A DNA stretch of 63,885 bases, filler included, from Lenisia limosa (taxonomy: Eukaryota > Protista > Breviatea): NCBI GenBank assembly GCA_001655205.1. It is 12 parts of 12 records of this genome, joined end to end, with 100 filler letters (N's around TTAATTAATTAA, not from the genome) between each part and the next. Parts side by side here need not be neighbours in the genome. Positions count along the whole stretch, not along the records: positions 1 to 3,008 come from LPNZ01008567.1; positions 3,109 to 9,355 come from LPNZ01004599.1; positions 9,456 to 12,329 come from LPNZ01008805.1; positions 12,430 to 14,272 come from LPNZ01003863.1; positions 14,373 to 24,281 come from LPNZ01010267.1; positions 24,382 to 30,676 come from LPNZ01007698.1; positions 30,777 to 49,005 come from LPNZ01009047.1; positions 49,106 to 52,169 come from LPNZ01010034.1; 4 more parts are not named here. One strand, written 5' to 3'. The notes beneath the pieces were generated by a model, which ran no database searches, was not told where the DNA came from, and saw nothing but the letters and a program-made list of their open reading frames with translations. The position numbers were made by a program, and so were the translations under genes. Shown piece after piece: positions 1 through 63,885 of this stretch (within the stretch, counting starts at the first letter, position 1; every line of letters begins with the position of its first letter).

Positions 1-17
1 CCCCCCCCCCCCCAAAC

Positions 18-2126
18 ATGCATATTCGACACGAGTTTGTCATATTTCCTATTCAACCGGTCGACTTCGGCCTGCTTCTTCTCAATTTCTAAGGTTCGCC
101 GTCTCAACTCGACCTAAAAAAAACCGATAAAATATTGGAGCGAAAGAATGAGAGATTGGGAAATATCTAAAACAAAACAAAAACCCCGTTCGAAACCATA
201 TCTAAGAAGGGGAGAGAGAGAGACAATTGTAAGAATTCATCTTGATTCATTCACTAACTTCCCTTCTTGCTACTATCAACGCCTGATTCATTCGCTTCAT
301 TCGCTATTATCAACGCCCACCTCATAGCGGTCGACAACAGTCTCCTTCTCCTTCAAATCAGCAAGCAATTCTGCGGAATTATCAACGGTAATAGTAGGCT
401 GAAAGTTTTAATTAATTGCATAGAGCCCTAACTCCCCAATCTCAACCTTATTTTGGAGCTTCGTGCAAAAATTTTTTTTGAGGAAATTCATTACAAACTT
501 AGAAATTAAAGATTCTGGAGTAGGGTTTGTTACAATATGTCCGACTTCAAATTTTGATTTTTTTTTTTTTTTTTTTCCCNNNNNNNNNNNNNNNNNNNNN
601 NNNNNNNNNNNNNNNNNNNNNNNNNNNNNNNCTTCCCCCACCTTGTAATCTAGCGCTCTTAGCAGCGTTTTCATCATCAACATTGTAGTGTTGGAGGACC
701 ACGCGAGCGGCGTCATTCTCAACTTTCTTCATTTCGGACTCGGCAATTTCGCGTTCAGCGCGGACCTTTTGCAGTTGTTTTGACGTCACCTGGGGGGAGG
801 GGGGGAAGTAAAATTGGAAAATTTATGACAAAAAAGAAGCCAAAATCAACTCTGTTAGCTAGCACCATATAAGGGCTAAAAAATAACCGGGCCACAATGG
901 ATAATTTATGATACAAAAAATCCAGAATTATTATCTGACCGAAGCCGTCCACACCATCACGACTCTAAGAGATATTGGAGTATAGTATCACAATAAGAAC
1001 ACCCGATTCTACCNNNNNNNNNNNNNNNNNNNNNNNNNNNNNNNNNNNNNNNNNNNNNNNNNNNNNNNNNNNNNNNNNNNNNNNNNNNNNNNNNNNNNNN
1101 NNNNNNNNNNNNNNNNNNNNNNNNNNNNNNNNNNNNNNNNNNNNNNNNNNNNNNNNNNNNNNNGGGTCTTTTCTGAAGGTTTAGATGAATAGAGGTCTTT
1201 TCTGAAGATATAAAGGGTCTGATAAATATTTTGATTAATTTGAGGATTGTACATAATTATTCTATTTACCTCCCCTCTTGTAGCCTATGCAGTTTGATTG
1301 TACCCNNNNNNNNNNNNNNNNNNNNNNNNNNNNNNNNNNNNNNNNNNNNNNNNNNNNNNNNNNNNNNNNNNNNNNNNNNNNNNNNNNNNNNNNNNNNNNN
1401 NNNNNNNNNNNNNNNNNNNNNNNNNNNNNNNNNNNNNNNNNNNNNNNNNNNNNNNNNTGTTTGGTCAATGAGGCCAATTCATTGTTCAGAAGGTGGCACT
1501 CCGATTCAGACGCCTGGCGGGTGTGAGAGGAAAGTGGAAAATGTATGAAAAAGTAAAAGGGAATGAGAGGAAAATGGAAAATTTATGACCGTGAATAAAG
1601 GGGAGTGAATCCCAGTTATGTCTTTTCGGCTATAATATTTAGCAATCTATTTCAGTCTGCTTAAGAGACTAAACACGCATACGTTGAGAGCGTCCTCGGT
1701 TTCTCCTATTGACTTCACCAATACGTTGTACTTATTGAGCGAGGCCTCGGTGTTCTAAAGGCGTTACAGGTCATTATCATTACTAAGCATCATCACCACC
1801 ACTACCATCATAATCATCATCATCATCACCATCATTTTCCCCGTAAAAAGTTATGGTTTTAATGAAAGATGCAACACAACTCCAAGTCCGCCCGGCCCAC
1901 ATTTCGGCTGCTATCGACTTGCTTCTTCAGTGATATCGACTCGTTTTGCGCCTTATTGAGAATCTAAAGCGTTTTAACGAGGCAAATTGAGAATCTAAAG
2001 CGTTTAAAAGAGGCAAATTGAGAATCTAAAGCGTTTAAAAGAGGCAACTTAGAATCTAAAGCGCTTATTGAGAATAGCCAGCGTGTTGTAAAATCATATA
2101 TATAGCAATGAGAAATATCATACTAC

Positions 2127-2160
<34 letters not shown>

Positions 2161-3008
2161 ATTACATACATGATGATATGTAATAATAAATGTATATGTA
2201 TGTATAATATAGTATACTGAAACTCTCCTGATTAGCAATGGTTCGTAAAAAGACTGTCTCCGTAAATCCCCGACAACTATCGATATTTTCCCAAGTTTTT
2301 TCGAACCGAAGCGAAGCTCAATATTGGTCAAAATACCAACCTCAGTGGCTTTCTCGTTTCGATCTTGCTCTTGCTTCACCAACGAGCGATGGCCTCGCTG
2401 GAAATGTGAGTCAGGGGGGGACATAGCTGGAATTTAGCAAATAGCAAAAACCCACCATTAAGGGTGCCGCAGACCCGAAGATTATGACATTATTTTTTAT
2501 CTGATCTGAGCCTAATTTGAGCCTGATCTGTTCTGTGAAGTCTGCAGACCCTTGCCCCCACCATTTCACCACTATATGCATGTAAATTACACCCCCACCC
2601 CCCAACCATTTCGCCCTCGAGAGAAGTCAAATGATCGCGGGTCTTCATGATATCGTCTTGGGTAGCCTAGGCGGAATCAAAAGGGAAAATGTATGAAACA
2701 AAAAAAAAAAAGAAGCCCAAAATCAACTCTGTTCAGCTAACAACAACAAAACAAAAAAAAAGCCCAAGCCGGTTGCTTCTGCAGCACCACACCCCATCAC
2801 TCGGCTAGTGAAAATACAATATGATATGTATGACTCAGAACAAGCCAAAAAACCAAGTAAAAATAGCCCGCAACCTTCAACGCGTTATCACGGCGCTGCA
2901 GGCCGACCAAACTACTCTGCCACTCCTGCATCAACTGGTTCTTAACGAGGACAACAGCGTCCATTTCGCGGCCGGCTTCTTTGACTGTTTCCGCCGCCGC
3001 CGCCGCCT
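18..3008 (-). CDS. CCDC40: Coiled-coil domain-containing protein 40 (axonemal 96-nm ruler), partial, multi-exon
   Basis: GT-AG exons join in frame: ~3008-2872 (AAAETVKEAGREMDAVVLVKNQLMQEWQSSLVGLQRRDNALK, matching the CCDC40 motif EKKQLLQQWKSSLIGMQRRDEAL), 2666-~2607, ~2398-2342, 1963-1901, 1754-1683, 1513-~1458, 789-642, 370-321, 113-18 (LKEKETVVDRYEVELRRRTLEIEKKQAEVDRLNRKYDKL). 5' part is cut by the linker at 3053. Confidence 0.9.
790..875 (-). repeat. Family B repeat (3' part) forming the acceptor of a CCDC40 intron
   Basis: cagagttgattttggc...cataaattttccaattttacttcc...cccccAG directly precedes the exon starting at 789. Confidence 0.8.
2667..2803 (-). repeat. Family B repeat ending at a CCDC40 acceptor
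   Basis: gagtgatgggg...ggtgctgcagaag...gggcttt...cagagttgattttgggc...ccgcctAG. Confidence 0.85.
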
Positions 3009-3108
3009 NNNNNNNNNNNNNNNNNNNNNNNNNNNNNNNNNNNNNNNNNNNNTTAATTAATTAANNNNNNNNNNNNNNNNNNNNNNNNNNNNNNNNNNNN
3101 NNNNNNNN
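3009..3108. other. Artificial scaffold linker N44-TTAATTAATTAA-N44 (TTAATTAATTAA at 3053, 9400, 12374, 14317, 24326, 30721, 49050, 52214, 55151, 59835, 62684)
   Basis: Identical 100-bp structure occurs 11 times; the 12-mer has stops in all six frames; genes are truncated at these points. Confidence 0.97.
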
Positions 3109-3378
3109 TGATGACAAAGAGCATATCATATAAGGGGAATGATGACAAAGAGCATATCATATAAGGGGGGGGGTAATTATAATCTCGCCCCCTCCCGAAG
3201 ACTGATAATTGGGGATTCCCTACAGTCCAAAAAAGACTGTCACAATGACAATATTTGTTGACGATTTATAGAGAAGTTAAGTCAATTTCTGGATCATAGT
3301 GAAGTACTATTCCGATAAAACAAGAGAAAACATCACTATTCACCCCCGGGTTATTATCCATATTCACCCCCTCTCTAC

Positions 3379-6300
3379 CTTGGATCTTGGAAGAGGGTTT
3401 TGTCGGAATAACCATGAACCTGAGGTGATTAGAGTGGTTTGTTTGCATATGATATGATGATACCATACATATCATATGTAATCAAGATAATACGTGCAGT
3501 GACCGAGATAAGTCTTGACGATTTGCCATGATTTCCCACGGAAAATAGTCAAGACTTCGGTCACTGTTGCTACATCATATGCATATGATATGTAGAAACT
3601 AACAAGAATATGGCCGAAACCATCCCTCCCAAACCTTGAAAAGAGTGGGGTCGTCGGCTTTGGAGGCGTTGGAGGAAACTGTTCCTTTTCGCGTCCTTTC
3701 AGGGTCACTATTTACCTAATAAGGTAAGTATAAGGTAAAGACTTGCCTAATATGGAAAGTAAAGGGGTAATAACTCACATCCTAATTCCATCCAAAATTA
3801 TTCAAACTCCCCACCCCCCACATCCAAATTATATGCCAGCCAACAGAATTGATTATGGGGCTTTTTGTTTCATAAATGTTCCATTATCTCACAATTCCAA
3901 ATCATATCACGATTACAGTGACCAGAATAAGTCTTGACCGATTTGCTCTGTAATTTCCCAATGAATTAGGTTAAGAATAATTGCGGTGATTTCCCAAGGA
4001 AAATCGGTCAAGAAGATTGATTCCGGTCACTGAAACACTTAGTCCCCCCCCCCCCACATCAGGCCGAACCGTAGCTCTTAATTTCTCGAGTTTATCTTCT
4101 GTTGCTTTTCGCTCCTTCAAATACAGCTCTTTCTCCATTTGGAGCTGGAAAACAATGAGTAAACAAAGGAAGACAATCAATGAATTGGCAAAAAGATAAG
4201 ATAAGTCTAAAATGAGATATTATACTATTTGTAGCTCAAAGAAAGATTGTGAAGTATTGAATTTCACCATGCACACTGCCATAAGTCATACACTATCATA
4301 TATGCATATTCCACACCCCCTCCCTCCCACGTTCTCTCGCCTCTCCTCCGCAACTTCCTTTCGATATTCAATACGGTTTTGGTTCACCTATGAGGGTTAG
4401 CGGAGGTATGCAGAAAGCTATGTGCATACATCGATAAAAAAAAATATTATCATTATATCCTCAAAAAATCCCAATAATATTGAGAAAATCACTCGATGTC
4501 AGTTGACATATCGCGCTGCAATAATACACAGAACGGCGATGGAGAATGACAATAGCTTCCTCAATATACACACTATCCCCCCACAATCATTCGCTCCGCC
4601 TTTTCTCTCAGCTCCCTTTCAGCTCGCTCTTGCTCCCTCTTCTCTGACTCAAATTGCTTCTCTGCCTAAAGAGGTAAACACAACCGTATATTTACCATAG
4701 TTTGTGTGAACGACATCTGGCAAGAATAAAGGGTAGCCTGACAGTTACAATTTCCCAAATTGGCATAGTCCCATGAGTCTGTACAAATATCATGCTATTC
4801 TACCTGGCGTTAAACTTCTTTGNNNNNNNNNNNNNNNNNNNNNNNNNNNNNNNNNNNNNNNNNNNNNNNNNNNNNNNNNNNNNNNNNNNNNNNNNNNNNN
4901 NNNNNNNNNNNNNNNNNNNNNNNNNNNNNCTCTTCCTTATCTTCCTCTTCCTCGATCAGACGCTCAACTTCAACGTAGGCCAATTCAAGGCGGGAGGCAA
5001 GGTCAGCTATTTGCTTCTAGAAAAATCAAAAAATATTGTTTGAAAATAACTTATAAAAAAACAAAAAGGGGGGGTTCGATATTTGCGTCTAAAATAAAAA
5101 AAATAATAAGCCAATTCAAGACGAATAACTAGAGAAATACAAAAAAAGGTGTGGGGGGATAAAACAAAAGAGTATTTTGTTCAAATATAGAAACATATTA
5201 TAGAGAGAGAAATGTGCCAAGTGAGTATATATGATATAGAATAATATACCCGATTTTACCCGATTTTTTATAAACTTTTTGAACAGTTGCCCTCTTACAA
5301 CGTGAACATCATTAAAAATCATTGGAAATATGAAATAATAACCAAATGTTATGAGACTTCCGCAAACTTAATTCAAATCTAAGAACATCGCAAAATGACA
5401 ATAGTAGCATGATTTAGTCCCGATTTTTGAAGAAAATTTGTCCGGGCGCCCGGCCCGGAGTGCCAAATTTCCTGGAATTTGTGTGAAATTTTACATTTGG
5501 TTATTATTTCATATTTCCAACAGTTTTTAATGATGTTCACGTTGTATGAGGGCAAACTGTTCAAAAAGTTAATAAAAAAACGGGTAAAATCGGGTTTAGT
5601 GTCGTAAGCATATATGATATGATCTGCATGAAGCAATAAAATAAGAAATGGTGGTTGTCAAGAGGCTGAAAGAAGCTTATAAAATATGAATATTTATCGA
5701 ACAGTTCTCGGAAACATTTGCGTTAATTGGAAAACAAAACATTTAAGCCCTCCCGTTGCCCCAACCTCTATATGCGCCTCGATTTGAGGAATTGTTTCTT
5801 CATGCTTCATAAAACCTGGGAGATGAGCTTATCTTATCAGTCTTTATTAGGCCTCATTTCTGTCCGAAAAAATAATTGTATCGCTCGATATATCCTCGAT
5901 AAATATATACAACAATATTTTACCAGTCTGTTTCAGATGGAGTATAGAATTTTGTCGGACAGATAAACAAATATGAGTTTAATACATCTCAACTCTATCG
6001 CAGGGAAATACTCTTCTTGCCTTAATAGGCCTTCACTTCGGTTCCAAAAAAGACTGGAACAAAATCGATATTTATCGAGAATTTATTGAGACTTATCGAG
6101 GATTCATTGAGCTTTATGGATTTATCACGAATGCTATCACCTAAAATTCGTAACCCCCCGCTGGCGTACAATCATCCCCCACCACTAGGGCTTCCCTACG
6201 GTCCAAAACAATCCGTTTAATTATCGATATTTATCGAGGATTTATCGGGAGATTCGGTCTTTTTTCGGACCATAAGGAAGTCCAACCACTAAGTCCCCCA

Positions 6301-6410
6301 ATATTACAACTACTTTCCAATAAAACAACATGCCCCACAATACAGCCCCCCCACGCTTGATTTCCAGCTCTGCAAGGTTGGCTGCAGCGTCCCCCTCTTC
6401 TGCCTCCTCC
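3379..6410 (-). CDS. Coiled-coil protein, CCDC148-like C-terminal region, partial
   Basis: In-frame exons 5016-~4930 (KQIADLASRLELAYVEVERLIEEEED), ~4660-4585, ~4392-4330, ~4146-4070, ~3718-3640, 3419-3379 give ...DPTLFKVHGYSDKTLFQDPR, resembling the CCDC148 C-terminus (PLFxxxxYxxxxxxxDPR). Upstream exons near 5400-5480, 5770-5815 and 6350-6410 are less certain. Confidence 0.6.
3836..3895 (+). repeat. Family B fragment, antisense to the host gene
   Basis: cagccaacagaattgattatggggctttttgtttcataaat on + inside a minus-strand gene intron. Confidence 0.7.
3916..4032. mobile_element. MITE family C (CAGTGACC...GGTCACTG); other copies at 3497-3566 and 61042-61115
   Basis: Long imperfect TIRs cagtgacc..aagtcttgaccgattt / aaatcggtcaaga..ggtcactg. 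Confidence 0.8.
6186..6283. mobile_element. MITE family A (TIR type 2); further copies at ~2240-2319, 3211, 6028, 6751-6803, 7240-7312, 8093-8170, 10071-10133
   Basis: Ends gggcttccctacggtcc...ggaccataaggaagtcc with the shared core atcgatatttatcgaggatttatcg. Confidence 0.75.
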
Positions 6411-9400
6411 TGATAGGGTAAAAAATTGGTCTGAGTAGGGGAGTAAAAGGTTAGCAAATGATCTACTACTCCTGTGCTTAAGAGTAAATGTAGGGCTTCG
6501 TGCAATTAATTATTTGAAGAAATTAATTGACAAAATTAGAAATTAATGTGTCTGAAAAGGATTTTCGTCACGATGTCCCACGTCAAATTTTGCAATTATT
6601 ATTGCAAAACAACAGCTCCCACATAAATCTTTACCTCTTAATACCTCCCCCCCCCCCCNNNNNNNNNNNNNNNNNNNNNNNNNNNNNNNNNNNNNNNNNN
6701 NNNNNNNNNNNNNNNNNNNNNNNNNNNNNNNNNNNNNNNNNNNNNNNNNTTCTCGATAAATCCTCGATATTTCACCGGTCTTTTTGTGACCGAAGTGAAG
6801 CCCTCATCAAAAACAAACACAATCCCCATAACAACAACATTTATCACCCCTCCAAGATCCTCTATTAACCCCCCCCCCCACNNNNNNNNNNNNNNNNNNN
6901 NNNNNNNNNNNNNNNNNNNNNNNNNNNNNNNNNNNNNNNNNNNNNNNNNNNNNNNNNNNNNNNNNNNNNNNNNNNNNNNNNNNNNNNNNNNNNNNNNNNN
7001 NNNNNNNNNNNNNNNNNNNNNNNNNNNNNNTCTCATAATAGGCTTGCTGGGTGGGGGGGGGGAGTTAAATTGGAAAATTTATGAAAAAAAAACGCTTTTT
7101 TTTCAAGGAAGAAAATAAATTAAATGAACAAAATAAAACAATGCAGCAAAATAAAAAAAAAACAAAAAGAGAGAGAGAGGAGATTGGTAAAAAAGCGAAT
7201 GATTTTTATATTGCAAGTATTAAAAAAATATATAACAAAACGATCGATATACTATTGAAATATATCGATGATTTATCGAGAAATTCAGTCTTTTTCGAAC
7301 CATAGTGAAGCATTAAAAAAAATAAAAATAAACAAATGCTTTAAAAACAAATAACCAAGCAATAAACATCAGAAATACTGTCTCCCAAGATGCATCTATA
7401 ATATTATATGACATGTATAAAGAACGCTTGTTTTGAAACAGTAGATATCATAAAGCATAATTCATGCATAGTTTGGAAAAGTATGGTTGAATCGCGACAT
7501 CCTAGCGGCACTGTCGTCTATGGGGGAGGTATGTAGGGTAATGTTATCAAATAACTATCACCACAGTTTGCTCCTAAAAGGGCATCAACAACAAGAACAA
7601 TGTCGATGAATAAGTGCACATGGGCAAGGATGAGATGACTGCCAAGCTTATCCAGGTGATATTTTTTGTTGTCCTCATTTAGTTTTTGGGGGAATTCTGT
7701 GATGTGCCCTGAGTGCTTCATAACAATCTAGGTGATGGTCCGAGCCGGTAGAGGTGAGGTCCGCGGCGATTGCCATCTGGTCGTTCTTTCCCACACCCAC
7801 ATCGATACAGAAGAGATGCAGCTGGCCGGCACCAACACGACCCAAGCCAAGTACAACCTTTATTTCAGAAGACGACACTACCCCATAAAATTCTTACTCT
7901 CCAGAAACAGAAGAAAGCGGTATCATTCCTTCGCATCATACCTCTCCCATAAACACAATGATTTTGTTTGCTATTTATATTTAAGAATCCTGTACATTCC
8001 TCTTTTGGCACGCGACACCCTTACTCGAAGCTTCCGCTAAGGCTACTGAGGTGGGTTTCCCCACAAAAGGAGTATCAGCCTTGGGTATTTTTAGAGCTTC
8101 ACTTTCGGTTCCAAATGGAATTCTCGATAAATCCTCGATACATATCGCTATTTTACACGCGTTTCGGAACTTTTCATGCTTGTGTTACACACTCTTGTCC
8201 CCCCCCCCTCTTTCTTTTTCAAATCCGTCAACAAAAACTAAATACTTCACCCACGGGAAATAAAACACGAATAAAACAGTACATGGGTTGACCCGCGAAA
8301 TCACCCTGAACCCAGGTATCCCGCAGGGAAGCCCGTTATTTCTTTGAGCGATGGGGAATGAAGACCAATGCCTCAAAAACGATCTGCCTCTCAACCAAAG
8401 CGGAAAAGGTAAAATTCCTGGTGGGAGGTTCAAGCCTGGAGGCGACTACGAGAGTGACCAGGCTGCTGCGGATGGCTTGGTACCAGAAGAGAGGTGAAGG
8501 AGAAAGTAGCCGCAATTCTACAAGAAAAGAACTCCATCACCTGCGCGCTTATCAAAAAGTCAAGGAGATGTCACCTTCGAACCTAGCGAGAATTCTACGC
8601 CTCCGTTAGGTACATTCTTCCAATCTGCCCACCCAGTCAAACAGAGCAACTATTTTTTTTTGTGTTTTTGTGTTACTATTTAGCAAAAAAACACTCGGCC
8701 CTGCCATAACCGTTTCGGTTAATTTTTCTGCATTTGCTTTTCTTTAGTTGTGTAAACACCTATTCTCATCATATGTTATTCTCTAGCTCACAATGAAATG
8801 ACCTTCACAAAGCTAAAAGCTTTATTGTTGATTGATGCGTCAAAGCAAAATGTTTGCCCTTGTGTGGTGTTTGCCTTTTTGAAATAATATCGTATCATTT
8901 ACTTAATGCTATGATGTAAGCCCCTTCAAGGTTTGTTCGATTCGGTCTATTTTTATTAAGATGTCCTTCCCTTTTTAGTAATAATCGGCCTTAGCATCTC
9001 AGTGCATCTCTCGCAACACCTACAAGTGGAACGTCGCAATTGCAGCGTAGCTATTGGCAGCAGTGAAAGCTGAGAGGACGCACTCCTCAAAGCGCCATCT
9101 GCATCACCTGGTACACACCGATTTCAGTTTTATTAAAATAGTTGCAAGTCAATTATTAAAAATTGCTGAATCTGTGTGCTAGTTTCAATAGTGACTTTAC
9201 TGAAAAAAAGGACTAGTGATCTTGACTGCATAGTGCAATAATATACAGAGATGAGAAATAATAACAATAAAAATAATAAATATTCATATCATAATAATAT
9301 TAAAACCACGAAAACACTAAATAATTAAAAAAATATAATAATTATTAATAATAACNNNNNNNNNNNNNNNNNNNNNNNNNNNNNNNNNNNNNNNNNNNNT

Positions 9401-9549
9401 TAATTAATTAANNNNNNNNNNNNNNNNNNNNNNNNNNNNNNNNNNNNNNNNNNNNTAGATTGTGTATCACTGCAGAGGAATATCATAACACACCAATCAA
9501 GATTAACACAAAACAAAACAAAAACACCAAAAAGAGGATGTCAAACCAC

Positions 9550-10495
9550 ATGCATACCGAATGGTGTTAAATTTCTCAACGAGGCGCCAATGTCGGCACT
9601 TGAAAGGCTTCCGAAGATGCTCCAGCAGAGTTTGAGAGTTCTGAAGGGTGAGCAGAAATGTGCTTGGTAGGAATAAGAATTAAGAATCTCAAAATCATCC
9701 AAGTATATCACTCTCTCACTACGGCGCATCGACTTGGGATTCTTGTGAAAACGTTGGAATATTGTACAAAAGATCCCATGGAATTTTATGGAAAGTCAAA
9801 GAAATTTATGGGATTCTCAAATAATACATGGGAATCCCAAGTTGATGTGCTGCAGTGATGTGAAACGTGATGACTCAAACGGCCAGCGGACCCACCCGGT
9901 CCCTGAGCCTGATGAAGACTCCGCGGTTCAAGGGCAGCACCAGCTCCAACTGTGCCATTTCTTGCTCAATGCCGGAGTGGAAGCTTTGCATCTTTCGGAG
10001 AAGCGAGAAAATAAACGGCTCGCCATACTGCAGGGTTAGTAAGGTTCTGTAAAATGGGCCATGGATGTAGTGCTTCACTTTATATATCCTCCACGAAAAC
10101 TATCGATATTTTCCCAAACCGAAGTGAAGCCTTACATGTAGTATATAATATTCAAAACTTGAAGGAGACGATAGTGAGTACTACATGGTATTGAACTACC
10201 CTCCTCCACCCCCACTGGTTCCAAGGAGNNNNNNNNNNNNNNNNNNNNNNNNNNNNNNNNNNNNNNNNNNNNNNNNNNNNNNNNNNNNNNNNNNNNNNNN
10301 NNNNNNNNNNNNNNNNNNNNNNNNNNNNNNNNNNNNNNNNNNNNNNNNNNNNNNNNNNNNNNNNNNNNNNNNNNNNNNNNNNNNNNNNNNNNNNNNNNNN
10401 NNNNNNNTGTTGGAGTAGGACGAGAGGATGGGGTACGCGTTGGGAGTGGACGCCGTCTCGAGCATGCTGAAAAGTGCAAATGTTCCGTCCTGATT
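9550..10495 (+). CDS. Unknown protein, partial exons
   Basis: GC-richer segments with GT donors: ...NGVKFLNEAPMSALERLPKMLQQSLRVLK|gtgagc (~9650) and PDEDSAVQGQHQLQLCHFLLNAGVEALHLSEKRENKRLAILQG|gttagt (~10035); possible last exon near 10420-10495. No family recognised. Confidence 0.35.
9734..9840. repeat. Family G short TIR repeat; second copy at 57185-57300
   Basis: Both start atcgacttgggattcttgtgaaaacgttggaat and end ggaatccc, giving TGGGATTC/GAATCCC inverted ends. Confidence 0.75.
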
Positions 10496-10625
10496 GGGTG
10501 AATGTTTGACAAAGATCCAGTATTATGTCCTCTGAAGTACATTAAAAGAACTGAAAATTTGAGTACAATTGGCTTTAATTGACATCAGTTTTAGCAATGT
10601 GCTAGGCAATCAATGATCAGCTCAC

Positions 10626-12199
10626 ATCAAGAGGGGCAGTCGGGTCAGCACCATAGTTCAGAAGGATTTCACTCAGCTTGAGTGTGCTGTATCTCAACAC
10701 GCGAACTGCAATACTGAGAGCTGTGGTGCCCTGAAAAGGTAAGTTATCTCTATGTTGGGCTAGAGACTACAATCAAATATTTCTATTACAAAGAAGTAAG
10801 CAACCGATATTTGAGCTTCATAATCATAAGATAAACTACAATACTGAGAGCTGTGGTGCCCTGAAAAGGTAAGTTATCTCTATGTTGGGCTAGAGACTAC
10901 AATCAAATATTTCTATTACAAAGAAGTAAGCAACCGATATTTGAGCTTCATAATCATAAGATATTTGAGCTTCAAACAGATTTGCTACTCTCAACTGGAA
11001 GCTAACCTTCGGGTAGACCTCCAGATCTCGCACAACCTCTCTCGACGCGGCTATATTGGTATTGCACCCTTCATCACAGAGAACAGAGAGATTGCGACGC
11101 GAGCGCTCATGCGTGGCGTACATGGCGGCTGTCCAGCCAAACTACACCGTGAGTGGCAAGTAGGGCTCCGAAGCAATTCATTGAAAAAAATAATTGCAAA
11201 ATATGAAGTGTGACATATTGTCATGGGAACCTCATTTCAGACACTTTAATTTCAAGTTTTGCCAAATTCTTCAAAAAAATTTATTATCCGTAGCCGTGGT
11301 AGCAAGCCTCGGTAGTGTGGGGCCCGAAGTTCAGAATTGATTGGTGGAAGATATCGGGATATTAACATGAATTTTATACAACAGTCAAAAGCAGGAATTG
11401 GGGGCATGACAGCAAACCTCATCCACGTCATCGAGATCCGAGAAGACGGGAAGAAGAAGAAGGAGACACTCGTCCGAGTTGCGACAACATGCTTTCATCA
11501 GAGGCGTGACACCATGCTAAAAGGTAAGATAAAACAACCTGGGGATGCATAGATGAGTGACCCAAGATGAAAGCATGAAGACAACCTTGTCAGCAAGGGT
11601 GGCGCAACACTTGTTGTTCAGCAAGAGCTTGAGGATGGTGGAGTGGCCTGTTTCACAAGCCATCGACACTGCCGAGCTTCCTTCCTAAATATGGTAACTA
11701 CTAATAGCTGTAGTGTCAACATAAAGTGCTGCTGACTAAAGAAGATAATTCAAACAAAAGCAGCCAGAATGGTCGTTCATGTCATCCCATAATATGTATG
11801 TTATACATGGGGCCTACAGGGTACATGGCAGTGGAGTGGACGTGTTGGGCAATGGATTGAGTTGCCGGCGCCGTATCGACAGTCAGCAGATTGGCCACTG
11901 CCTCGGCATTTCCCTCAGCAACAGCGTACATCAAAGGCGTCCAGCCGTACTGCTGTGTCAGACGGGCTTCCCTATGGTCCCAAAAAAGACGGAATTTTTC
12001 GCTAAATCCTCTATACATATCGATATTTTCCCAGTCTTTTTGGACCGTAGGGAAGCCCTACTTCGGGAATACTTGTCCCATTCCCTCGGCCAACCTGGTC
12101 AAACGTATCCGCACCCGCGTTGTTTCGGATTAAAGTGGCCATGACGGCCATGTCTCCAATATGCAGGGCTGCTGCGACAGGGCTGCTTCCGACCGGAAT
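10626..12199 (-). CDS. Ankyrin-repeat protein, partial
   Basis: Successive exons each encode about one ankyrin repeat: IPVGSSPVAAALHIGD, QYGWTPLMYAVAEGNAEAVANLL, EGSSAVSMACETGHSTILKLLL, HGVTPLMKACCRNSDECLLLLL, FGWTAAMYATH, GTTALSIAVR...LLNYGADP. All are bounded by GT/AG. Confidence 0.85.
11963..12060. mobile_element. MITE family A, intact type-2 copy in an ankyrin-gene intron
   Basis: gggcttccctatggtcccaaaaaagac...gtctttttggaccgtagggaagccc-ta. Confidence 0.88.
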
Positions 12200-12434
12200 C
12201 TACTCAGTAATGTTCATCATCGATTACAGCATGTGTGTAGAAGTAATACCTGTAAAAAAAACAAGTTCACTTGAGTAATACTCTCCCAACTACGGCCATA
12301 AAGCCCCCCCCCCCCCCTGACCGAGACCANNNNNNNNNNNNNNNNNNNNNNNNNNNNNNNNNNNNNNNNNNNNTTAATTAATTAANNNNNNNNNNNNNNN
12401 NNNNNNNNNNNNNNNNNNNNNNNNNNNNNCATGA

Positions 12435-12530
12435 CGAAAGTTGGAAAATTTATGAAACAAAAAAAAAGGCCCAAATCAAGTTTGTTGGCTAACACACGAG
12501 GGTTGATCACAACAACAACATCGGTTAGAT
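12435..12530 (-). repeat. Family B repeat in a CDC5L intron
   Basis: aaccctcgtgtgttagccaacaaacttgatttgggcc...cataaattttccaa. Confidence 0.8.
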
Positions 12531-12620
12531 CCCTCGTAGTAACAAAAGAACCCAGTAGAATTTAGACAAATTATTCTGAAAAACAACCTTTTAACGCCAC
12601 CCCCTCTACACCTCGCCCAC

Positions 12621-14272
12621 ATCCTCCTTCCTGTCCTCTGGGATGGCGACTTCGAACTCGTTAGTAGGCTTCGGCAGGCTCTCAAGAAGGTTGGAGACGG
12701 CCGAAGAAACCGGGCGTTTGCGTGAGGCCTTGCGCGCCACAACAGTGTTGGACGTGGGCGTGCTGATGGACTTGACCATGGCGCTGCAGTGTGAAATGGC
12801 AATTCATGTAAGCAACACATACAATACACGAGTTTGGATAACAATCAGGTGAAATACGGTTGAAAATGAAAACAAATTCGAGATGTGGAACCCCGAAATA
12901 ACAATACTCAACAAATAGAGCAAAGACGAGGGGGTTATGTTACCGCAGAAGGAGAATGCAAAAGTAAAAAAGACGAACAAAAAGAGAAAAGAAAGCGACA
13001 ATGACAGCAAACCAAGGAAGGAAGTCTCGAGTAGCCCCGCCTACACTGCCTGTTGGAGGGGCGTCTGGCCTCCAATTGCCGGGGTGCTGCCGCCTCCAAG
13101 GACGGGGGTGGAGCCAACCATGGGCGTTCCGGTCTGGGGGGAGGGGGGATGAGCAAGATTGCCTCGATACAGTACGAGATGGCAATGTATTACACGACGA
13201 AATATAACCCAAAATCAACTCTGCTGACTAAGCAGTTGAAACACATGCGGGTTGAACCCTACCATGGGTGTGCCCGGGATGATCGGGGTGCCTGACATGG
13301 ACATGGGGGTGGCTGCCATAGGAGTGCCTAAGGAATAAGTTCAAAGCCAAAGAACTTCGGAAAAAAGGTTTCAAAACATTTGGTGCGGACTTCTTACGCA
13401 CCCCTCCCCCCACCGCCACGCATGGGAGTCTGACCGTCAATGCCAACCATCGATCCCATTTTCGAGATCTAAAACCAGTCACTTCAAATCATAATAAAAG
13501 AGTCCCTTCCAATCATAATAAAAGAGTTGCGGACGGAAATATTGCTGAGAAAATAAGTTTATGGATAATCCTGTTGTATGATCACTCACAATGCAGGACA
13601 ACACAGATCAATAAACACAACACATGACAATCTTTCGAAAACTATCCACGTTACAGACCTGGTGAAGTTCGGAGTCAGTAACCTGCGGCTCAGGGAGGGA
13701 TAGGTCGGTTCGCTTGCGGATGTTCTCAACGAGAGAACGTCTATGAGGTGAGCGGAGAAAATGGAAATGTACGATACGAAAACCCAGAAGATCAACTCGA
13801 TATAAATACTGATACGACGGTGCGTTTGAAAACAAACAGGGCATAGGACAACATATTTTGGACTATGACAACTCAATCCCCATTCCCCTCCTCACTTGTT
13901 GACTTCATGGATGTATTGAGGAAGGTTCTCGTCCTGCATGACCTTCTGTCTCTTCTTGTCCTCCTTGCGTTGTTTCTGAGTGGTCACAACCACACGTGCT
14001 TATATGGCAAATTTAAGAAATATTAAACTCATCATCCACATCAACAAAACACTCAGAGTTTCATATACAAAGCGAAAATTCCTAAAAATGAGAGAGAAAA
14101 AGCCGAGATAAACGCAGGAAGAAAACTCTACTACCAATTTGAAACCCGATTTATTCTCAGCAATACCCCCCGAACCGCTTCCTCCAGTTCCCTCTTGCGC
14201 GCGCTGTCAAGCCATCTGTTGGCACCTTCGGGCCCTGCATCCACACGTTTGATCTCCTCTTCAGAAGCCGTG
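12621..14272 (-). CDS. CDC5L: CDC5L/Cef1 pre-mRNA splicing factor, internal fragment
   Basis: Exons give IRKRTDLSLPEPQVTDSELHQISKMG (CDC5L [24 protein letters not shown]), a Thr-Pro-rich region, and LLESLPKPTNEFEVAIPE (CDC5L GLPAPKNDFEIVLPE). Truncated by linkers on both sides. Confidence 0.88.
13137..13262 (-). repeat. Family B-derived short CDC5L intron
   Basis: The intron starts gtagggttcaacccgcatgtg..., contains cagcagagttgattttggg, and ends in a C-tract + AG. Confidence 0.65.
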
Positions 14273-14849
14273 NNNNNNNNNNNNNNNNNNNNNNNNNNNN
14301 NNNNNNNNNNNNNNNNTTAATTAATTAANNNNNNNNNNNNNNNNNNNNNNNNNNNNNNNNNNNNNNNNNNNNCCAAATCAACTCTGTTAACGATAAAACG
14401 GGACAAGAAGAAGGAGAAAAGAAGAAGGAATTGGTATTATTGGATTTTTGTTTCTAAAAAAAAGACAAGATTATCTTTAAAGGAATTTTTCATGTGCGAA
14501 ACATTTAATCGTCTCAATTTGCGATGTACAATCATAAGCTCTTGCAACCATGTACCAAATTACCTGGGTACTGTTGACACAAGAGGAGCTTTTGAGACTT
14601 CTAATTGGCATATTCGACTACAAAGTCATCATTAATCATCATTATTTAGATTATTCAGCCTGGTATGCGCGCTGTAACAATGATAAATGAAAATATATGA
14701 TATATTGTATATCGATACTATTGAGAAATATCGACAAAATATTGGATTATTTAGATTGTAGGGAAGCTATAAGGGCAAATTATTTAATCATTTTTTAAAA
14801 TACTGACATTATTTATCTTTGCAGATAATGACCGAGGAAACTCAGGTTT

Positions 14850-17720
14850 TACCCAGGCCCTCACCAATGATTGAGCCTTGGCTAAAGAGGGAGGAACTTC
14901 GGATGGGTTTAGCGGCTTAGCAGCAAATGATACGTTGGCTTCTTGGGCAGCCTCGGATGCCTTTTTTACCGCTTCTGGCATTCGCTCTATCTGAAGTGGT
15001 TGGAGATAATACATAATCCATATAGTATACTATCATATTAACATGAATATATTATAAATTACATATCTGACAGTATATTTATTTCATATGGCAACAACGC
15101 CAACCTGTTTGGCACGGAGTCGGATTATTTCATTTCTCCGAGCCTCGATCTGCAGAATGTTGTCGGAAAGGATGTTGGAAGAAGCCGCGATTTTGAGGTT
15201 CGGAAGAGAAAGGGTCCGAAGGCGTGGTGTGGGGATTGTAGGAGGCTGNNNNNNNNNNNNNNNNNNNNNNNNNNNNNNNNNNNNNNNNNNNNNNNNNNNN
15301 NNNNNNNNNNNNNNNNNNNNNNNNNNNNNNNNNNNNNNNNNNNNNNNNNNNNNNNNNNNNNNNNNNNTATACTATAATATTTTAAGAGATGAGCAAAAGA
15401 GTTGTATCTACCCGAGGCTGTCCACACCATCATGCTAATAGAGATATACATTCTCCCAATCAGTTTACAATTCAGTGTACAATACATTGTGCCTGTCCAG
15501 TATATATTACATCATGTATATACAGTATATACATATGTATATATTATGCATATATGTGGGTCCTCAAAGCTCCGGACATCATTCAAAATTCCCGGACACA
15601 TTAAAACTCCCGGACAGCTTGAAGTTGACACCTTGTATAGGCCATTGCTAGTGTTTTTTGAAAAATGCTTCGACAGATACATAGAGAAATGGACCTCCTA
15701 ATGTTCCCTAACTTTTTTTTTCAATTTTGACAAATGTCAATAAATCGTGAATTTGGTCTCCCAGGGGCCCCCCTTTTGCGTTTTCACTGGATTTTTTTCT
15801 GAATCTTACCCTCTTTTAGTGTTAAGAAACAAAAAATTGTCCCCCTCGGAGCAATTGGTTCCGGGTTCCCATTTGCTTTGGCTATGTAATGGTGAATTAG
15901 AGGAAAAAATGCTAAAAATAGCACTGTCTACAGGGCCATTTATTCCTTGAATGTGGCCTTTTATAACGGTTTTTGCTTGTTTTTGACCGTTTTTGGACCG
16001 TAAATAGAGAGCTTAGGGACTTAATTTGGTTTTGACCCGATAATATGTTAAATTGGGGTTTCATTATTTGATTAAGATTGAGATTACTTTCAAAAACAGA
16101 AGGGAAATAGGGTTTCCGGGTGGTTTATGGTGATTTTGTACGGAAAACTCAAGCTGTCCGGGAGTTTTGATGTGTCCGGGAATTTTGAATGATGTCCGGA
16201 GCTTTGACTATACACATATATATATCATAGCTATATATATATCATATGATCATAACACCACCCCCACGATATTTCTTGTACGGCACGGGTTGAACTCCGT
16301 AAAGAACATGCGGAAGGGGAGGGGTAACTGGCCGGACATACTGCGCCGCCGCAGAGATGTGCGACAGATTCCGGACTTGCTGGTGGAGATAAGGCATGCA
16401 GCATGGGGTTCACTTCGGTTCGAAAAAAAAATAATATATATTTCGATAGTTTACCACTCTTTTTCCTACCAAAGTGAAGCCCAGCATGTAGAAAAATTTG
16501 ACAAGTAATGAGTGTTTATTGAAATAAGAGCCCCCCCCCCCCAACAGGCTTAGCAACCTTCCTTGACGCAACCTTTTGAACGTGAAACTGCAGACGTTGG
16601 CGGTGCGGGTGGTGCGGTAAGTCTCGATCGTCGATGTGGAGATAGGCTGGGGGGGGGGGNNNNNNNNNNNNNNNNNNNNNNNNNNNNNNNNNNNNNNNNN
16701 NNNNNNNNNNNNNNNNNNNNNNNNNNNNNNNNNNNNNNNNNNNNNNNNNNNNNNNNNNNNNNNNNNNNNNNNNNNNNNNNNNNNNNNNNNNNNNNNNNNN
16801 NNNNNNNNNNNNNNNNNNNNNNNNNNNNNNNNNNNNNNNAAATTGTACATATAAATAAATAAATGCATGAAGTATGTAGAGAAGACCTTATCCAGGACGG
16901 TGGAGAAATCTATCGGGTGGTGTGTGTGTGTGTGTGAGGGATGGGTAATTAAGGAGGTAATAGCTTAACCCATTTAAATATTGTTCTAGGGATTCGCCGA
17001 GTTCTAAAAAGACCCATTTCTCAAAATTAGATAATTTACTAGTCTTTCCGGAAAAGAAAAAAACCCCCCATTTTAATATGAGGAGTTTTGGAAAAATAAT
17101 AATAATATCCTTACCATGTTCAGTCATATTATACAATAATTATATCAAGGGCTTCAATTCCGTAAGAAAAAAATCAGTAAACTATTGAAATATAGTATAT
17201 GATAATGCAGAGAATGTTTATGATTCATCGAGAGATTGAGTCATTTTCTGGAGCGGAGTGAGGCCTTAATTTTTTTAACAAAGCGCGTACCTAAGGGCGA
17301 GAGCGCTTTTGCCTTCGGTCGATATGCCTGAACACGTGATATATTTTATGAAAACAAGAAAAGTATACGAAAAAATGAACGCTAATTAATCATTTTTGCA
17401 GATCATAGTAGGAATGTCTGAAAGTAATGTAATAAAACAATTCATTTATATATAGACAGTATATATACTATATGGAGGAGGTGGGGGTAGGGTTGATTCC
17501 TAAAAATAGTAATACACTATAATATGGCAACTAGGGCTTGCTTCCTTTCGGTCTGAAAAAGACCAGTAGATTTATCAGGAAATTCAGTCTTTTTTTTGGG
17601 ACCGTAGGGAAGCCCTAATGACAACGACCCTTAGAACCAACCTTCGGAGGTGGCGAGGCTGGGAGCGTTTCCATTGCTTGAGAAAGTCTATATTGTTACG
17701 GACCAGGGGATACGTCGAAC
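14850..17720 (-). CDS. Unknown multi-exon protein
   Basis: Open GC-richer exon-like segments with AG/GT ends at ~17715-17635, ~16648-16575, ~16390-16268, ~15248-15105 and ~14995-14852 (e.g. IERMPEAVKKASEAAQEANVSFAAKPL). No family recognised and phase continuity was not verified throughout. Confidence 0.4.
15564..16207. mobile_element. ~640-bp non-autonomous TIR DNA transposon
   Basis: ~60-bp near-perfect TIRs (15564-15626 versus 16146-16207), each with three ccggaca sub-repeats; no coding capacity evident inside. Confidence 0.85.
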
Positions 17721-18296
17721 AAAAGTTCCTTGACTTATCTACCATATATGTACATGTACAGTATATGCATATATATGATATGAACATATTGCTGTATTAA
17801 TCACGATTTACACTTATTCCTCAAAGAGCACTATTTTCATTAAAATTACTCACATATTATATAACCATTATAATGATCCTTCCTTACATAAAGCATCATT
17901 ACCATGAACCTTATTACCGTTATAATTGTGAGCTTTACTTACTCTCACCCCATTGCACACAGAGCCATATTATTAAAAGCTGCTTACATATAACCAGCCT
18001 CAGACGGCTTCCTTTCAAAGTTCTCCGACCGCATTTCGTAGTCCCCAACAATGATCNNNNNNNNNNNNNNNNNNNNNNNNNNNNNNNNNNNNNNNNNNNN
18101 NNNNNNNNNNNNNNNNNNNNNNNNNNNNNNNNNNNNNNNNNNNNNNNNNNNNNNNNNNNNNNNNNNNNNNNNNNNNNNNNNNNNNNNNNNNNNNNNNNNN
18201 NNNNNNNNNNNNNNNNNNNNNNNNNNNNNNNNNNNNNNNNCTCGGCCTTGGGTATAGTGAAGGGCTAAAGAGTTGGTACAATAGAGGTGTTACGAA

Positions 18297-18384
18297 TAGG
18301 GCTTCACTTCGGTTCGAAAAAGACAGAATTTTTCGATAAATCCTCGAAAACTATCGATATTTACCCGAACTGAAGTGAAGCCTA
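18297..18384. mobile_element. MITE family A, type-1 copy; further copies at ~16405-16482, 17148-17267, 17531-17617, 18558-18655
   Basis: ta-gggcttcacttcggttcgaaaaagac...cgaactgaagtgaagcc-ta; TA flanks. Confidence 0.85.
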
Positions 18385-19699
18385 TAAAGTGTAGACATAA
18401 TGGGATTATACAACAACAATATTTGATGTAACGTGCATAGTTGGTTATATGACGAGTTAAAGAGTTAGGCTTTAAACAGACACTTGAATAGGGTGTCTGA
18501 AAACGGGATATGGGCTCAAGAATTGGGACAAACTGGTGTTTTGAAGAACACAATATGTAGGGTTTCACGCCGGACCGAAATAGACGGGTAAACTTTCGAT
18601 ATTTATCAAGAATTTAGAGATATTCGGTCTGATTTAGGACCGAAGTTTAGCCCTATCTGCCCCCCCCCCCCCNNNNNNNNNNNNNNNNNNNNNNNNNNNN
18701 NNNNNNNNNNNNNNNNNNNNNNNNNNNNNNNNNNNNNNNNNNNNNNNNNNNNNNNNNNNNNNNNNNNNNNNNNNTCTTGGTCCGGGTTAGGTGCTGGGCC
18801 CTGAACAAAGTGAATCACATTATTTTACGTGTTCAATGATTTGATATTATTTAAATTGTTGTGGATGAGTGATATTATGTAACTGGTAATAGCTGATATG
18901 ATATTACTAAACTTGTTATAGATGGATACTTAGTCTTGTTATTGTGTGTTATTGTCAGAAACGAAAACAAACAAAAGAAGCATTTCATAAAACCGTTCTT
19001 GAAATAACAAACAGGTTAGCTACCATTTATACTATGTTGCAAAAGGAGTGAGGTTCATTTGCTTACCATTGAAAAAATATGTAATGAATCTGTCACAAAA
19101 AATAGCTTTACACATTTGATATGAGAACATGAAAGCCCAAAAATACAAATATCAAATACTAATGATAAAGTGAAATCGAGCATCCATGTGTATTGAGTTT
19201 GTCATTAGAGTCCTGATTCATTCAAATTGAGAAGGACCGTACCTCATGGCTGGTTGATGTGAAGTGACCTCTGAAGCCCTAAAACGTCAGGAGGAAATAA
19301 CGAAATAACTCATTTTTTCTTCCACTTTTCCATTAGTTTTTTGTTTTTGAAATCGATCAAAAACCTGGTTTTTCAACTTGCGAACGCATACTAGAGAGAT
19401 CCCTGGCGATCCTTAACTTTTTAATAAAAAAGATGTAAGGTCTACTCGACTCGTATAGTGACCGGAATATTGGGATCTTCCACCCACTGTGAAAACAGAA
19501 ATAAATGCGTATGAATCCGCAGAGGTTTTCAATTAGCGTTTACTATGATAACTGTAGTATAAAAATATATATATATAATATATATATTTCAAGGTATTTT
19601 TCCAGAATTGTATTCTTTTAGTGACCATTTAGACGCCCTATATAGCTTCTCGACAGTTTTAAAAAAACTTAATTTGATAAAAATAATTCAAGGTTCCTT

Positions 19700-20310
19700 G
19701 TGTGATCAGTCTTGACCGGCTTTCTGAAGGGAATTCTGATTCTGTATTACAACACACACGAATCTTTATGATGTTTCAATTGCGACTTTACTGCAAAACA
19801 ACATACTTGGGGGAGTAAAAGGCCGTGGGTGGCAAATACATCGTCGTCATCTACGTCTTCCTCATAATACCATGACGGGAGGTCTAAACGGTGAGGTAGG
19901 AAGCAAGGGATTCGAGAGAATATGACATTATTCAAAATTAAGAAGACAAGGGTTATTCGCTATGAATTTATGGATAAGCCATTTTAAAAATTGGAACATA
20001 GTTTTGAGACGACTGGATTTACATGTAGTATTATAGAGATGAGAAATAAAACAGATCTGTATCAGGTCGAAGTCATCCACACCATCATGCTTGTAAGATA
20101 CTGAGTGTAGTCTCATAATAATTCACTCAACCATTTGCCTTACAACTCAGTCCACATAGCTTTTTGCACCTCTTAAGCATATATTTTTATGTCATAGTCC
20201 GAAATATGTAAAATTAAACCAGTACTTTCATAATTATACCCAATGCCCACCTCCACCAGACTCCTGCAGTGACATGGACGACAATGGGCGAAAGGGCTAA
20301 ATATCCAAAT
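19700..20310 (-). CDS. Unknown small protein, 3' exons
   Basis: Phase-consistent exons PFRPLSSMSLQESGG|DLPSWYYEEDVDDDDVFATHGLLLPQ|NQNSLQKAGQD* with canonical AG/GT. Confidence 0.35.
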
Positions 20311-20742
20311 TCAAGACATTTTTTTTATCTATCACGGGGTAGTAATGACACAGTGATGATCATATCACTTCACAGAACCGAAAACTGAGTAATGAGAAGA
20401 GGTGATCTTCCCTCTTCCGTGTCTCTCTTCTTCTTTTCTTTTTCTTTAAAATTGGGTATACAAACAAATTGATTCAAGAGTAGTCATAGAGAGGCTGAGA
20501 GGCGAGGAGGAGCAGGGAGGCTGGCAGGAGGGCAATCTGGCGCGCAACGCCCATTTTTCCTTTCTCTTTTCTCTTAATCTGTGCTCTCCAGTGTTGCTCC
20601 AGTGTGAACTAACTGCTTTGGTAACTGCGTAACACGTGCATAACACGCTCACAACACGGAAGCAGCACCACATAAAATCACAGTTTAGATTACATAAAAA
20701 GACTGGTCCTTTTTTTAAAAAAAGTATACCATTGCTGAGACT

Positions 20743-22732
20743 ATGCTGAGGACCTTTGCCCCCTCTGGAGTGAGGGCATGTGGAATTCCTTTCAGAAGGG
20801 CAATGGCGACTGCTGTGTCGATTCCACACTCTCCTGCCACCCCTCCTGAAGATCACCAAGAAGGTTTGTGCTTTATGCTACATTTTATTTCTTCTGATTT
20901 TATGTTGCTATCGAGTATTATTGTATCAATTTCAGGTCAAATGTACATGTAAACTATCATTTCCCACTCAGTGATGATACTCTCTGGATGTACGCCCATT
21001 CATCTCCGCTCATCATTATGTGTAAAAACAATAGCCGAAGTATTATTCATTTAGGATGTGATATAGTTTCGAGAACTGCTCAATACTTTTATGGGCACAT
21101 GGCCGGGATAAGTCTTTTCCATATTATATTGCTCTTTTTTTTTTCTTTTTTTTTTTACAATCTCAGCTACAGTTGATTCTCCACCCGAAGGCAGCAAAAA
21201 GAAATCACTCATGGACAATGCTAAGAAAACCCTGAAGCAGTATGGACCGTATGAGGGATGCAGGAAATGCAAGTTTTTTTTTTTTGGGGGGGGTGTCTCT
21301 GATTGTGTGATGGTAGGCAGAATCGGTCAGAATAATCAGAAATTTATAATGATTATCATGTGTACATGCAAATTTTGTTTGTTCTTTTAACAAACAGCCT
21401 CCTAAGATGCGGTGCTGTAGAAGTGGCTGACCTGGGCTTTGTTTGTTTTGTTGTTTTCAACCCTGCCAACATAGTGTTGATTTTGCCCTTTTTTTGTTTC
21501 ATATTTATAGTTCTGCTCCACTCCCCTCCTCACCTCTAACTTTCACAGAGTCGGAGTGTTGACGTATATGTCCATATCCGTGACATCCCTTGCCATCTTC
21601 TACACATCATATCGCTTCCTGATTCCCCCTCCAACTGCCCTTTTTGACAGCATTGCCCACAAGGTTGGGGTATGAATAGGGGCGTCATTTCGGTTTTAAA
21701 AAACCTGTTGAAAATATCGGTAGTTTTCGCGATTTATCGAGAAATTCAGTCATTTTTCTAACCGGAGTGAAGCCTGAGTTATGAATTAGTCTTATGGCGT
21801 GATGGTGTGGACTTTGTTTGATTATCTCTATACGTATACATGTATCTACCCCCCGTTTTTTTTTTACCTATTAGTTCAATGTCAACCTTGAATCCGGCTC
21901 CATGCATGCTACTGCTCTGGCATGTGGCGTAATTTCTAACAGGGTATGCGTAGGGCTCACTTCGGGCCGAAATAGACCGATAAAATGTTGATTGATTTCG
22001 AGGATTTATCGAAAATAATAGTCCATATTTCGAAACGAAGTGAAGCCCTAGATATGAGGGAGCGTCATTTCTCAAAACAATAGGGGGTTTAACTAAATTA
22101 AGTCTGTGTCTTGATCACCGGCATATATCGAAAAATCTTCTGAAGCTACTAGCATGCAAAAGAGAGTTCCTCGCACAGAAAGATATAGGAGGTACATAAT
22201 ATCATGGCGGGGGCATGTTTCAGGGTGTGAGTGAGGGGACTTCAGGATGAGATAGAAAACCATTTTTACATTATTTTTTGACCTTCTAGTTGACATCGCT
22301 GCCTCGCCTGGGCCTCGCGGTGTGGCTCACCCCCAAAGTACACAGAAAGGTCTGCTGGGGAGCAAGAATAATACACTTGTGTAAAATCTGGGCAAACCAA
22401 TTCAATCAATACATAAGGAAACCATAAACAAATCACCAAGCCTTGGGGTTTTTTTTTTTTTTTTTTTTTAATTGCAATCTCGCAAGAATACATTAAATGC
22501 AATACTCTTGGTCAAATAATTGTCATAGTTCAGGTGTATCAGTCGGTTTTACCTTAAAAAGGCTTTTAAATATATCGATAAATAACTTTGTGTTTAACCA
22601 ACCTTTGCAAAAAAAAAACATTTCAAACGTCTTATATTCTAGGTACAGACAGTGAAGAACTGTGTTTGGAAGTTCAAAAACACTGATGATCCTGAAAACA
22701 AATGCTCTCCCGATGAGGAATGTGATATTTGA
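20743..22732 (+). CDS. FAM210/DUF1279-like mitochondrial membrane protein with N-terminal presequence
   Basis: Five in-frame exons: MLRTFAPSGVRACGIPFRRAMATAV...; ...KKTLKQYGP|VGVLTYMSISVTSLAIFY...; AHK|LTSLPRLGLAVWLTPKVHRK|...CDI* (TGA 22730-22732). KQYGxxxxxxYxSIS and KxTxxxRxxxxxxxTP are DUF1279-type motifs. Confidence 0.75.
21404..21548 (+). repeat. Family B repeat upstream of a FAM210-like acceptor
   Basis: gatgcggtgctgtagaagtggctgacctgggcttt...gttgattttgcc, then a pyrimidine tract to AG at 21547-21548. Confidence 0.85.
21951..22050. mobile_element. MITE family A; further copies at ~21677-21776, 24119-24195, 26533-26624, 28262-28338, 28580-28662, 29813-29895
   Basis: ta-gggctcacttcggg...cgaagtgaagccc-ta. 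Confidence 0.85.
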
Positions 22733-23194
22733 CTGATCCCTCCTTGTAGTTGTACCTAAGTTTTGTTTTAAGTTAAATTATCTTTCATCTTTTTGTTCAT
22801 GTTATTTATTCTGTTTCCTGTTTCCCATTTTTGCAATTGTTGCAACTCTTGTCAAGCGACATGCAGAGCTCAAATATATCTATATGTCCATAGGGTGTCT
22901 ATATGTCTTTATGTCTCTATGTATTTTTAAGTGTAGATGAATGAATTGACTGTGAATTGATGATTTATTGGTTTATTGGTGACAAGTTTTCGGATACTGA
23001 GCCGAGTCAGAAAACCATAACCTTATCGTAACCCCATGATTCTTTTCTATAATAGTTTTCCTCACTCGCTTGTAAAAACAAGCCATTACATATTGTTATT
23101 TGAAGAATAGAGTAAAACGAATATATTATTGAGACGAGATGAGAAGAATTGACGAAGGGGGAATAGATTGAGAATCTTTTATTCTAGAAGCAGA

Positions 23195-24281
23195 ATGAAG
23201 GAGCCTCCTGTCTCCTCTCCTCACGTCAAGAAATTCGTGATCTTCTTGATATGTATCTACTGCTTCCTTCTGTTTTTCAATCCGTCCCTTCCCTTCATCT
23301 TTCTTTTCTACATCAACAACAAGCATCTATCATCTGACGAGGTTTGTGCACCTTCTCTTGGAAAGTAATGATATTTAGGTAAACTCATATGTGTTCCCCG
23401 TTTGGACGTATGCCTATTTCACATTCCTGGTGATTGTCGGAGCATGTTCATGTATGTTGGAAAGATCTCATGACTTGTCTATCATGGAAAGGTTCCGAAA
23501 TTCCTTGCGCACGCACTCTTGATTGGCTTTTATCACATTCGTGTTGAATTCCATGTTTTTATTTCCGGGTTGTCTCTTTTTCTTCTTGTCCGAAGGCCGC
23601 CCACTTACTCTTTCTTCTGTTAATCACCGGATTCAATGATTGCTCCCTACCTCTACCCCCTTATGAGCTCCCTACCTTCTTTGAGGGATCCCCCAGAGGC
23701 AGACATGGTCTTCTGGTTGCTTTCTTGTGTCCATTTTATTGTACTTGGATGGTTGTCAATGTGATGGAGTCGGCGGCTTCGGCCAGATACACGATACATT
23801 TCATGGGTGTTTATACTTATCATTCAGGTCGATTTGGGCACAAACCCTTCCTCATTGTCGGAGCTCTCTCCCAGGTATGCAGGGGCGGTAGGGTGTGGAT
23901 GAGGGGGTGCATAAACAGGAATATCTAGGACTATGATTTGCCTTTTTGTTGAGTGTTGGTTGCAATTCTGCCACTTTATCCGAAGGCCAGATATGTAGAA
24001 TTAGCATCAATAGTTTTTTTCCAGAATAATCAATTATCTTTTTAGGCATTCATTATTATGTATCGACTATACGTGTCTAGAACCAAATGTGAACCATTAG
24101 TTTTCACTGATTAATAATTAGGGCTTCCTGCGGTCTGAAAAAGACCGATAAAATATCGATATCTATCGAGACATTCAGTCTTTTTTGGGACCGATGGATT
24201 ATTGCTCAAATTGTCTCCCAACCCACCATTTAGATCGCAACTACCGTGATAATGCTCTATTGTAACGGCATATACTGGATG
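23195..24281 (+). CDS. Reduced folate/thiamine carrier family (SLC19-like MFS) transporter, 5' part
   Basis: Exons: MKEPP...FFNPSLPFIFLFYINNKHLSSDE|VNSYVFPVWTYAYFTFL...|RFGHKPFLIVGALSQ|IATTVIMLYCNGIYWM. This parallels SLC19A RPSEPF...LT...EIYPVWTYSY...YKP. Cut by the linker at 24326. Confidence 0.8.
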
Positions 24282-24395
24282 NNNNNNNNNNNNNNNNNNN
24301 NNNNNNNNNNNNNNNNNNNNNNNNNTTAATTAATTAANNNNNNNNNNNNNNNNNNNNNNNNNNNNNNNNNNNNNNNNNNNNACACCCCACCCCAG

Positions 24396-27300
24396 AACGG
24401 CAAAGATGAAGTGGCATCAGCTGAGATAGCCGCGCTTGCTGCCCTTTTCGGACAGGTCAAGCTCACTGGTGGGTGACGTCTTGACTTTGGAGAGTTGTTA
24501 GATAATTGAGCTGCGAATTAATACTCATCAGTATTTCCAGATACTAATATTTTTTTCTCATATTTATGGAAGCAAATGACATTTGGATTCCAGCCTACTA
24601 CCTTCCTTGTTTTTTCTCCCTTCCCTTACCAAGTCCATGTCAAGCCTTTTTCGCTTATCCAACGTGCCAACAATACACATTTTTCAGGTTAAGTTAACAC
24701 TCGTTCACATTTAGATGACGCGAATTCACACGAGATCGGCCTGCTTCCCACGGTACGAGGCTCTTTTCTACATCTTATTTGTTTCCATGCTTTTCTCTTG
24801 TGTTGAAATGTTACCAACTGCGCTGATGTTTTTTTTTTTCTATTCATGAGTTGATTCTGGATTTCTTTATTCCATACATTTTCCATATTTCTCGAAATGC
24901 TAGCCAGTAGAGTTGATCCTATTTTTATTTTTTTTCTTTCATGATTTTCCATATCATAATGATCAACCTCGTGGGTTGTCAGCCACCAGTGTTGATTTTG
25001 GACTTTTTTTTTGTGTCTTAAATTTCCCATATTCACCCCCCCCCCNNNNNNNNNNNNNNNNNNNNNNNNNNNNNNNNNNNNNNNNNNNNNNNNNNNNNNN
25101 NNNNNNNNNNNNNNNNNNNNNNNNNNNNNNCTCAAGTACGCTGCAGCCAGCGCCATGGCCACCCTGCTCGTTAGGGGCCCTAAACGGGTACGCTTTGATA
25201 GCGGTAAATGTAACAAATATAGTGATTTAATTTAGCAATTCAATAAAATGTTCAAATAATTACAACCATTTCTTCCTTTCTCTAGTATAGGGTATCGAAA
25301 TAATTTCAACCATTTCTTTCCTTTCTCTAATATGGCGTATCTACATTATATCTTTTTTTGTTTGTTCTTTATCTGAAAATACAGAATTGTCAGAGTCGAA
25401 TTAAATCCTCTAACAGACCTCTTTTGGCATATCCTGCTCATACTCCAGTTTTTCGAAGCCAACTACGACACCTTTGTGTTTGGCACTCTTACCAAAATGC
25501 TCTCCAATAAGAAACACTGCCAGTGGGGGGGGGGGNNNNNNNNNNNNNNNNNNNNNNNNNNNNNNNNNNNNNNNNNNNNNNNNNNNNNNNNNNNNNNNNN
25601 NNNNNNNNNNNNNNNNNNNNNNNNNNNNNNNNNNNNNNNNNNNNNNNNNNNNNNNNNNNNNNNNNNNNNNNNNNNNNNNNNNNNNNNNNNNNNNNNNNNN
25701 NNNNNNNNNGTTTCTCAATTAATCTTCAATAAAACCAAAAATAGTATTGTAACTCATCTCAGCCGGTTTATTCTTCCTTTCTTCAGCACCTTTCCTATAC
25801 TGTAATGTGTGTAATATTTATTGTTTTTATTGACACACATCTTGACACCAGTTTTCTTCGTCGAAATTTCCTTCGTTTAACTACATCTCCAGTACTTAGT
25901 TTGACAAATTTTCCAATCTTACACCTCCCCCCCCCCTCCCAGGTCGGGTTTAGAGGTCCTACGTGTCCTTGTTCGGGGCCCTATAGCGACAGATTTTGAA
26001 GATATGGAGGGCCGTGATCTCGACTTTCAGCCCTATAACTGCTGTCAAGCCGAGGAGCAGGAGGCCTTGTGGGGGGGGGGGTGATTTTACATGGNNNNNN
26101 NNNNNNNNNNNNNNNNNNNNNNNNNNNNNNNNNNNNNNNNNNNNNNNNNNNNNNNNNNNNNNNNNNNNNNNNNNNNNNNNNNNNNNNNNNNNNNNNNNAC
26201 GAGAATATACATATCATATCTACAAGAAAGTTGGATAAATAATAATAAGCAGGAGAGTTTGTTTATGGGATGCATTGTGAGATTGGAATATGTTCTGAAA
26301 TATACAACATTATAGCAAAGAAGGGGATATTATGTCATTGCTGATGAAAAGAGGTGTAGTATTGGCGGAATGCGGAGCGTTGTTAGTTTACAGATACGAT
26401 TCTCTAACCCTCTAGTCTTGAAGACCTCCTCTGACCCCTCTAGTCTTGAAGACCTCCTCTGTTTATTCTGCGGACACTCTCCGGACCCATCCACTCCCTC
26501 AACCAAGGCCCCATGGTATGGATGGCTTACAGTTAGGGCTTTACTTCGGTTCAAAAAAGACTGAATTTCTCAATAAATTCGAGAAAACTATCGATAATTT
26601 ACCGGTCTTTTTCAAACCAAGAGCTTTCTTTTCTGATGTAATAAAATTGTGATTGGAAACTTGTAAAAAATAGCGTTTCAACGGAATTGTCTTTCTTTTG
26701 CCTGTGTCTCCATCTCCCCTGCCTAATATACAACTTCATGTATTCACGATACCATGTATTCTCACAATTATTTATCTTGGTTACAGTATTTAGGTCAGGA
26801 CAGTTAAATTGTGTTGCTACGGCATCTGAAATTGTTATGCGTGGTGCTGTTGGGAGGTAGGAGACAGAGATCTGGACTGAGTGTTATTTGGGTCTATTCT
26901 CCTTTTCTACAAATGGTATTCGAGGGTTCTTCGTCATTCTCATCGTTACTCTTTTACTGACAGTGGATAAGTTGATATTCTCTGATAGTAAAAAGAGTGT
27001 ATTCTAAAATGTTGACTCTTCACATAATACAATGTTGACTCTTCTCATAATAAATTGTTTATTCACGTTGTAGTGTTCATTACGGTATTGAAGTGGTCCT
27101 GAGGAAGTTATTGGAGTCTTCATCCAGTCTGGTGGAGCAAGCCGTAGGAGGGCTAGGTATCTTTACGCAAATTGTTCAATTACCTCACGCTTTTCACCAA
27201 AACCGAAAAACCTTTGTGTTTCAAAAATAATACTACTCTGTAATCCCATTTCATTAAGACGAGCTTATCAGATGATCATTTAGACTGGAATGGTGGCCGC

Positions 27301-30300
27301 CTTCACAATGCTGTGGCCAAAAACCTGCTTCTTAGATTGGATAGGCCCCGAGGGCGACAATCTTCGATCCGAGGCCGTGAGGGGGGTCAGCATTATGTAA
27401 TTAGGAATAAAACCATAATTGTGATGTTCTGCAGGGATTGGTTGCTGTTGTTTATTTCTCTCTTTTGTCTATTGATTCAAAAACAGTATTTTACATGTAT
27501 TCATTGAAATTCCCTTCTTTGACTGGCCTGGGCTTTGTTGGCTTTGTTGTTTTAACCCTTGTGTGTTTCCAAAATGCTGATGATTCTGGTATTTTATTTC
27601 TCAAAATTCCTTTTTTTAATCCCCCAGGAACAGTCCCTGCTTCGCGTTGTAGTGCCGCAGCTGACAACAAGCCTGCATGATACAGGAATGTGGCCAGTTT
27701 GTACCGACACACTCAAGACCCCTCATTGTTATACCGAGTGGGGAGGGGTGATGGTAGTGAAGGGAGAGAGGGGTATAACGGGGGTCTATTAGGAGTCTGA
27801 AGCGAAAAATGGTTTTGTTTGATTTCCGGTGTATTTATCCCTTCATTTAAGCTATTTCCCTCCTGCTCTTACATCTTAGACTATCCCCAAACATGGACGC
27901 TCTGAGCGTAGATTTGTTGCTGCAGGTGAGGAGAGATAAGTGGCGTAGATTTGTTGCTGCAGGTGAGGAGAGATAAGTGGCGTAGATTGTATGATGTTAA
28001 TAAGGGGTTTTGTGCCGAGAATTTCCTCTGCAAAAAAGTTTGTCAATTTCTGTACTATGACCCGTTAACCACCAGACTGTAAATTATCAAATTTCATATT
28101 CTCATCGAAATTTCCTTCGTTTTACTCCCCCCCCCCCAGGCCGGCCCGACCAAGGCGGCAGTTGGCGGCTGGACGGCATATCGCGCAGCCGTGTTGGCGG
28201 CGGCGTTCACCACAGACTTCGACTGTTTTATATGCCCAAGTGGGAAGGGGAATATGATATGTAGGGCTTCCGAAAAAGACCGGTCTAATATCGAAATTCA
28301 TCGAGGATTTATCGAGAAATTCAGTTAATTGGGACCGGTGGGTATCTCAAGTGATATGATAGATAGACAATACATATCATATTCATTCTTGCTCAAATTT
28401 GAGTGGGTCTTATCTTCAAATTTTTAACATAGTATGCTGGAGGAGGGTTGAACTGAAACAATTATATAGTATATTGCGCAAATTCTAATTTCCCTGAAGA
28501 TAAGACAGTTTGACACCACAGTTTGTCCGGTATATCCCTCGTAGTACATAGTAAATGAAAAGTGATATTATGAATTGGAATTCCCTTTGGTCTGAAAAAG
28601 ACCATCAAAATGTAGATATTTATCAAAGATTTATCGGGAGATATTGGGTCTTTTGAAGCCTAAATTATGATGATTGTTTTAGAAAACGACTTTTCGTTGA
28701 GCAAATTACTTATACACCCAGATCCTGTCCTTGGTGAGGAGAGGGGGGTGGGAAGCGTTATATAGTGTCATATCACAATTTGGCATTTCTTCATACTTAC
28801 ACCTCTCTCTCTCTATTTTTACTCCTTATCTACCATCTACTGTAGGTACGCTGGAATGATGGGATTGCTGCTGAAGTGACTGTCCTGGGCTTTGTTTGTT
28901 TTGTTGTTTAAACTATCGTGTGTTTCTAGCCAACAGAGTTGATTTGGGATATTTCTTTTTTTGTTTCATTAATTTCCAATTCCACTATCCTGTATGCCCT
29001 TTATTCATATTATTAAAGCGGACTGTACTGCGTTTGCTCTGTTCTTTGCTGTTCGCCGCAACCCCTCATGGAGAGCCGCGATTGTTGAGGTATTCGAGGG
29101 GGGGGGGNNNNNNNNNNNNNNNNNNNNNNNNNNNNNNNNNNNNNNNNNNNNNNAACCCATAAATGAACCCATAAATGAAATCATAAATGAACTGAACTGC
29201 CATCACACAATTTAGGATGTCTGTACCTTGCTGAACTCCGTTATTGCCTCGGGTACTGAATGGCCTGCTGTGTTGTCCCTTCTCTCCGTTCTGAGCTCTT
29301 TGGTCACGTGCTGGGCTGAAGCTCCAGATCTTGGAGAGGAGTAAGCTGGATGGCAAGGCTTGTCTCAAGGAGAGACCTAGGAGAGGAGGAAGCTGGATGA
29401 CAAGGCTTGTCTCATGGGGAGACCTAGGAGAGGAGTAAGAGGAGGTGTTTTGACAACTTTTGTAGTTTCAAAAAGCCCACTGTTATCCCTCATAATGTTA
29501 TAAGATCCACACTCACACTTACTTCTACTTGAGCCTGGAGTATTGATTCCTCAGACCGATCACGCGTTCATCATCATCGGCATCAATGAACTCCCACGCC
29601 GCCATCGGCAACCCCGGGCCGGACGACGCTTCTTTCATCCAGGAGAAAACCATTCTCACTGTAGGGGTTGTGTACTATATACGATCATTTTACACCTGTT
29701 GGTCAAAAAATGAGCTGACACTTTGATATATATAATATTCCGGGCTCAATAAACCAAGATTAGCAATACAATCCGTGATACTCCTGATTACCACCACCCA
29801 ATTCAATAATCCAAGGGCTTGACTCCGATGCTAAACAAAAACTGAATTTTTCGATAAATCCTCGATAAATATCGATGTATTACTGTCTTTTTCACAATCC
29901 TTATCATAACCCTATCGCTATCATAACCCTATTTTCTTCATGTCAGTGCGACTCGCTGAGATCTTTCCCTCTTTGAAATGCCATTACCCTGATGAGTTGA
30001 TAAAGATATGAGCCCCCCCCTCCAGCTTTAATTGTTGTCAACCCTCATGTATTGTCAGCCAAAAGAGTTGATTTTGGGCTTCTTTGTTTCATAATTTCCC
30101 AATTTACCCCCCCCCCCNNNNNNNNNNNNNNNNNNNNNNNNNNNNNNNNNNNNNNNNNNNNNNNNNNNNNNNNNNNNNNNNNNNNNNNNNNNNNNNNNNN
30201 NNNNNNNNNNNNNNNNNNNNNNNNNNNNNNNNNNNNNNNNNNNTCGGAGAAGGTCCACTCAAAAGATCCCTTTGCTCCTCTCCCCTCTGCTGACTGTCAA

Positions 30301-30305
30301 AATAT
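24396..30305 (+). CDS. Large unknown alpha-helical (possibly HEAT/ARM-like) protein, internal fragment filling the scaffold
   Basis: At least 14 short exon-like open segments bounded by AG/GT, e.g. NGKDEVASAEIAALAALFGQ, DLFWHILLILQFFEANYDTF, SGLEVLRVLVRGPIATDFED, TGMVAAFTMLWPKTCFLDWIGPEG, EQSLLRVVVPQL, ADCTAFALFFAVRRNPSWRAAIVE. The fold assignment is inference only. Confidence 0.55.
24960..25045 (+). repeat. Family B 3' part ending in a C-tract at a gap
   Basis: caacctcgtgggttgtcagccaccagtgttgattttgg...ttcaccccccc. Confidence 0.8.
27521..27627 (+). repeat. Family B repeat ending at an acceptor
   Basis: gactggcctgggctttgttggc...ttaatcccccAG, then exon EQSLLRV. Confidence 0.75.
28846..28988 (+). 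repeat. Family B, full-length copy
   Basis: Starts gtacgctggaatgatggg, the same start as the 58155 copy; acceptor lies 30 nt downstream at 29018. Confidence 0.85.
30040..30117 (+). repeat. Family B 3' part ending in a C-tract at a gap
   Basis: caaccctcatgtattgtcagccaaaagagttgattttgggc...ccaatttacccccc. Confidence 0.85.
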
Positions 30306-30597
30306 GAGGTGAACGATTTTTTTATCGGATATGCACCAGAATCAGAGCCCTCTCTTCCACCTTTCCCTCAAGAATTACAGTATATTACTATTTAATTGCA
30401 GTAAAGTCTCCATTGGAACTAGGGTCATAGAGATCCGGCGGTTGACTCCACAATCACAATCCCCCTCTCCCCCTTTTAGCGACTGGCCTGTGCTGTGTTT
30501 GTCTCGTTGTTTTTATCTCTTGTCCAAATGATTTCCAGCAGAATTGATTCTGGGTTGTTTCTAATTTTATTATTTACCACCACCCCCCCCTCCAGAG

Positions 30598-30676
30598 TTG
30601 GTTGCTCGTGTTTGTTATTGCTTGTTTTTTTGTTTGTTTGTTTGTTTGGAGTTTTAGATTATTCTGTTCGTGATTA
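30598..30676 (+). repeat. Family I TG-rich repeat; second copy at ~63279-63350
   Basis: gttggttgctcgtgtttgttattgcttgtttttt...gttcgtgatta is shared. Confidence 0.75.
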
Positions 30677-30776
30677 NNNNNNNNNNNNNNNNNNNNNNNN
30701 NNNNNNNNNNNNNNNNNNNNTTAATTAATTAANNNNNNNNNNNNNNNNNNNNNNNNNNNNNNNNNNNNNNNNNNNN

Positions 30777-33700
30777 CTATATCATGCCTGGCCCTGATGA
30801 GTTCGACGTTCTTCAACGGCTGACTGATCCATCTCTGGAGTGCCCTGCTGCCCATTGCTACGGAGTGAGCAGTTGTCTACCACAGGTTTGACTGTTTTAT
30901 ACAACAGAAATTTGATTGGTGTCCACAAGTGATATGATGAACAAATGACCGACTTTTGTTGAAGATAACAAGAGGGTTAATCACGGGTGTATCAGAGTCA
31001 GGGTATCATTGAGACTTATCAGTCAATTATCACACGAGTGGATAAGATAATTAGTTCCCACGTGTGAACATTCCAGGAAGTGACATGATTGTTGTGAGGG
31101 AAATGCAGCTGAGAATGAAAAGGGCTTCAATTTGGTTCCAAAATATAAAAACCGAAACTCGCATGGTATCCCAATGTATTCTTTCGTATTAATTCTCAAC
31201 GAAATTTCCTTGATCTCAAAAACCCTCCAACATGTTGTGGTTTTGTTGAGCACACCAAACAGTGACATGGTCTTTGGGCCAACTGGAGGGTCAGAATCAG
31301 GAAGGAGGGAGGAAATGGGAAATAAAAAATTGTGAATGAGAAGTGAGAAATTGTAAATTGTGAATGAAAAATAAGAAACGACAAAACTAATAGTTCTGTC
31401 TTCTATCAATAATGTGTCCTTCGGTTCAGAAAAATCGAGAAAATATCGATATTTTTCGAGGATTATCGAGAAATTCAGTCTTTTTTCGAACCGAAGAGAA
31501 GCCCTTTATTTTAGGTAGGGCTTAACTCCGAGAAAATGACTTCTTCGATATCATCATACATAGTTACCATTATCACATATTCCGATATCATAATACATAA
31601 CATATTCGACATCATCACATCACTTTTTGGATTATGTTAACGTTGACTATTATATCACTTTTTGAATCATCACATGTGAACTACCATTTTCCACGCAGTG
31701 ATATGGTACCTCATATCCACTCGTATGATAATTGACCGACAAGTCTCAATGATACTCTGATACACTCGGGATGAACCCTCGTGTTATCTTCATCATTTCT
31801 ACTTGAAAGTCGGACATATGATCATATCACTGGTGGATATGGGTTAAAATACGTAACATATTCCGATAGTTTATCGATCTTTTTCGTCCCAGAGTGAAGC
31901 CCTAGTTATGCAAGGTGACTAGGTGTGGAGCTTTCTGGTAAGGCAATTAAACTGAGAGTAATAATACTAGAACTAAGCTTTCTATTGAGTAATACTTAGG
32001 GCTTCCTTGCGGTCCCAATAAGACTGAATATATCAATAAATTATCGATTAATGTTGTTTTTTTTACCGGTCTTTTTCGGACTATAGAGAAGCCCTAGTAA
32101 AAAAAACTACGTGACATAGCAAAAGCAGAGAAGAAGGAATCAAAAAGCTAAAGGCTGGTATCAGGAAGAAGGAATCAAAAAGCTCAAGGCTGGTATCAGG
32201 AAGAAGGAAAAAGACTCTCCCATCACTACCACTATAAGCAATCTCTCTCTTTTTTCCCTCTCTCTCTCTCTCTCACCCCTCATCCTCCCCTTAAAATACC
32301 TCCCCTACCAGCCGCCGGGAAGAGGTTCAAAGATGCCATGCCACAGCTGTCAAGCCTGACGTGGTCTTGGAGGGAGTGCAGTGCTATGCTGAACTGCTTG
32401 TTGTTGGAGGGGTCACCAAGAAGCTGAAAATGTAAGCCTATAGGCGAAATTATCGAATACTGAAAAATGTAAGCCTATAGGCGAAATTATCAAATATTGA
32501 AAAGTAAGGGGAAATAAATAATTTCTCAAGATGATGATACATAACTATGTCATAGTATACTATATCAAAAGTTTCCAAGAAGTTAAATTCAAAATAACGG
32601 ATATCTGCCCCAGCACAAACTTTACAGATAAAACACATTTTACGATAACAAAGGCAACATAAATCCAATAAAATGGGGGAAAGGGAACGGGTGAAGAGGA
32701 TATTATTTGCAGTCATAGCTGATCCAAGGAACATATAACATACAGCTGTTTTAAAAGGAGTGAACTGAAATATAGGCCCCTTTTGGCCATGATATTCCCT
32801 TATCGCCCCCCCCCCCCAATCCTTCTCACATTGAGATGGCTGATGAAGGCAGCCAATGCGTTAAGAGCCCTGAATCGAGTTAAAGCAGGGATACTGTTTA
32901 TTCAAAAAAGTGAAAAAGGGAGGATAGAATTGCTTAATTCAAACCAGTGACGAAACAAGGGCAGTATTCAATCAAGCCAAAGCAGGGATAATGAAAAAAA
33001 CTTATTTGAAACAGGGATAACAAGACAGGTAGTACAAGGCAAACAATAAAAAGTGGGAGAAGAAAAAAAGCCAAAGAAAACAAATATAAAAAAAACTGAG
33101 CAGGAAAATACCAACTTGGGGAGGTCAAGAGCGGGAAGGTAGGTTTTTTCTCCGAAGCACAAAGTGGCCAAATCAGCAGCAGCGTTGGAAGAGTTGAAGA
33201 TAGAGGGCTTGCTATGGGTCACGACAACCTGGGGAGAGGAAGGTCAAGGGAATTTTATCAAGCAAAAAGAAAAACCCCTGTTAAATTTGTTAGCAAAACA
33301 TTTTTGAAACAGCAAGGGTTGAAAGCAGCAAAACAAAGAAGTATCCAGGAAGCAAAGCAAAAAAATGCCATTGTGAAAATACGCAGTTAAATTGTTGCTC
33401 AAATGAAGAAGAAGAACTTGTAAACAAAAAGAAGGATATGGAAGCTGTCAAAACAATCACGTTTATAAGAGATACTGAATAGAAGAGAAGAAGAACCCAA
33501 AGAAACCCACGCCAGTTTTGACGAAAACATCTGCTACTGACTTGGTGATCTGAGCCTCAACAATAACAACCTGGGGGGTGAGACAGAATTTTTGAAGGAA
33601 GTAAAAACATTGGATACTATTGAAATTCTGTCATGTTAAAAAGGGATGATGTCACAAAGGATCAATGATAAAGTCCTTTGAATATAATAGATACAGTTTG

Positions 33701-35835
33701 GAAGCATTGGAATTTTATTCTGTTAGTATCCCCATGCAGGAAGGCACCTTTAGTCTCTGATTCTAATATCTTTTGGGAGGGTATTCAAGTGTTGATTTTT
33801 GTTTTATGGTAGCTCTATGTAATTATCCCAAGATTATATTCTATTGAATGTACTCGCTGTCAAAAAAAAAATCCCAAGGTTACGGCGACGCACCTCTTTA
33901 GTCGCTGTTTGGACCAAGGCAGTTTCCAGGTTGGAGTAGGCAGAATCGTCCTGAAACTCCGCATAACTTAGTGTCCGAAGGGACGCGTCTCCGAAGGCCA
34001 TTCCAACCACCTGGTTGTAAAAGGGGGAGAAGATCTTTCGCAGTAAAGCGGATCATAAAGATCCGCGATGAGAAGAACTTGTTGTCAGACAACGGTGGGA
34101 AGTACTTGATCAGCCAGGTTATAACCNNNNNNNNNNNNNNNNNNNNNNNNNNNNNNNNNNNNNNNNNNNNNNNNNNNNNNNNNNNNNNNNNNNNNNNNNN
34201 NNNNNNNNNNNNNNNNNNNNNNNNNNNNNNNNNNNNNNNNNNNNTTTTTAAACCAGTGAAGCCCCCCTCCCCTTACGTTATTAGCAACGGACGGGATGGA
34301 AACCGTGGCGATAGTGGGGGTAGCAGATTCGCCAGAAGAGCCAAAAATGAAACTTTCGAACGCCTGAAGGTTGCCCGGGGAGGCCTGATGTTGTGAGGAA
34401 AAATAGAAATCAAAAGAGTATCAGTAATAAAACCAGAAAATACTTTTTGAGAAATAAAAACACGGGATGCAGACCCCCCACGGATTGGGCCAGTCTCCAT
34501 GTGCTAGCTGATCCTGAGTAGACCTCCACCCTCTTCTGCTTCTCAACAAGTAAGTCGCGAACCACTGACTCGAACATCCGCAGGGACACACTGTAGGATT
34601 AGCGGGAGGGGGGGTAAAACGAAAGAAATTTATGAATGCCCAAAATCAACTCTGATGGCTCACAACACACGAGGGTTGATAACAACAAAATAAACAAAGC
34701 CCAGGTCAGTCACTTTTGAAGCACCGCATCCTATCNNNNNNNNNNNNNNNNNNNNNNNNNNNNNNNNNNNNNNNNNNNNNNNNNNNNNNNNNNNNNNNNN
34801 NNNNNNNNNNNNNNNNNNNNNNNNNNNNNNNNNNNNNNNNNNNNNNNNNNNNNNNNNNNNNNNNNNNNNNNNNNNNNNNNNNNNNNNNNNNNNNNNNNNN
34901 NNNNNNNNNNNNNNNNNNNNNNNNNNNNNNNNNNNNNNNNCAAACAAAATAAATAGTAATCAGTGAATTCGAATACTGTTCATAGTATCACACCGTTGGG
35001 ACCGGTACTAACTTAACCAGGGCTTCACTTTGATCCAAAAAAGACCAGGAAAAAATATAAATAACTTTCGCGGATGTTTCCGTACTGAAGTGAATCCCTA
35101 AACAAACCAAATACTGTTCACAGAGAGAGCGGCAGTACCAAGCGTCTGTTAGGTGAAGAAAGTCGTAGATGAGTGCGGTGGAGGGGGGGACACAGTGTAA
35201 TTTAAGATTGGTTGATCTTTATGATCCCTAGATCAGCGGCTTGATATCAGAACACCCACACACCTTCACAGAGGCTCTGGAGCGATAGAAAGTGTCAGCG
35301 ATATATAAAGCGTCTTCTCCGTGGATGGAATAATAATCCTGGGGGGGGGGGGGNNNNNNNNNNAATTGAAAAATACAATAGAATTGAAGAGGTATCACAA
35401 TCGAAGATGAGAAAATATTCGGTGGCAGAACATTATAAACCTTGGATTGGAGGTTTGAAGACAACGTGTGCCTGTATCAAATGGAGAAGAAGAAGATTTC
35501 CGGGAGTAATATTGGAAGCAAAATCGGATAATTTATGAAAAAAAAAAAAAAAACCNNNNNNNNNNNNNNNNNNNNNNNNNNNNNNNNNNNNNNNNNNNNN
35601 NNNNNNNNNNNNNNNNNNNNNNNNNNNNNNNNNNNNNNNNNNNNNNNNNNNNNNNNNNNNNNNNNNNNNNNNNTCAAAATCAACAACCCCACTTTGCGAT
35701 CGAAAAATACGACGGTGTCTTCGGATTTTGTCGGCATGCGGGTGAAGAAAGAGAGGAACCCTCTTTCAGCATTACCATCGAGGTTCAGAGCTTCAATGGT
35801 CAGATAAATGCGGGGATAGTGATGGTGTCCAGGAT
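30777..35835 (-). CDS. MSH2: DNA mismatch repair protein MSH2, N-terminal part
   Basis: About 12 exons: GNAERGFLSFFTRMPTKSEDTVVFFDRK|DYYSIHGEDALYIA (35338-35264)...MFESVVRDLLVEKQKRVEVY...ASPGNLQAFE...AEFQDDSAYSNLETALVQ...LLGDPSNNKQF...LNLFP...SLFGVLNK...GSRALQRWISQPL. These match MSH2 motifs in order. 3' half is lost at the linker at 30721; the start codon was not located. Confidence 0.95.
31696..31832. mobile_element. MITE family H (CAGTGATATG...CATATCACTG); other copies at ~30930-31050 and ~48735-48860
   Basis: 10-bp perfect TIR; internal gagggtt.a.cc.gagtgtatcagagtatcattgagactt is shared by three copies. Confidence 0.75.
31997..32097. mobile_element. MITE family A in an MSH2 intron; further copies at ~31417-31505, 31855-31905, 35020-35100, 40815-40880, 41692-41787, 48860-48896, 49669-49757
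   Basis: ta-gggcttccttgcggtccc...ggactatagagaagccc-ta. Confidence 0.85.
34591..34735 (-). repeat. Family B repeat ending at an MSH2 acceptor
   Basis: ggatgcggtgcttcaaaagtgactgacctgggc...ttttacccccc...ctaatcctacAG. Confidence 0.88.
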
Positions 35836-37086
35836 CTTATCGACGGTCTATTGCCATGAAGAGTAAATACATACAAATGCAATGGGCTAGAAATAAAGTT
35901 GAAAGAGCCGAAGACGTCCACACTTTTTAAGAACAAGAGTGTAAGTGTACAAATAATGCACATTTTGTCATCACACTCAATCAATGCCAATCCAATAATC
36001 AGTTTTACATATATCATATCATGGAAGAATGGCACCCTTCCTNNNNNNNNNNNNNNNNNNNNNNNNNNNNNNNNNNNNNNNNNNNNNNNNNNNNNNNNNN
36101 NNNNNNNNNNNNNNNNNNNNNNNNNNNNNNNNNNNNNNNNNNNNNNNNNNNNNNNNNNNNNNNNNNNNNNNNNNNNNNNNNNNNNCAGAGTGAAAAAAAA
36201 GATACAACAAATATGAGAGCAAGAGAAATGTCAGTGAATGAGCATCGTAGAATGGTCAAAATAACACAAAAAGACTGGGGTGATGAAGCAAGATCAACAA
36301 AAAAGCCAAATAGAAGACATCTCAGCTAATTCTAATTACAAAGAAGAGTAGGCAGGATTGTCGACCCCCCTCCCTCCCTCCTCCAAACACAAACAACTCT
36401 TGGAGGAGTAAATAGTCTAAAGTGAATGTATATATATACTCCTCCAATTGAAAATGAAGTGCTCTAACACTTCAGAGAATTATCCACGGTTTACATCTTT
36501 TTGAACAACATCAACATCTCTAAGAACACATACTCAGCTCCAACCATGAGCAAGCAACAAGATAGGCAAGAAAGAAATAGGAGGAGATGATTGAAGAAAC
36601 ACACAGAGGCAGGGGCAGTATTCATATGATCCAGTGTCATTTGGTGTTTGCTTTACACACCCATATTGAAAGCATCTCGTTGCACACGAGAAACCACTAA
36701 CCTGTCAGGTTTGTTTCAACCATTGTAAAGTGTCAAGTCTCAATGTTGTTCCTCTTTTTCTTCTTCTATCTATCTATCTAGTCTAGAGACAATATAGATA
36801 TTTCAAGATATAAAATACAATTAGATGGGGACAAGACGGGGAGAATTTTGCGGGAGAAGAGGCATGGGGTTGTGTATAAAACACAACCTCATGGAAGAGG
36901 GATGAGAGGGATAGGAATGAGCAGAATGAACTGAACTATCAGTCATTTATCTTTCACGTTGGTGCTTGGTTTTCAGTATGGTACTCAGAATCCATAATAT
37001 GTATAAGATGACAAGGGGAAAGGCGATAACTTGAAAACACCGAATAAAAATGCTGATCAAAAGCGTTTCATTTAAAGGAAAACACT

Positions 37087-38254
37087 CTAATACTGGGGAA
37101 CAGCAACGGCGGACTCCTCCCAAGAAGAGGTAGTGGCAGCGGTGGGGGCAGCAGCCTCTTCCCACTCGGTGGCACCGTCAAACTCGGCGGTGGGGGCAAT
37201 GGGGGCGATAACGTCCTCCTCCTCAGCCTCCTCCTCGGCCTAAAGCGTGTGAAATGAATGTGGAAGAGAGGGCGGGGGGAGAGGGAGAAAGAAAAGTGTG
37301 TTCAGACGACTCATTCTCGGCACTGTGATTTTTCACTTGGAAACTCTAGTCCGTTTTAATGAGAGGGTCATCACCACAAATCACAAAAGCAGCAAAGGGA
37401 TAATTACACCCACTCACGGTCTTCTCCTCAGCATCGCGGTAGATAAAGAGATCAACCATGACGTCCCACTCGACCTTGCGCTTGATGGAACCACGCATGC
37501 GGAGAACCTTGAGTGTCAGAATTGACAAACCAAAAAGCAAAGGAGAAAGAAGAAAGGCATCAGAGAGATTCCCAATTTGTTGTCATCAAAGTATTTATGA
37601 TGTCCATATCTAATAAATCATCTGCCATTTCAAAGAAAACTCATCTCTGCTTCATACCTCACGAGCAAGAAGCCAGAACATCAGGCCAATGGCGTTCTTT
37701 CCCTTGTTGTTGACGGGAATGGCGCAATCGACGTACTTGATGTTGCAGTCGATATCGCAGAAAGCAATGACGGGGATGTTAACGTAGGCAGCCTCAGTGA
37801 TAGACTGGTGGTCGGCCTGGGGGTCAGCAACGACGAGAACGCGAGGCTCCATGAAAGATCTCTGGTTCTGATTGGTGAAAGTACCGGGGGTGAAACGACC
37901 AGCGACGGGGAGAGCGTTGGTGTAACGAGAGAACTTGAGGACGGCACGCTGGGCGTAGGGGCGAGAAGCGACAACAGCGACGTCGTTGGGGTGCTCAATG
38001 GCGACGATGATACGGGCAGCGAGCATAAGCTTCTCCCAGGTCTTGGCAACGTTGATGATGTGAACACCATCGGAGCGGCGCTTCCAGACGTAGTCGTCGA
38101 GTTGGAAGTTGAGGTTCTTGGAGCCGAGATGGCACTGGCAAGCAAGCATCTAAAAATAAGGTTATCACTGCCTAGGGCACGTGGAACAACTAACCATCTT
38201 AACATCCTCGTCAGAGGGCTTGAGCATTTCAAAAACTTCAGGGGACATGGACAT
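37087..38254 (-). CDS. RPSA: 40S ribosomal protein SA (uS2), complete, 4 exons, 264 aa
   Basis: Exons 38254-38195, 38149-37658, 37507-37418, 37239-37087 (TAG), all phase 0. Motifs [47 protein letters not shown] and [12 protein letters not shown]. Confidence 0.98.
37297..37378 (-). ncRNA. Box C/D snoRNA candidate in RPSA intron 3
   Basis: Sense strand has box C GTGATGA (37374-37368), box D CTGA (37305-37302) and a terminal TGTG/CACA stem, in a ribosomal-protein intron. Confidence 0.7.
37556..37626 (-). ncRNA. Box C/D snoRNA candidate in RPSA intron 2
   Basis: Terminal GGCA/TGCC stem enclosing a C-like ATGATT, an internal TGATGA (C') and a CTGA (D) immediately before the 3' stem. Confidence 0.6.
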
Positions 38255-38849
38255 TTTGTCTATAAGTAACGAGACTAACTGCCGTGAGTCAAAAGGACTG
38301 AAATAATTATTGAAAATCCTTAAAAACAAAAGGAATAAGTTCAGTTCAGTTCCGTTCTTTTCTTATTTCGTAAATTTGTGATAATTTGTTATGTCAATAC
38401 CTCAACTTTGTATGTTCTCTTTCTACCCTTCTTCTTCTTTAAAAATATAACATAATATAATGTAACTAATTTTATTGGAGAAATCCTGATTTGCAGCCTA
38501 AATCCAATATTCCTTCAATATGAATCAGCAGCCTCGCTTCCGCCATTTACTCAATGGATCATCATTTATTCACCCCAAACAAATGTACATGTATATGTGA
38601 GGTAAATGTCTCGTAAATGTAAGCATTTATAAATAAATATCAACATGTTGGCCTAGATCGAGTGGGTTCTCTGGAGTACCTAACAAGATCATTCAAACTT
38701 TTTTATTTTTCCAGTTCTTCATTGGTTGATTCAGGATTTATTGGTTCTTTTTACTCAATTGTTTCTTTATTAATAATTTTCTATCAATTACAAATTGATC
38801 ACAAATCAATCAACAAGCTTTTAGAAAGCTTGGGTTCGTCTAGCTGCAG

Positions 38850-41800
38850 TTGTTTTTTCGCATTGTTTTCCTTCACCAAAAGACTTACATATTCTTGTCA
38901 GTCTTCTCATATTTCAAAATTTTAAGTAATGTATTCTTTTTCTCACTTTGTAGTGTTGATACCCTTGTCCCCATAAAACCTGAAACACTCTAAATATCTA
39001 AAGAAACATGGGAAAACAAAAACAAAAATACTCTCATTTGTTCAGAGAGATAGGAAAACAATATTACTGACTGCGATCTCGCGAGAGGCTTTTGCATTAG
39101 TTCACTACAAGCATTATCACTGATTGCCAAAAAAGATATTACGAATAAAAATTTACAAGAGGCACCACCGACATTTCAAAGCAGTGAAATGGATACAGCA
39201 AAATCAAACCAACCTTTTCAGTCGCAATTCATTCTAGCTAACACAGCGGGTGAGATGGCACTTCGAGATTCTAAATAATATGGAAGATACTAAATGATTA
39301 TAACTTACAAATAGTCCAGTAGAACTAAATAAATGGAACCATTTAAAAAAAACATGAATCAACACAAACCTCCAAAATTTGCACAGCATCGCTCGCAGTT
39401 ATTTCCCCATTGTCAAATTGTTCGCTGAACAGTTACAGAATCAAAAGGAACAGGTTATCTTTTATCTCAATAAATAAGATGCACATATCGTAATGCTCTT
39501 CCACATACTCCAATTTAGTCACGATTGCTGCCTGAAGCAGTTGCTTCTCTAACACATGTTGCCCTAACTGTCCTTGAAGCTTCAGTGCGCCCTGAAGTGT
39601 TGTCAAAAAATATCATGTAAACTGGATCAGTTTTACAGGATAGATGCTAATCATTGTGAACATAGAAAATGACAGGGGCAGTTTTAAAAACCCTGCAAGA
39701 CTGGCAGTCCATATCAAACAACCCCCCCCCCCTGACTCTTTCAAGTCTCCAATGAAGATAAAAAGTAGCAATGCAATGATCCAGTTGTGTGTTTGTTGCC
39801 AATGGCTCATATGAACTGTGCACCAAATGCTGGAATTGTGAATAAAAACTTGAGATAGAAGGAGGGGGGTCGTTTTCAAAAAAAACGAGAAAATCGTCAG
39901 CTTATATTGATATAATCACGGTCTTTTACGATAGACTTTGTAAGGAATACATCTCCTCTTCAACACCGCCCCATGAACAGACCTCTAGTTTCTTCTTCTT
40001 CTTGCTCCAGCTTTCTTCAGCCAATTCAGAAATAATAAAATCATGTTGGTCATAATGGTCTTGAAGAACGTACTAGAAATATCAAGGTAATAAAGAAGAG
40101 CACATAAAACAACTCTGTAAGAGACTCTAATAAACCAATATGACAATATGACAATTTTTGATTACTTATACAAAAGCAGCAGCAACCATCCTTCCAACAG
40201 AAGACACCAATACTCGCTCGTGAAGAATGTGGTGTGGTAAAGACGCAGAATCAACAATTTCAACTGCGGCTTTCAGTGCCACTAATGACTCGTCCTAAAA
40301 TGTCAACGGAACCGAAATTGTCTGTCAAATAATCAATCCAAATCTAGCCTTATATACCCCCCTCACATCATTCACTTGTACTCTAAAGCTGCCAAAATAC
40401 TCCACTTCTAAGTTACGAACAATTGACATTGAGGGCGAATATATCAGCCCAACTGCATATGGAACCTGGGGGGGGGGGGGNNNNNNNNNNNNNNNNNNNN
40501 NNNNNNNNNNNNNNNNNNNNNNNNNNNNNNNNNNNNNNNNNNNNNNNNNNNNNNNNNNNNNNNNNNNNNNNNNNNNNNNNNNNNNNTAAATGAATTTGAA
40601 AACAACATACTATGATATAAGTGGGGAAGGGAGGAAATTTATCAAGCCAAAAGTAGTAAATGAAACAAAACCATCAATACCTGCATTTGCATCTGGGCTT
40701 GCATTTCAAGGTCAACGTAGGAAGGAACTGGCTTCATTTTGGGGTGTGAGTGGTACCATCCTAGATTATAAATCATGCAGAAATGAGAGAAAAAAAAAAA
40801 GGATGTATCGTAGTCTTTGAGGCTTTCCAAAGGAGACCTGTACAATATCGATATTTATTGCGGTTTTATCGAGAAATCCATTTTTTCATGCCATTGTGAA
40901 TAGGAAAAATAAATGGTTATTTGCTCTGGAAAGGTCACCAAACACCATAAAAAAGCTTCACAATTATAAACAAAGGCGAACTCATCTGAACATCTTGCAG
41001 CAGCGAAGCTTCCATACCCCAACATACCAACATATTTCCGTCCTTCAGTCATTCGTTGAAGACCTTCAAATAATGATTCGTCAGTTCCTTCAACATAGTC
41101 TTCCAGAACATGCCCGGGCTTTCTGAACAATAAACAAAGAGGGGGAAATGAGAGCGAGTTTTATCACAAAGCCTTCAAGTCACCCTGATCAAAGATAATT
41201 ATTTCTTATAATCAAAGAGCTAAAGGTGATAACAAATCAGCAAGATTTCAACACTCTCAATATTTTAATTGTGATCATCTCAAGCAAAAAGAGGTAAGCA
41301 AACCTCATTTGGGGGAAGAACCCATCAACAACTAGAACTCCCTCCTCTTCCTAAAAAGTTAACACTCCATCAAAGTCGAAGCGCTTGAAAGGATAAGCCA
41401 AAAACCTTATTATCCCCCCCCCCCCCCCNNNNNNNNNNNNNNNNNNNNNNNNNNNNNNNNNNNNNNNNNNNNNNNNNNNNNNNNNNNNNNNNNNNNNNNN
41501 NNNNNNNNNNNNNNNNNNNNNNNNNNNNNNNNNNNNNNNNNNNNNNNNNNNNNNNNNNNNNNNNNNNNNNNNNNNNNNNNNNNNNNNNNNNNNNNNNNNN
41601 NNNTGAGAACTGAAAATAACAAAAACAAAGCGATTAACTATGAGAGTATCAAGATGAGTATGGGGGTGGGTACATGACGTGTAAGAATATATCACTTCGG
41701 TTCAAAAAAAGACTGAATTTCTCGAAAAGTCCTCGAAAACTATCGATATTTTCCTGGGGTTTTTTTTTTAACCGAAGTGAAGCCCTAGTGGTAGGTCAGT

Positions 41801-42560
41801 TGCACTAAAACCCGTATTGAGCAAACCTTTGTCACAATGTACTTGAAAGGCCTTCCATTTGGTGACAAGCTGAAGGGAATGACGGATTTGATAAGTAAAT
41901 TGAATATCCCTTTTCATGAAGTGTAAAGGCAGAGCCAAGAAATAAAGAGAGGTTGTTGTATCCGGGCGACTTCGTCCACACCAACAGGCTTAAAAAAGAT
42001 ATCGGGTTATTTGACACTTAATGATACTCCAACATAGGATTATTAGATATTTTTTGTCTTCCTTGAAAAGTCGAGTATTACTCATATCATCCAATAAAAA
42101 GGGTATCCACGATAAGAAACTTAATGTCAAAACTTAGCACATCACAGACCCCTCTCACTCTTGCTCGTTAGAGTGCATGGGGCAAAGGTAGTTAGGAAGC
42201 CGCCATCTTGTTTCGATAACTTGCTTCTTCTCCAGCTGGAAGAAGTTAACAAAATAGATTTATCAAACCAATTATTTTAGTTTCCCTCATTATGTTAGAA
42301 TATCCCAATCACAAAAACCCTTATCTTTGATTCTCGGAGCTAACACCCCCTACCTATACACAGAAACTTATAATTAGAGCCGATTATAATATTAAAATTT
42401 GGATGGCTCTTACTCCACAACTCCCTCTCTTATATCAATTGAAACAATGACCCCCCCCCCTTCTCTCACTCACAAGACAACCACCATACCAGAGAATTTA
42501 TGGTATTTACAGTGGTCTGCTCAGGTTCCTCCTCATCTGGAGTTTTTCTCTTCTTGGTCA
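38850..42560 (-). CDS. JAB1/MPN (JAMM) domain protein, MYSM1/MPND-like
   Basis: Exon 40760-40681 encodes GWYHSHPKMKPVPSYVDLEMQAQMQMQ, the JAMM HxH-x7-S-x2-D motif. Neighbouring open exon-like segments lie on the same strand. Gene ends are approximate. Confidence 0.65.
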
Positions 42561-42878
42561 TATTAGATGCAACTGCTCTGTTCCACCCTTGCTTCTACAA
42601 TGATCTTGTGTAATAGCAGGCAACTCAGTTTCCTTTTGCTTCTTCTACCTATCCTTCTCAAAGCTTCTCCAAATTCCCTTTATACAATCCAAAAATGAAT
42701 ATTTGATAATGTGATTTAGAAAGGTGGAAAACAGAACAATCCTTATTATTGAAGCAAACCGGCAGCGTGGCTCATGTTGGAAAGTTGGGAAAGAAGTTTT
42801 TTTTTCCTTTTATCAAGGTGTACAACTCTTTAACTGTTGATTGAATATATAAATGGATTAGAGCACACAAAAGGCAAA

Positions 42879-44492
42879 ATGGAAATAACAGATCGGCTCA
42901 CTCAGAATGAGCGAGTCAAGCGTACAATAGATAGAGTGACCGAAACGATATTCCCTGGTGGTAAGAAGCTCATTGGACCGGCTCTTCCCGAAAACTACAG
43001 GACAAGTACGATTCACGTTATTACCCTCGTCTCTCTAACGCCCTTCAGGTGCAGAAGTCTCGTCATCACTGCCATTACAGATGATTATCTACTACAATAT
43101 CATTTACAGCCTGTTCTTCTCCATCGTCAGTGTCCACATATTTGTTTGGAAGGTGAGCCTCAGTGCTCTTTTAATTTTTGTCATTATGTGATCATTTTGC
43201 GTGCCTTTACTAATGTATTGGCCTTTGAGTTGGAATTTTCTACAATTTAAGGAAATTGTCACCATGTCGTAATATGAGTTCGTATTGTATTTTTGACGGT
43301 TATTCCCAATAATTTGTGTTCATATTTCTGTCGGTTATTCATTATTGTATCGTTTATTCATGTTTGTTCATATTTCTGTTGTTTATTCATCATGTTTACT
43401 CACATTTCTGTCGTTTATCATTATTGTATCATTTATTTATTCATCAGATTTACTCACATTTCTGTCGTTGTATCATTTATTTATTCATCATGTTTTTTCA
43501 TATTGCTGTCGATTAATACCACTCTTGGTCATTCCTAATATTCTGTTTATTAATCATACTGGTTTTCATAGTTTACTCATTGATGGGTCATTATTGAGCC
43601 ACCCCCCCCCCNNNNNNNNNNNNNNNNNNNNNNNNNNNNNNNNNNNNNNNNNNNNNNNNNNNNCATCATCGTCACTTTCTAACGACTCAGCTTGGGAAGG
43701 AGGAGAGCGACTTCCCTTTCATCATCGCCAGCTCCGTCTCGCTACTCACCTTCGTCATCCTCGAGCCTATTCGATTGTCATTCGGGTACAGTGGCAATTT
43801 GGGAGAGGTAGGGAGGGGAGAGGTTATTTGAGAACAAAAAATAAAGTATCGTATTTTCGAGCTATCTCAATAAAACCTTGGTTTTTTAATCATATTTTTT
43901 TGGAGTTAGAAAGATTGCTCATATAATAACAATCTTTCCATTATTGATGTAACAGTTCTCAATCTTTAGAGGGTTCCCCAGCTCATTGCGTTCCTGATTC
44001 TATCGGTTGTGTCCATTGGGGTTGCAGCCTTCTTGGCCTTTGCCCAAACCATTACTTTGCCTATTGATGCTGCTCTTGGGGGTATCATGCTCCTCATCTT
44101 GCGTGAGTGGGTCCTTTATGTTTTCTTTTCAATGCTTTTAGAGTTTGTTTTGGATATATTACTGAGTGTGGGTGTGTGTATGTGGGTTGGGATACATAAA
44201 CAATCATAATATGTCTTCGTTTTTTATCAGCATGAAATATTTGACGCTCAGTAGTGTTGTGAAATATTTTTGTTATTCATCATTCCACTACAGCTTGGAT
44301 TGCAATTTCACATTTTCTTTCTGTTTTAACTCCACCTCCACAGTGCCTGAATTTGTTTTTACGTTGACGTCGGTGCGGGGTATCTTGAAAACCCGTGCCG
44401 CCTATTTCTATCTTGAGTGTTGGGACGATGATGAGGTGGACGACATGGGTGGCGGCGGTAGAGAGGTAACTTGGGACCTTTTTTTATTGTAG
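42879..44492 (+). CDS. TMEM17/TMEM216-family ciliary transition-zone membrane protein
   Basis: In-frame exons: MEITDRL...; SAEVSSSLPLQMIIYYNIIYSLF; ...ILEPIRLSFGYSGNLGE|RVPQLIAFLILS...QTITLPIDAAL...; these match the Transmemb_17 motifs SSLPLQM.LY.N and E.IRL..GY.GNL.E. Extra 3' exons near 44900-45240 are possible. Confidence 0.85.
43310..43520 (+). repeat. Degenerate intronic minisatellite (~50-bp unit)
   Basis: Repeated catttctgtcgtttatcattattgtatcatttatttattcatc. Confidence 0.7.
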
Positions 44493-46119
44493 AAAATACA
44501 ATAAATATATATATAGCTATAATATATAAGATATATTATATATATATATATGATATTATAAAATTTAGAGGTAAATTGATGGCGTTTCTTATTCTGCTAC
44601 ACTAAAATATCATACCATATAGTAACTGCGAAATGGTGACATAATTGAATTAAAGAGGCTACATGGCGTTATTGTTACACTTTGGATCTGAAAATATATC
44701 TGGAATATTTAAAACATAACTTGTTGATTCGTTTTTTGTTTTTGAATAATGTTTCACTTCAATATTCTTCACCAAATTTCCTTTGTTTTCCACCCCCCCC
44801 CCCACACACACACAGAGTGTTGGGGTTTTTTTTTCNNNNNNNNNNNNNNNNNNNNNNNNNNNNNNNNNNNNNNNNNNNNNNNNNNNNNNNNNNNNNNNGA
44901 GCTCACCAGCTAATGAGGTTCACACTCCCCTCAGAAAATCATCAACAAAATCACGTATGGGGAATTGGTTCCTATTGAACATTTCATTCAGCTTTCAGAA
45001 TTATCACCATTTTACCCCCTTTTTCTTTTGCTAGTACATTTTACCCCTTTTGAGATGATTATGCCTATCGGTTGCGTGCATAAGAAACAACCGCCAGATC
45101 TTTCTGATCCTAGTTTCAATAGAGACTGCACAAATATATTTTGATGTGAAACTCATAGTCAGTATACCACCAGTATTTGATCGTTTAGGAAATACTCCGT
45201 CACCTAAGCACCCTGGGCAAATACCCACTCCACCTGGTAGGAACTGGTGTTATAAAATATTTATAAAACAGCAAAAATTACAATTATTGGGGAGGGGGTC
45301 GTGTGTGCCTTCGGGTCTGGCTGTCTCCACCCTCCGAAAGGTAATCAGGTTAATATTCTTGAACCAGGTCGTGAATAACACCACATGTGGTAACACAAGC
45401 GAATTTGGCAGGAGTGTTTATTTAGTGTATGACTGCCATCCTTGTCTTATATAGCAATGGTTCCTCTACTATATATGTACATAAGTGCATTGTAACATCA
45501 TATACCTATTGGAAGAGATGTTGTAAATTCAGAATAAGTGATTAATGATGATTTCTTTCCTGTGTGTCAAAAAAAGTAAGTTTCACAACAACAGAGTTGA
45601 TTTGGGCTTTTTNNNNNNNNNNNNNNNNNNNNNNNNNNNNNNNNNNNNNNNNNNNNNNNNNNNNNNNNNNNNNNNNNNNNNNNNNNNNNNNNNNNNNNNN
45701 NNNNNNNNNNNNNNNNNNNNNNNNNNNNNNNNNNNNNNNNNNNNNNNNNNNNGCGACTTGTTGATTAGGGAGATGAGATTTTCTTGGTAGGGGAGGGGCG
45801 TCTTTTGTTCTCTATTCATGCGGCCCGTTATGTTATTATTCTCACGTTTTAGCTGGTGATGGTATTTAGTGTTTCGGTCGGTCTTTATGTTGTATACTAA
45901 TGTATTTTTATGTTCCTTCATCTGGTGACTAGGTAATAAATTCTCCAGAAACAAAGCAGGTTTGTGATATAACTATGAGAGCTAATGGGAATATAGCCCG
46001 AATATTCAAAGCCACTATTTCCCCAACCCTTAGTCCGCTTTGTCACCCAATGTTTAAAACTAATATTAAATAAACTATTTTTTTAATAAACAACCCATCT
46101 ACCCTAAAAAAAACCAAGA

Positions 46120-46724
46120 TTAGAAGACAATCTTGATGGAACGCTCGTTTTCGGGAAGAACCTTCTTCATCTTGACCTCAAGAACTCCGTTGTTGTAGGA
46201 GGCCTTGACAGTGCGGCGCTCAACCTAATACTGTTACCAAAAAATACCGCATCCACAACAAACCTTGCAAGGAAGGGGAATCTCCAATTCAAAGGCACCA
46301 CTCCAGCGGTTTTTCTCAATGAAGTTTCCACCTTTCTCGGTTTCAACCTCGGTAATGGTGACTCTGTCTCCCACTAAAATAAGACTCTCTTCTTCAAAGG
46401 AGAGATCAAAGTTGGAATCACCCTAATAGGTGAAAAGAATTTTGGAAGATTGGAGGGGGAAACACAAATTAAGGCTCGCCCACCATTCCAGGAAGGTCAA
46501 CTCGAACAAGGAGCTTCTTTTCAAACTCAATAACGTCATAACTAAAGATGTCAAAAAAACAGAGGAAATATAATACCATCCATAGCTCATTTAACGACTA
46601 ACTCTGCTATATTATGCAAAATATACAAATCCGTTCAAATAACCTACATTGGAGTTCCTCCTTCATTTGGGGCTCCACCTCCTTCGGCACGCTCAGTAGT
46701 AGTTTGTTGTTCTTCCTCTGACAT
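46120..46724 (-). CDS. Small heat-shock protein (HSP20/alpha-crystallin domain), complete, 4 exons
   Basis: MSEEEQQ...PI|YDVIEFEKKLLVRVDLPGM|GDSNFDL...NRWSGAFELEIPLPCK|VERRTVKASYNNGVLEVKMKK...IVF* (TAA 46122-46120). DLPG and A.Y.NGVL.V are ACD motifs. Confidence 0.92.
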
Positions 46725-48349
46725 TTTGAATCACTAACAAGCTGACAAAAACAAAAAAAAATCTTAAAAATACCTTAAGTATGAAGAACACCTGGGGTTT
46801 CGTTGTTGTCAAAAATCTTGCCTCCTCTCCTTTTCGCCATTTCGTCCCCTTTTGCTTTCTATTTCTTTAATATTACTCTACAAGCAATTACAGAGTCACT
46901 ATTTTGCATTTGCATTGCAGGAAAGAAAAATCAATCAGTCTTAACAGTCAAATAGGCCGAAAGAGGAATCTTCCTTCTTTCGGTCTATATATAGAAGCGG
47001 TAATGTGCAACAATGGTACAATAGTCAAACAAGAGTTCAACAATAGTCAGAAAACAGTTATTGGATTGGTCTTATCTTGGCTTTTACATTTTATTGAGTT
47101 ACCGATATATCCGTTTCGTTCTCAAGGTCAGTAATATTTCAGTCACCTGAGCCTCGAAGCTGCAAGCACGGGTTCGCACCCAACCCCAGAAAACAGTCGG
47201 AATGCATCATGATTGATTCTGACCCTGAGCTTTGGACGTTGAAAGACATGACGTGTCTATCCCTTCCATAATTAAAGTTTTATTTTATTTATGAAGTAAC
47301 AACATTCTATTCATCCTGTCATAACTGGATGCCATAGGCGTTGAATAATGTTATTTCAAAAATAGATTACTGTTTGACATCACTCTTTACGAATTTCGTT
47401 TTTTTTTACTTTTATTCATGTGCCAATCAATTTGAAGATGAAACCATTTTCCGTAAATACAACTATCAATTTTATTTCTGATAAAGTGAAAACTACAACA
47501 TTTCTCATTTAAAATTGAAAGTAGATCAGCACCCCGCTGAGACAAGAAACAGAGCAGAGAACACCACCACAGCCAAAGCCGTAAGTAGGCATGTTATTTT
47601 CATATTTTTAATTGATCATTTATGTGTTTCTCTACCGTGGGTATAGTTAACCCACAGTCTATATTCAGGAATATGTTGTATCACTGTTCTCCGTTTGCTC
47701 TGTGAATGATTCAAGGCTTCTCTATGGTCAAAGATTGTATTGATGAATTTGAGGATAGATTGCAATGATGAAGATTGTACTGATGAATTTGAGGAGAGGT
47801 TGCAATGATGAAGATTGTACTGATGGATTTGGATGGCTTTGACGCTATTAATAATGCGATGTTTTTGTATTACTGTTGCAAAATGGGTTTCTACGCATAC
47901 TACGCATTTGATGAATTCCTTTATATTACATCTATGGTGTGGATTGCTTATGTATGATTCTTCAACACCGTTGGCCACCTCTCTGGGCTTTGAAACATAG
48001 ATACCATTAACAGGAGGAAACAGAATTGGGGTGATTTACAACAGTGCGAACAATACAATGTGTCGCGTACATAAATCTGGATGGGTGAGGTGGAATTCAG
48101 TACTATTCAAATGGAATTTCATACTAACTAAAATACTTTTATGAAAGTAATATGATTTGACTATGATTTCATGTACATATCATTGTCTCGTTCTCTATTC
48201 TGTATGAACAGAAGTGGTAAAGCCCAATTAGAAGATACATAGTTTCACTTTAGATGATTCTATTCTCTTATGACGGGTGTATTTTGTTTGTAAAATAAAG
48301 AAAAAAAAAGGAAAGGAAGGGGGGGAGTCAAGGAATGCCTACTTGTGGA

Positions 48350-48446
48350 TGTAGACGAGGGCTGCAACAAGCGCTGCCACTTCCAAGGTCAACAGGGTGA
48401 CCCCGAGGGAGATGAGGGAAAATGCGGAGGAGTATTCGCGTCCTGG
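48350..48446 (-). CDS. Isolated exon encoding a transmembrane helix, gene unknown
   Basis: cccag acceptor, REYSSAFSLISLGVTLLTLEVAALVAALVYIHK, gtaggc donor. Confidence 0.4.
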
Positions 48447-49884
48447 GGAATGATGGAAAATTTATGAGAAAAAAAAAAAGGGGGGGGGGNNNNNNNNNNN
48501 NNNNNNNNNNNNNNNNNNNNNNNNNNNNNNNNNNNNNNNNNNNNNNNNNNNNNNNNNNNNNNNNNNNNNNNNNNNNNNNNNNNNNNNNNNNNNNNNNNNN
48601 NNNNNNNNNNNNNNNNNNNNNNNNNNNNNNNNNNNNNNNNNNNNNNNNNNNNNNNNNNNNNNNNNNNNNNNNNNNNNNNNNNNNNNTGACTGCGTGGATG
48701 ATGACGAGAACCTTAATAGTCAGATTCCTAGCCATGTGATCGGATAATATGACCGACTTTTGAAATGCAACACAAGGGTTCACCCCGAGTGTACCAGAGT
48801 ATCACTGAGACTTGTCGCCAATTGAGAAGTGGATATGAGGTATCATATGATAACACGTGTAAAAAGACCCAAAAAGTGAACGTAGGGAAGCCCTATCTAT
48901 GAACATGTGCGACATTGACGGTTATACTTTGAGCTTTGAGTAGTTTTATGATTTGTCTTTCGTTTGACACGACGGACCCACCTTAGTGACAAGGAATATG
49001 ATGGANNNNNNNNNNNNNNNNNNNNNNNNNNNNNNNNNNNNNNNNNNNNTTAATTAATTAANNNNNNNNNNNNNNNNNNNNNNNNNNNNNNNNNNNNNNN
49101 NNNNNTCGGCCAGATATAACCTTGTTTTTTATTTCTCATTGCTAAATAGTATTATATTATATCATGATCATATCACATTGTAATATACAGAAAGCTGGGT
49201 TCACAGAGTTTTAAAGCAAATGATTGTGTGAATTGATATTATACAATAATTCAGTATCTCTTAAATCGTGATAGTGCTCTATAAATGGGTGGGGAGGGAG
49301 GGGGGGGGGGGGNNNNNNNNNNNNNNNNNNNNNNNNNNNNNNNNNNNNNNNNNNNNNNNNNNNNNNNNNNNNNNNNNNNNNNNNNNNNNNNNNNNNNNNN
49401 NNNTAATCAAAAATATAATATTTTCACGTCTTATTATTCTCAAGGTGTGCGTTCATGATTTTTCTCCCTACCGACGTTCCTATTCTGCGCTGCAAACAGG
49501 CCACAAACAGGGGCATTGAAGTCTTTAGATCCAATTTTATGCCGGTTTGTTCTTGGGGCAAAAGAAGTGTTGCTTATCAATTGTTATTCTTTTTTAGGAA
49601 TTAACACAAGGGCATCTGATTTATTGTTCTATTTAAGTGTAGACATGCATTTTAACTGGGTTGTGTTAAGGGCTTCACTTCGGTTCGAAAAAAGACTGAG
49701 TTTCTCGATAAATCTTCGATAAATATCAGGCTTTATCCTGCCGGAGTGAATTCCTTAATGTGTTTTATTGGGTTTCATATTAGCATTTCACCCTGGTTCA
49801 AAGATGTCTTTGGTGCTTACAGCCACCGTACATGTTATTCTTTCTCTTGCTTACTATTATACTATAATTCAATATCTCTAATTA

Positions 49885-49940
49885 GCGTGATGGTGTGGAC
49901 GGCTTCGGTCAGATACAACCTTGTTTTTTATTTCTCATTT
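49885..49940 (+). repeat. Family D ~55-bp dispersed repeat; copies at ~925-970(-), 15385-15435(-), 20038-20095(-), 23760-23795, 49105-49140, 60560-60615, 60645-60700
   Basis: gcgtgatggtgtggacggcttcggtcagatacaaccttgttttttatttctcat and variants. Confidence 0.8.
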
Positions 49941-51257
49941 TAATAGTATTAATAGTATGCTATATATGATATAGTATATCATACATATAAATCGCCAGTG
50001 AACCTCCCTAAACCACTTATACTTCTGATTACTTAGCAGCATTTTGGACGTACACATATATATGTCATCTTGAAAAGTGAACCTCTCATATTTCTGATGG
50101 TAGATCAATAAGCTCACCCGACAGCGTTTTTTTTTTCATTTATATTTTTTGAATCAACTGTTTTCGTTTGTAAAAGACTGAACTGGAAGTTTTGCCATAT
50201 ATTTCTTCCCACACCCCCTTTCCCTCCGCAGTGTACTTCAGAATGCTAACCCCCAGCTTTCTCCTTTGTCAAAGACCAAATTAGATGATCATANNNNNNN
50301 NNNNNNNNNNNNNNNNNNNNNNNNNNNNNNNNNNNNNNNNNNNNNNNNNNNNNNNNNNNNNNNNNNNNNNNNNNNNNNNNNNNNNNNNNNNNNNNNNNNN
50401 NNNNNNNNNNNNNNNNNNNNNNNNNNNNNNNNNNNNNNNNNNNNNNNNNNNNNNNNNNNNNNGAGTCTTCTTGAGAGAGGCTCTGCGCTAGATGAGGAGG
50501 TTGTTGGGAAGGTATTTTAGTATATTGGAAGAAGAAGTGGTATGGTTGGGGTGGGGGGGATGTTGAAGTAAAAAAAAACAATATATACGTATATCGATAT
50601 ATCAAAAAAAAATATTATTTTGGCNNNNNNNNNNNNNNNNNNNNNNNNNNNNNNNNNNNNNNNNNNNGTTTTGCGTTTTATCCGCATAGTACTGAAGGTG
50701 AATGTAGTTTTTAGGAAGAGAGATTTACTAATACCAAGGCTGTTGAAGTCTATTCTCCGGCGGCTTGCTGGTGACTTAGATATACAGCGTGACCGCACAT
50801 AATTATTCTCAGCAGTTCGATAAAGTTTCTGCTGGAATTGCGCGAATTCCGAAGGAGAATTTGAACATATTATACAACGGTCCCAGGGGCAAGAAAACAA
50901 AGAGCCTAAAATGTTACTTCAAAAAGGCCACAAATCGTCGATATCGTTTTTCATTGGTCCAGTTAATATAGAAACCCTCAACATCATAAAGTTATCCCAT
51001 TGGAGGAACATTTTCCACTGTTTAGTAATGTGATTGCTATCATCAATGACTGTATATTTAGTGAATTACATAAGTAATGGCAAAAAGTATTTTTTATTAT
51101 AACTTTTCGCAAAAATTGTCTTTTTTTCTCAACAGTGTGTCATTTCATTGGAATTTGAAATATTTTTTATTCTATTTTTGCACAGATTTAAATAATATAA
51201 AAAAAACACCATTTGTAAAACCGTGTAAAATTAGTAATACATAAAACGACGAAAATT

Positions 51258-51876
51258 CTAGTACTTACCCTTGGTGTCGATGACAGCTTGACAACGTCTT
51301 GGCATGAGTCAATAAGGTTTCTTATCTCTTTTGAGGTGATTTCAAACCAAGCAGATTGCAGCTTTTCCATTATATCTGATTCAGAAGTGGGTTTAACAGA
51401 AGAAGCACTGGAGTTTGTCATCAAGGAGTTGCCACGCATGCTCAATGGGGTTAAGGTCAGGACTTTGGGCGGGTCAGTCAAGTAACGTGTAAGGTGCATC
51501 GTTGAAGTAATCAGACAGATATAAAATGAATAAATCGTTTGAAAACAGGTAAAATAAAGCTGTACTCAATTAAAACTAACCTTAGCGATGTGATTTGGGT
51601 CATTGTCCTGTTGAAAGATGGCGTTCCTAAGGTTGAGGTGCAGCATATCTGAAGAAAATGGTCAAGATTATAAAAGTTCAAAACAAACTAACCCCAAATC
51701 TACATACGGTTTAATGTTACATTCCATTAGAAATAAAGAGAAGATTAAATATTCAACAAAAACATTCTGTCATCCATCACCTAACACCCCCTCGAAAGAA
51801 GGCCTAACTTGTCAATGAAGGATATTGCGGATGTAGTATTCTTTGTTCATAATGCCTTTTACTTGGTACAACTTTA
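51258..51876 (-). pseudogene. Tc1/mariner (Tc1-type DDE) transposase C-terminal relic
   Basis: VKGIMNKEYYIRNIL, IFQQDNDPNHIAK, LD*PAQSPDLNPIEHAW (Trp codon mutated to TGA), then after frameshifts EKLQSAWFEITSKEIRNLIDS/MPRRCQAVIDTKGKY*. These are classic Tc1 motifs with stops and frameshifts. Confidence 0.92.
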
Positions 51877-52023
51877 CTGGGATGCGATGCAACAGAAGCG
51901 ACTGCTCTGGGCTTTTTTTTGTTTGATTGTTATCAACCTTCGTGTGTTGTCATCCAACAGTTGATTTTGGACTCTTTTTTTCCCCCATAAATTTTCCAAT
52001 TTTACTCCCCCCTCCCCCCGCAG
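51877..52023 (+). repeat. Family B repeat ending at an acceptor, adjacent to the Tc1 relic
   Basis: gggatgcgatgcaacagaagcgac...cataaattttccaattttactccccctccccccgcAG. Confidence 0.88.
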
Positions 52024-52129
52024 ATCATGTTCGAGAATCAGATTGCTAAGCCTGAACATGATGCCATTGAAAGCGCCTTGTACTACCGTACCGTTTCCAT
52101 CATAAAACAAAAATACGAAATTAACTCCA
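52024..52129 (+). CDS. Isolated exon of an unknown gene
   Basis: Acceptor at the end of a family-B repeat; IMFENQIAKPEHDAIESALYYRTVSIIKQKYEINSN followed by a GTGGGGG donor. Confidence 0.45.
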
Positions 52130-52416
52130 ATGTGGGGGGGGGGGCAAAAATACGAAATTAAATACAATGNNNNNNNNNNNNNNNNNNNNNNNNNNNNNNN
52201 NNNNNNNNNNNNNTTAATTAATTAANNNNNNNNNNNNNNNNNNNNNNNNNNNNNNNNNNNNNNNNNNNNATTGCGCTAAAATAACTAAAATATCGGAGAA
52301 CATATCCGTTTTGGGTGTTAAACTTGGGTGGAAATAATAGAATAAACCATTTTCCATTTACAAAATGATTTTGCGATAAATAGTTAAAAATATCAGCGTA
52401 ATGATAGATCGTTCAC

Positions 52417-54241
52417 CTTGGAGTGGAAAGAGGCACCGGTGACATGGGGGTTCGGGTTATCAACGTTGACACCTCCGGTGGTGATGAAGAGGTCACAAGN
52501 NNNNNNNNNNNNNNNNNNNNNNNNNNNNNNNNNNNNNNNNNNNNNNNNNNNNNNNNNNNNNNNNNNNNNNNNNNNNNNNNNNNNNNNNNNNNNNNNNNNN
52601 NNNNNNNNNNNNNNNNNNNNNNNNNNNNNNNNNNNNNNNNNNNNNNNNNNNCTCTGCTGTTTGTTTTAATTCCCATTTCACCACTTGTTAAATAATCCTA
52701 CCTTGGGAGTAAGGAGGTCCTTGGATTGAACCACGCGGCCTGCACGTTGAGCTTCACCAATACTGGGGTGTAAAATCGGAAATTTTATGAAACATGAAAA
52801 GCCCAAATCAACCCTGTTGGCTGACAACACATGAGGGTTGAGAACAACAAAACACACAAAGCCCAGGCCTGTCGCTTCCGCAGCACCGCATCCCATTATG
52901 AGGGGGGGGGGGGNNNNNNNNNNNNNNNNNNNNNNNNNNNNNNNNNNNNNNNNNNNNNNNNNNNNNNNNNNNNNNNNNNNNNNNNNNNNNNNNNNNNNNN
53001 NNNNNNNNNNNNNNNNNNNNNNNNNNNNNNNNNNNNNNNNNNNNNNNNNNCAACAACTAAAAAAGACAAGCAACAACAAATCCCCTCCCGTACCGCTTGA
53101 CATCGGGAGTGGGGTTGGCGCGGTTGGGCAGTTCGTTGCGGCGGAAGCCTCCTGATACGGACTCCTGTGGGGTGAGTGGTGGGGTCATAGAACATCAGTT
53201 ACACCAGCCGCGAAAAGTCCTGATACGATTGACTAAAGATAAATCTATTATCACAGTCCACTCTACCACTTTGAAAATGAGTGACACGATTGACTTTAAA
53301 GATAAAAATATCTGAGGCAGGGCTTTTATGCCACTTTGAAATATTCTTATATTTTCAAGATTTATTTCATATCTACTTCTTGCTCTCAAAAAGAAAAGGA
53401 GTTACCTCAACCCCGGGCCATACCTTCTGGTGGTCACGGCAGTCGGCAGTCATGTTCACCTCTCCCTTGATGTCGCGACCGGAGGTTCCAATTCCGCCTC
53501 TGGGAGGGGGGGGGNNNNNNNNNNNNNNNNNNNNNNNNNNNNNNNNNNNNNNNNNNNNNNNNNNNNNNNNNNNNNNNNNNNNNNNNNNNNNNNNNNNNNN
53601 NNNNNNNNNNNNNNNNNNNNNNNNNNNNNNNNNNNNNNNNNNNNNNNNNNNNNNNNNNNNNNNNNNNNNNNGATGGTGGAGAGGCAGAGGAGGACCTGGG
53701 GCATGTTGTTGCCGTCCCACAAATCGACGGTCATGAAGTTGTACTAGTAATGTGAGGGAAGGGGTAGGAATGAAGTTGGTCCGAGAAAAAAAGATATAAA
53801 AAAAAACCAATCAGATTATCATCAAAAGCAATAGTTCACTGGCGGATATTTTTACTTGCCCAATGATCACGATGCTACCCTAGATGACATTAGCTCCTCC
53901 TACATGGTCGGGAACACCGAGGGACCTGGCTCCGGCAATGAAGGAAGCAATACGCTCCATGCACTAAGGAAAGTGAAGGAAACTCGAGGCGGAAGAGCAA
54001 ACCATGAAGGGCATCTTTCCCTTGGCGATCTTGCTAACTGTTCCTGGCTTGAGTTTGTTGAGAAGCTCACAGAGCTTCATTCCTGAAAAAAAAAAAGATT
54101 AGACCGATTTCTCTCAAACAAAGCCCAACCATCCTTGATATCTTCTTGCATGTGGCTCTCGGTGAGCCAGTTGTACTTTTCGCCAACAACTCCGCCGAAC
54201 CAAGCGGCAACCTCCTTTGAGACAGTTGAATTCCAAGACAT
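52417..54241 (-). CDS. Calponin-homology domain protein (transgelin/calponin-like CH), 3' truncated
   Basis: MSWNSTVSKEVAAWF...DIKDG|MKLCELLNKLKPGTVSKIAKGKMPFM|CMERIASFIAGARSLGVPDH|YNFMTVDLWDGNNMPQVLLCL, a typical CH domain across in-phase exons, followed by further exons. Confidence 0.9.
52763..52900 (-). repeat. Family B repeat ending at an acceptor of the CH-domain gene
   Basis: ataatgggatgcggtgctgcggaagcgacaggcctgggc...ttttacaccccAG. Confidence 0.9.
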
Positions 54242-54460
54242 TCTTTAAGGTTTTAAGTAATACAACTTACAGAATGGAAAATCAAAATTAATGGCAATCA
54301 TAAAAAGCCCGATAAATTTGCGAAATTTATCGATATATTAAGACGTGTGTATTTTTGTTTTTCGTGCTGGGTGAGGCCTCTTCAATATGATAATATTGTT
54401 ATTATTTTGTATGTTGTAATAAATTGAGAGTGAGAAAGGCAGTTCTATTCTTTGAGGACA

Positions 54461-55045
54461 ATGATCTTCTTGATTCTCTTTTCTATAGCTGCCGCATTTG
54501 TCTCTTTCGTAGTATCATGGAAGCTATTCACCGTGTATGCCAATAAGGACAAGCTTCCTGCCGCCTATTCGGTTTCCATTCTCGTCAGCTGGTCGATTTC
54601 CTTTTTTGCCTTGATCCTGGCGCCTTTTGATCTGGCTTCGGTGGGAGGAGGGCTAGATTGGGTTACAGGGATGGAAGATATGGATGATTGAGAGAAGTGG
54701 GTCTTAATTGCTTCCACTAATGGAAATACCAAGAATTTTTATGAATCCATATTGGGAAGTAGTTTGACGGTGTTGAAGGATGTTTCTTCAAAACAATATT
54801 TCAAATTTTGCTGAAAGTTTTCTTCAAAACAGTGTTTGCTCTTAGTGCTGGTTTATCATACCACTTGTGAAGATGCTGGGGAGTCATTTTTGGGATCATC
54901 GGGACCATCACGCTACCCAGGCCCTAGCCGAAGGATGCGAGCATGGTGAGGCGTGTAACGAGTCCACAACGAAGCTCTTCGACTTTGATACGTTGTCGCT
55001 TCTATGGCACGTTATTTACTGGGGCTCTTTCCTTCTTTGCTGGTG
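54461..55045 (+). CDS. LMBR1-family membrane protein (LMBRD2-like), first two exons
   Basis: Exon 54461-54640 (hydrophobic, ...VSWSISFFALILAPFDLAS) and 54873-~55042 (...LSLLWHVIYWGSFLLCW). These match the LMBRD2 motifs ILPLD and W.VVYW.S..L.W. Cut by the linker at 55151. Confidence 0.8.
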
Positions 55046-55419
55046 GGTGGGGCGGACTCACATGTTATATTACATCCACAATCCCCCTTGGATTGTATTC
55101 TTGTATNNNNNNNNNNNNNNNNNNNNNNNNNNNNNNNNNNNNNNNNNNNNTTAATTAATTAANNNNNNNNNNNNNNNNNNNNNNNNNNNNNNNNNNNNNN
55201 NNNNNNCCGCATCCCATCATCAATGCTAATCACAAACTAAACAAAAAAACAACTGTAAAATGTGTAGCTGTTAACTTTGGGTCAGCACCCCATTTCAGAC
55301 TCCTATAATTAAAAGTGTTACCCCTAATGTTTAATGTTGGTTATAGGTATTCCTAAAATTATGGCGGATTCGGCTGCAACCTAAGTGAAGTGAACTGAAG
55401 AACTAGTACCCCCCACAGG

Positions 55420-58400
55420 AGGTAAGTTGATGTTGAGGGGAGACGTTCCGATAGTGGATACCGCGGCTGCGACAACCTCCAGTTTTAGGGCTATTTTGTG
55501 AGGGGGTGGAATGGGCAAATTCATGAATCAAAAATGCCCATACGGGAGATTGGCACAAAGTGCGGAAGTGTATGGTAGAAAGGGAAGTAGGGTTGTTGGT
55601 GAGTTAAAGATCTTGGGAGGATAATAAAAGATCCTTAGAGATAATAAAAGAAGGAGTATTCAGTTTTAGAGCTCTGTATAGCCGTAAGGGGTCAGTACTA
55701 GGGCGAATTGTGGCAAGAAGATTATATTTAGTAACCGCAAAGTCAAACCAGTTTTGAGGGTGCGATCCACGCCCTTCGCAAGAGGCACCAAATGAACAAG
55801 CTGAAATGTCATATTATGGGGAATATGAAGTGAAATCATATCACTGCTTGGGAAATTACACGTGTGAAAATTACCCCAAAAAGGTACAAACATACAATAT
55901 AATTCCCAGGAACGCCCACCTCAATCATGGCACTGTAAACGTACTCATTTCCCTTCATTGTTTTCCTCATGCGGCATTGCGCTGAATGTGTTAAGGGAAG
56001 GGCTTCACGTCGGTTCAAAAAAGACTGAATTTCTCGATAAATCCTCGAAAACTATCGAGAAGTGAAGCCCTAGATATGTTGGAGAAATGACAAATCAGCA
56101 GCAGACGTCCACGCTCTCACACTTATAAGAAAAGATACAGTTGCCTTCACTATGAATAGAAAACCATAGACTCCTTTTCCCTTCCTCAACAAAATTATCC
56201 TGTGTCACCCCCCCCCCCCATACAAACAGCTTCCTGAATCGCGATTTTCCAGGTGTACAAGTTCAGGCAAGACGTCTCATCAAACACCAGGGACCAGTTT
56301 TCGCCATCAGGGAGCCCACACGGGGCAGAACTCACGTCGTTGACAGAAATCTTGGTGACTGGATGGAGGTGATTTCAATATTGATATGGCAGAAATGACA
56401 GAAATGTGAAAAATAATAAGATGAAAATCTCTTCACTGGATATAGGTGATTTCAATGACAATGTGACAGAAATGAATCATTCTGAATCCATCCACGCTTT
56501 AAAAACAAAACAAAAGACTACAATGCAACTTATTAGGACTGTTTTGGAACCAAAAAGCGAAATTACTTATCCAGTCAATATCGATTTGCCCCCCCCCCCA
56601 ACCTGAGGNNNNNNNNNNNNNNNNNNNNNNNNNNNNNNNNNNNNNNNNNNNNNNNNNNNNNNNNNNNNNNNNNNNNNNNNNNNNNNNNNNNNNNNNNNNN
56701 NNNNNNAAATTGTGAGAGGAGATTGATTATAAATCAATAAAAACAGTCTTTGTTTCTCTCTTTTGTGAAGAGACAACAGATAATATGACAAGTGTTTGTT
56801 TCATAAAGATTATGATTTACAGGATCTTACAGTCATATATGGGGGTATCTCAACCAGAAACTTTCAACCAAGAGTCAGAACACCCTTCCCTCAGATTATA
56901 ACAGAATACCACAGACACACACCATGTAAAAAATGTTATCCTCCCATCCCCACGTTAGTTGAATATCGCTGTTATACCCCCGTTAGAATATCGCTGTTAA
57001 TAACGCCGCGCCCCCACGTTAGAATATCGTTGTTAATAACGCCTTTCTCGACCGAGACCTTCACAGAAAGAGACACCGGATCCGGCTCGGAGGGAATGCA
57101 GGATCCTGGGGGGATAATAAAAGATCCTGGGGGGATACTGAATGATATGGTTCAATCAGGGAAATTTGTAAACCCCACATCGACTTGGGATTCTTGTGAA
57201 AACGTTGGAATTCCCATATTTTACATGATAATCACATGGTATTTGATTGAATATATGAAGTTATTTGTGGGATTCCCAAATAATAATATTGGAATCCCTA
57301 GTCAGCTCGCCTTAGTGTCTGTTTGAGGAGAATTTCCTTAAAATCACCATAAGCAACTGCACGGTCCCCTCCCATCCCACCACAAACACCCTTGTTACAG
57401 GGTTGCTGAGTGCTTGGCTTGTTTTGGTGGCATTTGCTGTCTTCAACTTCCTCCATTCCACTGTTCACACATTTCACCTGGGAAGAAATGAAAAATGGGA
57501 ATGCTAAATAGAGAACTGAAGAATTAACCCTTATTTGAAGACTACTTCAACAGGACCCTGACCCCCATCCACCCCCACACTATTCTGGTTTGAAGCTCAC
57601 CGTTTGGTTATGTGATACGGATTTTGAAAAGTGGTGGTAAATAATACTGAAAATACTGGGAAAATTGATGCCCTGACCCCATCCCTACAGTACCCCCACA
57701 CGCAGTATTCTGGTTTGAAGCCCCTCCTCACTCTTTTCCAACCTAAAACAGCCCCTAATAACCAAACATTCTCATCATCTCCGGCAAACAATTGCTCAAA
57801 CACCCCCAAATCACCATAACTAATTCTTTCCCAGCATGAAACAACATCTAATCACCAATACCCCCCTTTTCACCTCCCGCGCCCACATAACCCTTCGCAT
57901 CAAATAATCCCAACCCCGGACCGTTCGGGTTTGGAGGCCGTCGCCACACGGCTCGCTACAATCCGACCATGATGAGGGTCTCCACTGGTAGTATTCTATG
58001 GGGTTATATTGGTACTCTGGGGGGGGGATTTATGAAACAATAAAAAACCCAAAACAACGCTGATGGCTGACAACATACGAGGGTTGAGAACAACAAAACC
58101 AACAAAGCCCAGGCCAGTCACTTCTGCAGCACCGCATACCATCACTCCAGCGTACGGTGATATCATGAGTTGTCCCCATTCTCAATCAACATCTAATTCA
58201 ACCCATTTTCCATTGCCACCACTCCATGATCAATAGACTACTCACTCAACCAAATAAACAGTCCGTTGATATTAACAATCCATAAATAATAATCCAAATC
58301 NNNNNNNNNNNNNNNNNNNNNNNNNNNNNNNNNNNNNNNNNNNNNNNNNNNNNNNNNNNNNNNNNNNNNNNNNNNNNNNNNNNNNNNNNNNNNNNNNNNN

Positions 58401-59512
58401 NNNNNNNNNNNNNNNNNNNNNNNNNNNNNNNNNNNNNNNNNNNNNNNNNNNTTAGCAGCTGGCTTTGGCCCGTCTTCTGTGCATTTCTCGTCTGGAGAAA
58501 CCTGAGGAATTAATGCTATTTTGTTTTTATGGCACTACTCTTTTTTTTGCAGTAAAGTCTCAATTGAAACTAGCATCATAGAGATCCGGTTGACTAGTAC
58601 AACAAACGTTTTATACAATTTAGACAGTTTTATATAATAAAAAAAATTCCCGTTACTGACAACACTGACATGACTTTTCTGATATTATACAGAGCAACAT
58701 TTTGAACCATTTCATTTCAACTATTGTTAATTATTTCTTCAAAAAATCAATTGCACATAGCCCTAATCCCCCCACCTCTCCCTTGACTTTGCAGACGACG
58801 GTTCTGACCTGGGTGCCGCCACCGCACGGTACTGTGNNNNNNNNNNNNNNNNNNNNNNNNNNNNNNNNNNNNNNNNNNNNNNNNNNNNNNNNNNNNNNNN
58901 NNNNNCCATTCCACACTCGCTGCAAGAGAGGTATATTAGTTTGGAAACAAACACAAATAAACTCTGCTGTTTACATGTGTGAATTTATTTGGAAACAAAT
59001 ATGAATCAACTCCCTCGCTGCAAGAGAAGTGAATGGATTAGTGAGGCAACAATACACAAACTCTGCTTTGTGTGTGTGGGGAACTTGAATATTGCTGATG
59101 CCCAAGTATCACTTGTACCCCCAGTTCTATACCAGTTCTATACCCCCCTCCTCCACTATCCTCCTATTTTTACCCCCCCCCCCCTCACCGCAGTCGCCAA
59201 GGTCACATGGTTTGTGGAGGAGAGGGCCGGGTTGAGGACATCTGCTTTGCGATACCTTCGGAAGTGAATGAAAACGAAGGAGTTCAGTTCAGTTCAGTTC
59301 AGTTCAGTTCAGTTCAGTTTATTATATAAGAAAACAATTGTTCAATAGATTTTGAAAAAAAAATAGAAGACGGTTCAGTTTATTTCATCTGAACAATTAC
59401 AGAATCTCAAGGACCCACCCCCTTTCTCCCACCTGTCTGCCCGAGTCGTCGTAACATTTGGCAGTCCTCGATTGCTGGCCAGGTCCGCAGGAACTACTGC
59501 AGACGGTCCAAT
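55420..59512 (-). CDS. Thrombospondin type-1 repeat (ADAMTS-type TSP1) extracellular protein, partial
   Basis: Exons DWTVCSSSCGPGQQSRTAKC, RCPQPGPLLHKPCDLGDC, VPCGGGTQVRTVVC, YQWRPSSWSDCSEPCGDGLQTRT|VKCVNSG...PSTQQPCNKG, followed by a Cys-containing non-TSP region. Confidence 0.85.
58017..58155 (-). repeat. Family B, full-length copy ending at an acceptor of the TSP1 gene
   Basis: GTACGCTGGAGTGATGG...CATAAATCCCCCCCCCAG, 139 bp, followed directly by the exon starting at 58016. Confidence 0.9.
59281..59318 (+). repeat. (AGTTC)n microsatellite
   Basis: About seven perfect AGTTC units. Confidence 0.95.
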
Positions 59513-59890
59513 CTGTTACTATCCAATTGTGCTCGGCTGGAGGAAGACGTTATTGGAAGGGCATCATTATATGCATGTATAGGTAGGAATAAATCTGGAA
59601 AAATTAAGAATAAAAAACACCACGAAAAACCCACTGTTAGTGTATTGTATTACATATTATATATATCATATGGCAATGATTAAAAAAAAAACTGACAAAA
59701 ATAAGATGACATCCATTTTCTTCATCCCCCTTATTAGGTTTCTTCATCCCCCATACTACAAGGCTTCTTTTGGCAGTCTCTGAGAGTCGANNNNNNNNNN
59801 NNNNNNNNNNNNNNNNNNNNNNNNNNNNNNNNNNTTAATTAATTAANNNNNNNNNNNNNNNNNNNNNNNNNNNNNNNNNNNNNNNNNNNN

Positions 59891-62593
59891 TGTGGACGTG
59901 AGAGGGTAATGGAGATTCCAGCACCTTGTGGACGTCAGGGGGTAATGGAGGGTATAGTCCCGGGGATGGTAGGAATTTTGATGGGGCATGGCCAAAAGGC
60001 AAAGAGTATGTGTTATTTTACCCTTTTGACCGGGAGGCAAGGGCGATATAATATAACTAAGGCTTCCCTACGACCCGAAATAGTCTGTTTAAATATCGAT
60101 ATTTATCAAGGATTTATCGAGATATTCGGTCTTTTTTAGGACCACAGGGAAGCCCTACATATGACAATAGAATGAGGTTGTGGAGGGTAATTTTATTTAG
60201 TCAACAGTGTTTGTTTCATTAAGTCGCAATTTTTACGCCTGGGCCTTGTTTTGTTGTTATCAACTATCGTGTGTTGTCAGCCAACGGAGCTGATTTTGGG
60301 CTTTTGTATTTCATAAATTTTCCAATTTATTCCCCTTGCAGGATGGTGATGTAGATTGGAACGAAACCCCTGATGAAGACGACCCGGGACTTCCACATGT
60401 AGACACCAGGGATGTTGACGACCACATGTACGTTGAAATCGTGGTTGCCAATGACTACGAGCGTTACAAGGGTGAGAAGGACGTTATGTGGTTCTATTTA
60501 TGAACAGAGCACATAAATTAAAACATTGGGATTATACACTATAATCTGAAGCCTCTTAAAAGCGTGATGTTGTGGACAGCTTCGACCAGATACAACTTTG
60601 TGTTCTTTCTCATCTCTCTCCTATAATCCAATATCTCTTGTAAGCATGATGGTGTGGATGGCTTCGACCAGATACAACCTTATTTTATTTGTCATCTCTA
60701 TCATAATAAATACTGTAATTAAAATAGCATACTAAGTTGGACTTACCTATGGTCAAATATACCGTATTGTATATGATATTAGCTGTTCTTTAGAAAACAT
60801 GTAGTATGTAGTATACATACATGTATGTATCATAGGAGAAGTAATTAAAATTTACTTTAAACAATGAAAAGGACTAATCCTTTCAGCCCGAGGCTCCGGG
60901 ACCGAAAGAGGTACCATTGAGGTGGTCAACTTCTCCAACCTCATCTACAACAATCTACCCTTCGCCTTCCACCCCAGGTTCCATATTGTTCTTGCAAAGC
61001 AAGTCACGTGGACTTGTAAGCTGATTGGTTGATAGAATATTCAGTGACCGATAAGTCTTGACCAATTTTCCTTGGGAAATCACATAGCAAATCGATCAAG
61101 ACTTATCCCGGTCACAATACTTGATGTAATGGTCAAATGATTTGTCAATTTTGTAGTATTGTAAGATGGTTGATTAGTAGAGCTTCACTTTGGTTCGAAA
61201 AATATCGGTAAAATATCGATAGTTTTCGAAGATTTATCGAGAAATTCAGTCTTTTTTTGAACCGAAGTGGGAATTGGTCTTCAAAATGATGTATTGTCTG
61301 TATCATACATGTTCTCAGATAATTGCTTTTATTTTATTAATAATACGACCAGTTTGGTACATTTCCCTGCATCTTGGTATTTTCGGGGTTTACATTTCGT
61401 TGATAATAGTCCTATGTATATGATATGGTATGTTATTCCATCCCTGGATTGTATTTTTGTCCTCTGGCATTTACCCTCCGTCCAGCTGGAGATCCCTATA
61501 GACTTGACAACGGTCCTGCCTCAGGTGATATTCTCTTCGCTGTTTGGGGGGAGATCTAAAACAGACCATGGGAGTATAACTACCACCACTACCACCACCA
61601 CCACCACAGTCATCATCACCCACTACCACCACCACCACCACCACCACCACAGTCATCATCATCATCATCCTCCTCCTCTTTTTTATTTTAAACAAGAACA
61701 ACATCATCAACATCATCATTATCATCATCCAACCATCCAGCTGGCAGAATGGCAGGAACACGCAGGTCTCACAAATAACGATCACGTGCACCTCCTTTCG
61801 GGCTACAACTTTGACGGTTCCATTGTTGGACTTGCCCCTCTGGGTTATATGTGTCATTCCGCTCTCAAGTGGGGGGACGTACAAATACTATCTACATTGT
61901 AACATTACACCTTTTTTTCACAACATTATCAAAATGGCGTTAAATAGCATTAATAGCATTAATAGCATTAATAGCGTTAATAGCATTCGTAACATCAACA
62001 ACATCTAGAAAGTTACCAACATTAATTCCGTCCAGGGTGGGAATCACACAGTGCCGGTCGCCATACAGTAACAATTGGTGCGGCACCACAATGGCACATG
62101 AGGTGGGTATTACATGGGGTGTTGAGATATGGTAATACTTGTATATGATATGGGTTATTTTGCGGGAGGTGGTTTTTTACTCATTAATTTTTGACATCAT
62201 TGTTAATCCACTTTAGATAGGTCATCAACTCGGGGCCAACCATGACGGCACAAGCGCTCAGACCGCTGTATGTGGGGGAGAGGAATGCAAGGCAACTGCT
62301 TTAATTATAGCCGTGCAATTAATTTTTTGAGGATATTTATTGACAAAATTAGAAATTAAAGTGTTTGTAAAAGGGTTCTAGTTGTAAGATGGCCGACTTC
62401 AAATTTTGAAATTAATTTTCCAATTAATTCAACTGAGCTCTAATCACTTTCCCCTACTATCATGTATTGTTTGTATCTTACCCGAGTATTATAATTATTA
62501 TTACCACCAATATTATGCACTCAGACTGGAGAAGCGAGTTGTCCTTCTTCTGGACTGGTTATGGCAGCATATGCGTCGTCAAGTTCAAGACAG
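59891..62593 (+). CDS. ADAM/reprolysin (M12B) zinc metalloprotease, partial
   Basis: Exons 60342-60471 (MYVEIVVANDY), 60887-61015, 61486-~61545, 61741-61868 (NDHVHLLSGYNFDGSIVGLAPLGYMC), 62036-62102 + 62217-62267 (TMAHE|IGHQLGANHD = HExxHxxGxxHD), 62525-62593 (Met-turn CxxxxxVMA). Confidence 0.92.
60058..60156. mobile_element. MITE family A in an ADAM intron; further copies at ~56000-56072 and 61180-61270
   Basis: ggcttccctacgaccc...ggaccacagggaagccc-ta. Confidence 0.85.
60237..60341 (+). repeat. Family B repeat ending at an ADAM acceptor
   Basis: gcctgggcc...gtcagccaacggagctgattttgggc...cataaattttccaatttattccccttgcAG. Confidence 0.88.
61580..61735 (+). repeat. (CAC/CAT)n intronic microsatellite; similar tract at 1790-1835
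   Basis: Trinucleotide tract inside an ADAM intron; it explains the spurious poly-Thr/His ORF. Confidence 0.9.
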
Positions 62594-62741
62594 GTGGGGG
62601 AGTAGGCAAGTTCAAGACAGGTGGGGGAGTAGGCAAGTTNNNNNNNNNNNNNNNNNNNNNNNNNNNNNNNNNNNNNNNNNNNNTTAATTAATTAANNNNN
62701 NNNNNNNNNNNNNNNNNNNNNNNNNNNNNNNNNNNNNNNAT

Positions 62742-62815
62742 TCTCAACCCGCGTATGTTGTCAGCCAACAGAGTTGATTTAGGGGCTTCTTTGTTTCAAT
62801 AATTGTCCAATTTGT
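62742..62815 (+). repeat. Family B 3' part at a scaffold start
   Basis: ctcaacccgcgtatgttgtcagccaacagagttgattt. Confidence 0.8.
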
Positions 62816-63403
62816 GCTATTATTCCACTTAGCTTAATATTTGTTCAAGTAACCTTTGACTTGTGTCCCTTTGTTTTGTTTTTTGTGCTGTTGTTTCGAT
62901 TTCAATGTAGGCTCTATGTGTGTTTGACTTGTTTTGTTTTGTGCTTTGTGTTTGACTTGTTTTGTTTTGTGCTTTGTGTTTGCCCAGCCACTTTTGTTGA
63001 TACCATTACTACTTTTTGCTCAGCATCAGTATGGTTTAGAACAGCACAGTTTGCTTGACACCATATTGTACCTGTAGAGGGGTCGTATGCTTGGGACGGC
63101 TCTAAGCGTTATGATTGGGTTGTGACCGTTAATAAGTCGGATTTTTAACATTTCTCAAACTTTTTTAACGCCTTACAGGTACGTTTGGGTGATAGGGCGG
63201 TAGTGGGACTCTTCAAAGTCTGGCTCGGGCTTGTTTTTGTCTTTGTGTTTTGTCATCTGGCTTTTGTCAAGTTTTAGCGTTGGTTGCTCGTGTTTGTTAT
63301 TGCTTGTTTTTTTGTTTGTTTGGAGTTTCAAGTTATTCGGTTCGTGATTAGTACCTTCACGCAAATATTCTTCATCGAAATTTCCTTCGTTTTACTCCCC
63401 CCA

Positions 63404-63501
63404 GGAATCCAAGAAAATAGAGACCTTCAGTCGTAGAGCGGACGGGACTACGCGAATGATTACCACAACTGTTCACATGCTCTTCTTGCAGCCTCCTGTT
63501 A
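63404..63501 (+). CDS. Isolated exon of an unknown gene
   Basis: tactccccccag acceptor; ESKKIETFSRRADGTTRMITTTVHMLFLQPPVN; gtggtg donor followed by a G-tract. Confidence 0.4.
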
Positions 63502-63885
63502 ATGTGGTGCCCGGGGGGCGGGCTATGTCAAACTTTCGCAAAATTTGCAGTATTTTCATAATTTGGGCTGTTTACTTCAAACCATATCACATCATATTAA
63601 ATGGGTACCTGTTAACAGTTCCATAATCAGTAATATTTGACCTCATCCGATCGAAACTATCACAGTTCAACACCATGGCAATCTAAGCAATTCAGTCGTT
63701 CAACGTCACCTCCGACCCCACAAAGATCAATGCTACTATTCAGAGGAGCTCAAGCGTACGATGGGCCAACTGTTTATTGTGAGATATTAGAAAATTAACT
63801 TAATTATAAATAAAAAGACTGTGAGTGAAGAGACCTAGGGTATCGATGATGATAGCTTTCTCAATCTCCTTCAGGCTGAATTCAC

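Follow-up and report, generated by a model that had tools for sequence, protein, structure and literature searches.

A dispersed ~140-nt repeat lying in sense orientation near the 3' ends of introns in Lenisia limosa

Results

Family B and its copies

The window analyzed here comprises 63,885 nt of Lenisia limosa DNA (GCA_001655205.1) in 12 parts with 100-N filler between them. Its genes are very intron-dense, with 9 introns in ~310 codons of MSH2. Searches for relatives of the host with MSH2 exons gave no match; RPSA relatives are 62–71% identical, none of them close, and the host forms an unplaced long branch in an RPSA tree (24 of 120 proteins used).

The introns harbor family B, a non-coding repeat of ~140 nt whose head is defined and whose tail has a fixed position beside a C-rich tract (Table 1). 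A profile HMM recovered 21 copies at E<0.01 and 24 at E<1. Eleven controls, namely the reversed window and 10 local shuffles, gave no copy at E<0.01; at E<1 the reversed window gave none and the shuffles 0–2. These counts bear out the figure of about 20 copies in a preliminary description of this DNA, the list of which had missed the antisense copy at 3834–3887. Approximately six further scraps, tail-only or head-only, were located by motif or by eye. Identity among the eight long copies ranges from 61 to 85% (median 77%). Since 3,192 DNA contigs align to one copy, the family is genome-wide, and it is likely to number thousands of copies.

Table 1. Copies of family B, and associated elements, in the window
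Position	Strand	Feature	Context
790..928	-	B copy 809–881, with older B scrap 896–928 upstream	19 nt before acceptor G790; CCDC40-like gene
932–961		Family F copy	Above older B scrap 896–928; CCDC40-like gene
2667..2812	-	Near full-length B	Intron 2874–2667; tail 11 nt from AG
		TAG-ended pyrimidine tract	Directly upstream of the head of the 2667..2812 copy
3834..3887	+	Sole antisense B (3' part)	
7047..7093	-	B-tail-only scrap	At acceptor 7047
12437..12518	-	5'-truncated B	CDC5L-like intron with donor at 12620; acceptor hidden by an N gap
13134..13264	-	5'-truncated B	Abuts donor 13262; AG 13134 follows after 46 unique nt
21404..21548	+	B	FAM210-like intron 21249–21548; HMM end 45 nt from AG
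24848..25045	+	Three 5'-truncated B pieces, stacked	Last best conserved; then C-run, gap
25838..25942	+	Family C tail, then B-like tail	At acceptor 25942
27521..27627	+	5'-truncated B	14 nt from AG 27627
28099..28139	+	Family C tail	At acceptor 28139
28734..29018	+	Full B from 28846, preceded by an intron-like stretch of 112 nt (GT...pyrimidine tract-TAG)	
within 28734..29018	+	33 in-frame nt after full B 28846	Ending in AAG acceptor
30027..30117	+	5'-truncated B	Directly after C-run-CAG; then C-run, gap
30478..30676	+	B with C-run-AG (G30595)	Family C head immediately after
33229..33340	-	Diverged B (E=0.004)	MSH2 intron 33510–33229; 19 nt from AG
34591..34734	-	B with C-like tail	MSH2 intron 35107–34591; 34 nt from AG
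44734..44796	+	Family C 3' part, sense	Then C-run and CA repeat
45589..45612	+	B fragment	Cut by N gap
48443..48489	-	B-tail-only scrap	At acceptor 48443
51878..52023	+	Old B-like tail, then near full B	19 nt from AG 52023
52763..52896	-	Best B copy	Intron 53093–52763, calponin-like gene; acceptor RNA-confirmed
55207..55226	-	B head	Cut by N gap
58017..58155	-	Full B, GTACGC to CCCAG	3' end of longer intron; next exon encodes TSP1 domain
60237..60341	+	5'-truncated B after old tail	13 nt from AG 60341; host gene presumably ADAM-like
62742..62813	+	B cut by gap	Nearest AG 62831, without exon evidence
63279..63404	+	Full family C element ending C-run-CAG	Before open exon-like stretch

Folding of four copies revealed no stable structure (z-scores +0.22 to +0.98), and a folded element was rejected on this basis; the absence of any Rfam match at E<=1 led us to reject a snoRNA or other Rfam RNA. 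No minus-strand self match that would indicate terminal inverted repeats (TIRs) was found in B; family A, the positive control, shows a 24-nt TIR. By eye, B holds only loose words resembling the Pol III A- and B-box consensus, with T-runs inside. B transcripts were limited to short contigs with flanking sequence in one poly(A) run. The 47 ORFs scanned, picked from 264 long ORFs and the annotated exons, included no reverse transcriptase, and exact-pattern scans for B in metagenome and viral contigs gave no match.

Strand and position

B is sense to its host gene in 20 copies and antisense in one (p=2e-5, 21 copies), as the preliminary description had maintained, and none of the 21 lies outside genes (p~0.01). 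The tail was also correctly placed at or near the acceptor: in 12 of the 16 gap-resolvable sense copies B ends 6–46 nt (median 19) before a frame-supported AG, and these 12 account for about one in five of the 64 annotated acceptors. The same adjacency is seen in 1/11 copies of MITE A. Of the four remaining sense copies, 24848 and 24896 belong to a stack, a C element follows 30478, and 62742 lies without exon evidence nearby. RNA run X1 (assembled contigs) contains the junction 53094->52762 in the calponin-like gene; hence the AG at 52764–52763, just past the B tail, is a used acceptor, the kind of RNA check that had been proposed for this family. X1 is without exon cover over 24382–30676 and is neutral on acceptors there.

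B provides U-rich sequence upstream of the acceptor, and to this extent the term "acceptor-donating" is apt. In five copies (13180, 21404, 28846, 33248 and 34625) the AG itself is host-looking, because a unique stretch of 19–46 nt intervenes between it and the shared tail. Acceptors served by B are C-richer than others (p=0.027). No branch-point contribution emerged, YTRAY occurring at 20 of 54 acceptors against 19.1 in shuffled sequence. Counting runs of 5 or more across 55 introns gives 17 G-runs at donors and 13 C-runs at acceptors, so the former are no rarer than the latter; a pairing of the two as decayed TIRs was discarded (rho 0.07 over 51 introns). Pyrimidine tracts themselves are asymmetric between strands (41:12), and the 20:1 ratio of B exceeds this (p=0.03).

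The sense bias had been considered specific to B, yet it is shared by family C (5/5) and, counting copies of known host, by family F (7/7). Family C has a tail of the same kind and behaves as a second unit of this type. MITE A does occur in both orientations (15:11), with 8 of 34 copies outside genes, but it is not characteristically mid-intron as had been stated, since 7 of 11 copies start 9–71 nt downstream of the donor. Read on its own strand, the lone antisense B copy runs into 26 nt, then a D MITE, then the donor G-run, here a C-run, and so mirrors the sense geometry. A reverse-strand cryptic donor is unsupported as the cause of the missing antisense copies: just 5 of 21 tails contain GTAAA, and the antisense copy itself has a donor-like word beside it.

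Ends, junctions and stacking

Model starts of B spread from 2 to 84, and 20 of 21 copies (E<0.01) end at 115–130 of 132, the remaining one being cut by a gap. A fixed 3' end with variable 5' truncation is a trait of SINEs and non-LTR retroposons; their A-rich tail is absent, that of B being T/C-rich. B is not an antisense A-tailed SINE, in which truncation would fall at the 3' end of the SINE. Head loss could be later erosion, with tails retained by selection. Genome-wide, 124 contigs share the head boundary ...TACGCTGGAGTG after a mixed T/C flank, 112 contigs have the T/C-rich flank at 28866, and a B tail followed by a C-run is common to 117. Pyrimidine content upstream of B heads in the window is 64% vs 53% (p=0.0004). 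Among contig joints are B following B, B heads set into the T-rich body of a further copy, a C tail preceding B, and C tails on B bodies. By eye, a TAC motif stands at the left junction of 3/16 truncated copies, two of which follow old tails.

Target-site duplications (TSDs) had been suggested as a feature to look for; own flanks match no better than swapped ones (4.9 vs 4.8 nt, p=0.32) in 13 copies old enough that a TSD of 2–3 nt could be missed. Introner-type direct repeats at the B junctions were rejected (0–3 nt vs a mean of 1.6). Near-tandem local duplications occur at or beside several splice sites. A systematic AG to the left of the head was rejected (2/18 vs a 4% null, p=0.15), as were shared 5' intron parts, these being no more alike among B introns than among controls (15.3 vs 15.0). 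Both ends are annotated for eight introns with sense B; their donors are ordinary, G-rich and mutually unrelated, and in none does B span the whole intron, in accordance with the earlier view that it usually does not.

The copies at 28846 (+) and 58155 (-) do start with GTACGC, and the latter ends in CCCAG, from which the unit had been read as GT...AG. This reading was not borne out. If the GT at 58155 served as donor, the reading frame would meet a stop three codons before it; the acceptor of 28846 is AAG, only 37 nt past the tail; and across the 124 contigs of the loose-end consensus TACGC is preceded most often by C rather than G (agreement 0.48). No element-supplied 5' splice site in use was found, and the head of 28846 read as exon gives stops.

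Discussion

Relation to known systems

No earlier description of a B-like family was found in the open-licence literature. The closest precedent is the Introner remnants inside older introns of Micromonas, where 6,112 IE-A copies are whole introns and 463 are remnants (PMC3879977). Like B, IE-A is sense, confined to transcribed regions, found in older introns, and nested or merged; unlike B, it mostly forms whole introns, and the sections of that account drawn on here state no 3'-end position, whereas B is never whole and the acceptor side is its rule (PMC3879977). Introners and introner-like elements (ILEs) share with B a repeat tied to splice boundaries, and the ascomycete families are described, in the parts used, as having neither TSD nor TIR (PMC9860276, PMC12130899, bioRxiv 10.1101/2020.10.14.339549). 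The 20:1 sense ratio, the confinement to genes and the lack of TSD and TIR are traits of the RNA-type Introners of Micromonas and ascomycetes, but B neither spans an intron nor makes a donor. Because the survey pipeline behind those reports needs similarity at both intron ends and filters secondary insertions (PMC9860276, PMC12130899, 10.1101/2020.10.14.339549), a family of this type would likely escape it. The stable secondary structure predicted for fungal ILEs (PMC3609843) is absent from B, given the z-scores above.

Among retroposons, four of 14 de novo Alu insertions in NF1 struck the AG or polypyrimidine tract (PMC3219598), and these, with the canine Merle SINE (PMC7349775), resemble B as short non-autonomous units guided to the pyrimidine tract of a 3' splice site. 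Alu has a poly(A) tail and 7–20 bp TSDs, and these insertions broke splicing (PMC3219598); B has a pyrimidine tail, a sense orientation and no TSD, and it is tolerated and concentrated at the 3' splice site. Athena and Coprina, endonuclease-less Penelope-like elements (PLEs), have a C-rich stretch that attaches to exposed G-rich ends, and non-autonomous PLEs form head-to-tail copies as B does; Athena and Coprina are telomeric, encode a reverse transcriptase and carry hammerhead motifs, whereas B is internal, non-coding and without an Rfam hit (PMC8557442). In stwintrons too a repeated unit lies within a splice element of another intron, with no TSD in the portion of the report drawn on, but what is nested there is a complete spliced intron with 45–55 nt TIRs (PMC8469720); B lacks a TIR, and no working donor was found in it.

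Mode of spread

B likely spreads by copying itself into C-rich 3' intron ends rather than by making introns, and its target introns likely predate it. The preliminary description had offered two options, of which a mobile unit inserting at 3' splice regions fits and an intron-generating element that later grew on its 5' side does not, the donors being unrelated to the B head and to one another. Such growth cannot explain the B introns because the GT of the element would remain at the exon boundary. Very intron-dense genes and the GTACGC and CCCAG termini would suit a classical Introner, but with the GT at 58155 unusable and no direct repeats at the junctions we give that origin very little credence. 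An ordinary transposon inserting at random, of which only sense acceptor-side copies survive, is hardly more plausible: its T-rich tracts could disturb splicing elsewhere, yet copies between genes, or antisense in the middle of introns, would be expected to do no harm and to be common, and MITE A shows just such a distribution where B does not. Ectopic repair or gene conversion from a DNA template between the 3' ends of introns, with priming at C/G homopolymers (or a rolling-circle process of Helitron type) and a founder amplified by drift, is unlikely, though it would accommodate the missing TSD and TIR, the tandem stacks, the chimeric B/C tails and the near-tandem duplications. With repeats masked, B introns measure 88, 46, 200, 158, 162 and 189 against a median of 200, slightly shorter (p=0.07), as replacement predicts. 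The sharp head boundary amid mixed flanks in 124 contigs, and 5' parts with nothing in common, speak against it. Helitrons begin with TC, end with CTRR and have a subterminal hairpin; inspection of the ends by eye and the folds detected none of these in B.

The main rival to the reading favored below, though still doubtful, is insertion coupled to splicing or transcription. The target would be the 3' splice region of unspliced pre-mRNA or of cDNA made from it, which B would enter either through reverse splicing of a GT...AG ancestor or through template switching of a reverse transcriptase at the C-tract. The product would be written back by recombination through the downstream exon and then merge with the host intron, like the merged Introners of Micromonas, for which a pre-mRNA-level route has been proposed (PMC3879977). 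Strand, confinement to genes and lack of TSD all agree with this, as does the Micromonas precedent itself. The 28846 copy follows a complete-looking 112-nt intron, the TAG of which abuts GTACGC; 30027, 30478 and 2797 likewise follow AG-ended tracts, and one contig reads C-tail-TAAG-B. Set against this, AGs resembling acceptors show no overall enrichment upstream of the head, the plurality base there is C genome-wide, no copy forms a whole intron within an exon, the sequences between tail and AG are unrelated, and the lone antisense copy goes without explanation. At a comparable level of doubt, B and C might belong to a class of mobile elements carried to 3' splice sites by the splicing or pre-mRNA machinery itself, colonizing existing acceptors genome-wide, renewing the pyrimidine tract and stacking.

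We tentatively favor B as an endonuclease-free, retroposon-like unit primed at C/pyrimidine tracts and then filtered by selection. B RNA, from a non-autonomous retroposon, would serve as template, its C/U-rich end being copied onto a G-rich broken DNA end inside an intron pyrimidine tract. Priming free of endonuclease is suggested by analogy with the attachment of Athena and Coprina to G-rich overhangs, and a partner reverse transcriptase would be involved. Selection would then retain mainly sense, acceptor-side copies. A new copy would recreate the T-rich tract ahead of the C-run, and because each copy rebuilds this tract the site would remain a target and introns would lengthen by stacking at their 3' ends. 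Fixed tails with ragged heads, pyrimidine-rich flanks and the unique 19–46 nt before the AG in five copies are consistent with tract priming; so is the antisense copy at its donor G-run, as strand-blind priming predicts. On the other side stand the absence of a reverse transcriptase among the scanned ORFs, the scarcity of B transcripts, the absence of copies outside genes, the excess of 20:1 over the strand asymmetry of pyrimidine tracts, and the single antisense copy among 21 when donor G-runs are at least as common as acceptor C-runs. Since MITE A is tolerated 9–26 nt from donors, strong selection against antisense B must be assumed.

Significance

Splicing is normally disrupted when a transposon lands in a 3' splice region, the very place where this high-copy family resides. 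If this holds genome-wide, B represents a means of lengthening introns and turning over splice signals that differs from intron gain. An RNA-level route of intron-linked mobility has long been proposed and is unproven, and the B junctions, likely thousands in number, could test it, as reverse splicing or pre-mRNA cDNA, against tract-primed retroposition. B-like families may be under-counted, because published Introner pipelines require a match at both intron ends. Were delivery by splicing the true reading, B and C would be an intron-end parasite that Introner surveys discard by design.

Data and gene models

The window (37% GC; 5,362 N) belongs to an intron-dense eukaryote, whose RPSA is 62-71% identical to its best 120 relatives and forms an unresolved long branch in the RPSA tree. 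Two public sequencing runs from one study, X1 (poly(A) RNA) and X2, both contain window DNA; X2 is likely the source of the assembly and hence not independent of it. Exon chains were rebuilt by hand, giving 55 GT-AG introns across which the reading frame is continuous and 9 further acceptors; boundaries were picked with the positions of repeat family B known, and the RNA check covers one B acceptor. Pfam matches support the strand of the ankyrin, MutS, TSP1, LMBR1, TMEM17/216 and RPSA genes, and RNA supports that of the calponin-like gene. The names CCDC40, CDC5L, FAM210, calponin and ADAM are those we take to apply by likeness. For B copies 45589, 51878, 60237 and 62742 the host call rests on single exons with G-rich donors. 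An artificial TTAATTAATTAA linker occurs in the gaps (11 places, window 3053-62695), across which genes are not always continuous.

Exons are mostly 40-130 nt long, and 28722-28733 may be a micro-exon of 12 nt. Among the annotated introns, 31 of 55 donors carry at least six G in nucleotides 3-14, most commonly as GTGGGG, and C-runs are frequent at acceptors. YTRAY was not enriched near acceptors, so any branch-point role of the B tail is hypothetical. A C/D snoRNA match (snoR44/J54-like, E=5e-5, just below gathering) lies within an RPSA intron at 37554-37628 (-), and a weaker SNORD82-like match at 31615-31680. Duplications of 20-120 nt in near-tandem arrangement extend across splice sites or border them; these may be real or assembly artefacts.

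Family B

The dispersed repeat of the preliminary description is real: a profile search of the window gave 24 matches at E<1, of which 21 passed E<0.01, whereas the reversed window and ten shuffles yielded none at the stricter cut-off. Identity among long copies is 61-85%. Nearly all of the 3,192 X2 contigs aligning to the stretch with copy 52771-52896 fall onto that copy, and summed X2 depth there is ~3x10^5 vs ~21 on unique DNA, which implies thousands of copies genome-wide, the summed depth itself being no copy number.

The reported sense bias and acceptor proximity were borne out. Twenty copies are sense and one antisense, and none lies outside genes, though 20% of called bases do; for MITE A (~98 nt, 24-nt TIR, 34 copies in both orientations) the strand ratio is 15:11, with 8/34 outside genes. 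Four sense B copies run into N gaps, two via a C-run. Twelve of the other 16 end 6-46 nt upstream of a frame-supported AG, vs 1/11 for MITE A (p=0.001); the remainder comprise two upstream stack members, one followed by AG and a family C element, and one without a nearby exon. The AG beside B in the calponin-like gene is used, since an X1 contig joins 53094 to 52762 across an intron that has GT-AG ends. In five copies the AG is likely the host's own, because a unique stretch of 19-46 nt separates it from the tail.

B tails are fixed and heads ragged. A defined full-length head follows mixed T/C flank in 124 contigs, and in 112 in a second such comparison; in the window, flanks upstream of heads are 64% pyrimidine vs 53%. 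In stacks at 790-928, 24848-25045, 51878 and 60237, conservation is better in the piece closest to the acceptor, and the contig joints include B following B, B heads within the T-rich body of another B, B after a family C tail, and B bodies with C-family tails. Insertion of new copies therefore takes place in a zone that starts at the tail end, includes the C-run and stops just beyond the AG. At 28846, a stretch of 112 nt that looks like a complete intron and ends in TAG precedes a full B, after which come 33 in-frame nt with a weak AAG acceptor at their end; this single case may be an insertion at an old junction that intronised 11 codons. AG upstream of B heads showed no overall enrichment (2/18, p=0.15). 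Downstream of the sole antisense copy, on that copy's strand, come 26 nt, a MITE of family D and a donor G-run read as a C-run, a layout that mirrors the usual sense one.

Other repeats

Contrary to the earlier proposal, sense bias is not peculiar to B: family C (5/5) and family F (7/7 copies with known host) share it. Family C (~125 nt) likewise ends in TTTTAC plus a C-run, with a summed X2 depth of 22,060 in its bin; it is a second acceptor-side, sense, high-copy repeat, with tails swapped with B. Family F (~55 nt, T-rich 3' end) is mostly distant from acceptors and has the word GTGATGG in common with the B head. In annotated introns, 7/11 MITE A copies start 9-71 nt past the donor. A broken Tc1/mariner-like transposase remnant with an SPDLNPIE-type motif, at ~51260-51660 (-), lies antisense in a long intron and possibly has short introns of its own.

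Positions of families C and F and of near-tandem duplications
Feature	Position	Strand
Family C	25838-25883	+
Family C	28099-28139	+
Family C	30598-30676	+
Family C	44734-44796	+
Family C	63279-63404	+
Family F	932-961	-
Family F	15385-15436	-
Family F	20040-20092	-
Family F	23760-23791	+
Family F	41941-41991	-
Family F	49106-49136	+
Family F	49884-49935	+
Family F	60560-60612	+
Family F	60642-60694	+
Duplication	1964-2045	
Duplication	~10710-10960	
Duplication	26400-26445	
Duplication	27906-27980	
Duplication	32424-32500	
Duplication	57105-57140	
Duplication	62580-62640	

Nature and spread of B

B had been proposed to be either Introner-like or an inserter at 3' splice sites. Judged by sequence, it is not an Introner, and we regard that reading as highly improbable: no copy spans a whole intron, the donors of B introns are ordinary and G-rich, and the 5' parts of these introns resemble one another no more than controls do. 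Nor was a GT...AG reading of the unit confirmed, as a stop codon lies in frame shortly before the GT at 58155 and the base before TACGC is C rather than G in the genome-wide loose-end consensus (with low agreement). No junction repeat or flank TSD, TIR, fold exceeding shuffles or Rfam match was detected for B.

We lean, at less than even confidence, towards endonuclease-free reverse transcription, in which C/U-tailed B RNA would serve as template, a G-rich end inside the acceptor tract would prime, and selection would follow insertion. Such priming would be analogous to the attachment of Athena/Coprina to G-rich overhangs (PMC8557442, available text), and the insertion would mirror that of Alu elements into pyrimidine tracts (PMC3219598, likewise in part). 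The strand ratio is the weak point of this mechanism: G-runs occur at donors as often as C-runs do at acceptors (17 vs 13), 20:1 exceeds the tract asymmetry of 41:12 (p=0.03), and no antisense B lies within 80 nt of a donor among the 24 of 31 G-rich donors with that span visible, near which MITE A is tolerated. A route coupled to pre-mRNA or to splicing, of the kind suggested for Micromonas IEs (PMC3879977, accessible portion), would account for this ratio and for the absence of B from intergenic DNA, but leaves the antisense copy and the unrelated tail-to-AG stretches unexplained; we hold it somewhat doubtful. DNA-templated repair as the source of copies is unlikely, and random insertion with selection more so.

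Introner surveys, in their available text, demand similarity at both intron ends and discard secondary insertions (PMC9860276; PMC12130899; bioRxiv 10.1101/2020.10.14.339549). Nothing resembling a family restricted to acceptor ends is described in the accessible parts of a stwintron paper (PMC8469720) or of a review on introns derived from transposons (PMC11282704), and no such family was found in the open-licence literature, which is weak evidence of absence. That B is a new splicing-coupled kind of element is conceivable, if rather unlikely; we place it with the intron-linked non-autonomous elements, as a variant that seems not to have been described before.
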